Part shown: positions 1 to 64,000 of the stretch, piece after piece | Numbering within the stretch: the stretch's first letter is position 1 | How the letters are laid out: the number at the start of each line of letters is the position of its first letter | Origin: Azolla caroliniana | Lineage: Eukaryota; Plantae; Polypodiophyta | Reading direction: 5' to 3' | Assembly (NCBI GenBank): GCA_043228905.1 | Contig: JBHGNT010000016.1 | Location: 12,772,001-12,836,000, forward strand | DNA: 64,000 bases | Notes under the pieces: generated by a model | The model's input: only the letters and a program-made list of their open reading frames with translations | Told to the model about the DNA's origin: nothing | The model's database searches: none | Translations under genes and position numbers: made by a program

Positions 1-514
1 CCCTTTACCACGATTCGGGCCTTATACCTCGGTGGATTTCCGGCATCTCCTGGTTTCAGCTTGTACACCCACTTGTTCCGGAGTGCTCTCTTCCCTTTCG
101 GCAACTCCGTCAGTTCATATGTGTGGTTCTCATGTAGGGAATCCATCTCATCCTCCATGGCACTCCACCACTTGCGAATGTGGGTGTCTCCCCTTGCTTC
201 TTCAAAGCTTTCCAGCTCCCCCTCATCGGTTAGCAACACATATTGTGCATCTGGAAATCTCCGGGGGGCTTTTCTCTCCCAGAGAGGATATCTCCATCCT
301 TGGTTTCTGACTGCTGATTCCTCCGTCTGTTCTGAATCTGAATCGGATTTGGGATTTTGTCTGGTCCCGATGTCTTCTTCTTCTTCTTCTTCGGTCAGTT
401 CGGTTTGTTGTCTGAATCTGGCCGGTTCGTCGATGTCATCCGGTTACCGGCTAACATCCGGCTTTCAACTGGGTAGGTCCTTGTGTCCTCAAGCTGGTTT
501 TTATTGGATGATCC

Positions 515-815
515 TGTTGAAGACAAAGGCCGTCAATGCGGAAGATCAAATAGCATTCGATTCGTGGTTGAGTACCTGCGTATGACAGTTTCCAAGATCG
601 TGCACAGAGAGAGAGAGAGAGAGAGGAGGCACAAAAGACTCTTTCTATTCAATAGAATCAATAATACAACCCAACCTTACAAAAAGGTTACAAGGTCACT
701 ATATATAGTGACCGACTTAGGGCAACTACCATTTATGCTAATTACACAAATGGCCCAAACTTGATCTATACAAAGGGATAGTGTGAATACGTCCATTATA
801 CACTTGTATTCGACA
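515..815 (-). repeat. 3' LTR of the young copia
   Basis: TGTTG..CGACA direct repeat of 5738-6038; adjacent PPT (CTCCCCC on +, 816-822). Confidence 0.95.
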
Positions 816-1008
816 CTCCCCCGTAATGGGCGTATACATGGGTTATCTAAGATTACAGGTATAAACCTAGGTTCTCGGACATATCAGTTTTGTTCGAGTC
901 GGCAGGGTCCGAAGGCAGAAGACTGGACTGGTCGGGTCAGAAGAGTTGAAGCCGATCATTAGGGAACTGATGTCGGTTGTCTGAAACCATCCTGCGCTGT
1001 GTCCGGCT

Positions 1009-4000
1009 CTAACCGGACTGGTTTGTCGTTACGCCCATCTGATGCCGAAGGGACCGAAAGCGGTCTGCCGAAAGACACTTGGTCATTCCATCTGCGACAT
1101 TGTCGGTTGTAGATATTTTCTCTAGACCGATTTTCCCTGAAATGACGCAGTCCCGAACGAAGTGATATCGAACGTCGATATGTTTGGAGGCGTTGTGGTG
1201 AACCGGATTTCTCGACAAGGCAACAGCACCTTGACTGTCGCTATAGACAACTGGAGCCGAGTCATGGTCGACTTGCCGAAACGTGTGCGCCAGCCGGCCG
1301 AGCCACAAAGCTTCTTTTGCAGCGTCGGACGCAGCTACATATTCTGCTTCGGTCGTTGAGGTCGCTGTGCACTCCTGAAGTTTCGACTTCCACGAAATTG
1401 CTCCATTGCCGAATTTGAAGCAGTATCCGGTTGTTGATTTCCGACTGTCTATACAGCCGGCGAAGTCCGAGTCGGTGTAACCGACTACGCCTGAGGTTGA
1501 GTTCGGACTGAAAAGAATGCCGTGATCTTTTGTGCCAGCCAGATATTTGAACACATGCTTGACTGCGTTCCAATGCGATCGGCCAGGATTGTGCATAAAT
1601 CTGCTAACGACTCCTACGGCATGAGAAATATCAGGCCGTGTCGCGACCATCAGGTACATAAGGGAGCCGACTGCCGGTGCATACGGTACCGACTTCATAT
1701 CTTCCCCCTCCGGTCCGGATGTCGGGCAGTCTCGCTGAGAGAGCCGAAGATTCATGGGGAGTGGGGTTGAAGCAGATTTGGCTGATTGCATGTTGAAGCG
1801 TTCCAAGACACGTCCGATATAGTCGGTCTGAGACAAAAAAAGATGTCGTTTATCGCGATGCCGACTAATCTTCATGCCAAGTATGTGTCGTGCCGGACCG
1901 AGGTCCTTCATGGCAAACTTCAACCGCAATTGCCGAATGAGATCGGCAAGTTCGCCCGCGTGGCGTCCAGAAATTAGCATGTCGTCCACGTAAATGATGA
2001 GGAAGATGGGTGATCCATCTTGAGCTGTGTTGGTAAAAAGACAATGGTCCTCATCGCTTTTGGAGAAGCCGATTGATTGGATGAAGTCGTCGAACTTCTT
2101 GTACCATTGTCGCGGTGCCTGTTTGAGGCCGTATAGACTCTTCCTGAGTCGGCAGACTAGATGTTCTTGGCCAGTTGCCACGAAGCCTTTTGGCTGCTCC
2201 ATATAAATTTCCTCTTCAAGATCACCATGGAGGAAGGCTGTTTTGACATCTAGTTGAATCAGCTCCAAGTTGTCGGCTGCCACTACGCCGAGTAGAAAAC
2301 GAAGGGTTGTCATTTTCACCACTGGTGAAAAAATCTCGTCGAAGTCGACGCCATATTATTGTCGGAAGCCCTTCGCAACTAATCTGGCCTTGTACTTTGG
2401 GGTGGTCGAATCAGACGTCTCTTTTAGTCGATAAACCCACTTGCAAGGAAGAGCACGTCGATTCTTAGGTAGTTCGACCAGATCCCAAGTCTTGTTTGCC
2501 CGAATGGAGTGCATTTCCGACTCCATCGCCAGATGCCAGGTGGCTGAATCGACAGATGTCGATGCTTCTTCGTAAGACGTCGGTTCGCCGGCGTCGGTGA
2601 AGAAAATTCCAGGAGAATACCTCTCCGGAGGTTGCGACAGTCTCTCGGATCGTCGAGGTATGATTGGACTGGTCGCATCGGGTATCGAGGTCGGATGGTC
2701 CGAAAGCGAATTATTCTGCTGTGCCGAGTCAGAGTTGTCCGAGTCGGTGGTGTAAGGTTCAGCTACCCGTGAAGCTGACCGTGTGTTAAGAGCGGGGCCT
2801 TCTTGAAGGGTCGGCACATCGGAAAATGTTACCCTTCGGACTTCGATCGGTTTTTCGACTGATGGATTCATAGCCGACTCGTTGAACACAACGTCCGAAC
2901 TTCGAACGATTTGTCTGCGTTCGGGGTCCCAGAGTCGGTATCCCATTTCGCTGTCTGATCCATATCCAAGGAAAATGCATTTCCTGGACCGAGGTGCAAG
3001 TTTTCGGCGATCATCTTTCGGAATAAGGGCGTACGCCTCGCATCCGAAGATCCTCAGCTTGTCGTAATTCGGCTTACTGCCGATCCATAGTTCCTGAGGA
3101 ATTTGAAGTCCTAGAGGTCTGCTTGGCGACATATTGATTATGTGTACTGCCGTGAGTAGAGCCTCTGCCCAGAAGCCATCCGACAGTCCGGAGTGTTGGA
3201 GCATGGAAACTATCCGTTCTTGGATTGTCCGATTCATGCGTTCTGCAATCCCGTTTTGCTCCGGACTGTGTGGTGCCGTAAATTCACGTCGGATGCCGCG
3301 TTGTCGGCAGAATTTGACGAATTCTTCTGATTTGAACTCTCCCCCATTGTCGGTCCGAAAGCATTTCAGTTTTCGGTCAGTTTGATTTTCTACCATAGCG
3401 AGCCAATCGGAGAAGATCGAGAAGACACGATCTTTGGTGCGAATTGGATAAGCCCACACCTTTCGAGTCGAATCGTCAATAAAACTGACGAAGTAAGAGG
3501 CACCGCCGAGAGACTGATGCGGCATTGGGCCACAGACGTCCGAGTGGACTAAATCGAGAGGTCTCGTTTCTCTTGGTGCTGATGTCGGGTGTGATGCGGC
3601 TGCTTGTTTGCCATACTGGCAATGTTCGCAGAATTGATGGTCCGAGAAGGAGAGTTTAGGGATGTATCCGGCTCTAGATAGGTGCGTAATGCCGGCCTTG
3701 CTGAGGTGTCCTAATCTTCTGTGCCATAGTGATGACACAGGAATATCCACCAAAAACAAGTTACCCTCTCTGAGCGTAACATGTAACGGATACAGTGAGT
3801 GTATCTTGGGTCCTCTAGCAAGCAGGAGGTTCCCCCTGTGGAGTGTCCACCCTCCCGAAGAAAAACCGGCACGAATGCCGTCTTCATCTAGTTGTCCGAC
3901 TGAGATCAATGGCCTTGAGAGCTCAGGTACATGTCGGACATTGTGAAGTACAAGTGTAGAGCCACCTGCAAGGTTGAGCTCTACTGTGCCGATTCCAATG

Positions 4001-5043
4001 ATGTCACAGTGTTGCGAGTTGCCGAATCGAACTGAGTCGGAGTGACGGATCGTATATTGCCGAAATTGGGATCGATGAGGAGTCACGTGAAATGACGCGC
4101 CCGAATCTAAGAGCCATGTGCTCGATTCTTCAGTCGTGAGCAGAACTTCTGATCCGACTGGATTTTCGATTGATAGTATATTCGGGTCGTTTGGTAGCAC
4201 ATCAGCTGAGAAGCTGACGTAATTGATCTCCTCATGCCGGCCACTCTTCTTGTCTGATTTCTGAGACTTGTCGTTCTTGTTCTTGAGTGCGCGGCAGTCG
4301 GCTTTGATGTGTCCGGGTTTCTTGCAATAGTTGCAGATTCGATTATCCCGTGACTGGCTCCGTCTTCGCTGATTGTTCGGCTGCTGTGAGGAATCTCTTC
4401 CTCGTATGTTCGATCGTTCTGTCGAACCTTGTACTACATAAGCGTCGTCTGTTGAGTCTTTGGCGAAAGACTTTCTCCGAGCTGCTTCGGTCAGGATTGC
4501 GCTCGTGACTTCGGAGTATTTAACAGTCGTGGTTGACGCGTTGCACACGGTTGTGACGAAAGTTTCCCATGATGAGGGAAGGCTGCTCATGAGTATCATT
4601 GCTCTGAGTTCATCCTCGATTGCCGTCCCCTGAGATGAGATTTGGGAGCTTATGCTTTCGTACTCATTGAGATGTGCTTGAACCGAATCTGATTCTTTCA
4701 TCCGCAAGTTGTAGAGGCGCCGGATCAGAAACATCTTTGTTGCAGTGACCTTCTTTTCGTAAGTGTCCGACAGTGTTTTCCACAGTTCGAATGCTGTCGT
4801 ACACGATTGCACCGTAAAGTATACCGATTCCGATAGGTGCATCCGAATCGTGGCGCGGACGATTCTGTCCAGCTTCTGCCACTCAATTGGTTTGTATCCT
4901 TCTGGAGGTTCTTCATTTTCGATGGGATCGATTTGCCCCTTGACTATGAGATAGTCCTGCATTTGCTCCTTCCAGAAGTTGAAGTTCGATCCATCGAACT
5001 TTCGTAGACTCATTTCTGACGAGCCGGATGTTGATGCCATCAA
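1009..5043 (-). pseudogene. Copia gag-pol polyprotein with one in-frame stop (TAA at 2356-2358)
   Basis: CNYCKKPGHIKADC zinc knuckle, WLLDSGAS protease, HRRLGH/CEHC and VHSDVCGP integrase, YVDDML RT, YTDSDFAG and ADGMTK RNase H. ORFs 2356-5043 and 1009-2322 are in frame (FRQ*YGVDFDEIFSPVVKM). Confidence 0.93.
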
Positions 5044-5723
5044 ATTTGGTTTCGGTTGACGAAGCTCGGTTCGGAGTTGACTACGAACCTTGTTGGAGTG
5101 CAGCCGGTTGGCTCACCCGATATCGTTCTAGTCGGATTTGAACCCGAGTCGGTTCGGCTTCGGATATATGTATTGTTGAACTTGCTCGAATTGACTCCGG
5201 TAACTTGAGGGACAGAACCGACTGGTCTTCCCGAATGTTGCCGAGTCGGAGTGAGCCCGGTTCGCTTCCGAATATATATGCCAAATACTGATTATTGAAA
5301 CCGATTGTCTGGACCGATTCTGCTTCGGGTGACTGCAGCGACGAGAGAGACGGATCCAACTGATCCTCCCGAATGTCGACCAGCCGGATGAAGCACGAAT
5401 TTGGGTTGTTGTCTTGAGACCGATCTGCACCGAGTGGTTACAATGAGCGGCGAGCAGCGTTTGATGACCTCTTCGGATGTCGTTTAACCGAGTGGAGCAC
5501 GATCGTGTCAATGTTGCACAAGGGGATTTCACCTCGAGCGGTTACGATCACAAGGAACAGAGTACAACCGGCTGGCTTACTCCAAGCGAAGATGATCTAA
5601 CGCGATGAGATGCAAGCCTCGTTTTTCTTCTTCTTCTCTCTTCTTCGAATGACGCAAGAAACCGAATGCTGTGCAGGCTGAGACGACGGCCGACAGCGGG
5701 TTGAAGGACCGAATACTGTGCAG

Positions 5724-5735
5724 GCTCTGATACCA
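5724..5735 (-). promoter_or_regulatory. Primer binding site, tRNA-iMet (TGGTATCAGAGC)
   Basis: Canonical plant PBS two nt inside the 5' LTR. Confidence 0.93.
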
Positions 5736-5737
5736 AA

Positions 5738-6038
5738 TGTTGAAGACAAAGGCCGTCAATGCGGAAGATCAAATAGCATTCGATTCGTGGTTGAGTACCT
5801 GCGTATGACAGTTTCCAAGATCGTGCACAGAGAGAGAGAGAGAGAGAGGAGGCACAAAAGACTCTTTCTATTTAATAGAATCAATAATACAAGCCAACCT
5901 TACAAAAAGGTTACAAGGTCACTATATATAGTGACCGACTTAGTGCAACTACCATTTATGCTAATTACACAAATGGCCCAAACTTGATCTATACAAAGGG
6001 ATAGTGTGAATACGTCCATTATACACTTGTATTCGACA
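5738..6038 (-). repeat. 5' LTR of the young copia
   Basis: Direct repeat of 515-815, followed by the TSD. Confidence 0.95.
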
Positions 6039-6528
6039 GATCCGGAATTGGTCATCTTCTTCTCTGACTCCCAGTTGGCAATGGTCCTGTCTTCCATGAA
6101 GACTATGTCCCGACTCCGGAACACCTTCTTGTTGACCAGATCCCACACCTAGTAGCCGAACTCATCATCACCGTATCCAAGGAATATGCATGGCTGGGAC
6201 TTCGGGTCCAACTTTGCTCTCTTGTCCTTCGCCACATGCATGCATGCGAGAAACCCGAACACCTTCAGATGCCGGTCCATACCTTCTAAAGTGAGTTTCC
6301 TCCCAAGGGTATAGTAGTTATGGACCTACAACAATATCAACAACAACCTTTTAAAATGATTGCCCTAAGTCATATTTATACTAGTATCAACTTAGAGCTA
6401 TTTACAAATATAGCCTTAATAGGCTTACAAAAAAAAAACATATTTTCGGATATGTTTTCTCTTCTGGTTCTCACCAGGTCCTCTTTATTCATCACCGGAT
6501 CCCATCCGGAGAGACCGATTTCCCAACA

Positions 6529-9500
6529 CTTTTAACCTCCAGACCGACTCCGCGTTCTCCTCGTTCCATTCGAAGTTACGCCCCTGTTTCCGCAACCCGT
6601 AGAGCGGTTTTGAGACGTGTGCGTAATGCGGAATCTAAATGTGGTAGAATTCGCACGCGCCCAAGAACCTCCAGACCTCTGTAACCGACTTGTATTCTTC
6701 CTTCATCACGGAGATGGCTTCCACCTTTGCCGGAGACAGTTTTTGGCTCCACAATCGTCGGGTCCATGCACCCGATCTCCTCCAGTGAGAATGCGAAGGC
6801 CTCCCCATGCCTCCTGAGCATCTTCCGAAATCGGTCCTCCTTCGCCGGTAGTAGAAAGCCACCCCCACCGAACTTGAGCTCTCGTAGCGTCTTGTCAGTG
6901 AACCAGTTCCCTATGCCAGACGGATTCCGCAAACATGGGTCTGACGTGACCCCCTTCATCCGCTCCGTGCTGCCCTCTAGCAAGGGTGTCGCGACTGGCC
7001 TCACCTTTTGGTTCACAGTCTTGTACCTCGTTTCCGTGCAGGCCGTCCGATCCGACCTCACTTTGTCCCTGAAGGCCGCAATGACTTCGTAAATTTCCAC
7101 GGAACCGGCCGGAATCACCCAGTATTCACTCAGGCCTTCTTCGACAACCTTTCTGATCTCTCCAAGGGTGTTCTCGAATGAGACCGCCTCCACGGCGCCA
7201 CTAATCTCATCGTCGGAGGTAAGGGCCCCGCATGGCCTAAGACGCTCCTCGACCCTCTTCTTTTCCCGGCTCCCGACGTCGGTTATCATACAACATCCGT
7301 TGTCGGAGAACCAAAATTTTCTACCTATGGTACATGTGTGGGGTTTCTCCGGGGTGTCAGGACTATTGCGGCCCCATGCCTTGATAGCCCTCTCTAAAAA
7401 TCCCCTCGTCCATCGCTGCCAAGGGTCTCACGGGGTGATGATTGGCCATTTCCCCTTTTTGTAGAAGTCCATTGACATCAGGTTTATCTCGGAACCGTGG
7501 TCTATCAACGCCACCACCGGCTCCTGAATGTCCCCGATCCGGACAGGGGTCTCTGTAGTAGCCCTTGCACAATGCAACTTCAAATAGTGGCTCTCCACCA
7601 ATTCATCATCCAAGGCCGCATCCTCTAAGTGGGTCGTCCGCACTTCCACGGGCTTCTCCGGCTCCGGCTCCGTCGTGAGCCTTTTATGCTTCACCAAGTC
7701 CACGATGGAATTGTGGAACTCCTTCTTGGCGATTCTGAGCACTTCCCTCAACAAAAGCTCCACCTTGCTATCGAGGATCCATTCCTCGAGGACCTTGCGC
7801 AAGTCCGTCACCCTTTCTATTTCCGTGCTCAGCCGGTAACCTGCCTGCTTTACCTTTTCCTTTGAGCACGGACCGCCGGCGTCATTTCTCTTTGGCACGC
7901 TCTGCATCTCATACCGGCCAGAGGGTCCAGCCCCTCTACCCTTTCTTGCTCGCTTATCTTCCATTAGAACTTCGTAGTTCTTCCACGAAACCGGTCTTCT
8001 CTTCAACTGGATCGTCCCATCCCGTGACCTCCCGGACCCACTTCTCTACATGGTCCGCTTCCTCCTTCCTTAACCACACTCCGGAGAGGCCTTCTAGCAC
8101 CGATGGCCAGAATCCGGAGTCCTTCGTCTTTTGGTTGCCATTGCTTCTGACCCGGATCCCAATTGACGCCGAATAGTGGATGGCTTCGGCGTGCCGCGCT
8201 GCGGCTTCCTCCATCAACCGCTTCATTCCGCCGCACCCGGTATTCAACTCCAGGGCTTTCCGGGTTTCACTCTCGTGCACCCGCCCATTCCAGAGGTACA
8301 CTACATTACTTCTGAGTGCCTCCATAAACTCCGTGCAATCTCTTCTTCCGTGGTCGACCGTGTCGCACCACATGCATCGTTTTCCGGCCGGAGGCCTCCA
8401 GTCACGCATCTATCCTCCACTGTCTCTCTTGGCCTGTGCAATCTCGAGATCGCGTACCATCTGTGTTAGCTCGTCTAGAGCCGCTCCCCCGGATGGGCCT
8501 TTAACCACGCTGGTTGGAGTCGTGCCCGACTCAAGCCAACTTCGGGTGTCTTCCTTTCGCGCCGGCAACAGCTTGTCAAACTTCCTTGCCGCTGCCGGTC
8601 CTGGTATCCGTGGAACTTCGTCATTCCACTCGTGCTGCTTGTCGAAACGGCTACAGAGTCTTTTTACCATAGCCCAGTCGGTCGTGAGCCCTTCATCTGT
8701 CTTTAGTAGGAGATCCACTTGCTCCCGATCCTGCACGTCCACAAACTTGACGAATAATAGGACACGGCTCGTGTCGAGCACGGTCCTATCCAATGAGGAG
8801 AGCCGGGCAAACCGTTTCTCGAATTCCTAGAGGAGCACCGACATGTTCCTCCTCTTTCCGGGGGTTTCAACCCATTTCATGAATTCCCGTTTCGATAACC
8901 AAAGCGAGTCATCAAACCCATACCTCTTGAGGAGCCGTCCTTTGAACTCCTCCCAAGACTGACAACCGGCTTGTACCTCGAGCACCTCCGTATGGATGGT
9001 TGGTGTCACCACCCGAGGGAATCCCGACAGTTGTCTGTCCTCCGGAATGTCCCTCACTATCATTTCAACATGGTAAGCCTCCGAATAAGTCGTTGCATTC
9101 TTCCCTCCAAACCGGCCTATCGTGCAGACGATTGTCTCAACAGCCTTGTCAAGGGCACCCGAGCCCTCACGAGCATTCACTAGCCGGTCTACGGCTGCCG
9201 CCATGGCTTTGGCGAGTTTCGTCCCCCTCATCTTCAGACTCCTCTGCCGCCCTGTTTCACGTCGGGCTCACAAAAGTATGTCGCGTAATTATGCGTACGT
9301 CTAAGGAATGAAGGCGTGACCGCAAGGGTCCTGGATAGAGGAGTGTGAGAAAAGGGGAAAAGTGGAACAAACAAGCGTGTGTCGGGCATGCATTGGATGC
9401 CGGCAAGCACAGAGCTTGAACGGCTCGGTCGAGATTAGATCGATGCAAGAGACAATTAGAAGAGAAAGAACCCTCAATCGATAAAGAATGGATTACAACC

Positions 9501-9888
9501 GGCTTACCGGTAACTGAGCCACTACTTTGTCGACAACACACACACACACACACACACCAAGGACGAGTTACAACGTGGAGCCTCTGCCAGGAGCACCTGA
9601 ACTTCCCACACGAATAGAGGCATTTGGCAAAAACACTCCTCCAGAGAACACCAATACAGAACGAGCGCTCGGTTCCCAGCTTGACAACACTCCGTTCTCC
9701 CAAAAACGCGATCCCCCCTCTTAGCCCTCTCTCTCGACCTTTATAGGTCCTCGAGGGAGGAGTCATCACATCCTGTAATTACATCATCTTTATTCCCTGT
9801 TGCTACGGACAAAGACTTGTTTCGATTTGTTAATCTATTTAATGTGTCTATATCAAAGTCTTTCCACATCACGCCGACCTATTCTTAG
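6529..9888 (-). mobile_element. Degenerate Ty3/gypsy element 5' part (LTR, PBS, gag, protease, RT remnants)
   Basis: CMWCDTVDHGRRDC knuckle, ALIDHGSEINLM protease, YKTVNQKVRPV motif, multiple stops and frameshifts. tRNA-Trp-like PBS at 9256-9273; putative LTR from 9279 with its outer end uncertain. Confidence 0.75.
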
Positions 9889-12410
9889 TGTTACCCGGAC
9901 AAGGGGCAGTCGGACAAGTGTAGAAGCGTCAGAGTCGGGGTCGGATCGACGAGGACGATCGACTAATCAGCATTTTTCCGAAATAATAAATTACTGAATA
10001 TTAAGTTTGTTATAAGTTGTGTAGTTCTTGCCGGTAAGGCAATATGTATTTCTTGATGAGAAAGCCTTTATGGTTACCTATAAAAGGAACCGAAGGCATT
10101 GTAAAAAGGTCGTCTGTTTTTAGTTAATATAGTTTTGTTAGTTGTAGAACTCTGAGCACTTGTGTCGACTTTTTATAAATTTATATGTTGTTCTGCTATA
10201 TCGATACTAACAAATAGAACCGATCACGATACAGAATATCATATCGTAGTACATGATTAACAGAGTCTAATCCATTCGTACTCTACAATTCTTTGATAGA
10301 ATGTTTGGAGTATAACGCTCGTATATACTGGGTTTTCGGTAACCGAACAACACAGTATAATTTTGGCACGCCAGGTTAGATCTGCAATTAGCAGAGAACA
10401 AGTCAAATGGATGTCGCCGTCTCGTCCGGATACACCAATCGATCGTAAATGTCCTCGTACACGTTCGGTTACAAAGCGTGTGGAAGAGGATTCTACTGTG
10501 GTGGTACAACAAGAAACAAGTCGGAGGTGGTCTTTAGTTCCCGACTTAACTGATAGTCAGTCAGACTGAGATCAATTGGAAGAGGTATCATTTTAGTATA
10601 TCTGTAGTGAAGACAATATGCCTTACCCTTACTCGAAATTTCGAGAAGGCGCTGATGCAGAAGCACGTATTAGGGATTTCTTAACATGGGAAATAAACCA
10701 TGGGGCTCAACGACTATCGGCCGCAGCCGAGGATAAGTCTAAAATAGCTGAGTTTGTTTTGTCATTTGATGGCCAGTCGGCAAATTGGTTTGCTCAGAAT
10801 GGTTTCCGAGTGTTTGAAACATTGGAACAATTAACCAAAAAATTTCTTCAATTGTTTCATCGAAAGATTCCTCAAAAGGATCTGATAGCTCAATTTTATG
10901 CATTGTATCAAGAACCCAATGAAACAATGTCACAATTTGTCATTCGTTTTCAAAATCTACAACTACAAATTTCCAGGACAATTCCGGATCACGAACTAAA
11001 GGATATCTTTTTAGAGGCAATTCATGAACCACTACTGGTCGAAATCCAAAAAATATAAAAAGTATGGATATGTCGACATTACACTATACTCTGCTGACTC
11101 TAGAAGAGTTATAGTTTCGCCAAGCTGTAAAGTGTACCACTTGTTTGAATATTGGGCATTCGACAATCGAGTGTAGTTTACATACACATTGCACAATCTG
11201 TCACTCTAAGGCCCATTCAGTAGAATAATGTCAATATAATTTGCTTAAATAAGCAACAACGCCAGTAGGGCAAATTTTCCCGGAAAATGGTTACCAAGAT
11301 AACCATAATAGGTTCCATAATCGGTATAAGGAGGATGACCAGAATTATTTGGAAAGGTGACCGCATAATGACTGGAATGAATATAGGAGAAATGATAATC
11401 AAGGTCCAACACAAGAGGATGCCCGACAGTATGATTATCGACAAAATCAAAATCAAATCTCGGTAATAGAACTAACTGTTATGACTAGACATTCTTGGCA
11501 TGATCGTTTTCAGACTATAAATTGAATAGTGATCAGGAATCATGCAATCATTAATACAAGTGGTGCTACTATTACTGCTATTTCTAGAACTACTACTTTC
11601 ATTAATAGTAGCTCTGCTATTCCCTAGGCATCATGCAACGATTTATTTCATTAAAACCTATTCTTTCATCTTCTGTCTCACCACAGAAACAGAAACTCCT
11701 TCGCGCACAAAAATTTTCTGTTATCAATCGCCATAGCCAAAGTCCTTTGTTGCCTTCATTGCAAAACTCTGATCTTTCTATTGAAGAAGAACTCATGCCG
11801 ATCGTGGTCTCTGATAACCTTCGACAATGGCTCATCGACAAGGGTCTACAAGGCTATTTGAAAGTCGCAGATGCAGATACTCACCCAAGAGCTACTGAAA
11901 TCCTCCAAAGAATCGACGTGGCCAAGATTACAAATAAATAGGTACGTCACATTTTGAATCTAAAAAGGGAAGGGTTTGTGGCAGTTCAGAAGATGGACAA
12001 GGAGATGTTGCGTTCGTATTCTGGTGAATACTCCTCGTCGGCAAAAGCCTATCAGACATATGGAGGGGAAGATGAATTCTTTCACGAAGTGGCAAAATTT
12101 TTACTTGAGGTAGGATTCGTCAGCCCCAGGTTTTACTGCATGCCGAAAAAGTGGGCAGGCTTTATTATCGCCACTTATGAAGGCAAAAAATTTGATTGGG
12201 GATTATTGACGGCAGAAGCTCTCAGAGAGCAGTTGTTGGGGGTGCAAACAAGCAAGCCAATGAAGCCGATTTTTGCATGGTGGCTGTTGGTGCTATTTCC
12301 GACACCGAGTTCGGAAATCCAACAGGAGGAACAAAGACAGACAAGGCCAAGACCAACTCCTAGAGCCAGAGGCAAGTCCAGCGAGAGGAATGGCAAGAAC
12401 ACGGATTGAC
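9889..12410 (+). mobile_element. Non-chromoviral gypsy derivative lacking pol: LTR (9889 to about 10352), tRNA-Arg-like PBS, gag, accessory ORF
   Basis: PBS TGGCACGCCAGG at 10364. gag 10618-11230 is homologous to gag at about 29100-29970 (CX2C..H..C twice). The ORF at 11795-12310 is homologous to about 24100-24610. Confidence 0.75.
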
Positions 12411-13625
12411 ACAGGTCGAAAAGATTCAGTAGGAACCAGTCCGACAATCGGCCGCCTCCATTGTGCACCGACTCCCCTCGTCCACCACGACCATAGGGCC
12501 TATCCTCCTCTATGTACAACATTTTGTTGTTAGTGTGCATACCCTTGACACACCCGCGTGGTTCTCCTCTACTAGGAGCATTGACTGTAAGTCGAAAAAC
12601 GACGGCGTATTCTCCCTCGTATAGACCGTAGTTTGGAAAGCTTTGAACTTCGACACTAACCCTCCTAGGTAGACCTGCACCATTTCATCCTCCTCGACGT
12701 TTACATCGACGAAGGTGAGAGAGTCACAGATGTCCTTCATCTTGGAGGTGTAGTCAGCCACCAACATATGTCGTTGTCCAACATTGCTCAACTCTTGCCT
12801 GAGTTGGAGCTTTCTGGTTGTGGTGCTCGCGGCGAAAATCTTTTTTAGATTTCCCCAAGCATCCTTTGGCGTCTTCACATCCCGAATGTAGTTGGGCAGC
12901 TAATCGCTCACACAGGATGCAGAGCAGTAAAGAACTCTGCTTGCTACCTGTTCCTAGGCCGAGAAATCTCTGTGTCGATTCGGGTGCATCGTCATTAGCT
13001 CCATCGACATAACTCCGGTAACCATGACCGAGCAGGTAGTGGTGCATCTTCTAAGACGAAGATGCGTAGTTGTTCTTGTCAAGCTTCTTAGTCGGTAGCG
13101 AACTACCCATTCCCCTGTCTATATTGTTGTCGTATCTTTTCCAAAGTAAAAAAACTTGACTCTGTCTTTATCGCTTACTTTTCTGTAGGCTGCAGAAGAG
13201 TCTGATACCATGTAAAGGAATACGTGCGGAAGGGTGTGTGTAAAAGACACCAAGTACACAGTTTGGAAATATGATAGTTTGGTGAAACACAGAGAACACA
13301 GAGAGAAGAAGAAGAGGGAGAGATATAGAGAGAGAAGACAACAATTCTATTCCAAGAAAATAACACTTTGTACATAGGATGTGTTGAGAGAGCACTTTTA
13401 TACACGTCCATACGTACAGACAGAAGTACTAACATGAACTTCAATGCTCATCAATGAGCCCCTACACTAACTCCATAAATATATTCCTCTGTGGAATATC
13501 CTTCCGACGGCCTCCCGGTTTACGCACAACTACGGCCTCTCATTGCGCATCTGGTTTACGTAGGCAGCCTACACACTGGTTTACGAACCGGTTTACGCAC
13601 CTAATGTTGAGTTTGTATCTCAACA
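12411..13625 (-). mobile_element. Copia 5' fragment (LTR 13211-13625, iMet PBS 13200-13210, degenerate gag)
   Basis: TGGTATCAGA PBS abuts the LTR; gag is homologous to 46590-46880 and 52843-53050. Confidence 0.85.
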
Positions 13626-14181
13626 AAACTCGTGATGGCCATGTAGTTGTGACATCGCCTCAGTCAAAGTAGCAAATTCATTTGAATCCATGAAATTGGT
13701 TTTCAAAATTAGCTCCAAATAGTGTAGTTGGTTATTATGCTAGTCTTACACACTAGAAGTTTTCTGTTCAAGTCTGGGTTTGGACAACAAAAAACGTTTC
13801 ATTGAATGAGTAGAAGAATTGGTATCTGTCTTTGTAGAACTAGAATATATTTAGTGGAACTCATGTATGTAGCTTAAGCTAGAACTAGAATATATTTAGT
13901 GGAACTCATGCATGTACCTTAAGCCAACAAAATCGATGTGTTCATTTCTTGTGTCAATTAGGGCTATATGTTTCTTTCTAGAGACTTGTTTGAGCTAAAT
14001 GCCACTACCACATGGGATACATTGAAACTCATAATAGCCAGATAATGTAGTTGGTTATCACACTACTCTTACACAATAGAGGTCACCTATTCAAGTACGG
14101 GTTTATTTGAATTTTTTGAAGTACTCTTTTATGAATAAATGATACCTTAAAATTCACGTAAGAACAATGTATTGTTCAATC
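13626..14181 (+). repeat. tRNA-Val-derived array, left arm part 1 (2 units)
   Basis: Units at about 13713-13786 and 14037-14105 match GTCCARATRGTGTAGTTGGTTATCACGCTAGTCTNACACACTAGAGGTC. Confidence 0.85.
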
Positions 14182-17100
14182 TTTTTTTTTTTTCCCCAGA
14201 AAGACTTCATTAGTATTAAGAAAAAATGCCATAAGGCTACAAACTGTACAATTTAGAGAGTATTATATACAAAAAGGATAATCAGGGGAAGGGCCAGGGA
14301 TGATGATATTTCCAGATTGTTCCTTGAGAGGAGATCATGAATAGAGGCAACTTCCTCCATAACTGTAGTAATTTTTTCCTTTTGTTAAGAACAACCTCTG
14401 AAGGGCCCGACATATTGTCATACTGCCCACGCACTACCGCCAATAAGTTGTCCTATAATTCTAGCAATATATCTGAGAGAAGGGGAACTATGGAATCTTA
14501 TCGTCTTTTACATCAATACTTCCATAAGGTCCATAATGTAACCGTGGATACTGTTTTCCATACTTGGGTTGCACACATTTGCTTTCGAGGCTGTTGAAAA
14601 GGTGAGACAGATATTACATGCCTGTTGATGACAGTCTTAGCCTCTAGAGCATCATTTGCCTCATACAATAAGAAACTGGAATGGAGAACCCCCCATACCG
14701 TTGATCCCCAGGAGAATAAGCAACCTACATTAATTGTCAAGAATAAAGAAAGAACTTTACTCTATACCTGTTGAGCTAGTGACAAGACCAGAGAGCATGC
14801 TTGGTAATTTCCTGCAAGTCACCACAATAACTACATTGTCTAAGAACGGGTGCCATGTTTCCTTTCAAAGATTGACCTACTGGTAGTGCTGCATGTAGCA
14901 AAAGCCATCTGAAGAGAGTGTATTTTGTTGGTCCCCTAAAAGACCAAATCCATTTCCAATAAGCCTTCAAATGACTGCTTGATACACCCCACTTATTCCG
15001 GTGCTTTTGAGCCGCAGGAGTTGGAATATTCTTAGACATGAGTAAGGTTCTACCAAATTTCACAGTATACTGAAAGAACAGAACTTTTTGCATTGGATCC
15101 ATCATGGGACTAGTCCAAGAACATCCCCTTGGGTCCCACATTAGCCTATTAATTGGCTGGCGTGCATATAACCAAAGCATATCCAACAAATGGGCTAATG
15201 ACGGTTGTGGATCCAGGAGCCATTTCTTACCAGTTTTGGCAATCACCCTAATTGGAATAGCAAGTAGGTTTTGTAGCAAATTATCAGAGGGTGTATAAGG
15301 TTGCAATTTATTATCCTATTGAATATGGAAATAAAAAATACACCCATTTGTAGAAATTCCCTTAACAAAGAGCATTATGCCAGTCTTTGCCCCATATATT
15401 GAATGTAACTGCTTAAGGCGATCCACTTCTGGCATCTGCTAAAAAAGAATCCAAGATCCTACTGATGTTGCTGGCCCATTATCAAGTTTTCCCCATGCAA
15501 GACGAGGTCTAAGGTCCAATACATTTCCAATAGAATCCCGAACGAGAGAATTAGCCAAAAGCGGTTGATTCATCCAACCATCCCATGTGTTAGGCATCTC
15601 CTTGCGTAAAAAAATCTTGATTGCATCCCATGCTCTAAAGATCCCTAGTAGAAATCTATTGGATGTTAGATTCCGTCTTGGTGTTTGAATGTCTATCAAG
15701 AACATCCATTTCAAAGATGGCAACCAGTTTCCTCCCATCTTGGGATATAATTGCATCAGTTGATTAAGCAACATACCCTTCCATGCCTCTGTCCCTCCCA
15801 ACAGTCCTCTGACTACAAAATTTATCAAGAGAGCTTGAGATTGTATCAAGGGATCTATTAGAGCCAACCCTCCCTGACTTTTTGGCCTAATCAAAACATC
15901 CCATGCCACCTTGGCCATTGCACGAGATCCATTTTTTCCACCCCAAAGGAAGTTATGTACGAGGCTTTGAACTTTCATGATTGCCGACTGAGAGAACAAC
16001 CAAGCTGATGTGATAAACCACATTGAAGCCAACAACACCGAATTTGCAATGACAACCCGACTTGCAAGGGATAACTGTTGCGAGTCCCAATATACCAACT
16101 TACGCTTAATTGATAATAGCAATGGTGATAGCATCACTCTAGATGGTAAATCTATACCAACAAGACAACCTTAGTAACGAATCGGCTCCCCATGATTTAG
16201 CCAACGGAATGCAGGGCCTGGATACCATTGTGGACGCGGTTCATCACTGGCCCAAAGGCCTATAGATTTATTCCAATTGAGAGAGGCTCCAGTAGCATCT
16301 GAAAATATCTGTAAAGCATTCTGTACCCGATCAAGATTAACAACATCTCCGCGAATATAAAGAGCAATGTCATCTGCAAACTTTGCATCAAGAACTATCG
16401 AGTTTGCAATAGGTAAGGCTATTCCTTGGATGGCTGCCATTGAGGATCTAAGAAAAGCTCATAAAGTTTCCCCCAATAAAATAAAAAGAAATGGTGCTAA
16501 TGGACAACCTTGTCGAATAGATCTGGAAGTTGGAAATAATGTACCATTGTTAGTGATTAGGAACACGGTCTGTAGTCAATCCTTCGACCTAGACCTCCAA
16601 GTGGTTGTGGAACAACGAATGGGGCGTTTATGCATAATGCATAGGGGAATGTTCCTCGTAACCTATCAGCATATAAGGGAGACGGCTACACCCGACTCCT
16701 TAGCAATGGTTACACTTACGTTTTTACATGCTCTAGTATTCCAGACACGCAGTAGATTAGTCGTAGCTATACACAAACTTTCAGAGAAGATAGAATTCTA
16801 TTACGATACGCTTCTTTACAATTCAAAATTACCGTGCTTTCGTCGTAACGCCGGTGATCTCGATATTGCCGCGGCTTACCACGATAACCATTGAAGCCAC
16901 CACGTTTGTTTGTCGGCCGATGATTCTCGTAGCGCCGGCCCCCTTTAGCATAACTCGGATGTCCACGATAATCCTTGTCCTCTGGTTCGTCTTCCTTGGA
17001 ATCATTGTGATTTCGGCGATTCCGGTGATGCCGGTCGTCCTGTGGGTTGTGATCCATATATCGTGGTCGGTCTTCTTTCCTCCTTTGTTTAGTACGGCAT

Positions 17101-17497
17101 GGGGGACGCTGGGTGTCCATGTTGCGGACTGTGCGAGCGGCTCTGTTCAACATATTGTATTCGCATTGTTCGACTGTGTTAGCCTTCGAGTGGCAGATTG
17201 GGCAGTGGATTCGCATATTGCACTCCACTGCGGAATGCCCCGAGTTCAAGCAAATCGTGCACTGGATTGCTTGACGAAACTGGCATTCCTCGTTCTGGGG
17301 TAACGCTTGTCGTAAGGAGGACATAGAAAACCTTTCCTCCTCGTCTGCCAACTCGAGCTGTAACGCTCGTTCAATGACCATATCCGCTATTTTGAGCGTT
17401 GCCTGCATGGGTCGATTAGGAACACGGTCTGCGGTCAGTCCTTCGACCTAGACCTCCAAGTGGTTGTGGAACAACGAATGGGGCGTTTCCCCAAAAG

Positions 17498-17918
17498 TGT
17501 TACCGATTAGGAACACGGTCTACAGTCAGTCCTTCGACCTAGACCTCCAAGTGGTTGTGGAACAACGAATGGGGCGTTTATGCGTAATGCGTAGGGGAAT
17601 GTTCCTCGTAACCTATCAGCGTATAAGGGAGACGGCTACAACCGACTCCTTAGCAATGGTTACAGTTATGTTTTTACACACTCTGGTATTCCAGACACAC
17701 AGTAGATTAGCCATAGCAAAAGATAGAATTCTATTACGATACGCTTCTTTACAATTCAAAATTACACGCTCCCTCTATCAGAGGTTTTCTGCCCTTTATA
17801 TATGCAGGGACTATTTAGCCGTTCACGCTTCCTACATGAACCGTTACATGCGTTATGATCTTATATTATTTCTTATTCTTACGCTCTTGTCCGTCGGTTA
17901 ATATTCCGGCGGACAACA
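17498..17918 (-). repeat. 3' LTR of the gypsy element
   Basis: Direct repeat of 30261-30698 with TG..CA ends and a short internal deletion. Confidence 0.9.
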
Positions 17919-19853
17919 CTGCCACGCTTGTGGGACAGTGCCCTGGCATGTTGGACCCATCCCGTTAATCTTCTTCCAAAATGGCCCGGATGTTTGGCTC
18001 TGCTACGGTGTCCACGTTTGGAGGGGACGTAGGGCCCATAGGTGCATCGTGGTGCAGCTCCCCTATTTGGTCGGCATGGTTTCTCCCGGTGTCACAGTCG
18101 TCGTGTGTGGGCGGTCCGGGTTTGGTGGGTTCTTCTTGAGCTAGCGGATTGGGCTCCGCCGCCGTCCTGCTTGCGGTCAGCCGTGGCTTTGTCTCAATCG
18201 TTACTTCCTCCGTGGTGTCGGTCGTCTTTGTACGTTCCGGGGAGTGGGGCTACAATTCCACCTGGCCCGCACCGTTCTCTGTGTGGTCCGATGATAGCGT
18301 GGGCTCCTGCGGATGGAGCTCCTCTTGGGCAGTGGTTTCGTTGTTTGGTACTGTGGGGGACTTCGCTCGTCGGTCTGCGCTGTTCATCGTCGTTGTATTT
18401 TGTGGTGATCCGGCCTGAGGTTCCTCTTCTTCGGCCATGCTCGGAATTGGCGTCGCGCTGGATTCCTCATTTGTTCGTGTGTTGCCAGTTTGTGTGATCT
18501 GGTGAAATAGCTCCTCCTGGCTTTCACTAAAATCATCTAAGAGCTGCGCGGGTTCTTCGTAATGTTGGTCCGCTAGCACACAATAGTCTTGCGCTAGGTC
18601 CTCGCGTAAGGCCGCAATGCTCTCCTCATTTAGTTTATTGAAACCTCAGCCATCTTTTTGCCGGTTCTCCCAGTCTGCACGATACGCGTGCAATTCCGCT
18701 GCTTGGGTTGCCCATGCCATCCATCCTTTGTCCAACGCCATTTTCAATTACGTTGTGAACCTCTCCCAATTTGTTTGGAGAAGGATACGCACGTTGTTTG
18801 TGATGGCCTGGCAACAGTTGCATGCGTCCTCCATCGACTTCTGGAGGTTCGCAATTTCTTGCTGCCTAACCGCCGCTGCTTCTTCGTCTGTGGTCTTCAG
18901 GCCCGCCCACAGCTGGGATTCCTTTGCGTGTTGTTCTTCTAATTTCCCCATTTCATTGTTTAGGCGGATTTCAAGCTGATGCCTTCTCTCCTGTTCGACC
19001 ACCAGATGCCTTCTTTCAAGGCCCGGAGTCCCGCGATTGCCGCCTCCGATTTCTTCGCCTCATCCCGTAATTGGGCGTTTTTGTCTTTTGTCCGGATGTG
19101 CTGAGCTACCTCCGTAGCAAGTTTCTCTTCAAGGGTTTTTACTGCCTTCCGACTGTTCGCCCGGATCTCCTTTTCTCTATCTGAGGATTGGCGCAGTTCA
19201 GCTCAAAGGCGGTCAATTTCTGATTCCGCTAGCTGCACGGCCCTTTTCGCTTTTGAGGTGATGGCAGTCTGAGCCACAATTTCTTCCTTCAAAGCGTCAA
19301 TGGCGTGGTTTGGTGGCGGAGTTGCGTGTTGCACCGTAGTCGTGTTAGCTTCCAACTCCACAATGCGTTCGTTGGCTTTTTGTAGCTTGGCTTGGGTCAT
19401 TTTCACCTTCTTCCAGCCATTCTTATTTTTAATGGCCATCTCCTTGGCGCCCATGCTGACCTTTGCTAGTTCCCTATGGACTTCGACTAGGGCCGTGTTT
19501 AGTGGGGGTAGCTCCATCCCCACTCGGCGTACCCCGACGTTCCTCCGTCCGCCGACCTTGCCTAACCGGTCCTCATTGTCGCTCTCCGCCGTTTGTGTTA
19601 GGGTGCGCTCGATCATCTGGCGCTCCGTGTACTCCTTGGCCATTTGTTGGGAGGCTTTTATCTGTTGTGTTGCCAGGAATTCCATGAACTCAAAAGAGGT
19701 TCCCAAATGTAAGAGGGCGCTGAACTCATGGGCCGTATCCGGGATATCTAGATATGCCAAAACCTTGCTCGCCGTCGTCAATATGGCTTTCCCTCGTTGG
19801 GACTGCGTCGTAATGATCGGCCGTGGCTCCCAGATGATTTAGAAGGTGGTATT

Positions 19854-22800
19854 TGATAGGAACGGCATGCTCCGTATGCGCAATGCTCGGCCATAACCAA
19901 GCTTAGAAATATACACAGAAAAATGGGGAATGGATGCACGACACAAAAGGAGAAGAGTACACAGGATGTTTACGTGGAAAACCCAAACTAGGGAAAAAAG
20001 CACGGCAGCCCACAAGCTACAAACTATCACTCTGTTACAATGTACAATAGTAAATCTCCGAGGCAACAACCTCGAGCTTTCTATCTTCGCCCCAGGCTGC
20101 AGTTACAACAGAGGCAACGACCTCTTCCTCTCTCTCTCTCTCTCTATGTACACCATTACGCGCTCTCTAGTCTTGCGCCAACAAGAATGACAACAACTGC
20201 TGAAAGAGTTTGCCCTAAGTCATATTTATACTAATATGACTTTTTGGCTATTTACAAATATAGCCCCAATGGACTCTCAGAAACATATTTACGAATATGT
20301 CCCTTCATCCGGCGAGCACTCCTCACCGGGCATGCATCATCCGACGCTTGCCGGGCACAAGTCATCCGGTTCTCACTGGGTCTTCCGTTGTCGGGTACTC
20401 CACATCCGGTTCTCACCGGGTCTTCACCATCCGGCTCATGTCGGGTACTCCACATCCGGTTCTCACCCGGTCTTCACCATCCGGCTCTTGTCGGGTACTC
20501 GTCATCCGGTTCTCACCGGGTCTTCCGTTGCCAGGTAATCCACATCCGGTTCTCACTGGGTCTTCACCATCCGGCTCATGCCGGGTATTCGTCATCTCAC
20601 TTCCCATCGGAGGGACTTGTTTCCTAACAAACTCCCCCTTCACTCCGGCATGGGATGTCTTACTAGTCTGATCCGCGTACGGCATGCTTCCAGCTTGTCG
20701 GGTATCAGTACTTTGGTCAGCATATCTGACCCGCTCTCGGCCGTGTGGATCTTCGTCAGCGCGAAGTCCTGGTCATCTACTCTTTCCCAGATCCAGTGAT
20801 ACCTTCGCTGGATATGCTTTGTCCGGGAATGGTAGGCCGCATTCTTAGCAAGGTGGATGGCACTTTGACTGTCGCAATAGAGCTGGTATTCATCTTGCCG
20901 GATACTGAGCTCACTGATGAAGTCCTTCATCCATAATATTTCCTTGACGGCTTCCACAACCGCCATGTACTCCGCCTCCGTGGTTGACAACGCAACCGTC
21001 TTCTGCAGCCTCGACTGCCACGAAACAGCTCCCCCCGTATATGTCATTACATACCCGGATGTAGACTGGCTGGTATCCACATCAGCCGACATGTCCGAAT
21101 CGGTAAAACCGTCAAGTTGAGGTTTACCGGAGCCGAATCGGAGACACATATTTGAAGTGCCCTTCAAGTACCGGAGTATCCATTTGACCGTGTTCCAGTG
21201 CTCCTTGCCGGGATTGCTCATAAATCGGCTCACCACTCCGACTGCGTATCCAATATCCGGTTGGGTACACACCATTGCGTACATCAAGCTCCCGACGGAA
21301 GAGGTATATGGAACCTTCATCATATCTGCTTTCTCTGCTTTCATCTTCGGGCTTTGCTTACCGGATAATCTGCAGTTTGTCGGGAGTGTCGATCCGACCG
21401 GTTTCGCTTCTAACATGTTGAACTGCTGAAGCACCTTTGTCACGTATTTCTCCTGTGATAGCCACAATTGCTTCTTTGACCGGTCTCGGATGATATGCAT
21501 CCCAAGCATCTGTCTTGCCGGACCCAAGTCTTTCATTGAGAAGGTCCGGATGAGAGACTTCTTCAGCATCCATATTTTGGCTTGGTCCCGTCTTACGATC
21601 AACATGTCGTCCCTGTATAGAAGGACTATCAGAAAGTCGCCTCCTTTGAACTTCTTCACAAACATGCAGTGATCGGCCTGCGTCTTGTGGTACCCTTGAT
21701 CGGTCATGAAGAAGTTGAACATCTGGTACCATTGCCGGGGAGCCTGGTTCAGTCCGTACAAGTTCTTCTTCAACCGGCATACCAGGTGCTCCTTCCCTTT
21801 CTCCACGAATCCTTCCGGTTGCTACATGTAGATCTCCTCTTCGAGGTCACCGTGAAGAAATGCCATCTTCACATCTAGCTGCTCTACCTCGAGATCCATG
21901 CTTGCCGCTGTACTTAGCACCATCCGGGTGGAGGTCATCTTTACTACCGGGTCAAATATCTTGTCGAAGTCCACGCCCTTCTTCTGCTGTAACCCCTTCA
22001 CCACGATCCTGGCTTTGTATCTCGGGGGGTTGCCGGCATCTCCCGGTTTCAACTTGTACACCCACTTGTTTCGGAGTGCCCGCTTTCCTTTCGGCAACTC
22101 CACCAATTTGTACGTATGGTTCTCATGCAGGGAATCCATCTCATCCTGCATGGCACTTAACCATTTGCGGCTATGGGCGTCGCTTTTAGCTTCCTCGAAG
22201 CTTTCTAGCTCCCCCTCATCGGTGAGCAGCACATGCTCTACATCTCGAAATCTCTATGGGGCCCCTCCCTCTCTGAGAGGATATCTCCGTCTTTGGGTTT
22301 CGGTAACCGGCTCCTACATTTGCTCTTCATCCGAATCCGATTCGGGGTCTTGGCCGGTTCCGGTTTCAGTTTCCTCTACTTCTTCTTCTGCCGGTTTGGT
22401 ATCCTCACCGTAATCGGCTGGTTCCTCGAGTGCTAACAGGTTTCTAGCCGGTTCGGTCTGCTCATTGTAGAATTGATCCTTACCGGTCGACTCGGGGTTC
22501 ATTATCTTCTTCTCCGACTCCCAGTCGGCGAGCGTCTTGTCCTCCATGAAGATAATATCTCGACTCCGGAATACCTTCTCGTCGACCGAGTCCCACACTC
22601 GGTAGCCGAACTCATCGTCGCCGTAACCGAGGAATATGCATGGCCGGGTCTTTGGATCTAACTTTCCTCTCCGGTCCTTAGCTACATGCACGTACGCGAG
22701 ACACCCAAACACCTTCAGATGCCGGTAGGACACTTCCTTGCCGGTCCATACTCTCTGTGGCGTGTCTTCGTCCAAGGGTACTGAGGGTGATCTGTTGATC

Positions 22801-23753
22801 ACATATGTCGCCGTCGACAATGCCTCAGCCGAAAACTTCTTGGGTAGTTTTGCATGCGCCACCATACTCCGGACCCTCTCCATTATGGTCCGGTTCATCC
22901 TCTCGGCCAGCCCGTTTAGTTCCGGCATCTTTGGTACGGTAAATTCGAGCCAGATTCCTTTCGAGCGAGAGTACTCCTCGAATTGCCCCCGGTATTCACC
23001 TCCGTTATCTGCTCAAACCGCCTTCAACTTCCAGCCGGTTTCTCTTTCCACTCTCGCGTGGAGCTCTTTGAAGACGGATAGCACTTGATCCTTCGTCTTC
23101 AACGGTGTGGCCCACAACTTCTGGCTGTGGTCTTCTATGAACGTCACGAAGTACTGCGATCCGGCATGTGACTTCGTGTCCACTTGACATACATCAGTAT
23201 GCACCAAATCCAGTGTTGCATTACGTCTCATCGTTGGCCTCGATTGGAAGAAGGTCCGGTTTTGTTTACCGGCCAGACAATCCGTGCACTTCTCCAAGTG
23301 CACGTTCTTCACTGGAATGAGGTTGTCGTCTGCAAGCCTCTTCATCCCCTTCTCGCTCATGTGACACAGCCTTTTGTGTCACACCTCACCGGCAGTGTCG
23401 GATGCCACGTTCACTTCCTCCGGATATAACCGGGCATTCATCAGGTACAACGTGTTTACCTTCCGGGCCCGAGCGACAATCAGGCTCCCTTTGCTGAACT
23501 TCATAACACCGTTTCGGGTACTCCACATCCGGTTCTCACCGGGTCTTCACCATCCGGCTCATGCTGGGTACTCCACATCCGATTCTCACCGGGTCTTCAC
23601 CATTCGGCTCTTGCCGGGTACTCGTCATCCGATTCTCACCGGGTCTTCCGTTGCTGGGTACTCCACATCCGGCTCTCACCGGGTCTTCACCATCCGGTTC
23701 ATGCCGGGTACTCGTCATCTCACTTCCCATCCGGAGGGACTTGTTTCCTAACA
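19854..23753 (-). mobile_element. Ty1/copia element with an internal deletion of gag, PR, PBS and most of the 5' LTR
   Basis: TSD GTATT (19849-19853, 23754-23758); full 3' LTR 19854-20629 with PPT; 5' LTR remnant about 23515-23753; IN, RT and RH ORF pieces 20640-23360. Confidence 0.92.
20305..20600. repeat. CCGG-rich 40-50-bp tandem subrepeats inside the copia LTR (also at 23515-23720)
   Basis: Recurrent CGGGTACTCCACATCCGGTTCTCACCGGGTCTTC motif. Confidence 0.85.
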
Positions 23754-24989
23754 GTATTGGGCTCCATAGGTGCGGAGCCATCGCCTTTGGTCCTTGTTTC
23801 TGCCGCCGTGGGGACGTCTTTGACCAATCCCCGCACATCTTTCCTGTCTAATCTACGTCGTTTCGGTCTGGGGCTATCCTGTCATGTTTCGGTGTCTAGC
23901 TCTGGGGCTGCTTCCAGGGAACGTGCTGGCCGTTCCTCCTGCGTTGTTCGTGTGTCTTGCTGGGCGAGAGGTGTAGTCCGCGTGTCTGCTTGGGCGGGTT
24001 GGGGTGCCTCTTCCCACTCTGGGGCCGCTAACTTCGCTAACCTGTGCCTCACGGATCGGGGCAGGGGTGTGGGTCGGCTAGGCTGCGGTGATGGCAGACC
24101 TCGGGGTGGGAATAGTACCGTAAGGTACTGTTGTATGATCGGCCTGAGCTTTTTTCCTGCCTGATACACATGCAGGCCTTCCCTTAACGCTAGCCCTGTG
24201 ATGACCCCCTAATCGGCTGCACGCCCCTCAGAGGTATCGATAATGATGCCCGCATTCTGTTTGGGGATCCCATATGCGTTGACATGTACGCAACCGACCT
24301 CTAACAGGAACTTGGCAACCTCACGAAAGAAGGGATCCGGGATATGCTTCGTTCTATAGGCCTTGGCGGAGGAGGAATAGGGCCCGAAATATCGTTGCAA
24401 CGCCTCTGCAGGAGGGATTTCGAAATGCCTTTCGCCTAGAGATGACAGGTCCAACTTTTACCGGATGGAAGAGTTGGTGACGGTGTCGATGTCAAGCTTC
24501 CTGGCGATGTCGATGGCATCCGGGTGTGGGGGTGCCTCTACGACCCTGATGTACCCATCCAGGCGTTTCTCCACGAGCCATCGGCGTAAGGCAGTAGAGA
24601 TGAAGATCGGCATCGCTAGAGTAGGTTCGTGGGAAGGAGACGGGTGGTTGCGGTGGGCTAGAGCTCTGTGATAGGATGGAGGAGAAGGTGAGGGGGAGGA
24701 GCAATGGAAGCGCTGATAGTTAGAAGGTGGGTTTTTGTTTTGTGCAGAAGATCTTCTATTTCCTTCTTTTTGTGGCTTAGGGTTCATTGGGTGGTGAGTC
24801 ATCGTGGTGTCGCGTGTTCTTGAACTAGGAGTCTGTGCATGCATTTAGTCCTTTTAATAGTGTTGCTATCTTCTCTTTCTTTTTTTTCTTTTTTTTCTTT
24901 TTTTTTTCGTAACGGTTATATACAACCTATTTTCACATTATGGTACAAGTGGTGCTGTCCATTTACACCGCTGGTTCTCTGGCTCTATC

Positions 24990-27900
24990 CTATTTGGCGG
25001 TGAATGGGTTAGGTGGCGTAGAGCCCAGGTAAGGTTTAAGGCGAAATCCATTCACCTTTTGCCGTACTACTTCCCCGGCCAGCGTACCTAGTTGGAACGT
25101 GCCTTGTTCCGCTCCAATTATCCAATATGGGCCGGTCCAGCAGAATCCTAACTTCCCTGGCATATGGCCCATGCGGGTTTGGAAAACCAGCACCGCTCGA
25201 CCGACGGCGAACTCCTTTTCCCTTGCGTTCCGATGTCGATCCACAAACGCTTTACGTCGTCGCTGTTCCTGCTCCAACACAGCCATGTTGTGTACGCATT
25301 GTTCCCCGAGTTCGAGTAATTGGTGGAGCCATACCTCTTCCGACTTGGCTTCCGAAAGTCGGTGCCGTAGCTGAATCCACAAACTGGGTATTTGAAATTC
25401 GACCGGCATCAGAGCCTCCAGCCCAAACGCTAGTCGAAACGGTGTGGATCGTATGCTTGTTTTATAGCTGGTTCTGTATGCCCATAACGCACTCTGTAAT
25501 TTGGTATCCCAGTCCGTTCTATTTTCATTGACGATTTTCTTCAAGATGGTCTACAACGTCTTGTTGGTGGATTTCGCTAACCCATTCGCCTGTGGATAAT
25601 ATGGCGTACTCCTCTTGTGGACTACAACGTAATGATGTGTTAGTTCTTGAACCACCGTATTGAGAAAGTGACTCTCCTGGTCACTGATGAGCTCAATCGG
25701 ACATCTGAACCGGCACCAGATGTGCTCGTAAAGGAATCAGGTTGTGACGGCCGCCGTATTTTCTCGTAGTGCCAGTGTGAAGGGGCCCACAAAATCCAAT
25801 CCCCACTTTTGGAAGGGGTCTAGCAGTAATACGGGCTGGTGTGGCATCCTTGCGCCCTTCGTGGACTGGCCCATCCGTTGATACAAATCACACTTTCTAC
25901 AATACTCGAATGCGTCCTTCTACGTTGTTGGCCACCATAAGCCCGCCTGCCATATTTTCCGGGCTGTAACGTCGCCCACGTAATGACCGCCTACCGTAAA
26001 ACTGCTTCTTTCTCATCCTGACGTACCCCACGTCGCCAGATGTCGTCACTTCCTTTGTGATATAAAACTCCTTCTATGAGGCAGAAGTTACGGCTTCGGA
26101 CGACTAGTCGTTTCTTCTCGTCCGTGCGTAATTGTGGTGGAGGCAGTCCCGTAGTCAAAAAGTATGTCATTTCCATAAGCCACCAGTCTGGAAAGGTCGA
26201 TTCCATTCTGTCTGCTAGTGCTGTTACTCGCAGGATGTCGGCGTCCGGAAAATCATCGTCATCTCTCTGTACTGTTTCTCCATTCTCAAGTCTACTCAAA
26301 AAATCTACCACTACGTGATGCGTCCCTGGTCGGTGCTAGATTACAAAATCAAATTCTTGGAGCAGCAGCATCCATCACGCCAATTTCCCCATCAGGGCTT
26401 GTTTCTCCACCAAATACAACAGCGTGGAATGATCCACGTGGAACATGAACTTCTTTCCTAGTGAATAGTGCCGGAATTTATTGATGTTATAGATCATCCC
26501 TAGCGCCTCCCGCTCCATTGTGGAATAATTACGCTCTGTTGTTGACAATTTGCGACTAGCGTAGTACACTGGTTGGTACCAGTTTGGTTCGGTGAGCTGC
26601 ATTAGCGCACTCCCTATTGCTATGTCCGAGGCGTCGACAAACACGTGGAATGGCTTCGCCCAAACTGGTGGTTGTAGGACGGGGGTCTGTGTGAGCATTA
26701 TCTTAAGTGCTTCATAGGCCTTGTCCTCTGTTGCGGTCCATTGGAAGGGAGTCCGATGTATGGCAGCATGTAACGACGTGGCGAAGTCCGCCAAATATCG
26801 TATCATCCGACTATGCCACCGTATTTGTCCTAAAAACCTACCAAGTGATTTCGCGTTTGTCAGAGTTTTGGCTTGCGTAATCGCGGAGATCTTGTTCAGA
26901 TCGAACACTATCCCCTCCTTGCTGACTACTATATGGCCCAGGAGAGTCCCGCTGGTCACGTCGAAAGCACATTTCGCGGGATTCAGGCTTAAACCTGCGG
27001 TGCGGCAATGTTCCAAGCACAGTTGCAGGTGCGTAAAATGTTCTATTGTTCTCCCATATACTGCAAAGTCGTCTAAAAAAACTTGCATGAACGCCGGAAT
27101 GTATTCCCCAAAGATCTCCGTAATTGTCCGTTGAAATGTTGCCGGAGCCGTCTTTAGCCCGAACATCATGACGACTGCCACATAGACTCCCCAGTCCGTG
27201 ACAAATGCCGTCTTTTCTTGGTCCTCGGGATGCATGCGTACTTGCTTATACCCACTGAAGCCATCTAAAAAACTGTACATCTCATGTCCTGCGACGTTGT
27301 CTAGTACGCTATTGGTGAAGGTAAAGGGAATGCGTCCGTAATGGTTACCATGTTTAATTTTCGATAATCCACGCATACCCGTAATTTGCCATTTTTCTTT
27401 GGAACGACCACTATTGGGCTTAACCATGTGTCTTGTTTAACTGGCCGTATGAACCCCGCCTTCAGGAGTTTGTCAATTTCGTCTTTTACGCGGGCCACGT
27501 AGTTCGAGTTCATGCGGTAGCGGCGCTGCTACACGGGTTTTGCGTCGGTTGCTAAATTGATCTTATGCTGATAGAACTTGGGATCTAATCCCTTCATTTC
27601 CTCGTGAGCCCAAGCGAACACATCTTTATATTTCTTGAGTAGTGTGATCATCGTGTTTCTCTGGTCCGGCCTTAATTCCTTTGCGATGGAGAGAAAATGG
27701 GGTTTCGACTCCGTACCCACATTTACTTCTTCTAGGGCGGAAGCGGTGACTCGTCGTGAAATTTCCATTTCCCTTCCAAATGTCGTCCTTGCTCTGCTGA
27801 GTTCCAATATGGACTCTGGGTTTGGTTCGTAAGCCTCGTTGTGGTGAGTAGTGGTCGTGGCGTATTCTGCCGCGGTTGCGATGACGTTGATTTTGAACAG

Positions 27901-30230
27901 CGGAATGATTCGTGGGTGCTCATCTAGGTATGCCTCTAATTCTGCATCCTCCACCCCAGCCAGCATATTTATATCTTTTGCATATAATGGTGTTATACCC
28001 TTGGGTTGTGGTGTACTTCCTTCCGTAGGTACGCGAACCTTGGTGCATCCGTGTCGGAAACTGATACATTTGTGTTGCCAGCTCTGCTTGATATTTGCTG
28101 CCCGAAGCCATGGTCTGCCCAAAAGCACTGGGTACGCCCCTGGGGCGTCCAAGGCGAGGACGACTACCGAGATAATGCCTATCTTGCGAATTTACCCCAA
28201 TGGTCGTACTGAGCGGGTATCTGCCATTCGGAGCCAGAATGGGCAAGCCTCCCATTCTGAAATGCCTAATTGCTCGCAAGTTTTCGCGCTAATTACATTG
28301 ACACCTGAGCCGCCATCGATTACGCATCCAGGAATTTCCTGTCCGTGTAATATTAATGTAATAGCCGGGTTGTGCTGATCCACTATCGACGGTCTGTCGC
28401 TAACGTCTGTAAGGTTTGTAGCGACGCTCACCCTGGGTATGCCCGTCACCCATTCTTCCATGGTCTGGCAGAAGTGTGGGACTAGATGCAGTAGCTTCTC
28501 CATGGTTAACGTTATCTCGCAGCCCGCTAATGCATGCCAAACGGGGTTCAGGACCTGTCCTTCGTCCTCTGCTCGCTCCCTCGCATTCACTGACTCCTTC
28601 CGCATGCGCTCTGTATTGGTCGCATTTGCTTTCTCCACCCATGCCTAGGCTTGTCGTCGTATCTCATCTTGCGCAGCCCAATTAGCCGTTTTAGTTTGCT
28701 GGCGTGTCGTGACTTGCTGCACTTACGCCGTAATCGTATTGACGGCGGGCACCTTGCCCTTGCGTGCTGGGCATTGCGTGGCATAATGTCCAGGCTGCTG
28801 ACAAATAAAACAATGGATGCTTGATTCACCCTTCTCGGCTCCTGGTGGTGTGTGCCGATCACCTGGTGCGACTTGCTCTTCACGATCCGGCCTCGTTTGT
28901 CGGAACGCACGCGGTGGTTGTTGTTGGTCCCGTCGTTGTTCCTGGTGTCGCTCATCTCCCGAGCTTTCGTCGTAACGCCGATGATCTCGATATTGGCGCG
29001 GCTTACCACGATAACCATTGAAGCCGCCACATTTGTTTGTCGGCTGGTGATTCTCGTAGCGCCAGCCCCCTTTAGCATAACTCAGATGTCCACGATAATC
29101 CTCGTTCTCTGGTTCGTCTTCCTCGGAATCATTGTGATTTCGGGATTCCGGTCATGCCGGTTGTCCCATGGGTTGCGATCCATATACCTTGGTTGGTCTT
29201 CTTGCCTCCTTTGTTCAATATGGCGTGGGGGACGCTGGGTGTCCATGCTGCGGACTATGCAAGAGGCTCTGTTCAACATATTGTATTCGCATTGTTCGAC
29301 TGTGTTAGCCTTCGAGTGGCAGATTGGGCAGTGGATTCGCATATTGCACTCCCCTGCGGAATGCCCCGAGTTCAAGCAAATCGTGCACTGGATTGCTTGA
29401 TGAAAGTGGTGTTTCTCGTCCTGGGGTAACGATTGTCGTAAGGAGGACATAGAAAACCTTTCCTCCTCCTCGTCCAACTCGAGTTGTAACGCTCGTTCAA
29501 TGACCATATCCGTTGTTTCCCCTTTCACGCTATTGTTGTTGAGCGTTGCCCGGATGGGTCGGCGTAATGCTGCCAGAAATGTCTCTCGAGCCTCGTCCTC
29601 CGCGGTGCTCTGTTCTAGTTTCCACCGTAAATTTTGGAAACGTAAGCTGAAGTTTGCGATCGTCTCGGTTGACAGTTGCTTAAATGTGTAGAACTGTCCG
29701 AGGATTTCGCGTTGTGGAACCCTTCGATAGAAGAACCGCAAGAAAGCGAACTGCAGCTGATCGAAGGTTGTGATCGTTGGTAAATCCATCTGTGAATGCC
29801 AAAACGCCACTCACCCATCCAATGTTAACCCGAACTCCGTCATTTTCAACTAGTGCGCTACCGCCTCCGAAAGGCTCTACGCCATGTGGTTCGCATTCCA
29901 GACATTAAGGAACATGCGAATATGGGTTGCGGCGTCGGTTTCGCCGTTAAAGCAGGGATAGGCAAAGGCCATGCTGGGGGCTACGGTAGGTCGGGAAAGA
30001 TCAGAGGGTGGTTGTGTTGAGCGTACTCCCCGTGTATCATCGAGGTATTTGGAGAGTGAAGAATCACCTTTGTAATCACAACAGGTAGTACTGAGGTTGC
30101 TGAGGTGAGGCTTTTGCCGTGCACGTTCTTCTGCTTGGCGTGTGACGCACCATGTGATTGGTCGGTCTTGTCGTGTTGGTTCTTTGGGGCGTCTGCGGCT
30201 AAACATCCATTCGTCGTTGCTCATCTGTGA
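24990..30230 (-). pseudogene. Gypsy gag-pol, fragmented by stops and frameshifts
   Basis: ORFs 29082-29810 (gag), 28192-28638 (PR), 26375-27427 (RT/RH), 24990-25544 (IN). Confidence 0.9.
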
Positions 30231-30260
30231 GAAGACACAAATCACCAAGCGTGCCAAAAG

Positions 30261-30698
30261 TGTTACTGATTAGGAACACGGTCTACGGTCAATCCTTCGA
30301 CCTAGATCTCCAAGTGGTTGTCGAACAATGAATGGGGTGTCTATGCGTAATGCGTAGGGGAATGTTCCTCGTAACCTATCAACGTATAAGGGACACGGCT
30401 ACAACCAACTCCTTAGCAATGGTTACACTTACGTTTTTACACGCTCTGGTATTCCAGACACACAGTAGATTAGTCGTAGCTATACACAAACTTTCAGAGA
30501 AGATAGAATTCTATTATGATACGCTTCTTTACAATTCAAAATTACACGCTCCCTCTATCAGAGGTTTTCTTCCCTTTATATACACATGGACTATTTCGCC
30601 GTTCACGCTTCCTGCGTGAACCGTTACATGCGTTATGATCTTATATTATTTCTTATTCCTACACTCTTGTCCGTCGGTTACTATTCCGGCGAACAACA
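30261..30698 (-). repeat. 5' LTR of the gypsy element
   Basis: Followed in element sense by CTTTTGGCACGCTTGGTG (PBS). Confidence 0.9.
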
Positions 30699-32040
30699 AC
30701 CATTGCCTCTAGAAAATAAAACGGAGCTAGACGCGTGTCGATATAACGCAGACACCCCTTTTATCCATGCACTTGGAAACCCTAATCTTGATAGAACCGC
30801 CTCCAGAAAGTCCCAATCCACTTTATCATACGCTTTCTCAAAATCTAATAATAGTATCGCAAGGGACTGTTTGTGATGTTAAGCCAATGCAATCATCTCC
30901 CAAAGAAGGAAGATATTGTCAAAGATGCTTCCATCTTGAAGGAATCTTGATTGTGTATCATGTATAATCGAGGGAAGCAACTGTCGCATTCTATTGGCTA
31001 TAGTTTTTGCTACTATTTTATAGATGTCGTTAAGCAAAGTTATTCGATGCCATTTTGATATTTCATTACATTGAGCATCTGATTTCGGGATCATGTATAT
31101 GATTCCTTCCGTCCATTCTTCGGGCATATTCCCTGTTGAGAAAATTAAATTAACTGCTCCAATAAGAGTAGGCCCCAATAAGTCCCAGTAGTGCAAATAG
31201 AATACCACTCCTATGGCATCCTTTCCTGGACACACATTTTCTCCCAGGGATTTAGCCGTTGTCCAAACTTCAGTGTCTGTAAATGGTTGAAGCAACTGGG
31301 AAACCATTACATGAGTGACCTTTTGTTGTACTGTTTCTAGTACAAGTTGTCTCTTATAAAGGTCCTCCTCTGAGAAGGATTTAGCAGATAAAAATTGATG
31401 GTAATATGTCGTAGCTATGTCTCGCATCTCCGAATCATACATTGTGTAAGAGCCATCAAGTCGTTTTAGGGTTTTGATAGATAGTGTTTTATACTTCTAT
31501 TTAAATTGACTGAAGAATTCCCTATTTACCCTATCCCGCTTCTGTAACCAAGAAGCTATATTACGTTGATAGAAATACAATCCTCTCGCCTGTTGCTTTT
31601 CTTTAAAATTACTTTTTACTTGTTGTAAATATGATAGTAATATCAGTAAGGTTGGGTATCTTTCCAATAACTTTTGTGTTGCAGCCAATGCTCGACGCAA
31701 ATTAGCAATCTGATATTGTTCAATCATTATTGAACCACTATTAATTAAGATAGACAAATAGACATCGTTGATATGTTTAGATGGTGTAGTTGATTTTCAT
31801 ACTACTCTACAACATTAGAGGTCTCCCGTTTCAGTCTATGTTTGGACAAGAGAAGTGCTATTTAGATTGACTAGAATCATAACTATTGTTCTTTGCATAG
31901 TTGGTTGTTTGTAATTTAGTCGATATAGTCAAGTATTAAGTTAAACTAACACCAAGTCCTACACATATATTAAGCAAAGCAAAAAGAATTCTTCATTTCT
32001 TGCTACCATTCGTGCTATCTTTTTCAATCTAAATAGTATG

Positions 32041-32712
32041 TAGATCGGCAGACTGCCGACATCTTCAACAAAGCTCTCGGCTTGGACAAGTTGCAACATT
32101 TTTCAGAGATGCTTGGTCTTCAGCATCTCGACATGCGCTTGGATGAAGCAAATAGAAGTGCATTACCACTTTGTGCATGACTTACCAATCGCCAGATTGC
32201 CGACATCTTCACCAAACCTCCCAACCCGAACAAATTGCAATATTTTTCGGAGATGCTTGGGTTCGGCATCTCGACATGCTGCACTTGAGGGGGAGAAAGG
32301 AGGAAACAGGTATGGAAACCAGGAAAACAGGCAAAGGCATTAGACCAGCATCCGGACTGAAGGAAACAACCGAAACAGGGGGAGACAAGAAGAAAAAGGA
32401 AGGCGAGTCGACTGAAGAAGTCGGCACATATGATAAAGTCGGAACAAGCGGCGACGGAGGCAGAGTCAAGAAGGACAGAGCCAACCAGAATAAGAAGGCA
32501 AGACCCAGACTTGGTCCGACATGGTGAAGGGCCCTAAGGTTAAAGAAAAATTGGAGACGGCCAATTCCAGACAAGATTTGGAACGAATTGGAGCTAGCCG
32601 ATTCTGAAGAGGAGTTTGATTCAGAGGAGTCGACTCAACAGAAGGCCAAATAGATGAGGAGGCATCAAATGTCCACACTGACACAGAGGGACAAATGGAT
32701 CGAGAAACGCCA
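32041..32712 (+). mobile_element. Copia 3' fragment (RNase H C-terminus, partly duplicated, plus purine-rich 3' UTR)
   Basis: KQIEVHYHFV and two ADIF(N/T)K-coding segments; no LTR or TSD seen. Confidence 0.6.
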
Positions 32713-33375
32713 AAGTATCAAATTCATCAAAATGCATAAAATTGAGCGATATTTACAATTGCGTTTAGATAGTGTAGTTGGTTATAATGCTAGACTTCTG
32801 CACTAGAGGTGTTCGGTTTGAGTTTGGGTTTATTTGCATGTTTTCAACTATTCTTTTACGAATAAATGATATTTTGAATTTCATCTAAGAACACTCTATT
32901 GTTGAATCATTATTGCACCAAGATTAATTAAGATAGACAAATAGATATCATGGATATGTTGAGATGGTGTAGTTGATTTTCATGCTACTGTAACACATTA
33001 GACGTCTCCGGTCACAGTCTACGTTTGGACAAGAGACGTGCTATTTAGACTGACTAGAATAATAACTATAATTTATTGTTTGCATAGTTGGCTGATTCCA
33101 ATTATGTCGATATAGTCAAGTATTATGTTAAACTAACTGCAAGTCGTGCACATATATTAAGCAAAGCAAAAAGAATTCCTCATTTCTTGCTGAATCCATT
33201 CGTGATAGCTTTTTCAATCTAAATGGTATGTAGTCAGAAAGACTTCTATAAGGTGAATCTTACTACCACTTGGCAAACTTACAAAGTCGTTATGTCAATG
33301 TCGGTATGACATGCCGATCACTTGGTCTAATTAACAAATTCATGTGAAACTATTACATTAGTAATCTCAAAATGG

Positions 33376-33449
33376 GTCCATATGGTGTGGTTGGTTATCA
33401 CGCTAGTCTCACACACTAGAAGTTTGCGGTTCGAAACCGGGTTTGCACA
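33376..33449 (+). pseudogene. tRNA-Val(CAC)-like unit, mildly degenerate
   Basis: Intact anticodon arm CTAGT-CTCACAC-ACTAG and B box GGTTCGAAACC; mismatches in the acceptor and T stems. Confidence 0.75.
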
Positions 33450-34342
33450 AAAAAATTGGTATATAGAATAAGTAGAAGAATTGGTCTCTTGTCACTATAG
33501 AACTAGAATATATTTAGTGAAAGTAAGTGGAACTGATCCATATAGCTTAACCCTAGAAAATTGCCATGTTGATTTCTTGTGTCAATTAGTGTTATATCTT
33601 TCTAGAGACTTGTTTCACCTAAATGCCACAACCACATGGGATACATTGAAACTCATGATGCCCATGTAGTTGTGACATCGTTTCAGTGAAATTATCAAAT
33701 TCATTAGAATGCATGAAATTGAGCGATATTAACAATTGCGTCTAGATAGTCTAGTTGGTTATCTCGCTAGACTTCCACACTAGAGGTCTTCAATTTGAGT
33801 CCGGGTTTATTTGCATGTTTTGAACTATTCTTTTACGAATAAATAATATCTTGAAATTTATCTAAGAAGACTCTATGTTTCAATCGTTATTGCACCAAGA
33901 TTAATTAAGATAGCTAAATAGACATCGTCGATATGTTTAGATGGTGTAGTTGGTTTTTATGCTACTATAACACATTAGAGGTCTCTGATTACAGTCTAAA
34001 TTTAGACAAGAGAAGTGCTATTTAGATTGACTAAAATCATAGCTATTGTTCTTTGCACGGTTGCTTGATTCTAATGATTTCGATATAGTCAAGTATTAAG
34101 TTTAATTAACTACAAGTCGTGCAGATATATTAAGCAAAGCAAAAAGAATTCTTCATTTTTTGCTTCCATTCATGCTATCTTTTTCAATCTAACTAGGACC
34201 AAATGGTCGGAACAAGGAGTGCGTAGGGATAGGCACACGACAATTAGAGGGTGCTTAAGCTAAACAAGAGAAAGTAGGCAACATACACTAATGAGAGAGA
34301 GAGAGAGAGAGATGTTTTAATTCAAAGAGGGTGGTGGGTTTA

Positions 34343-34384
34343 GGCAAACTAGTGTCTGTCCATAGTGGAGCTCTTCAGTGCAAA
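34343..34384 (-). ncRNA. Degenerate minimal type I hammerhead ribozyme
   Basis: TGCA-CTGAAGA-GCTCCACTATGGAC-A-GACAC-TA-GTT-TGC: CUGANGA box, helix II, GAAA mutated to GACA, palindromic ACTAGT helix III, GUU site. Confidence 0.65.
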
Positions 34385-34625
34385 GACCATTACAACAAGA
34401 GAATGTCATTAATAAAGGGGTGGGATGGAAGAGGGAGTGAGAGAGGAATGGGGAGGATTTAATTTTTGTAGTAGATGAGATAGAATAGGATGTGGTGATG
34501 AGAGAGAGAGAAATGTGTGTATGAAAGTGATAGGGAGTGAGAGATGGGGAATGAATGTAATGATGATGGTAAGGGGGGAGTTCTTAATGTGATGAAAAAG
34601 GGGGATTTAGGATGGCGGTATAATA

Positions 34626-34789
34626 TTAAGTGGGGGATGTGGGTGAATTATTTGAAAACTTAGTGTTAAATGGGGGATTTGGGTGGATTGTTTGAAAATT
34701 TAGTCTTAAGTGGGGGATTTGGGTGGATTGTTTGAAAACTTAGTTTGAAGTGGGGGATTTCATTGGATTTTTTGAAAACTTAGTCTTAA
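34626..34789. repeat. 40-bp tandem repeat, 4 copies
   Basis: TTAAGTGGGGGATTTGGGTGGATTGTTTGAAAACTTAGTN, at the end of the PLE ORF. Confidence 0.9.
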
Positions 34790-35303
34790 TTAGGAGGGCA
34801 TGTATGGACTTAGATTTTGTCCAACATATGAAGGGGCGTGAGATGCTAGTAAGCTCGGGATCTAACATTAAGTCATTATAGAGATTTTTTAGAAAACTAT
34901 GAATGCCTAGTTTTGGGGTATGTTTGGTGTATCTAAGTTTAAAGATTGTGGGGTTAAGGGAGGTAGTAGTTTTGGGTTGATATAGGAGTGTTTTTCTAAG
35001 ATTAAAAGGTATTTTCTTATACCTTTTTAGTATAAAGGAAGTAGGGTAATCACAGTTAACTAGTCTATTGAAAAAGATTTTTTACATTTGGTAGAAACCC
35101 TATGGGGTGCTTTCTCTAATGATATATCTCCTCACTTCATTAGTGATAAAGTGTTGTTTTGTATGGGAAGTGTCAGGAACTCTATTAAGGCAGAGAAGGA
35201 ATTAGTACTAAAAGAAGGATTAGTACTATTGTCGGGAAATAGTACTAAGACAGAGAAGGATTAGTACTATGAGAGGTGTCGAACTTTGAGAGAAGGAATG
35301 GGT

Positions 35304-35349
<46 letters not shown>

Positions 35350-35631
35350 TGATGCGAAAGGTATATGTATTATATGAAGGAAGATATACAACAGTAGTTA
35401 GAAGGCTTAAGACTGGCGTTGAACCGATTTGGTTCGAACTAATGCCTTGCGCCTCCTTTTATAGTGTCTTCAGGAATACTCCTGAAGTTTCTAGAATGTT
35501 CCAGAGAAATCTGGAATATACATCAATTTCCCAATAAAACCTAAATGAAAATAATATCCTTCAAATTACAATTCATAACCTAATGGTAAAGTCTCGACCC
35601 GTGTAACAAAAGGTTATGGGTTCGAGTCTAG

Positions 35632-38600
35632 TTATGACACTATCCCCCCTTTAAAACGACGAGTTCCACGAGTCGTTTTGGATTGAGGACCCGGTTTCTC
35701 GGGATATCGTCGATGGAAGTCTTCTAGAAGAGCACGAGCATTGGTCACATTCTCGATCGGTTCCCAAGTACGCTCGCTGGGACTATATCCTAGCCAATCG
35801 ACTAGATAGTAGAGCTTGTTGCGAACAATCTTGGAATCGAGGATGGCAGCGACCTCATACTCAGGTCCATCTTCGAGCTCGATAGGAGGTGGTGGTTGTA
35901 TAGTACGTCCTGGGATAGTGCTCTCGTGATAGGGTTCGAGGAGAGAACTATGAAACACCGGATGTATCCGAAGTTGCGGAGGTAGCTCGAGACGAAAAGC
36001 GACATCATTAATCTTCCCGATAATACGGAAAGGACCTAATCGCCGATAATCCAACTTCTCACATGGGCGAGTAGTCTTGATGTGTCGTCGTAGCAGCCAC
36101 ACCCGATCTCCAATGTTAAAACTGGATGGAAGTCGATGACGATCTGCGTAGTCCTTGTGTGATTGTTGAGCTTGCTGGAGTTGAGTAGATAAATCCGCTT
36201 GTATCTTGCGTAACCGCTCCAAACGATCCTCCGCGCAAGGATTTGTGGACACTTCTGGGGTTTCAAGGACACACCACCGGGGATGATATCCAGTATAAGC
36301 GTAGAATGGCGTGACTTTAGTCGATGCGTGGATAGCGTTATTATAGGCAAATTCGGCGAACTGAAGAATATCTGCCCAGTCATTCTGATGATAGTTGAGA
36401 AAGCACCGCAGATACTGCTCCAGTGTTTGATTTGTTCGTTCAGCTTGACCGTCGGTTTGTGGGTGGTAGCCGGAGGAGAGGTGACAAGTGACCTTCAGCA
36501 TTTTAAAAAGGTGCTTCCAGAATTTTGACACAAACTGGGGTCCACGATCGCTGATGATATTATCAGGGAGTCCATGATGCCGACATACTTCCCGCATGAC
36601 AATTTCGGCGGTGTCTTCACTAGATATTTCTTTAGTACATGGTAAGAAATGAGCCATCTTTGTATATCGATCCACCACTGTGAGAATCGCACTGAATCCC
36701 TTAGAGACTGGAAGATCTGTAATGAAGTCAAGAGCAATGGATTGCCATGGCTTGCTTGGAATTGGTAATGGTTCTAATAAACCATATGGATGATGTCTTG
36801 GCATTTTCGCTCTGCAGCATGTATCGCAAGTCCGAACAAAATCTTCGACAAATTGTCGCATACGGGGCCACCAGAATGATCGTTGTACTAAATCTAATGT
36901 TTTAGTACTACCAAAATGTCCTGCTGTATATGTGTCATGGCAGTTTTGTACTACTCGAAGGCGGCAAGAACCATTAGGAACATACAAAAGTTCTTTAAAG
37001 AAGAGTAATCCATCACAGTATTTGAATTGCCGATAATCCGTACCTGGTGATTGTGATTGTGAACATGACGCTCGAGAGGGGTCAATTTGTGCTAGTATAG
37101 CTTGGGCGAAAGCGTCAGTCTTCAAGTCCTTACGTATAGTATTGGTAATGTCGGAATCCACGGGCATGTCAAAGACCTGTGCTGCTTGCAGTCGTGCTGG
37201 ACCCAAGATTACTTGCTTCTGGTTATCGAAAGCTGGCTCACCGGGACGTGGTGTTAGATACGAACGCCGTGATAATGCATCTGCCTTCCCTTGGTGCTTC
37301 CCCGGACGATATGTAATTTTGAAGTCGAAGCGTGTGAGGAAGTGGGCCCACCGAGCTTGACGTCGATTCAGTACACGAGCATCTTGAAAGTAGGCAAGGT
37401 TCTTGTGGTCACTGAATACAGTGACCTGATGAGGAGATCCCTCCAGGAAATGCCTCCATTGCATAAAAGAATCAACTATTGCTAATAGCTCTTTATCATG
37501 AATTTCGTAGTTGATTTCGGCGGCGTCAAACTTACGGGAGTGGAAAGCCACAGGATGTAGCTTCTCGTCGTTACCCTGTTGTGACAGAATGCTCCCCAAT
37601 GCGAAATCCGATGCGTCAGCTTCGATAATGAATGGTTTTTCCGGATCCACATGACCTAAAATTGGAGCTGATGTAAACGCCTTCTTAAGACTCTCGAAAG
37701 CCATGTCCGTCTCTTTAGACCAAATGAATGATTGTCCCTTCCTGGTGAGCTGTGTGAGAGGCAGCACAATTTTTGAGTAATTTTGTATGAACTTCCGGTA
37801 AAAATTTGCAAAGCCTAGGAAGCATTGCACATCCCGCACCGAACGCGGAGTGTGCCATTCTATCACCGTTTTGACCTTGGCTGGATCCATAGATATGCCT
37901 TCTGAGGAGATGACATAGCCGAGAAACTCCACTTGGTTGCACCCGAAACTACATTTCTCTAACTTTGCATACAGACCATGTTCTCGAAGTCGTTTTAGTA
38001 CTAATAGTACATGAGAATCATGTTCTTCTTGGGTCTTTGAATAAACCAGTAGATCATCCAAATAGATGATCAAAAAATCATCCAAGAGATCTCGAAATAT
38101 ATCATTCGCCATGTGCTGGAAGACTGCCGGCGCATTAGTGAGTCCGAACGGCATGACCGTATACTCGAAGTGCCCATATCTGGTGCGAAACGCGGTCTTC
38201 CATTCATCTCCTGGTCGGATCCGTACGAGGTTATAGGCTCCTCGTAAGTCGATCTTCGTGAAGAACCTGGCACCGTTGATCCGTTCTAAAAGACTTGAGA
38301 TAAGGGGAAGAGCATACCTATTTCTTACTGTGACCTTATTCAAGCCACGGTAATCTACAACGAGTCGAAGCGAGCCATCTTTTTTCTTGACGAAGAAAAT
38401 GGGTGCGCCGGCTGGAGATTTCGAATGCCGAATGAAACCGTTCTCCAAATTCTCCTCTATATAGGCTCGAAGGACTTCTAGCTCGGTTGGTGACAAATTG
38501 TAGATCGGCCCCCATGGCGGCTCTTTTCCCGGTTGTAAGTCGATGGCGCAATCGTACGGCCGATGATGAGGAAGTGTGTTGGCTTGTACTTTATCGAACA

Positions 38601-39228
38601 CATCAGCATACTGACGATACTTCTCGGGAAGTTGAACGGTGGACTCCTCTTTGGTGGTACTGGAGGGTTGTACTGATATTGCGAAGAGAAACATTTCCTC
38701 CTTGCGCCCTTCCTCATGCAACTGACGTAGCGAAATGGTTGCAACCTTCTGGGTAGATCCTTGGGTTTGTCGCAACCGGATTTCCCTTGTCCTCCAATCT
38801 ATGTCTGGGTTATGTAACTCGAACCATGGTAATCCTAAAACTATGGGATGTTCTGGAATACTAATAATATTAAATGATACTACACATGTTAAGTTATCTA
38901 GGACAATATTAACGGGTTCCGACTCTTCTATGATATTACCAGAAGCAATGGGACGACCATCAATGACTACTACTGAGGCTGGACATGGGAGCTTTCTGAG
39001 AGATATCTGATGAGCTCGGGCAAAATTCCTATCCATGAAGCAAGAATTAGCTCCGGAATCTAGAAGGGCTAAGGTATGTACTGGAGGGGTACTTTTAGTA
39101 CTAACTGCTACTTGGGCTACGAACACATCACTAACTTGCTTAGAGGGAATGGAACCACTAATGGGCTGCACAGATCTAGGGCTGTCCAACCAAACGGCTC
39201 CTATTTTGGCTGGACTTAGTCGTTTAAC
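35632..39228 (-). CDS. pol: Pol (PR-RT-RH-IN-chromodomain), probably expressed by -1 frameshift from gag
   Basis: LLDSGA, YLDD, EADASD, HHCC/DDE, GPF and YEVAAILDS..YLVDWLGY..TWEP motifs; frame is -1 relative to gag. Confidence 0.95.
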   Translation of the reverse strand, partial: VKRLSPAKIGAVWLDSPRSVQPISGSIPSKQVSDVFVAQVAVSTKSTPPVHTLALLDSGANSCFMDRNFARAHQISLRKLPCPASVVVIDGRPIASGNIIEESEPVNIVLDNLTCVVSFNIISIPEHPIVLGLPWFELHNPDIDWRTREIRLRQTQGSTQKVATISLRQLHEEGRKEEMFLFAISVQPSSTTKEESTVQLPEKYRQYADVFDKVQANTLPHHRPYDCAIDLQPGKEPPWGPIYNLSPTELEVLRAYIEENLENGFIRHSKSPAGAPIFFVKKKDGSLRLVVDYRGLNKVTVRNRYALPLISSLLERINGARFFTKIDLRGAYNLVRIRPGDEWKTAFRTRYGHFEYTVMPFGLTNAPAVFQHMANDIFRDLLDDFLIIYLDDLLVYSKTQEEHDSHVLLVLKRLREHGLYAKLEKCSFGCNQVEFLGYVISSEGISMDPAKVKTVIEWHTPRSVRDVQCFLGFANFYRKFIQNYSKIVLPLTQLTRKGQSFIWSKETDMAFESLKKAFTSAPILGHVDPEKPFIIEADASDFALGSILSQQGNDEKLHPVAFHSRKFDAAEINYEIHDKELLAIVDSFMQWRHFLEGSPHQVTVFSDHKNLAYFQDARVLNRRQARWAHFLTRFDFKITYRPGKHQGKADALSRRSYLTPRPGEPAFDNQKQVILGPARLQAAQVFDMPVDSDITNTIRKDLKTDAFAQAILAQIDPSRASCSQSQSPGTDYRQFKYCDGLLFFKELLYVPNGSCRLRVVQNCHDTYTAGHFGSTKTLDLVQRSFWWPRMRQFVEDFVRTCDTCCRAKMPRHHPYGLLEPLPIPSKPWQSIALDFITDLPVSKGFSAILTVVDRYTKMAHFLPCTKEISSEDTAEIVMREVCRHHGLPDNIISDRGPQFVSKFWKHLFKMLKVTCHLSSGYHPQTDGQAERTNQTLEQYLRCFLNYHQNDWADILQFAEFAYNNAIHASTKVTPFYAYTGYHPRWCVLETPEVSTNPCAEDRLERLRKIQADLSTQLQQAQQSHKDYADRHRLPSSFNIGDRVWLLRRHIKTTRPCEKLDYRRLGPFRIIGKINDVAFRLELPPQLRIHPVFHSSLLEPYHESTIPGRTIQPPPPIELEDGPEYEVAAILDSKIVRNKLYYLVDWLGYSPSERTWEPIENVTNARALLEDFHRRYPEKPGPQSKTTRGTRRFKGGIVS

Positions 39229-40385
39229 TCTTCTTCTAATTGGCTAAGGACATCAAATTTGTTTGCGAGATTCGGACTATTAGTACTATTAGGACTATTA
39301 TGACTATGAGGACTATCAGAGATTCCTACTGAAATAGACTCGGGTTTAGTATAATCAGAACTAACAATGACTTGGTTTACCTGCCTTCTTGGTCTATGGG
39401 GACAGTTTATCGCGATATGCCCTGGTCCACCGCAATAAAGGCATAATCGGTTTGTTCGGCGTCGTTGCTTTTCCTCCTCCGATAGCGGCCCACGACGACG
39501 TGTAGTGTCAATTTCCATTGGAGTTGGAGTACTTACTGGAGGCGCATTATGTGACTCCCTTTGAAAAGGTTTTGCTACCACTGAGGCATAGGTAGGCTCG
39601 GATCTTGCCCTCGGCATCTGAAATTGTCGTTCCGAACGTCGCTCGAAGAGGCGGTTGTCACATCTGACCGCTCGACTGATTGCTTCTGTTAATGATTTTG
39701 GCTCTTCAGGGAAAGTCAAGAGTAAATCCTTGACATCGTTGCGTAGACCATAGCGGAACTGCTCCATCAATGCTTGATCATCCCAGGGGATATCGGCGGC
39801 GAGTAGGCGGAAATCTGCAGCATATGCGGAGGCTGGACGGTCACCTTGGCGTAATCGCCGGATTTTGTTGATTGCAGTCCTTATGCTGTCAGTATCTCCA
39901 AAACATGCTTTAAACTCACTTATGAATTCTTCAAAATTATTTAGTACTGGAGATTCCTTTTCTAGTAGCGGAGCGAACCATGCTAATGCTGAGCCATTTA
40001 ACAACGTGCCTACTAAACCCACTCGTGATGCATCGGTGGGATATCGGGACGGATGCATTTGAATAACTAACCGTACCTGGTTAAGAAACCCTCTAAACTG
40101 CGATCGCGTTCCATCGAACTTCGTGGGAAGGCCAATCTTGGGTTCTTTATGAATCCCTTGTGCTCCGTGCCCTTGTTGTTGCATTGCTACGATGGTTGCT
40201 TCGAGTTGTTGCACGCGTAACGCAAGTTCCCCATGCTGTTGTTGCGTTTGCTGCTTTTCTAAGGAAATTTGCTGAAGATCCCCCAACAAGCGTTGATTTT
40301 CTTGTTCCAAAGCATGAAACTTCTCTTTCAAGCATTGAAATTCCGAGAAAACGGATTGATACTCTTCAGCGCTAACGGTGGCCAT
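39216..40385 (-). CDS. gag: Gag (coiled-coil, capsid, CLYCGGPGHIAINC knuckle)
   Basis: 389-aa ORF with sushi/PEG10-like PTKFDG and PMEID motifs. Confidence 0.95.
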   Translation of the reverse strand: MATVSAEEYQSVFSEFQCLKEKFHALEQENQRLLGDLQQISLEKQQTQQQHGELALRVQQLEATIVAMQQQGHGAQGIHKEPKIGLPTKFDGTRSQFRGFLNQVRLVIQMHPSRYPTDASRVGLVGTLLNGSALAWFAPLLEKESPVLNNFEEFISEFKACFGDTDSIRTAINKIRRLRQGDRPASAYAADFRLLAADIPWDDQALMEQFRYGLRNDVKDLLLTFPEEPKSLTEAISRAVRCDNRLFERRSERQFQMPRARSEPTYASVVAKPFQRESHNAPPVSTPTPMEIDTTRRRGPLSEEEKQRRRTNRLCLYCGGPGHIAINCPHRPRRQVNQVIVSSDYTKPESISVGISDSPHSHNSPNSTNSPNLANKFDVLSQLEEELND

Positions 40386-40619
40386 GGGATGAAGGAAAAG
40401 GGAAATAAGAGACTAATAGGAAAGGAGGGAGACAGAAGGAAGAGGGAGAGAAAAGACCAGACAGGCACCGAAAAATCGGTTCAAACTGTCAGGAACTCTA
40501 TTAAGGCAGAGAAGGAATTAGTACTAAAAGAAGGATTAGTACTATTGTCGGGAAATAGTACTAAGACAGAGAAGGATTAGTACTATGAGAGGTGTCGAAC
40601 TTTGAGAGAAGGAATGGGT

Positions 40620-40655
<36 letters not shown>

Positions 40656-41131
40656 TGATGCGAAAGGTATATGTATTATATGAAGGAAGATATACAACAG
40701 TAGTTAGAAGGCTTAAGACTGGCGTTGAACCGATTTGGTTCGAACTAATGCCTTGCGCCTCCTTTTATAGTGTCTTCAGGAATACTCCTGAAGTTTCTAG
40801 AATGTTCCAGAGAAATCTGGAATATACATCAATTTCCCAATAAAACCTAAATGAAAATAATATCCTTCAAATTACAATTCATAACCTAATGGTAAAGTCT
40901 CGACCCGTGTAACAAAAGGTTATGGGTTCGAGTCTAGTTGTGACAGGAAGGATGATCCGATGAAAACGGCAAGTATTGGTATGAATTGAGAGGTTTTTGA
41001 AAACAATTGAATGAAAAAGATGAGTTTTTGAGGTTGATCCATATGTCTAAAAAAGGTAGCCTAAAGGGGGAAGTTTGAATAGTAAGCTTGATGGAGTTAT
41101 TTGTGTATAAAGGGTAAAAGTAAGCTTGATG

Positions 41132-44100
41132 GACTAACGTGATAACCAACTACACCATCTGGACCCATTTGTCATTACTAATTTCATAGTTTCACATGAA
41201 TTTTTTAATTAGACCAAGACATTGGCATATCACACTGATATTGACATAACGACTTTGTAAGTTTGCCAAGTGGTAGTAAGATTTACGTTATAGAAGTCTT
41301 TGTGACTACATACCATTTAGATTAAAAAAGATAGTACGAATGGAAGCAAGAAATGAAGAATTCTTTTTCCTTTACTTAATATATGTGCAGGACATGCAGT
41401 TAGTTTAACATAATACTTGACTATATCAAGATAATTACAATCAGTCAACCGTGCAAAGAACAATAGCTATGATTCTAGTCAGTCTAAATAGCACTTTTCT
41501 TATCCAAACGTAGACTGTAACCGGAGACCTCTAATGTGTTAGATTTGCATGAAAATCAACTACACCATTTAAACATATGAATGATATCTATTTGTCTATC
41601 TTAGTTAATCTTGGTGCAATAACTATTGAACAATAGAGTGTTCTTAGATGAGTTTCAAGATATCATTTACTTGTAAAAGAATAGTTCAAAAGATGCAAAT
41701 AAACCCGGACTCATACCGAAGACGTCTAGTGTGGAAGTCTAGTGTGATAACCAACTACACTATCTAGATGCAATTGTGAATATCACCCAATTTCATGCAT
41801 TTTGATGAATTTGATACTTTCACTAAAGCAACTTCAACATGGCCATCATTAGTTTCAATGTATCCCATGTGGTTGTGGCAGTTAGGTGAAACAAGTCTCT
41901 AGAAAGAAATAGGAGTAATTGATACAAGAAATTAACACATAGATTTTCTTGGCATACATGAGGTCCACTTAGTTTCACTAAATATATTGTAGATCTATAA
42001 ACAAAGATCATTTTTTGTTGTCCAAACACGGACTCGAACCAAAGACCTCTAGTGTGTAAGACTAGTGTGATAATCAACTACACTATTTGAACCCAATTGT
42101 GAAAACCCATTTCATGGATTGAAATGAATTTGTTACTTTGACTGATGCGATGTCACAACCACATGGTCATCACAAGTTTCAATGTAGCCCATGTGGTAGT
42201 GGCATTTATCTCAAACATGTCAGAAACAGATAGCACTATTTGACGTTGATCTTCTCATCGATTTTCTTGGCTTAAGGTATGTGCATGAGATCCACTTAGT
42301 TCCACTAAATATATTCATATATACTAATTCTTCTACTCATTCAATGTAACAATTTTTGTTGTCCAAACACGGAGTCGAACCGAAGAGCTCTAGTGTGTAA
42401 GACTAGCGTGATAACCAACTACACTATTTGGACACAATTGTAAATACCAATTTCATGGATTCAAATGAATTTGTTACTTTGACAGATGCGACGTCACAAC
42501 TACATGGCCATCACGAGTTTCATTGTACCCAATGTGGTAGTGGAATTTAGCTCAAACATGTCAGAAACAAATAGCACTATTTGACACAAAAATGTAAACG
42601 TTCATTTTCTTGGCGATATAGTATTTTTCTAAAGACAGATACCAATTATACTACTCATTCATGTAGCATCATTTCTTGTCCAAACCCGGACTTGAAGCAA
42701 AGACCTCTAGTGTGTTAGAGTAGTGTGATAACCAACTACACTATCTGAACATATGGAAAATACCTAGCTTGGATCGATGAATAAAACACTAAGCTTGATG
42801 TAAATTCCATATGTCAATTCGAAAAGACTAAGTTAAAACATTATTGTTGTTGTAATCGACAAGATTAACTATGCAAACCCAGTTTCGAACCGGAGAGCTC
42901 TAGTGTGTGAGATTAATCAACCCCACCATCTAGACCCATTTCTCATTACTAATTTAATAGTTTGAAATGATTTTGTTAATTAGACCAAGCGACTGGCGTG
43001 TCACATTGAAGTTTGTCAAGTGGTAGTAAGATTTACCTTATAGAAGTCCTTTTGACTACATATCAATTAGATTGAAAGAGATAGCACGAATAGAAGCAAG
43101 AAATGAAGAATTCCTTTTGTTTGCTTAATATATGTGCAGGAGTTGCAATTACTTTTACTTAATACTTGACTATATCTACATCATTACAATCAGCCAACCA
43201 TGCAACAAACAATGCTATGATTTTAGTCAGTCTAAATAGCACTTCTCTTGTCCAAACATAGACTGTAACAAGAGACCTCTAATGTGTTAGAGTAGCATCA
43301 TCGGGTGGGTTTGACGGGAAAGGTGTATCTCAAGGTAGTTATGGATCTCATATATGAAATGTAAATATTGTATGTTACATCAATATGGCGATTCACAAAT
43401 ATGTATAAATATAGGTGTTAGTCATTTTGTAAATTTTGTATGTTTTCTTCTAAATCTCACGTTTCGATTATTTAGACATTTTTTGAAAACCCTAAATTTT
43501 TGGACATGGTATAAATCAATATATTTTGATTCAATTTCCAAAAACCTTTACAAATGTGATGGTCCTTTTTGTATCTTTTTTGGATGGACTAATGGAATGA
43601 TATTTTGTTTTGGAGAAACAAAGGTACATTAGAAGCATTACGTGATGTCGCAAGGGGTGCATCTCTAAATCTCCATGCCTGGAGGCGCATGAAGAGTCGT
43701 CTCATACTCAAGAATGAGAGTGCAATATACCTTAAGTCATTACCTAATCTTCAAGTAATATATATCAAGAGATGGGGGGAGGTAGTGTTAGCATCACATG
43801 GTGACGCATCTCATCACACATTTTCGAAGACTCTTAAAGAGTTAAAACGGATACCAATTATTCTATTCATTCTAGATAGCATCATGTCTGGTCCATACCC
43901 GTACTTGAATGAACCGAAGACGTCTAGTGTGTTAGACTAGCGTGATAACCAACTACACCATCTAGACATATTGAGAATAATTAGCTTGGATTGACCATTA
44001 AAACTCTAAGCTCGATGGAAATTCCATATGTCAATTCGAAAAGAATAAGTTAAAACATTATTGTTGTTGTAATCGACAATATTATGTGTCAAAACCGTGC

Positions 44101-46187
44101 TTCAAACCAGAGACCTCTACTGTGTGAGAATTGCGTGATAACCAACTACACCATCTAGACCTATTTGTCATTACAAATTTAATAGTTTCACATGAATTTA
44201 ATAATTAGACCAAACGATTAGCATGTCAAACTGACATTGACATAACAACTTTGTAAGTTTGCCAAGTGGTAGTAAGATTTACCTTATAGAAATCTTTCTA
44301 ACTACATACCATTTAGATTAAAAAAGATAGCACCAATGGAAGCAAGAAATGAGGAATTGTTTTTGCTTTGCTTAATATATGTGCACGACTTGCAGTTAGT
44401 TTAACTTAACACTTGACTATATCGAAATAATTGGAATCAGCCAACCATACAAAGAATAATAGTTATGATTCTAGTCATTCTAAATAGCACATCTCTTGTC
44501 CAAACGTAGATTGTAACCAAAGACATCCAATGTGTTAGACTAGCATGAAAATCAACTACAACATCTAAACATATCCACAATATCTATTTGTCTAACTTAA
44601 TTAATCTTGGTGCAATAACGATTGAACAATACAGTGTTCAAGATTAGAAAAATTTCAAGATATCATTTATTCGTAAAAGAATAGTTCAAAACATACCAAT
44701 AAACCCAGACTCAAACCGAAGACGTCTATTGTGGAAGTTTAGTGTGATAACCAACTACACTATATGGACCTAATTGTGGAGATCAATTTCATGGATTTAG
44801 TTGAATTGGATACTTTCACTGAAACGATGTCAAAACTACATGGGTATTATGAGTTTCAATGTATCCCATGTGGTAGTGGCATTTAGCTCAAACAAGTGTC
44901 TAGAAAGAAACATATAGCCCTAATTGACACAAGAAATGAATACGTCGATTTTCTTCACTTAAGGTACATGCATGAGAACCACTTAGTTCACTAAATATAT
45001 TCATATATACCAATTCTTCTACTGAATCTATGTAATATTTTTTGTTGTCCAAACATGGACTCAAACATAACCAACTACACTATTTCGACCCAATTGTAAA
45101 AACCAATGTGATGGATTCAAATGAATTTGTTACTTAAATGGATTCGATGTCACAACTACATGGCCATCACGAGTTTCGATGTAGCCCATGTGATACTGGC
45201 ATTTAGTGTTAGAAACATATAACACTATTTGACACACTAATGTAGATGTTGATTTCCTTGGCAATATTGTATTTTTACGTATACCAATTATTCTATTGAT
45301 TCTATGTTGTATCTTTTCTTGTCCATACCCGGACTTGACCGGAGACCTCTAGTGTGTTAGACTAGCGTGATAACCAACTACACCATCTGGACACATTGAG
45401 AATAACTAACTTGGATCGATAAATAGAAGACTAATCTCAATAGAAATTCCATATGTGAATTCGAAAAAAATAAGTTAAAATATTATTGTTATTGTAATCG
45501 ACAAGATTATGTGTGGAAACCCGGTTTCGAATCTCAGACCTCTAGTGTGTGAGACTAGCGTGATAACCAACCACACCATTTTGACCCATTCATCATTACT
45601 AATTTAATAGTTTCACACGAATTTGTTAATTAGACCAAGCGATCGGCATGTCATACTGACATTGACATAACGACTTTGTAAGTTTGCTAAGTGGTAGTAA
45701 GATTTACGTTATAGAAGTCTTTTTACTACATAGCATTTAGATTGAAAAGGTAGCACGAATGAAAGCATGAAATAAAGAATTGTTTTTTCTTTGCTTAATA
45801 TATGTCAAGGACTTGTAGTTAGTTTAACTTAATACTTGACTCTATCAACATCATTACAATCAGACTACTGTGGAAAGAACAATTAGTCTAAATAGCACTT
45901 CTCTTGTCCAAACGTACACTGTAACCGGAGATGTCTAATGTGTGAGAGTAGCATGAAAATCAACGACACCATCGAAACATATCCACGATATCTATTTGTC
46001 TATCTTAATTAATCTTGGTGCAATAAGGATTAAACTTAGACTCGAACAGAAAACCTCTAGTGTGTAAGACTAGCGTAATAACCAACTACACTATTTGGAC
46101 CTAATTGTGAAAACCAAATTCATGGATTCAAATGAATTTGTTACTTTGACTGATGCGATGTGACAACTATATGTCCATCAAGAGTTT
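41132..46187 (-). repeat. tRNA-Val-derived higher-order array, right arm part 1 (about 17 units)
   Basis: Recurrent GACCTCTAGTGTGT(A/G/T)AGACTAGCGTGATAACCAACTACAC every 190-410 bp. Confidence 0.92.
43299..43850. other. Unclassified AT-rich dispersed repeat; the first 270 bp or so are also at 62955-63220
   Basis: Direct sequence similarity between the two copies; no TIR, LTR or TSD recognised. Confidence 0.6.
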
Positions 46188-47443
46188 TTTTGTGATACAA
46201 GGTCAACATTGGGTGGGTAAACTGGTTCGTAAACTAGTCCGTAGGTTGGGTGCGTAAACCGGGTGCGCAATGAGAGGTCGTAGCTGTGCATAAACTAGTA
46301 GGCCGTCGGAAAGATATTCCGCGGAGGAATATATTTGGGGACTTCGTGTAGGGGCTCATTGATGAGCATTGAAGTATGTGTCAGTACTTCTGTTAGTCCG
46401 TATGGACTTGTATAAAAGGGCTCTCTAAGCACATCCTATGTACAAAGTCTTATTTTCTTGGAATAGAATTATTGTCTAATCTCTCTCTGTCTTTCCCTCT
46501 TCTTCTTCTCTCTGTGTTTGTTGTATTTCACCGAACTGTCATATTTCCGAACTCTGTACTCTGTGTCTTTTACGCACACCCTTCCATGTAACAGGCGGCA
46601 AGCAGAGTTCTCTACTACTTCGCATCCGTTGTGAGTGGTCAACTTCTAAGCTACATTTGGGATGTGAAGACGTCAAAGGATGCTTGGGGAAATCTGAAAA
46701 AGATTTTCGCTGCGAGCAGCACAACCAGAAAGCTCCAACTCAGGTAAGAGTTGAGCAATGTTCGACAACGAGATATGTTGATGGTTGACTACACCTCCAA
46801 GATAAAGGACATCTGTGACTCTCTCGCCTCCGTCATTGTAAACGTCGAGGAGGACGAAATGGTGTAGGTTTGCCTCGTAGGTTATGTCGTGACTCTTGAG
46901 TAGGAAGCAGAGAGAGAGCGATGGCGATAGAGATAACGATAACAATAGAGATAACGATAACGATAGAGATGGCGAGAGCGGTAGAGATAGCGATAGTGAT
47001 AGCAAAAGAGAGTGAAAGAGGGAGAGAGTGCGAGAGAGAGAAAAGTATAAGTGAGAGATAAGAAATGGGAATGCGATTATATTATGAGAAAGAAGATTAC
47101 AAGGAGTAGGCTAAGGGCTAAAGACTGGTGTTGAACCGAATGAGTTGTGATGAGTGTATGGACTCTTATTTATAGGCCCTTATGGAGTATTCTAGAATGT
47201 TCTAGAATATTTTAGATATTTATGAATAATAATAATAATAAATATAATCATGAAATATTCAAGAACATTCTAGAATAATCTAGAATGTTCTAAATATCTC
47301 GTAATAACTAAACATATAATTATTATGATTACATCTCACATATGTTATTACAATGGTTAAAGTACAATATGTAAACCAAGAGGTTATGGGTTCGATTCCT
47401 GGTTCGCCAAGATGAATGTCATGATAAGCCAAGATGTATGTCT

Positions 47444-50400
47444 TCATGACATTATCCCCCCTTTTCGATGACGAGTTGCACGAGTCGGAAGAAAAGAGTT
47501 CAGACTTGGTTTATGAGGATATTGGTTGTGAAATGCAACAACCATGTCGGAGGCATTGGCAAGATGTTCGGCAGGCTCCCATGTTCGATCATTAGGTGTA
47601 TAGCCTAACCAATCAACCAAGTAGTATAGTTTGTTGCGAATGATCTTGGAGTCGAGGATAGCGGCAACCTCATATTCAGAGCCATTGGAAACGTCAATTG
47701 GAGGTGGGGGAGGTGTAACACGACCCGGAATAGAGCTCGTTGTGTAGGGCTCCAAAAGTGAAACATGGAAGACCGGGTGAAGACGCATATGAGGAGGAAG
47801 ATCAAGACGAAATGTCACATCATTGATCTTACCACTTATGACATATGGGCCAAAACGTTGATAATCCAATTTGTAGCAAGGTCGGGTCGTTTTAATGCTA
47901 CCTTGTAAGAGCCATACACGATCGCCTACTTGAAATGTAGTCGATGAATCACGCCGATGACGGTCAGCAATCTTCTTTTGAGTGTTTTGGGCTTCACATA
48001 AATGATGCAAAAGCATATCCTGAACTTCTTGGAGTCGAGTGAGCCGATCTTCAGCAGTTGGGTTTTTTGGGAGTTCAGGATGTTCAAGCATCGTCCAACG
48101 AGGATGGTACCCAATGTTTGCAAAAAATGGGGAATATCCAGTAGAAGAATGCTCGGAGTTGTTATAAGCAAATTCTGCCAAAGGTAGTAAATCCACCCAA
48201 TCATCTTGTTGATAGTTGACAAAACAACGTAGATATTGCTCGACTGTTTGGTTGGTGCGCTCACTCTGCCCATTAGTCTCTGGATGGTAGCCGGAAGAGA
48301 GTTTACAAGAAGTATGTAAGAGTTTGAACATGTGCCGCCAAAATTTCGAGATGAATTGGGGACCCCGATCACTGATAATATCATCCGGAAGACCATGATG
48401 GCGAAACACCTCCCGCATGAGTAAATCAGCTGTCTCTTGACTAGTAATGGTCTTTGTGCATGGAAGGAAATGTGCCATCTTCGTAAAACGATCGACAACC
48501 GTGAGAATCGAATCAAATCCCTTGGAAGGTGGAAGATCCGTAATAAAGTCCAAGGAAATAGATTTCCATGGGCTCTCCGGAATAGGCATTGGCTGTAATA
48601 AGCCATATGGATGATGTCGAGGCTTTTTTGATCGGCAACATGTATCACAGCTACGAACATAATCCGTAACAAAATGGCGAAGCCGTGGCCACCAATATCG
48701 GCGAGAAATCAACTCAAAAGTCTTGTGGATGCCGAAGTGTCCCGCCATTCGTGTGTCATGACATTGTTGCATGACTTTGAGTCGAGAAGGACCGTCAGGC
48801 ACATACAAGAGAGTTTGTCGAAAAAGTAACCCATCATGCCAACTAAACTGGGTGTAGTCTAGACGAGGATTTTGAGTTTGGGAGCTAGATGCACGATTTG
48901 GGATAATATGGCTCAAAACCTCTTGGGCGAACGCATCAGTCGCAATCTGCTCACGAATGGAATCAAGAAGCCTTGAATCTCCCGGTGTGTTGATGGTATG
49001 TATTGCCATTATTCGTAGACGATCAGGACCTAAGAGGATTTGCTTTTGGCTTTCAAATGCGGCCTCTCCAGGTTGAAGTTCCATATACGAACGTCTAGAT
49101 AAAGCATCTGCTTTTCCTTGTTGCATCCTAGGGCGATATAGAATTACAAAATCGAAACGAGTTAAGAACTGCGCCCAACGAGCTTGTCGTCGATTCAAGA
49201 CTCGAGCACTTTGAAAGTATGTTAGATTTTTATGATCATTGTAGACAATAATCTGCTGAGAAGAACCCTCCAGAAAATGACGCCATTGTTGAAAAGAATC
49301 CACAATGGCAAGAAGCTCTTTGTCGTGAATCTCATAGTTGATTTCTGCGGCTTCAAATTTTCGTGAGTGAAAAGCCACCGGGTGCAGTTCACCATCATCA
49401 CCAATTTGGGATAGTACACTTCCGAGTGCGAAATCCGATGCATCAGCTTCAAGTATAAAGCGCCTCATTGGATCGACATGGATTAAGATTGGTGCGGATG
49501 TAAATGCTTGCTTTAAACCCTCAAATGCAGAGTTCGCATCTATACTCCATACAAATGATCGATTCTTGTGCGTCAGTTGAGTGAGGGGCAACACAATTTT
49601 TGAATAATCTTTGATGAACTTGCGATAAAAGTTTGCGAACCCCAAAAAACATTGCACATCTCGCACGGACTGTGGTGTTTGCCAATCCAAAATTGTTTGA
49701 ACCTTTGATGGATCCATAGAGATGCCATTTGAAGAGACTATGTACCCCAAAAACTCCACTTGACATTGGTCGAAACTACACTTCTCCAATTTTGCATAGA
49801 GACCATACTCTCGTAGCCGTTGCAAAACTTGGCGAACATGTATATCATGTTCTTCTTGAGTTTTTGAGTAGATCAAGATATCATCCAGGTAAACAATGAT
49901 GAAGATATCGAGGAAGTCTCGAAAAATATCATTCGCCATATGTTGGAAGACTGCTGGTGCATTCGTGAGGCCAAAAGGCATCACTGTGTACTCAAAATGA
50001 CCATAGCGAGTGCGGAACGCCGTCTTCCATTCATCCCCAGGACGAATTCGAACAAGGTTGTAGGCACCTCGAAGATCTAACTTCGTGAAATACTTTGCTT
50101 CACTGAGGCGTTCTAGAAGGCTTGAGATCAATGGGAGAGCATATCGGTTTCTAACGGTCACTTTATTCAAGCCTCGATAATCCACGACCATACGAAGCGT
50201 ACCATCTTTCTTCTTAACGAAAAAGATGGGTGCACCAGCAGGAGATTTTGAATGTTGGATAAAACCATTTGCCAAGTTCTCATTGATATATTCTCGAAGA
50301 ACCTCTAACTCCGTGGGCGAAAGATTATAAATTGGTCCCCATGGAGGCTCTTTTCCTGGCTGCAAATCAATTGGGCAATCATATGGTCGATGCTCTGGTA

Positions 50401-51088
50401 GTCTATTAGCCTTCACCTTATCGAACACATCGGAGAATTCTATGTACTTCTTTGGTAGTTGGACCCCCAATTCTTGTGAGCTAGATGAGGGAGTTGCTAA
50501 AACCGCAAATACCATCATGTCTTCCTTTCTTCCATCCTCTCGTAATTGATGTATAGAGATTGTTGAAATTGTGGGGGATCCTAGATCCTTAGTTGGAGCT
50601 TCAAGAGACTTGGATTGTACGGTGACCTCTTCAATAGTTCTTTTTCTCCAATCAATGGTTGGGTTATGTAACTCAAACCAAGGAAGACCAAGAACTAGAG
50701 AGTGCTCCGGACTACTAATGATGTTAAATGAGATGACACTAGCCAAATTACCTAGGACTACACGAATTGGTTCAGACTCTTCAACTATATCTCCCGATGC
50801 TATAGGGCGACCATCGATGACTCCTACAGCTACTGGGTTTGGGAGTTTTTTCAAGATGATGTTTTGAGTCAATGCAAACTCGCGATCCATGAAACAGGAA
50901 TTGGCTCCGGAATCTAGGAGGGCAGAGGCTAGGGCGCGATGACCTGTAGATGTGCTAAGCTCGACTTGTGCAGAAAAAACTCTACTAACTTGATTTGATG
51001 AAATGGAACCACAACTAGGTACTGACTCTACATAACTAGGATGGTCCAACCAAATGGCTCCTATTTTGGCCGGACTTATTCGTTTAAC
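47444..51088 (-). CDS. pol: Pol (PR-RT-RH-IN-chromodomain), probably expressed by -1 frameshift from gag
   Basis: Same motif set as chromovirus A; open frame of more than 1200 aa. Confidence 0.95.
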   Translation of the reverse strand, partial: VKRISPAKIGAIWLDHPSYVESVPSCGSISSNQVSRVFSAQVELSTSTGHRALASALLDSGANSCFMDREFALTQNIILKKLPNPVAVGVIDGRPIASGDIVEESEPIRVVLGNLASVISFNIISSPEHSLVLGLPWFELHNPTIDWRKRTIEEVTVQSKSLEAPTKDLGSPTISTISIHQLREDGRKEDMMVFAVLATPSSSSQELGVQLPKKYIEFSDVFDKVKANRLPEHRPYDCPIDLQPGKEPPWGPIYNLSPTELEVLREYINENLANGFIQHSKSPAGAPIFFVKKKDGTLRMVVDYRGLNKVTVRNRYALPLISSLLERLSEAKYFTKLDLRGAYNLVRIRPGDEWKTAFRTRYGHFEYTVMPFGLTNAPAVFQHMANDIFRDFLDIFIIVYLDDILIYSKTQEEHDIHVRQVLQRLREYGLYAKLEKCSFDQCQVEFLGYIVSSNGISMDPSKVQTILDWQTPQSVRDVQCFLGFANFYRKFIKDYSKIVLPLTQLTHKNRSFVWSIDANSAFEGLKQAFTSAPILIHVDPMRRFILEADASDFALGSVLSQIGDDGELHPVAFHSRKFEAAEINYEIHDKELLAIVDSFQQWRHFLEGSSQQIIVYNDHKNLTYFQSARVLNRRQARWAQFLTRFDFVILYRPRMQQGKADALSRRSYMELQPGEAAFESQKQILLGPDRLRIMAIHTINTPGDSRLLDSIREQIATDAFAQEVLSHIIPNRASSSQTQNPRLDYTQFSWHDGLLFRQTLLYVPDGPSRLKVMQQCHDTRMAGHFGIHKTFELISRRYWWPRLRHFVTDYVRSCDTCCRSKKPRHHPYGLLQPMPIPESPWKSISLDFITDLPPSKGFDSILTVVDRFTKMAHFLPCTKTITSQETADLLMREVFRHHGLPDDIISDRGPQFISKFWRHMFKLLHTSCKLSSGYHPETNGQSERTNQTVEQYLRCFVNYQQDDWVDLLPLAEFAYNNSEHSSTGYSPFFANIGYHPRWTMLEHPELPKNPTAEDRLTRLQEVQDMLLHHLCEAQNTQKKIADRHRRDSSTTFQVGDRVWLLQGSIKTTRPCYKLDYQRFGPYVISGKINDVTFRLDLPPHMRLHPVFHVSLLEPYTTSSIPGRVTPPPPPIDVSNGSEYEVAAILDSKIIRNKLYYLVDWLGYTPNDRTWEPAEHLANASDMVVAFHNQYPHKPSLNSFLPTRATRHRKGGIMS

Positions 51089-52203
51089 ACATCCTCTAAT
51101 TGGCTCAAGACATCAAATCTATTCTCATGGCATGGGCTATTAGGCTTAGTACTTAAGTTATTAGAAGTGATAGTAGAACTTGATGTAGGGTTGTCATGTG
51201 CACTTACTTGGTAAACTTGACGCCTGGGTTTATGTGGACAATTCACAGCTATATGTCCTGGACCACCACAGTAGAGGCATAGGCGATGCGCCCGACGTCG
51301 TTGTTTCTCAGCATCTGATAAGGGCCCTCGACGTTGTGTCGACTCTATTTCCATCGGAGTGGGACCATCCCTCGTAACGGGTCTAGAACCTTGTGGCGGT
51401 GTGGCGACTATAGAAGCGTATGTCTGTTCCGGTTGGCGGCGTAACATTTGTTGACGTTCAGAACGTCGCTCAAATAGGCGATTATCACATCGCACAGCTC
51501 GGCTAATAGCTTCAGTAAGAGACTTTGGATCTTCATGGAAGGTAAGAAGAAGATCTTTGACATCGTTACGCAAACCCTGACGGAATTGATCCATTAAGGC
51601 TGCCTCATCCCAAGGGATGTCGCATGCCAAGAGACGGAAATCTGCGGCATAAGCTGAAGCGGGACGATCTCCTTGTCGGAGTCTTCGAATCTTGTTTATT
51701 GCAGTCCTAGTGCTATCCGTATCTCCAAAACTAGCTTGAAACTCCTTAACGAATGCCTCGAAATCCTCCAGTAATGGTGATTTCTTCTCAAGAAGTGGTG
51801 CAAACCATGCTAACGCTGTACCGCTTAGCAAGGTTCCTATTAATCCCACATGGGCAGCATCAGTTGGATACCGATTGGGATGTAACTGAATCACCAAACG
51901 AACTTGATTCAGGAAACCTCGAAAGAGAGATCTGGTACCATCAAACTTGGCAGGGAGGCTAATCTTTGGTTCCCTTGGGGAGTTTTGAACCCCCGCCGCT
52001 TGTTCTCGTAATGTTAATATAGTAGCCTCAAGTTGAAGAACCCGTTGTGATAACTCCTCATATTGATGAGCTTTCTCAGTACTGACTTGTTGAAGATCCC
52101 CGAGTAGCCTTTGATTTTCTTGCTCTAATGCCACAAACTTAGTGGTGAGCATATCGAGCTCCGAAAGGACACGCATATACTCTTGCTTGCTGACCGACTC
52201 CAT
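51076..52203 (-). CDS. gag: Gag with CLYCGGPGHIAVNC knuckle
   Basis: 375-aa ORF homologous to 39216-40385. Confidence 0.95.
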   Translation of the reverse strand: MESVSKQEYMRVLSELDMLTTKFVALEQENQRLLGDLQQVSTEKAHQYEELSQRVLQLEATILTLREQAAGVQNSPREPKISLPAKFDGTRSLFRGFLNQVRLVIQLHPNRYPTDAAHVGLIGTLLSGTALAWFAPLLEKKSPLLEDFEAFVKEFQASFGDTDSTRTAINKIRRLRQGDRPASAYAADFRLLACDIPWDEAALMDQFRQGLRNDVKDLLLTFHEDPKSLTEAISRAVRCDNRLFERRSERQQMLRRQPEQTYASIVATPPQGSRPVTRDGPTPMEIESTQRRGPLSDAEKQRRRAHRLCLYCGGPGHIAVNCPHKPRRQVYQVSAHDNPTSSSTITSNNLSTKPNSPCHENRFDVLSQLEDVLNE

Positions 52204-55200
52204 AACCGCGGGGGAAAAAGAAAGAAGGATAAAGAAGAAAGCTTGCTAGGGTTATTGGAGAAAGGGAAAAGAAATATTCGGTTCAAACTGTCGTGACTCT
52301 TGAGTAGGAAGCAGAGAGAGAGCGATGGCGATAGAGATAACGATAACGATAGAGATGGCGAGAGCGGTAGAGATAGCGATAGTGATAGCAAAAGAGAGTG
52401 AAAGAGGGAGAGAGTGCGAGAGAGAGAAAAGTATAAGTGAGAGATAAGAAATGGGAATGCGATTATATTATGAGAAAGAAGATTACAAGGAGTAGGCTAA
52501 GGGCTAAAGACTGGTGTTGAACCGAATGAGTTGTGATGAGTGTATGGACTCTTATTTATAGGCCCTTATGGAGTATTCTAGAATGTTCTAGAATATTTTA
52601 GATATTTATGAATAATAATAATAATAAATATAATCATGAAATATTCAAGAACATTCTAGAATAATCTAGAATGTTCTAAATATCTCGTAATAACTAAACA
52701 TATAATTATTATGATTACATCTCACATATGTTATTACAATGGTTAAAGTACAATATGTAAACCAAGAGGTTATGGGTTCGATTCCTGGTTCGCCAAGATG
52801 AATGTCATGATAAGCCAAGATGTATGTCTTCATGACAGGTTAGGGTTGATGTTCGGAGCTTTCTGAACCATAGTCTGTAGGAAGGAGAATATGCCGTCGT
52901 TTTTCGACTTACAGTCGATGCTCCTAGTAGAGGAGAACCACACGGGTGCGTCAACGTGTACACACGCCGACAACAAGATGTTGTACACATAGGAAAATAG
53001 GCCCCGTGGTTGTGGTGGACGAGGTGAGTCGGCGGACAATGGAGGCGGCCGACAGGAGCAAGATGGAAGGCATGGTCGTAATGCTAACAGTAGTTTCGGA
53101 TCCCTCCGAAAGCAAGGGGAGTCAATGCGCCTGCCAGAAACCGGCAAGGGAAACCTGCGGTGGAATGCTGGTACTGTGGCTGGAAGAAATGTGTCGATTC
53201 GGAGAAAACCACATCCGGATCCAGGCGGACCGAACAAATAAATCAGCAGCGATCGCACTACACTGAGGGCTCCAACTGAGTTGAAAATGGATTGGGCCCA
53301 GCCTTCGTAATGAAGGACAAGGCCAATTCGACGGCAATAAATACCTCAAAACTGAACGAGGTGTGGTATGTTGACTCTGGAGCATCAAATCATATGATGT
53401 GGCACGAAGAATGGTTTTTGTACTCGGGAGAAACCGGAAAAGCAAGGAGTGGTCAAAACAGGAGACGACACTCCGCATACCATTGAACATGTTGGAGAAG
53501 TTCCCCTCAGCCACGTTCGGCAAAAAGGGAAACTCATGAAGATGTTACATGTCCCGACAATAACCGAGAACCTGGTGTTGGTCGGACAGATCATCGACTA
53601 GGGATTGCAAGTTTGTTTGCTACATCGAAGAAGAAGGCAAGATAATCACACAAGGGTGTCGTTAAGCGAGGATGTTTATCCTCGAGACCAACGACGTAGG
53701 CACCGCTATGTTCATGAAAGGGCAAAAGGTCAAATTGGATATTGACCTGTGGCACAAGCAGTTCGGCCACGTAAATTTCCCGAAGCGTCAAGAAATGCAG
53801 ACGAAATACATCGTTTTCGGCTTGCCGAAATTCAGTGTTCAAAAGGGCCAAGTTTGCGAAGCTTGGCAGCTGGGAAAGCGTCACTGACTTTGATTCCCCA
53901 ATGAACATAACCGCAATCAAAATCTGCTCGATGTGATCCATTCGGATATATGGGGATCGGTACAAAACGTGAGTCTCGGTGGAAGCCAATATTTTGTGAC
54001 TTTCATCGATGACTTCTGTCGGCACAGTTGGGCATGCTTGATTGTGAAAAGAGGTAAGTCTTGTGGAAAGAGCTTTGCGGAAAGGCAAACCGGATGAAAG
54101 ATCAAGTGCCTAAGGTCCGATGATGGGAAGGAATACTTCTCCGACCAGTTCTCGAATTATCTGCAAGACGGAGGATTTCAGAGTACTTCTCCTCCAGATA
54201 CACCCCGCAGCAGAATGGCGTGGCAGAGAAAAAAAAATGTACGATCGAAGAGGCGGTCAGGGCAATGTTCGAACATAAGCATATGCCAAAATTTTACTGG
54301 GCTGAAGCAGTAATGATAGTTGTTTACTTGCAGAATCAGACTTCTACTAATGGAGGAGTATTGCCACATGAATTGTACTCCAAGAAGAAGCCGAACTTGG
54401 CACACTTGAGGGTTTTCGGTAGCATCCTGTATGTGCATGTGCTGAAGGAGAAACGGCGAAAAGATGGATGCCAAAGCTGAGAAGTGTATCTTGGTTGGCT
54501 ACTCGGACGACCAAAAGGGTTATAAGTTTTATAACCCCCGAAGCAAACAAGTTGTTATAAGTTGTGATGTGTTTGACGAGTCCGGGTCGTGGTACTTGCC
54601 TTCGCCTCCAACCACTGACGACTCCATTCCGATCACTAACGAAGAGGTCAGCGAGGCTGAAATGCCTCGGGAACAAGGAGACATCGGAGCTCCTGAAGAG
54701 AGTCTAATCTCATTCAGGGTAAGTGGGCCGAACGAGCGACTGAGTCGGCATGACCAATTAGGCATATAGCCGATGAGTAGTGGTGAATCAGCCGTGCATT
54801 CCCCACACAAGAAGCCGAGGACAGGGCTTACGTGCGAAGAGAAAGGAAAGAAGAAGATGTTGGACTATGGCATTAATAGGGAAGAGTCGGATCAAAGAGA
54901 ATCCAACTCCGAGAAGAACGAAGATGGACCTTCGGAAACGAAGTTCGTGTGGGCCAAGAGGGCCTCAAAATCGGCTAATGAGCAATTACACCGCTCCACC
55001 CACTAGAAGAACCTTGTGGTGTGTTGCAGATACAATGAGTACATGACACATCATTATGCATGCATGACGCGAGTGGCAGAAGTGCGTGAGCCAGAGAGCT
55101 ATGTAGAAGTGGCGAAGGACGCGAACTAACGTGCCGTGATGAAGAAAGAGATGCATGCGTTATCAGACAATGAGACTTGGGACCTAGTTGACGCACCTAA

Positions 55201-55631
55201 AGGTGTGAAGCCGATCGGATGAAAATGGGTGTACAAGGTGAAGTACAACACCGATGGTTCAGTTAACCGATACAAGACCCGGTTAGTGGCGAAAGGCTAC
55301 GCGTAGAAGGACGTTGTTGATTACGATGAGACCTTCGCACTTGTCACGAAGATGACCACTATTTGTGTTCTACTGGCCGTAGCAGCGGCGAAGGGGTGCC
55401 ACTTACATCAGATGGATGTAAAGAATGTGTTCCTGCAAGGTGATCTTGAGGAACAAGTGTACATGGTACAACCCCCTGGATTTCAATCTGACTGGAACAT
55501 CGCCACTACCGACCTAGATGAAATCGGCGGCATAAAATCTCAGCTCGCGGCATCATTCAACATGAAGGATCTAGGGGACCTTCATTAGTATGTGTCTTTT
55601 ACGCACACATTTCTGGACGTATTCCTTTACA

Positions 55632-58600
55632 AGTGTCAATATAGCCTATGCGCTAGTGGCATTTACATCAAACATGTCAGAAACAGATACCACTATTTGA
55701 CGCAAAAATGTAGATATTCTTGGCTATATTGTATTTTTCTAAACACGGATAGCAATTACAGATCAAACATGTATTTTTCTAATCTACTCATTCTATGTAG
55801 CATCTTTTCTTGTATAAACCTAGACTTGAACCAGAGACCTAGTGTGTTAGAGGAGCGTGATAGCCAACTACACCATCTGGACATATTGAGAATAACTAGC
55901 TTGGATCGATGAATAAAAGACTAATCTCAATAAATATTTCATCTGTCAATTCGAAATGAATAAATTAAAACATTGTTGTTGTTGTAATCGACAAGATTAT
56001 GTGCCCAAAACCGTTTTCGACCCGAAGACCTCTAGTGTGTGAGACTAGCGTGATAACCAACTACACCATCTAGACCCATTTGTCATTACTAATTTCATAG
56101 TTTGAAATGACATAAATTTTTTAATTAGACCAAGCCAATGGCATGTCACAATCACATTGACATAACGATTTTGTAAGTATGCCAAGTGGCAGGTAAGATT
56201 TACCTTATAGAAGTCTTTGTGACTACGTACCATTTAGATTGAAAAAGATAGCACCAATGGAAGCTAGAAATGAAGAATTCTTTTTTCTTTACTTAATATA
56301 TATTCAGGACTGGAAGTTCGTTTAACATAATACTTGACTATATCAACATAATTACAATCAACCACCCATGCAAAGAACGATAGCTTTGACTCTAGTCAGT
56401 CTAAATAGCACTTTTCTTGTTCAAAGGTAGATTGTAACCGGAGACCTCTATTGTGTTAGAGTTGCATGAAAATCAATTACACCATCTAAACATATGAATG
56501 ATATCTATTTTTCTATCTTAATTAATGTTGGTGCAATAACGATTGAACAATAGAGTGTTCTTAGATGAGTTTCAAGATATCATTTATTCGTAAAAGAATA
56601 GTTCAAAAGATGCAAATAAACCCGGACTCAAACCGAAGACGTATAGTGTGGACGCCTAGCGTGATAACCAACTACACTATCTAGACGCAATTGTGAATAT
56701 CGCTCAATTTCATGCATTCTAATGAATTTTATATACCAATTCTTCTACTTTTCTAAAGACGTATACCAATTATTCTACTCATTCTACGTAGCATCTTTTT
56801 TTGTCCAAACCCGGACTTGAATTGTGGACATATATTGTATTAGACTAGCGTGATAACCAACTACACTATCTGCAATTATTAAAAATAACTAGCTTGGATC
56901 GATGAATAAAAGACTAATCTCAGTGGAAATTCCATATGTCAATTCGAAAAGAATAAGTTAAAACATTATTGTTGTTGAAATCGACAAGATTATGTGTCCA
57001 AACCCTGATTCAAACCAGAGACCTCGAGTGTGTGAGACTAACGTGATAACCAAATACACTATATTGACGAGGAGTTACAGTTAGTTTAAGTTAAACATAA
57101 TACTTGACTATATCAACATAATTACAATCAGGCAACCATGCAAAGAAGAATAGCTATGATTCTAGTTGGTCTAAATAGCACTTCTCTTGTCCAAATGTAG
57201 ACTATAACCGGAGACCTCTAATGTGTTAGAGAAGCATGAAAATCATCTACAGCATCTAAACATATGAATGATATCTATTTGTCTATCTTAATTAATCTTG
57301 GTGCAATAACGATTGAAAAATAGAGTGTTCTTAGATGAATTTGAAGATATCATTTATTCATAAAAGAATAGTTCAAAATATGCAAATAAACTAGAACTCA
57401 GACCGAAGACCTCTAGTCTGGAAGTCTTGCGTGATAACCAACTACACTATCTAAATACAATTGTAAATATTGCTCAATTTCATGCATTCTGATGAATTTG
57501 ATACTTTCACTGAAGTGATGTCAACTTGGGAATCATTAGTTTCAGTATATCCCATTTGCTTGTGGCATTTAGTTCAAACAAGTCTCTAGGAAGAAACATA
57601 TCGCCCTAATTGACACTAGTAATCAACACGACGATTTTCTTGGATTAATGTACATGCATGAGTTCCACCTAGCTTCTATAATTATATTCTAGTTCGCTAA
57701 AGACACATAAGAATTCTTCTACTCATGCTATGTCACATTTTTTGTTGCCTAAACACAGACTCGAAACGAAGACCTCTAGTGTGTAAAACTAGCGTGATAA
57801 CCAACTACATTATCTAGACCCAATTCTGAAGATCAATTTCATGGATTTAGATGAATTTGATACTTTCACTGAACCGATGTCAAAACTACATAGGTATTAC
57901 AAGTCTCAATGTATCCCTTGTCGTAGTGGCATTTAGCTCAAACAAGACTCTAGAAAGAAACATATAGCCGTAATTGACACAAGAAATGAACATGTTGATT
58001 TTCTTGGCTTAAAGAAACATATAGCCGTAATTGACACAAGAAATGAACATGTTGATTTTCTTGGCTTAAGGTATGTGCATGAGATCCACTGAGTTCCACT
58101 AAATATATTCATATCTATGTAACAATTTTTGTTGTCCAAACATGGAGTCAAACCGAAGACCTCTAGTGTGTAAGACTAGAGTGATAACCAACTACACTCT
58201 TTGAACACAATTGTAAAAACAAGTCTCTAGAAAGAAATGACACTGATTGACACAATAAAAATGACGATTTTCTTGGCTTAAGGTACATGCATGAGTTCCA
58301 CTTAGTTTCACTAAATATATTCTAGTTCTATACAGATAGATACCAATTCTTCCAGTCATTCTATGTAACATTTTTTGTTGTCCAAACCTGGACGCGATGC
58401 AAAGATCTCTACTTTGTAAAACTAGCGTCATAACCAACTACATTATCTGGACCTAATTGTGAAGATCAATTTCATGGATTTAGATGAATTGGATACTTTC
58501 ACTGAACCGATGTCAAAACTACATAGTTATTACGAGTTGAGTTTCAATGTATCCCATGTGGTAGTGGCATTAAGCTCAAACAAATCTCTAGCAAGAAACA

Positions 58601-61600
58601 TAGAGTCGTAATTGACACAAGAAATGAACACGTCGATTTTCTTGGCTTAAGGTATGTGCATGAGATGCACTTAGTTCCACTAAATATATTCATATATGCT
58701 AATTCTTCTACTCATTCAATGTAACAATTTTTGTTGTCCAAACACAGAGTCGAACCGAAGAGCTCTCCTGTGTAAGACTAGCATGATAACCAACTACACT
58801 ATTTGGACACAATTGTAAATACCAATTTCATGGATTCAGAGGAATTTGTTACTTTGACGGATGCGATGTCACAACCACATGGATATCATGAGTTTCAACG
58901 TAGTCCAGGTGGTAGTGTGATTTAGGTCAAACATGTCATAAACCAGATAACACTATTTAAAGCAAAAATGTAGAAATTTATTTTCTTGTTTAATATTGTT
59001 TTTTTCTAAAGACGGATACCAATTATTCTACTAATTCTATGTAGCATCTTTTCTTGTCCCAACCTGGACTTGAACCGAAAACTGTCTTAGACTACAGTGA
59101 TAACCAACTACACTATCTGCAAATATTAAAAATAACTAGTTTGGATCGATGAATAAAAGACTAATCTCAGTAGAAATGCTATATGCCAATTCAAAAAGAG
59201 TAACTTAAAACAATATTGTTGTTGTAGTCAACAAGATTATGTGTCCAAACCCGGACTCGAACCGGAGACCTCTAGTGTGTGAGACTAGCGTGATAACCAA
59301 CTACACCATCTGGACCGATTTGCCATTACTAATTTAATAGTTCGACATGCATTTGTTAATTAGACCAAGTGATTGGCATGTAACACTGACATTGCCGTAA
59401 CGACAATGAAAGTTTTCCAAGTGGTAGTAAGATTTACCTTATAGACGTCTTTCTGACTACATATGATTTAAGCTATAAAAGATAGCACCAATGTAAGCAA
59501 GAGATGAAGAATTCTTTTTGCTTTGCATAATATATGTGCAGGACTTGTAGTTAGTTTAACATAATACTTGACTATATCCACATCATTACAATCAAGCAAC
59601 CATCCAAAGAACAATAGTGATAATTTTAGTGAGTCTAAATAACACTCTCTTGTCCAAACATAGACTGCAACCGGAGACCTCTAATGTGTTAGAGTACCAT
59701 GAAAATCAACTACACCATCTTAACATATCAGCGATATCTATTTGTCTTTGTTAATTAATCTTCATGCAATAACCATTGAAGAATAGAGTGTTCTTAGAGG
59801 AATTTCAAGATATCATTTCTTCGTAAAAGAATAGTTCAAAACATACAAATAAACCTAGACTCAAACTAAAGACCTCTAGTGTGGAAGTCCATCGTTATAA
59901 CCAACACTATCTAGAAGAAATTGTGAATATCGCTCAATTTCATGCATTCTGATGAATTTGATACTCTCACTGAAATGATGTCACAACTACATGGGCATCA
60001 TGAGTTTTAATGTATCCCCTGTGGTTGTGGCATTTAGGTGAAACAAGTTTCTAGAAAGAAATAGCACTAATGGACACAATAAAAATGACGATGTTCTTGG
60101 CTTAAGGTACATGGATGAGTTCCACTGAGTTTCACTAAATATATTCTAGTTCTATAAAGATAGATACCAATTCTTCTAGTCATTCTATGTAACATTTTTT
60201 GTTGTCCAAACTCGGACCCGATGCGAAGATCTCTAGTGTGTAAGACTAGCATGATAAACAACTACATTATCTGGACCTAATTGTGAAGATCAATTTCATA
60301 GATATAGAGGAATTGGATACTTTCACTAAACCAATGTCAAAACTACATGGCTCTTACGAGTTGAGTTTCAATGTATCCCATGTGGTAGTGGCATTAAGCT
60401 CAAACAAGTCTCTAGAAAGAAACATATAGCCGTAATTGAAACAAGAAATGAACACGTTGATTTTCTTGGCTTAATGTACATGCATGAGATCCACTTAGTT
60501 CCACTAAATATATTTATATATACTAATTGTTCTACTAATTCTCTGTAATATTTTTCATTTTCCAAACATGGAGTCAAACCGAAGACGTCTAGTATGTAAG
60601 ACTACCGTTATAACCAACTACACTATTTGGAGCTAATTGTAAAGATCTATTTCATAGATAGAGATGAATTGGATACTTTCACTGAACCGATGTCCAAATT
60701 ACATGGCTATTACGAGTTGAGTATTAATGTATCCCATGTGGTAGTGACATTAAGCTCAAACAAGTCTCTAGAAAGAAACATATATCCGCAATTGACACAA
60801 GAAATGAACACGTCGATTCTCTTGGCTTAAGGTATGTGCATGAGATCCACTTAGTTCCACTAAACATACTCATATATATACTAATTCTTCTACTCATTCT
60901 ATGTAACATTTTTGTTGTCCAAACACTAAGTCGAACCGAAGACCTCTAGTGTGTAAGACTAGCGTGATAACCAACTACAAAATTTGGACACAATTATAAA
61001 AACCAATTTCATGGAATCAAAGGAATTTGTTACTTTGACGGATGTGATGTCATAGCCACATGACCATCTCGAGTTTCAACGTAGCCGATGTGGCAGTGTG
61101 ATTCAGGTCAAACATGTCCAAAACAGATAGTACTATTTGACGCATAAATGTACACGTTTATTTTCTTGGTAGATTGTATTTTTCTAAAGACAGATACCAA
61201 TTATTCTACTCATTCTATTTAGCATCTTTTCTATTCCAAACCCAAACTTGAACCAGAGACCTCTAGTGTGTTAGACTAGTGTGATAACCAACTACACTAT
61301 CTGCAAATATTGAGAATGACTAGCTTGGATGGATGAGTAAAAGACTAATCTCGATGGAAATTCCATATGCCAATTTGAAAAGAGTAATTTAAAACATTAT
61401 AGTTGTTGTAGTCAACAAGATTATGTGTGCAAAGCCGAACTCGAACCGGAGACCTCTAGTGTGTGAAACTAACGTGATAACCACCTACACCATCTGGACG
61501 ATTAGGCATTACTAATTTAATATCTGACAGGTATTTGTTAATTAGACCAAGCGATTGGCATATAACATTGACATTGTACTAATGACAATGTAAGTTTTCC

Positions 61601-62954
61601 AAGTGGTAGTAAGATTTACCTTATAGAAATCTTTTTGACTACATACGATTTAAATTATAAAAGATAGTACCAATGTAAGCAAGAGATGAAGAATTCTTTT
61701 TGCTTTGCATAATATATGTGCAGGACATGCAGTTTGTTTAACATAATACTTGACTATATCGACATCAATGCAATCAGCCAACCATGCAAAGAACAACAGT
61801 TATAATTTTAGTCAGTCTAAATAACACTTCTCTTGTGCAAACATAGACTGGAACTGGAGACCTCTAATGTGTTAGAGTAGTATGCAAATCAACTACAACA
61901 TCTAAACGTATCAACGATATCTGTTTGTCTATCGTAATTAATCTTGGTGCAATAACGATTGAAGAATGGAGAGTTCTTAGAGGAATTTCAAGATATCATT
62001 TCTTCGTAAAAAAATAGTTCAAAATATACAAATAAACCCGGACTCAAACTGAAGACCTCTCGTGTGGAAATCCAGCGTTATAACCATCTACACTATCTAG
62101 AAGAGATTGTGAATATCGCTCAATTTCATGCATTCTGATGAATTTGATACTCTCACTGAAATGATGTCACAACTACATGGCCATCACGAGTTTCAATGTA
62201 TCCCATGTCGTTGTGGCATTTAGGTGAAACAAGTCTCTAGAAAGAAATAGCACTAATTCACACAATCAAGATGACGATTTTAAGGTACATGCATGAGTTC
62301 CACTTAGTTTCACTAAATATATTCTAGTTCTATAAACATAGCAAGGAATTCTTCTAGTCATTCTATGTAACATTTTTTGTTGTCCAAACCCGGACCCGAC
62401 CCGAAGACCTTTAGTGTGTAAGACTAACGTGATAGCCAACTACATTATCGAGACCCAATTCTGAAGATTAATTTCATGGATTTAGATGAATTGGATACTG
62501 TCAGTGAACCGACATCAAAACGACATGGCTATTACGAGTTTCAATGTATCCCATGTGGTAGTGGCATTTAGGTCAAACAAGTCTCTAGAAAGAAACATAT
62601 AGCCGTAATTGACACAAGAAATGAACATGTCGATTTTCTTGGCTTAATGTATATGCATGACATCCACTTAGTTCCACTAAATATATTTATATGTAGTAAT
62701 TCTTCTACTCATTCTATGTAACATTTTTAGTTTTCCAAACATGGAGTCAAACCGAAGACCTCTAGTGTGTAAGACTAGAGTCAAACATGTCAGAAACAGA
62801 TAACACTATTTGACGCAATAATGTAGACGTTGATTTTCTTGGTTATATTGTATTTTTCTAAAAATAAATACCAATTATTCTACTCATTCTATGCATCATC
62901 TTTTCTTGTCCAAACCCAGACTTGAACTCGAGACCTCTTCTGTGTTAGACTAGG
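55632..62954 (-). repeat. tRNA-Val-derived higher-order array, right arm part 2 (about 26 units, period up to about 2.2 kb)
   Basis: CAC units at about 56002, 56995, 59242 and 61426; TAC units at about 60203, 60560 and 60916 (about 357-bp subperiod). Confidence 0.93.
59242..59315 (-). tRNA. tRNA-Val(CAC), structurally intact
   Basis: GTCCAGA TG GTGTAGTTGGTTATCAC G CTAGT CTCACAC ACTAG AGGTC TCCGG TTCGAGT CCGGG TTTGGAC A: all four stems pair, A and B boxes are present, CAA lies at -7 and a T4 run about 30 nt downstream. Confidence 0.85.
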
Positions 62955-63654
62955 TTTGATGGTAAAGGCGTATCTCTAGGTAGTGATTGATGTCATATAG
63001 GAAATGTAAATGTTGTTTGTTACATGAATATGGCAATTCACAAATATGTATAAATATAGGTGTTAGTCATTTTGTAAATTTTGTATGTTTTCTTCTCAAT
63101 TTCACCTGTCAATTATTTAGACATTTTTTAAAAGCCCTTAGTTTTTAGACATGGTATAAATGAATATATTTTGATTCAATTTTCAAAAACCTTTACGCAT
63201 GCGATGGTTCTTTTTGTGAAATGACAGAATTTGTGTATTTTTTTGACAGACTATTCTTAAATTGCGACATATTACCTATTCCAAATGACACGGTGTTGAA
63301 CCCCGGAAAAGGTGCATAAGAAAAGACGAAAACTTCGTAAAATATGGTGGCCAATACCTCTCTAGCTAGATGAATCACATGAAGATCATTGGAATTATGC
63401 TCTACCACGTTGGCTATTCCCTTTTCCTAGTCCTTTCTTATTTTAAAGATAATTGTCAGGAATTTTGAGCTTAACAGTTTGACAGGAAGGACATAAAAGA
63501 GGCAGATTTGATAGGGCAATCATGTGGAGTGATAGCGATGAGATGTTGGATGTGGAATATGAAGCATCTTCTAATTTTGGATAAGGAAGAGTGATGAAAG
63601 TGTTGAGGGTTGGAACAAGATTTAATGAGCAGACGAGGAGAGTAGTGTCACTTT

Positions 63655-64000
63655 CTTTTTGTATGTACACGATTTTGGTGGTAAATCAGCGTGAGTGAGA
63701 TGGTTGATGTCGATTTATGAAGGACAATTCATTTTTTTTATAAGGATTAGTGATGGTGGTGTGGGGTTTGAAGCATAATCTCTTGAGAACAGTGAACTCA
63801 TTTATTGTTTGTATGTAGACGATTTTGGTGATAATCGGCGAGATGTTTGATGTGGACTTGATGAAGAAGAATGTATGTTTTTTATAAGGATGAGTGATGA
63901 GGGTGTGGGAGGTGAAGCAAATTCTCAAGAGGAGATGAGGAAACAAGACTCATTGTATTGTTGTATGTGCACGATTTTGGTGGTATTCAGCGAGATGATT
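63655..64000. repeat. Diverged tandem repeat of about 150 bp in an unclassified element running off the window
   Basis: TGTATGT(A/G)(C/G)ACGATTTTGGTG at about 63660, 63811 and 63962. Confidence 0.7.

What the first reader, a model, noticed from the sequence alone, without database searches (positions are those of the whole stretch)
13626..62954. Higher-order tandem array of about 50 tRNA-Val-derived units forming the backbone of the window
Seen: the apparently featureless AT-rich DNA is a repeat-spacer array whose conserved 74-nt repeat is a whole tRNA-Val body. Acceptor stems such as GTCCAAA/TTTGGAC often still pair. Spacers of about 120, 245, 280 and 335 bp recur in fixed order, giving a 1.4-2.2-kb higher-order repeat, and the long spacers are distantly homologous to each other (shared GTGGTAGT and CAAGAAATGAA blocks), implying an ancestral monomer. 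The tRNA part looks much better conserved between unit classes than the spacers. Known: tandem tRNA clusters exist (Arabidopsis Pro and Ser-Tyr clusters, Entamoeba arrays). Inference: this is a tRNA-derived macrosatellite that could act as a centromeric or boundary element, a TFIIIC/Pol III platform, or a source of tRNA fragments.
Basis: partly seen in the sequence, partly recalled or inferred. Interest (0 to 1): 0.85.

Follow-up and report, generated by a model that had tools for sequence, protein, structure and literature searches.

The report
Decaying tRNA-Val gene array in fern
A valine tRNA gene was copied head-to-tail about 50 times in a fixed repeating pattern, likely in the water fern Azolla, and all but one copy are decaying as fast as the DNA between them, so this is likely a dead gene cluster rather than a working satellite.

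Summary
The array is real: 51 tRNA-Val-like units in five classes, ordered D-C-A-T(n)-G, with class-specific spacers of 119-336 bp. It fills only 29% of the span; the rest is mostly retrotransposons, two inserted into spacers with target-site duplications. The body is a cytosolic tRNA-Val(CAC) gene. The host is likely Azolla (inferred from a homologous locus beside Azolla plastid DNA).

Since the higher-order repeat spread, tRNA and spacer have decayed alike (9.6% vs 9.1%). Stem changes break pairs at the neutral rate, C>T changes at CG/CHG dominate, and no two units exceed 94% identity. Only 59242-59315 is intact, and it is identical to a gene in a relative.

Earlier, the C, A and T classes were likely constrained, and they carry all three Val anticodons (CAC, AAC, TAC) on one body. 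A second, independent 150-bp tRNA-Val array occurs in another organism, likely a congener.

Verdict: a dead tandem tRNA cluster, a new variant of a known kind. A centromere or boundary role is unsupported. It bears on Azolla's unexplained ~7,500 tRNA genes.

The parts
13626..14187 (+). Array segment 1: units T (13713-13786) and G (14036-14109)
31714..34192 (+). Array segment 2: six units D-G-D-C-G-D. It continues segment 1 across the LINE and is broken by a ~0.67-kb insert at 32044-32707.
41132..46187 (-). Array segment 3: 17 units (sense order TDCATGDCADCATTGDC), with a ~0.55-kb non-array insert at 43299-43843
55632..62953 (-). Array segment 4: 26 units (sense order ATTGDCATTTGDCATTTTGDCAGDCA). 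It continues into segment 3 across the Copia insertion.
59242..59315 (-). The one intact tRNA-Val(CAC): all 20 stem pairs, A and B boxes, CAA just upstream, T4 about 31 nt downstream; identical to the gene in L034
59242..61425 (-). One complete 2184-bp, seven-unit higher-order repeat: A(AAC) 61233, T(TAC) 60916/60559/60203, G(TCC) 59846, D(AAC) 59651, C(CAC) 59242
14182..31713 (-). LINE inserted in a G>D spacer: 12-bp target-site duplication at 14170-14181 and 31714-31725, T12 tail at 14182, zf-RVT at 14779-15315, RT at 30882-31496. A Ty3/gypsy (16548-30698) and a Copia piece are nested in it.
46188..55631 (+). Decayed Copia inserted in an A>T spacer; 5-bp target-site duplication differing at one base
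   Evidence: Copia identity from the tRNA-primer-site-like sequence beside the sister LTR at 13211 and from RT-like DNA near 55300, read by eye.
12448..13781 (-). Inverted duplicate of the Copia/array junction (matches 46032-46889 and 52838-53052); K2P 0.144 over 554 bp
35171..40945 (-). Young intact Tcn1-like chromovirus between segments 2 and 3, in non-array DNA (LTRs differ at 1 of 458 aligned sites; 5-bp TSD)
   Evidence: pol 68% like the element at 46885 at DNA level
46885..52837 (-). Young intact Tcn1-like chromovirus nested in the Copia (LTRs differ at 0 of 548 aligned sites, with indels; 5-bp TSD)

Best explanation
This is a tandem cluster of 51 copies of a cytosolic tRNA-Val(CAC) gene, likely in the water fern Azolla, whose copies are decaying at the same rate as their spacers and which is likely methylated and silent except for one intact copy. 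History, step by step. (1) Shown: one Val(CAC) gene duplicated in tandem, and a C(CAC)-A(AAC) pair with its short spacer is also present in a relative (L034), so this step is old. (2) Shown: further duplication gave five classes; D groups with A and G with T in the tree, and the short and long spacers form two homologous sets. (3) Inferred: for a long time the C, A and T bodies were kept working while G and D died, and wobble-base changes put all three Val anticodons on one body. (4) Inferred: the five-class block was amplified by unequal crossing-over to tens of repeats, then methylated like the Arabidopsis clusters. (5) Shown: since then tRNA and spacer have decayed alike, with no recent homogenisation, and a LINE, a Copia, an inverted duplication and later chromoviruses broke the array up. 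(6) Inferred: unit 59242-59315 is still transcribed by Pol III, or was recently repaired by conversion from a working dispersed copy.
For: EQUAL DECAY. 325/3384 tRNA sites vs 660/7250 flank sites differ from the class consensus (9.6% vs 9.1%, p=0.41; 46 units, 5 of 92 flanks dropped as rearranged). Six sister-copy contrasts: G/C sites 26.4% vs 26.5%, A/T-only sites 2.4% vs 2.3%. 113 of 189 stem changes break a pair (60%) vs 64+/-4% in neutral simulation. A+B boxes are intact in 7 of 46 units, all pairs in 1 of 46. Cloverleaf energy is -18.4 kcal/mol for 59242, -12.6 for the next best, and positive for 24 of 41 ungapped units. METHYLATION SIGNATURE. Change rate is CG 20-23%, CHG 20%, CHH 12-15%, A/T 5-6%; 77-78% of CG changes are C>T/G>A. 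NO HOMOGENISATION. Nearest-neighbour identity has median 88%, maximum 93.9%. TE INSERTIONS in spacers with TSDs. EARLY CONSTRAINT. Founder-to-class changes are 12/222 for C+A+T vs 25/148 for G+D (p=0.0006). tRNA vs homologous spacer differences between classes: 5% vs 16%, 19% vs 35%, 19% vs 33% (p about 0.02 each). The A consensus breaks no pair. INTACT COPY. 0/74 changes vs 16/170 in its flanks (p=0.004); the chance that any of 46 units has none is 0.035. It scores 61.4 bits vs 63.0 for a canonical gene, is identical to the L034 gene, and is 1 base from a dispersed gene in L088. HOST. The L034 spacer is 85% like the C>A spacer over 91 nt (z 15). The plastid ndhG on the same contig is identical, 195/195 aa, to a protein named Azolla mexicana. 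The chromoviruses look Tcn1-like, a clade of non-seed plants and fungi.
Against: After correcting for base context the tRNA bodies show 325 changes where 371 are expected (ratio 0.87), so weak constraint on some copies is not excluded. The flank rate there is partly inflated because T-class subtypes were pooled. Anticodon positions change somewhat less than other sites (7 of 138). G/C sites in loops change less than those in stems (11% vs 18%). The C and T consensuses each break one pair, and three of five T changes and two of four A changes fall at positions invariant in 14 natural Val(CAC) variants, so these classes may not have been fully functional. Methylation, silence and Pol III occupancy were not measured. 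The host genus rests on one metagenome contig that joins nuclear-type and plastid DNA and could be a misjoin. The six contrasts are not fully independent: two overlap.
Confidence: 0.75

Rival explanations
1. The array is a working cis-element (centromeric satellite, heterochromatin boundary or TFIIIC platform), with its B boxes maintained for chromatin function.
For: The higher-order structure resembles satellite HORs, and the setting is TE-rich. The C>A and G>D periods (193 and 195 bp) fall in the 185-195 bp window that Li et al. 2018 used to look for centromere repeats in Azolla (PMC6786969, passage). One intact gene could act as a local boundary.
Against: B boxes are intact in 10 of 46 units. 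Box positions change about as often as other positions (G/C 12.5% vs 15.9%, A/T 8.2% vs 4.3%). There is no homogenisation. At 80% likeness the summed contig depth over spacers peaks near 1,800 against 15-32 for single contigs, i.e. tens of copies (the tool warns this is no true copy number). The spacers are nearly absent from organisms C and D (6 and 13 of 30 bins, almost all at tRNA positions).
Confidence: 0.08
2. The array is a silenced but maintained reserve cluster like the Arabidopsis Ser-Tyr-Tyr cluster, switched on in particular cells or serving as a source of tRNA fragments.
For: It has the same architecture (a multi-gene unit repeated in tandem, in heterochromatin). CAA is kept upstream in 25 of 36 C/A/T/G units. 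The SYY cluster is reactivated in root tips (PMC13437025 passage).
Against: SYY genes mostly keep their canonical Pol III elements (PMC7544208 passage) and are conserved. Here 45 of 46 units have broken pairs, and stems decay neutrally. T4 terminators lie within 30 nt in 47 of 47 canonical dispersed genes, but are absent within 200 nt in 9 of 12 T units.
Confidence: 0.07
3. The closeness of the C, A and T bodies to the founder, and the intact copy, come from gene conversion among the 74-nt bodies and with dispersed working genes, not from selection on these copies. The three Val anticodons would then be chance wobble changes.
For: C units are mosaic at positions 60, 61 and 71 (6/2, 4/3/1 and 4/4 splits). 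Contigs with a 59242-like tRNA and other flanks exist in organisms A and B (loose ends at both tRNA borders), so donors are available. The sister unit 61426 carries the broken base at position 71 that 59242 lacks.
Against: Conversion should erase class-specific anticodons, yet they are nearly fixed: CAC 8/8, TAC 12/12, AAC 5/7 and 8/10. The tree of bodies alone recovers the flank-defined classes with the minimum 4 changes (0 of 200 shuffles as low). The C-A pair with an intact C and an AAC-bearing A recurs in L034.
Confidence: 0.25
4. The monomer is a tRNA-derived SINE that became tandem.
For: Several contigs in organisms A and B carry a 59242-like tRNA followed by one shared 3' flank, also seen in L034 (9 contigs in X3; read by eye). 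T units have a short A6 run after the body. SINE-derived satellites exist in reptiles (PMC10702118, listing only).
Against: Each unit holds a whole tRNA body to the discriminator base. No per-unit TSD or repeat tail is seen in the flanks. All units are tandem and share spacer homology. The founder equals a normal gene with a T5 terminator (L088).
Confidence: 0.06

Closest known systems
Arabidopsis Ser-Tyr-Tyr tDNA cluster and other plant tandem tDNA clusters (Hummel 2020 PMC7544208; Hummel 2026 PMC13437025; Monloy & Planta 2024 PMC11700998; all passages)
   Same: Tandem repeats of a multi-gene unit with position-specific flanks (Tyr1 vs Tyr2, like the classes here), in TE-rich heterochromatin, about 40 kb, methylated and silent.
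   Different: SYY genes stay intact and can be reactivated. Here 45 of 46 units are broken and decay neutrally. The unit is built from one body with four anticodons rather than from distinct isotypes. Val is not among the recurrent cluster isotypes named in those passages (Pro, Ser/Tyr, Ile, Ala, Gln, Cys).
Ceratodon purpureus multi-tRNA tandem repeats, including Val(AAC)-Glu-Phe, and same-amino-acid tandem pairs with different anticodons (Zhang et al. 2025, PMC12652284; passages)
   Same: A non-seed plant; units of 2-3 tRNA genes repeated up to 37 times. 220 tandem pairs decode one amino acid with different anticodons, Val among them.
   Different: Those copies are 100% identical and presumably young. 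This array is old (median 88% identity), dead and interrupted by TEs, and has three Val anticodons plus a Gly anticodon in one unit.
tRNA anticodon shifts (Rogers & Griffiths-Jones 2014, PMC3923123; abstract)
   Same: Isoacceptor shifts (44 of 75 reported) and alloacceptor shifts; here CAC to AAC and TAC, and TAC to TCC.
   Different: Those are single orthologous genes. Here the shifts are fixed as classes of a tandem unit and then amplified.
Azolla's extreme tRNA gene count (more than 7,500; EMBO J 2026 review PMC13578239, passage)
   Same: Likely the same genus; this array adds 11 (ARAGORN) or 17 (Rfam) tRNA calls in one window.
   Different: The review ascribes the count to duplication and repeats and suggests a benefit for fast growth. 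The copies here are mostly dead, with 1 of 51 intact.
Entamoeba tRNA arrays (recalled, no call)
   Same: Tandem multi-tRNA units with fixed spacers.
   Different: Those are functional, highly homogeneous, thousands of copies, with STR-rich spacers. None of that holds here.

Membership tests
Plant tandem tDNA cluster | At least 5 tRNA genes within 5 kb (PMC13437025) or at least 3 per kb (PMC11700998) | tested here: met
   26 units in 7.2 kb. Even by ARAGORN calls alone, 5 lie in 58131-61499.
Plant tandem tDNA cluster | Same-orientation tandem duplication with conserved position-specific flanks | tested here: met
   Five flank-defined classes in fixed order. The tree of bodies matches them.
Plant tandem tDNA cluster | Cytosine methylation and heterochromatin | tested here: inconclusive
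   Only the mutational footprint (CG/CHG C>T excess) and the TE setting; no methylome available.
Functional (reserve) tDNA cluster, SYY type | Most copies keep cloverleaf, A/B boxes and terminator, and are conserved more than their flanks | tested here: not met
   1 of 46 fully paired, 7 of 46 with both boxes, equal decay.
Functional (reserve) tDNA cluster, SYY type | Conditional expression | not testable with these tools
   No suitable RNA data were served; see Tried and rejected.
Satellite DNA with higher-order repeats | Tandem monomers grouped into a multimer whose copies are more alike than neighbouring monomers | tested here: met
   Same-class units have median nearest-neighbour identity 88%; spacers of different classes are 65-89% alike or unalignable.
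Satellite DNA with higher-order repeats | High copy number and ongoing homogenisation | tested here: not met
   Maximum identity 93.9%; tens of copies by contig depth, rough.
Centromeric satellite | CENH3 binding and primary-constriction location | not testable with these tools
   No ChIP data or chromosome map; no whole genome held.
tRNA-derived SINE | Dispersed copies with TSDs and a 3' tail | tested here: not met
   Within the window, units are tandem with no per-unit TSD or tail. Genome-wide dispersal was seen only as contig loose ends.
Cytosolic plant tRNA-Val(CAC) gene (unit 59242-59315) | Cloverleaf, A/B boxes, upstream CAA, downstream T-run | tested here: met
   61.4 bits; all 20 pairs, with three acceptor pairs changed on both sides relative to the common form; CAA upstream; T4 at about +31.
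Cytosolic plant tRNA-Val(CAC) gene (unit 59242-59315) | Transcribed and charged | not testable with these tools
   Needs tRNA-seq or precursor reads; the body is identical to dispersed copies.

The most novel reading that the evidence does not exclude
In Azolla one tRNA-Val(CAC) family repeatedly seeds tandem arrays: a five-class higher-order array in one lineage and an independent 150-bp satellite in another. The array here once supplied a complete set of Val isoacceptors (CAC, AAC, TAC), made from a single body by wobble switching under selection, before being silenced. One live gene survives inside it. Such gene-to-satellite arrays would account for a large share of the genus's record tRNA gene count.
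Probability: 0.3. Interest if true: 0.62.

Novelty: new variant of a known kind. Interest (0 to 1): 0.4.

Why it matters
It catches a tRNA gene family in the act of turning into satellite-like DNA, with the stages still readable: constrained duplication with anticodon switching, then amplification, silencing, neutral decay and TE invasion. A second, independent array from the same tRNA family in another organism suggests the route is repeatable. It also gives a direct test of an open point in the literature: whether Azolla's >7,500 predicted tRNA genes support fast growth or are largely dead array copies. In this window standard tools-17 genes where 1 is intact. It does not support a new centromere or insulator type.

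Tried and rejected
(1) No whole genome is held for this window, and the records behind L034, L048, L065, L042 and L105 are not held. Chromosome position, total array size and the nature of the L034 contig (nuclear, mitochondrial or misjoined) stay open.

(2) Expression: no RNA holder was listed. Two guessed-RNA contig runs laid 0 records and one run of unknown kind laid 1. This is no evidence either way.

(3) TRF finds only one 356-bp stretch of the array, because the period is mixed and longer than 500.

(4) A B-box count was off by one position and was redone. The left TSDs printed were shifted by one base and were read.

(5) One of seven listed sister contrasts (a T-T neighbour pair) was not run.

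(6) A shared origin of the 150-bp satellite's spacer with this array was tested and not found: best z 2.1, p 0.046 among six comparisons.

(7) Targeting of tRNA units by the chromoviruses was considered and rejected: one sits in non-array DNA, the other inside the Copia.

(8) The chromovirus protein search gave no named close relative; the best hits, 70-89% identical, are unnamed.

(9) Literature searches found no description of this array: 0 papers; 0 papers. The main supplementary PDF of Li et al. 2018 was too large to read and may discuss tRNA gene expansion (I recall that it does; no call). Cognat et al. 2022 was not seen.

(10) Scan notes by words and by sequence returned nothing.
Full report
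OBSERVATION. ARAGORN tRNA-Val genes in the window and Rfam 17 tRNA matches. A nucleotide profile built from those 17 finds 54 hits at E<=1, of which 51 are at E<0.05. A second-round profile gives 50 at E<0.01, and the reversed window gives one hit at E 0.79. 46 of the 51 span nearly the whole 74-nt body. Array DNA forms six segments totalling 14,213 bp, 29% of the finding's span: 8 units on the + strand at 13.6-14.2 and 31.7-34.2 kb, and 43 on the - strand at 41.1-46.2 and 55.6-63.0 kb. The DNA between is mostly LINE, Copia and Ty3/gypsy.

ANATOMY. Clustering of flanks, tidied by hand into five classes, gives the order D-C-A-T(n)-G. Spacer consensuses are C>A 119, A>T 244, T>T 282, T>G 290, G>D 121 and D>C 336 bp, and C-to-C periods within blocks are 993-2247 bp. 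Anticodons are class-specific: C CAC 8/8, T TAC 12/12, A AAC 5/7, D AAC 8/10, G TCC 7/9. A tree of the bodies alone recovers the classes with the minimum of 4 changes, against a shuffled mean of 28. D groups with A (weak support, 74/89) and G with T (97/94); with only 74 columns many forks are open. The two short spacers are homologous (z 8.0) and the four long ones are homologous (z 22-83). So the higher-order repeat likely grew from a short-spacer/long-spacer dimer (inference).

WHAT THE BODY IS. A scan of metagenome contigs with a 28-nt stretch of the window returned 127 loci. The commonest gene among them is the plant cytosolic tRNA-Val(CAC). The best window unit, 59242-59315, differs from it in the acceptor stem by changes on both sides at three pairs and keeps all 20 canonical pairs. 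It scores 61.4 bits against 63.0. It is identical to a gene in L034 and one base from a dispersed gene with a T5 terminator in L088. L034 also carries the C>A spacer (85% over 91 nt, z 15) and a decayed AAC-bearing A unit, so the C-A pair is older than the split between the window's organism and that of L034.

HOST (inferred). The plastid ndhG on L034 is identical over 195 aa to a protein named Azolla mexicana. The two chromoviruses have fungal, fish and algal named relatives and 11-12-nt self-priming complements. These are features of the Tcn1 clade of non-seed plants (Neumann et al. 2019, PMC6317226, passages). An earlier unchecked scan note also calls this genome 'likely from a fern'. The L034 contig could be a misjoin, so the genus is likely, not shown.

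THE DECISIVE TEST: DECAY SINCE THE REPEAT SPREAD. Against class consensus, 325 of 3384 tRNA sites and 660 of 7250 flank sites differ (9.6% vs 9.1%, p=0.41; 46 units, 5 of 92 flanks dropped as rearranged). Corrected for CG/CHG/CHH/AT context, 371 changes are expected, a ratio of 0.87. This small deficit is the main result against neutrality, and pooling T subtypes inflates the flank rate. Six direct contrasts between sister copies give 13.6% (tRNA) vs 10.6% (spacer) overall, and equal rates when split by base: 26.4% vs 26.5% and 2.4% vs 2.3% (two contrasts overlap). Of 189 stem changes, 113 break a pair (60%; neutral simulation 64+/-4%), and box positions are not spared. Both boxes are intact in 7 of 46 units and all pairs in 1 of 46. 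T4 lies within 30 nt of 47 of 47 canonical dispersed genes. In the array it lies at about +31 in 7 of 8 C units and is absent within 200 nt in 9 of 12 T units. Change rates of 20-23% at CG, 20% at CHG, 12-15% at CHH and 5-6% at A/T, with 77-78% of CG changes being C>T/G>A, are the footprint expected of long methylation (inference). No two units exceed 93.9% identity (median nearest neighbour 88%), so homogenisation has stopped.

THE EARLIER PHASE. tRNA vs homologous spacer differences are 5% vs 16% (A/T), 19% vs 35% (C/G) and 19% vs 33% (A/D), each p about 0.02. The C, A and T consensuses lie 3, 4 and 5 changes from the founder, G and D 12 and 13 (p=0.0006). C, A and T carry the three Val anticodons, and both shifts are at the wobble base. 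I read this as purifying selection while the cluster was small, with isoacceptor shifts of the kind in Rogers & Griffiths-Jones 2014 (PMC3923123, abstract). Against this: the C and T consensuses each break one pair, several A and T changes fall at positions invariant in 14 natural variants, and C units are mosaic, so gene conversion is a live rival.

ONE INTACT COPY. Unit 59242 has 0 of 74 changes from the L034 sequence while its flanks have 16 of 170 (p=0.004). With a mean of 7.2 changes per unit, the chance that any of 46 has none is 0.035. It is likely either a working gene or a recent conversion product.

BREAK-UP. A LINE sits in a G>D spacer with a 12-bp TSD (14170-14181 and 31714-31725) and a T12 tail, which joins segments 1 and 2. 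A Copia at 46188-55631 sits in an A>T spacer with a 5-bp TSD differing at one base, which joins segments 3 and 4. The Copia/array junction is duplicated in inverted form at 12448-13781 (K2P 0.144), which explains the + strand segments. Two chromoviruses with LTRs differing at 1 of 458 and 0 of 548 sites arrived last.

ELSEWHERE. 9 of 14 listed runs, from 4 studies and two organism labels (A, B), hold the array. X1, X2 and X3 cover 30 of 30 bins. Summed depth at spacer sites peaks near 2,000 against 42-78 for single contigs in X1, and near 1,800 against 15-32 in X3. That suggests tens of repeats; the tool warns this is no true copy number. Organisms C and D cover 6 and 13 of 30 bins at 80% likeness, almost only at tRNA positions. 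A second tRNA-Val(CAC) array turned up: 20 units in 3,017 bp of L048 and 9 in L065, with a 150-bp period. Its spacer is unrelated (best z 2.1 of six), its founder has a different acceptor stem, and it also decays evenly (16.8% vs 16.5%, 22 monomers). In organism D, 43 and 35 contigs end at the tRNA borders with flanks that match this second spacer (compared by eye). That D is a congener is inferred.

COMPARISON WITH WHAT IS KNOWN. Tandem tDNA clusters with multi-gene units are known. The Arabidopsis Ser-Tyr-Tyr cluster is methylated, silent and conditionally reactivated (PMC7544208 passages; PMC13437025 passages; PMC12308677 listing only). Surveys list Pro, Ser/Tyr, Ile, Ala and Gln clusters (PMC11700998 passages; PMC13578239 passages). 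Ceratodon has 2-3-gene units repeated up to 37 times, one including Val(AAC) (PMC12652284 passages). This array belongs to that kind by density and architecture, but fails the tests for a maintained cluster and for an active satellite. Azolla filiculoides is reported to have more than 7,500 tRNA genes, with the link to growth undemonstrated (PMC13578239). Li et al. 2018 sought centromere repeats of 185-195 bp with more than 100 copies (PMC6786969 passages); its main supplement could not be read. PMC9134734 (passages) was consulted on fern plastid tRNA-Val losses and does not bear on the verdict. Searches found no description of this array or of a plant tRNA-Val satellite; subscription papers are not covered.

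VERDICT. It is a dead tandem tRNA-Val cluster with a readable history, a new variant of a known kind. Interest 0.4.

Noticed in passing
L048 201-2938, L065 570-1789, L050, L087, L042; run X11 (organism D): A second tRNA-Val(CAC)-derived tandem array with a 150-bp monomer (74-nt body + 76-nt unrelated spacer), decaying evenly. Summed depth at the tRNA is 12,186 in X11 against 7-31 for single contigs, suggesting hundreds of copies.
   Followed up: partly
L034 1484-2844: An intact nuclear-type tRNA-Val(CAC), a partial tandem copy and a decayed AAC unit lie 0.4 kb from a plastid ndhG identical in protein to Azolla mexicana's, on a contig labelled coverage 61. It may be a plastid insertion in the nucleus, a mitochondrial contig or a misjoin. 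Fern plastomes have lost or doubtful trnV genes (PMC9134734), so an organellar location would be worth checking.
   Followed up: partly
window 35171-40945 and 46885-52837: Two very young, intact Tcn1-like chromoviruses of different families (68% DNA identity), with self-priming complements and 4 and 7 heat-shock-element-like motifs in their LTRs. Possibly heat-responsive; untested.
   Followed up: partly
window 17919-17960 (- strand): The Ty3/gypsy element nested in the LINE (16548-30698) has no purine tract before its 3' LTR but a tRNA-3'-end-like stretch, like the elements in the earlier scan notes. Read by eye only.
   Followed up: no
window G-class units, e.g. 41696-41769, 56613-56686: A Val body with a Gly (TCC) anticodon is fixed in 7 of 9 units, and loss of the 3' acceptor end created a T4 run right behind it. 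It would misread if expressed, but the stems are broken.
   Followed up: yes
runs X1, X2, X3, tRNA border at window 59242: Several contigs carry a 59242-like tRNA followed by the 3' flank seen in L034 rather than the window's. This points to related loci elsewhere in the same genome, possibly the founder locus or a small dispersed family.
   Followed up: no
window 515-6038: A young Copia with LTRs differing at 3 of 301 sites, whose gag-pol frame is interrupted by one stop at 2356-2358.
   Followed up: no
window 43299-43572 and 62954-63217; 63540-64000; 34626-34789: A non-array sequence (83% over 357 bp including adjoining array) abuts the array twice. Short 150-bp and 40-bp tandem repeats of unknown origin lie beyond the array ends.
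   Followed up: no
L017/L018, L090-L092, L114-L116: Small tandem clusters of near-canonical tRNA-Val(CAC) genes, about 750-1,000 bp apart, in other plant contigs. Val clustering may be commoner than surveys list.
   Followed up: no

Follow-up and report, generated by a model that had tools for sequence, protein, structure and literature searches.

The window, that is, the whole stretch of 64,000 nucleotides that was analysed (Azolla caroliniana, contig JBHGNT010000016.1, positions 12,772,001 to 12,836,000 of the forward strand), contains two intact LTR retrotransposons, designated A and B, on its minus strand. Their LTRs carry, in antisense orientation, a module that resembles the A and B boxes of tRNA genes and is described here in tRNA numbering. 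The features are as follows.

35171..40945, minus strand: element A, by its features a Tcn1-type chromovirus, target duplication GGAAG (5 bp)
35171..35639, minus strand: 3' LTR of A, U3 start at 35639
35458..35463, minus strand: TATA box of the LTR Pol II promoter, 3' LTR copy of A
35484..35501, no strand assigned: HSE-like GAA/TTC array in the 3' LTR of A, between module and TATA box (script match)
35576..35628, plus strand: module in the 3' LTR of A, antisense to the element (T8 35576, G18-G19 35585-35586, G53 35620, C61 35628)
35632..39243, minus strand: pol ORF of A, overlapping gag (PR, RT, RNase H, integrase, SH3, chromodomain)
35640..35652, minus strand: polypurine tract (PPT) and spacer, adjoining the 3' LTR of A
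39216..40412, minus strand: gag ORF of A (Retrotrans_gag, Ty3_capsid, weak zf-CCHC)
40471..40486, minus strand: primer-binding site of A, pairing with the predicted RNA start 35 nt past the TATA box
40487..40945, minus strand: 5' LTR of A
40882..40934, plus strand: module in the 5' LTR of A, facing outward into host DNA
46885..52837, minus strand: element B, by its features a Tcn1-type chromovirus, target duplication GGTTA
46885..47451, minus strand: 3' LTR of B
47169-47174: TATA box of B, 3' LTR
47190..47275, no strand assigned: two HSE-like arrays in the 3' LTR of B, between module and TATA box (script match)
47346..47398, plus strand: module in the 3' LTR of B (G53 47390)
47444..51112, minus strand: pol ORF of B, with chromodomain
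51076..52245, minus strand: gag ORF of B
52289..52837, minus strand: 5' LTR of B
52732..52784, plus strand: module in the 5' LTR of B

In both elements, gag and an overlapping pol are intact, the domain order is that of Ty3/gypsy elements, and the chromodomain is C-terminal, with its aromatic cage residues visible. The LTRs of A differ by one substitution and one microsatellite indel, those of B by no substitution. The Pol proteins of A and B are 69% identical and the R/U5 part of the LTRs aligns at 74% over 123 nt, so the two elements represent related families. Their LTRs, which the initial annotation had called largely dissimilar, are thus not wholly so, the R/U5 part being the exception. 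The GAA/TTC arrays in both U3 regions are motifs that we take to be heat-shock-element-like (HSE-like); such arrays (35484-35501, 47190-47275, and also in locus L139) suggest heat-induced transcription of these chromoviruses. The complement of the primer-binding site lies 34-35 nt after the TATA box in both A and B, and both are predicted to be self-priming, with no tRNA needed. Chromodomain, gag/pol overlap, 5-bp duplication and predicted self-priming fit the Tcn1 clade, an assignment made by features, the tree described below having no named Tcn1 reference among its rows. Mosses and club-mosses are known to harbour Tcn1 elements (PMC6317226). Near the gag/pol overlap, five RNA reads of a related organism jump over 196 nt (39005-39202), with no standard splice ends at the gap. 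Element B sits inside a Copia-like fragment, and Copia-type elements and fragments are found in the window at 1009-5112, 20640-23500 and 53300-55500. Degenerate tRNA-Val tandem arrays occupy 31700-34200, 41100-46200 and 55700-63000, and also 13713-13786, with 11 ARAGORN calls (anticodons TAC, CAC and AAC); comparable arrays of tRNA-Lys, -Ile, -Thr and -Trp are present elsewhere in the genome (L200-L208, L217, L388-L390, L315).

The module is found in all four LTRs, with T8 of the A box at 35576, 40882, 47346 and 52732. The sequences quoted for it in the initial annotation are present in the 3' LTRs of A and B, and each recurs in the partner LTR. The reported equality of the distance between the boxes was also confirmed, since T8 to G53 is 44 nt in both families (43 nt to G52). 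The sequence GGTTATGGGTTCGA, reported as common to the two LTRs, has 4 exact matches in the window, all within the LTRs of A and B. The module does lie near the LTR end in both elements, as its description as a U3-edge feature implied, but the distance from G53 to that end is unequal, 20 nt in A versus 62 nt in B. From the edge inward, the order in both U3 regions is B box, A box, AT-rich tract, HSE-like array or arrays, and TATA box. A position-weight model built from the tRNA genes of the same genome gives 33.0 and 30.2 bits for the modules of A and B. Among 712 window tiles outside the tRNA-Val arrays, scored with the first version of this model, the 99th percentile was 7.4 bits and the best tile without a module reached 13.8 bits. 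In the 523-Mb assembly, the pattern AATGGT-N25-36-GGGTTCGA has 4123 matches, versus 286 for the reversed control. ARAGORN makes no tRNA call on the module, and the Rfam tRNA model has no match at E<=10 in 26 kb, so only the promoter boxes are tRNA-like.

3' LTRs were sampled independently of the module through the PPT junction by taking the first 100 from 2955 matches; these 100 all lie on a single contig. Among the 89 sites with coding sequence for the chromodomain region upstream, 86 have an antisense module of at least 15 bits within 130 nt of the LTR start, and an antisense module of at least 15 bits is also present at 6 of the 11 sites without upstream coding sequence. None of the 100 sites has a sense-strand module of at least 15 bits, in agreement with the antisense orientation originally assigned, and none has a module of that score in the next 130 nt inward. 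Of the 92 positives, 75 have a spacing of 44-45 nt, and old copies are decayed. In some copies (L009/L308/L309, L318), the whole module is duplicated in tandem at the LTR end. Loci L103, L104 and L109 have Tcn1-type ends, no detectable coding sequence and a module kept at 51-nt spacing; these derivatives have a long hairpin in the spacer, and one has an internal tandem repeat. The unclassified repeats L297 and L313 contain pairs of A/B-box modules with 44-46-nt spacing.

A metagenome scan by integrase-chromodomain alignment yielded 79 loci. The module is present in all seven close relatives with a readable LTR (five families, 65-74% amino acid identity), a count that leaves out two further close loci ending before the LTR; the spacers of these families differ. 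Among 18 more distant loci with a called LTR start, none reaches 20 bits, and two score 16-18 bits at doubtful calls; most of the distant loci gave no LTR start and fall outside this count. In the Azolla genome itself, the single-ORF gypsy clade has no module (24 loci, maximum 6.3 bits; five whole-locus scans), and 30 of 30 iMet-primed loci are likewise devoid of it. For Selaginella SM-Tcn1, inspection by eye of the record linked to PMC2864245 revealed no module, the U3 in that record consisting of tandem repeats. A tree with 55 rows places the bearers in one clade of 18 (support 100/100, one row being unreadable) and a separate group of three (L101/L114/L115). The latter is sister to the module-less L129-L135, so the tree needs two changes, and a single origin within Tcn1, which was considered, is unsupported.

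The module is real and clade-wide. As had been proposed, it is a tRNA-derived A/B-box module; it is conserved across related families and in the elements of other organisms. When LTRs are aligned across families, G18 to G53 spans 35-36 nt in 16 of 16 family representatives (search range 30-45). The alignment was anchored on G18, G19, G53, T55, A58 and partly T16, so the invariance of these positions is by construction. Non-anchor positions are kept as well, namely A44 and T47 in all 16 representatives, T8, G46, T60 and C61 in 15 and A14 in 14. Columns of the spacer are kept in only 6-14 of the 16. Loci L123-L126 have other palindromic motifs in U3 instead of HSE-like arrays, yet the same module. 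The two boxes, with their tRNA invariants, lie within 30-60 nt, as in type 2 Pol III promoters. The 20-50 nt upstream of T8 are 83% AT (86 modules), and AT-rich tracts are a trait of TFIIIB sites (PMC13578239); AT richness is general in these U3 regions, however, and CAA is not conserved. The module is apparently under selection.

Features that an RNA product would need show no such conservation. In the 16 family representatives, pairing in the D, anticodon, T and acceptor stems does not exceed that of shuffled columns. A functional tRNA gene was considered and rejected, as there is neither a paired-stem cloverleaf nor a conserved anticodon, and ARAGORN and Rfam are negative. A conserved poly(T) terminator is absent from the 3' LTRs, where the B box is followed by the first T4 run after 10 to about 1380 nt. 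With stems at shuffle level and the terminator not conserved, the DNA boxes are kept but an RNA product is not. The loose likeness to tRNA-Thr(UGU) noted in the initial annotation did not hold up: of 53 positions compared, the tRNA-Thr(UGU) of the genome agrees with the module at 31 in A and 30 in B, and Arg, Lys and His match at least as well. Among the 14 isotypes compared, a Thr(UGU) donor is no better than the others, and the donor isotype is therefore not nameable.

The same antisense boxes are found in U3 of a second, distant gypsy lineage. Some tRNA-Trp-primed elements (L108:1183-2280, L230, L232, L243, L245, L111) carry antisense A/B-box modules with 44-45-nt spacing, 115-350 nt inside U3. 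Their Pol is about 23% identical to that of A and lacks a chromodomain. The tRNA-Trp primer, the 4-bp NCGN duplication and the missing chromodomain fit Phygy, which is listed with NCGN duplications (PMC6317226 supplement). L108 has two antisense modules and a weaker sense match further inward. Among 30 primer-site-anchored Trp loci, three have a clear antisense module inside the LTR and one is borderline (the raw tally is four antisense, one probably outside the LTR); two sense matches are a module of a neighbour and a weak inner match, and most of the 30 loci are without a module. In the gag tree, the Phygy-like bearers group at an SH-aLRT of 82 only, on long branches. Their spacers have 13.4 matches to Tcn1 spacers versus 14.2 for tRNAs (with the B row offset by two bases), distances that allow either independent capture or saturation. 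With the same offset of the B row, no spacer link was found among Tcn1, the Phygy-like elements and a microsatellite-associated repeat. The latter, present in CT/GA microsatellites (L235-L237, L322-L323), has two different tRNA-like heads face to face and may be a family of SINE or MITE type. The Phygy-like LTR of L108 shares a palindromic motif of about 27 nt, at 83-96% identity, with the metagenome Tcn1 LTRs L123, L125 and L126, which may reflect U3 exchange between lineages or a shared factor site.

The reading that we prefer, with slightly less than even confidence, is that the module stems from the capture of a Pol III promoter and is retained for a role at the DNA level, as a TFIIIC/Pol III barrier or open-chromatin anchor. 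It is favoured because TFIIIC-readable DNA is kept and the requirements of an RNA are not, and because the module lies outside the enhancer and TATA box. The finding of the same antisense boxes in a distant lineage also supports it. The initial annotation had considered an insulator or an antisense promoter; the lack of a conserved T-run makes a defined antisense RNA less likely and lends support to the DNA-element part of that proposal. A tRNA gene or the head of a tRNA-derived SINE would have been captured into an ancestral LTR, and replication would then have copied the module to both LTRs in each round. TFIIIC would bind the boxes and load TFIIIB onto the AT-rich tract inward of them; any Pol III recruited there would read outward and so avoid collision with the Pol II promoter of the element. 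In the 5' LTR, the module stands between host chromatin and the enhancer and TATA box, where a barrier or anchor could shield the Pol II promoter from silencing that spreads in from the insertion site. The benefit would be expression of a chromodomain element that has landed in repeat-rich silenced chromatin.

There is a precedent for such an activity at S. pombe cen1, where heterochromatin is stopped by a tRNA gene, which needs an intact A box, TATA and Pol III to do so (PMC2040200). The likeness to the proposed model is that a tRNA-type promoter acts on neighbouring chromatin. However, the cen1 barrier is a host gene outside any LTR, and it is orientation-independent (PMC2040200), unlike the nearly always antisense module of A and B, so that an extra argument from interference is needed. 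B2 SINEs are mobile boundaries (PMC8136502) as well, but they are not part of an LTR, and the factor named in the available text is CTCF, not TFIIIC. It may count against a barrier that the B-box CpG is not visibly protected from decay. Among the 66 of 100 copies that are readable at this position, which are not independent of each other, 51 have CG, 11 CA and 4 TG; change affects 15 of 66 at the B box versus 6 of 46 CG-derived states at the spacer CpG, and the excess of the box-compatible change is not significant. The module is also dispensable for mobility in general, since many successful gypsy families of the same genome and, on visual inspection, SM-Tcn1 are without it. The RNA reads, all from poly(A) libraries of a related organism and mostly below 95% identity, amount to 19-105 per run, form no clusters of starts or ends and are uninformative on a Pol III transcript.

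Alternatively, the module may be transcribed by Pol III to give a functional antisense RNA, acting in self-limiting silencing, as a decoy or as a small RNA. Both boxes are kept at optimal tRNA spacing with an AT-rich tract upstream, a transcript from the 3' LTR would span the PPT and the end of the integrase, and the spacer can pair with the B-box region in A-like families. Moreover, foamy viruses produce Pol III miRNAs from their LTR (PMC3993851). We nevertheless regard this explanation as unlikely, because neither terminator nor stems are conserved, the hairpin is of similar strength on the two strands in A and weak in B, and a transcript from the 5' LTR would enter arbitrary flanking DNA.

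Three further explanations appear improbable, each about as much as the others. The module could descend, as a neutral relic, from a single ancient insertion of a SINE or tRNA. The grouping of the bearers in one strongly supported clade and one smaller clade, and the decay of old copies, would agree with this, as would the report by Kojima that tRNA-like pieces occur in not a few LTRs (PMC10886601). Yet among families with 54-74% protein identity, the spacer and the remaining U3 sequence are replaced but the boxes hold their positions and spacing, and the arrangement recurs in the second lineage with spacers that are no closer to Tcn1 (13.4) than tRNAs are (14.2). There is equally little to recommend Pol II cis-elements on the sense strand that merely resemble A and B boxes. 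A location in U3 upstream of the enhancer and TATA box would suit such elements, but the kept positions and the 44-45-nt spacing are those of class I tRNA geometry, including AGGT at tRNA positions 44-47, and scores of 30-38 bits are within the range of real tRNA genes (17-52 bits).

A role in reverse transcription or integration, as an attachment site, as an RNA structure by the PPT or in the docking of cDNA to Pol III sites, is no more credible. In Tcn1 elements the module adjoins the PPT at 15-72 nt from the LTR end, a region rich in inverted repeats. Nonetheless, this distance varies fivefold and the module is 115-350 nt inside in Phygy-like LTRs, the elements are predicted to be self-priming with no tRNA required, and no common structure was found in the 16 family representatives. 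The integrase attachment site, an alternative named at the outset, is disfavoured because Tcn1 families differ in how far G53 lies from the LTR end (15 to 72 nt). That the module is a landing pad attracting Pol III-targeting elements is very improbable: five independent Phygy-like insertions (L301/L391, L305/L393, L312, L320/L321, L392) do lie at one site 15 nt upstream of T8, against one true insertion in 3 matches, plus one in L063, for a control CCGG site of similar copy number, but the site near T8 is ACGT, which is preferred anyway (22 of 39 flanks of the lineage are [AC]CG[GT]), so the cluster is largely explained by the preference of the lineage for NCGN targets, and with a rough expectation of 1-2 events versus five the counts are too small to decide.

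Transcription by Pol III is known from the LTR of Drosophila mdg1. Among plant elements, Cassandra TRIMs resemble A and B in having an internal Pol III promoter within their LTRs (PMC10886601, PMC12786077), and, according to a 2025 review, Cassandra is exceptional among LTR elements in using Pol III (PMC12786077). Unlike the module described here, the promoter of Cassandra is 5S-derived (type 1), resides in a non-autonomous element and has been shown to drive the transcript of that element (PMC10886601, PMC12786077). Helenus TRIMs are similar to A and B in that tRNA-derived sequence is present in both LTRs with only boxes A and B conserved, and in that no functional tRNA is predicted; a SINE insertion into the LTR has been proposed as their origin (PMC10886601). 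However, Helenus elements are short and non-autonomous, with tRNA primer sites, whereas A and B are autonomous, 5.8-6.0 kb long, with intact gag and pol, and predicted to be self-priming. In the Helenus LTRs compared (Selaginella, wasp), the module is in sense orientation and can be the promoter of the element; in A and B it is antisense at the U3 edge, and the LTR has a separate Pol II promoter. The analysis by Kojima (2024) covered only elements shorter than 1 kb (PMC10886601). The cassettes in foamy-virus LTRs are alike in placing an A/B-box Pol III promoter in an autonomous retroelement with a Pol II promoter, but their terminators and hairpin products, demonstrated by experiment, have no conserved counterpart in A and B (PMC3993851). 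The Tcn1 and Phygy elements of mosses match A and B and the second lineage in their element features, and the available text of their descriptions makes no mention of tRNA-like boxes in the LTRs (PMC6317226, PMC2864245). In the accessible parts of a literature that included PMC2864245, PMC6317226, PMC7466625 and PMC13578239 and consisted mostly of sources other than subscription papers and Repbase notes, we found no report of antisense A/B boxes in the LTRs of autonomous plant elements.

The capture of a small-RNA promoter in an LTR is therefore known, but its antisense placement, in autonomous elements and in two lineages, is unusual. Pol III promoters in plant LTRs are known from short non-autonomous elements, in which they drive the RNA of the element itself. 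The elements described here code for proteins and have a Pol II promoter of their own, and they retain a second, outward tRNA promoter with no conserved RNA product. The modules could give rise to false annotation of tRNAs or SINEs. With more than 4000 pattern matches in the 523-Mb genome, they could also be a major share of its TFIIIC sites. The broader proposition, that autonomous gypsy elements have at least twice independently captured a tRNA promoter as a portable outward barrier and have thereby spread thousands of TFIIIC/Pol III sites, we consider conceivable but doubtful. If the module is a barrier, elements inserting into silenced chromatin would bring along their own protection from silencing, and the module would provide a handle on the question of whether tRNA-gene insulators work in plants.
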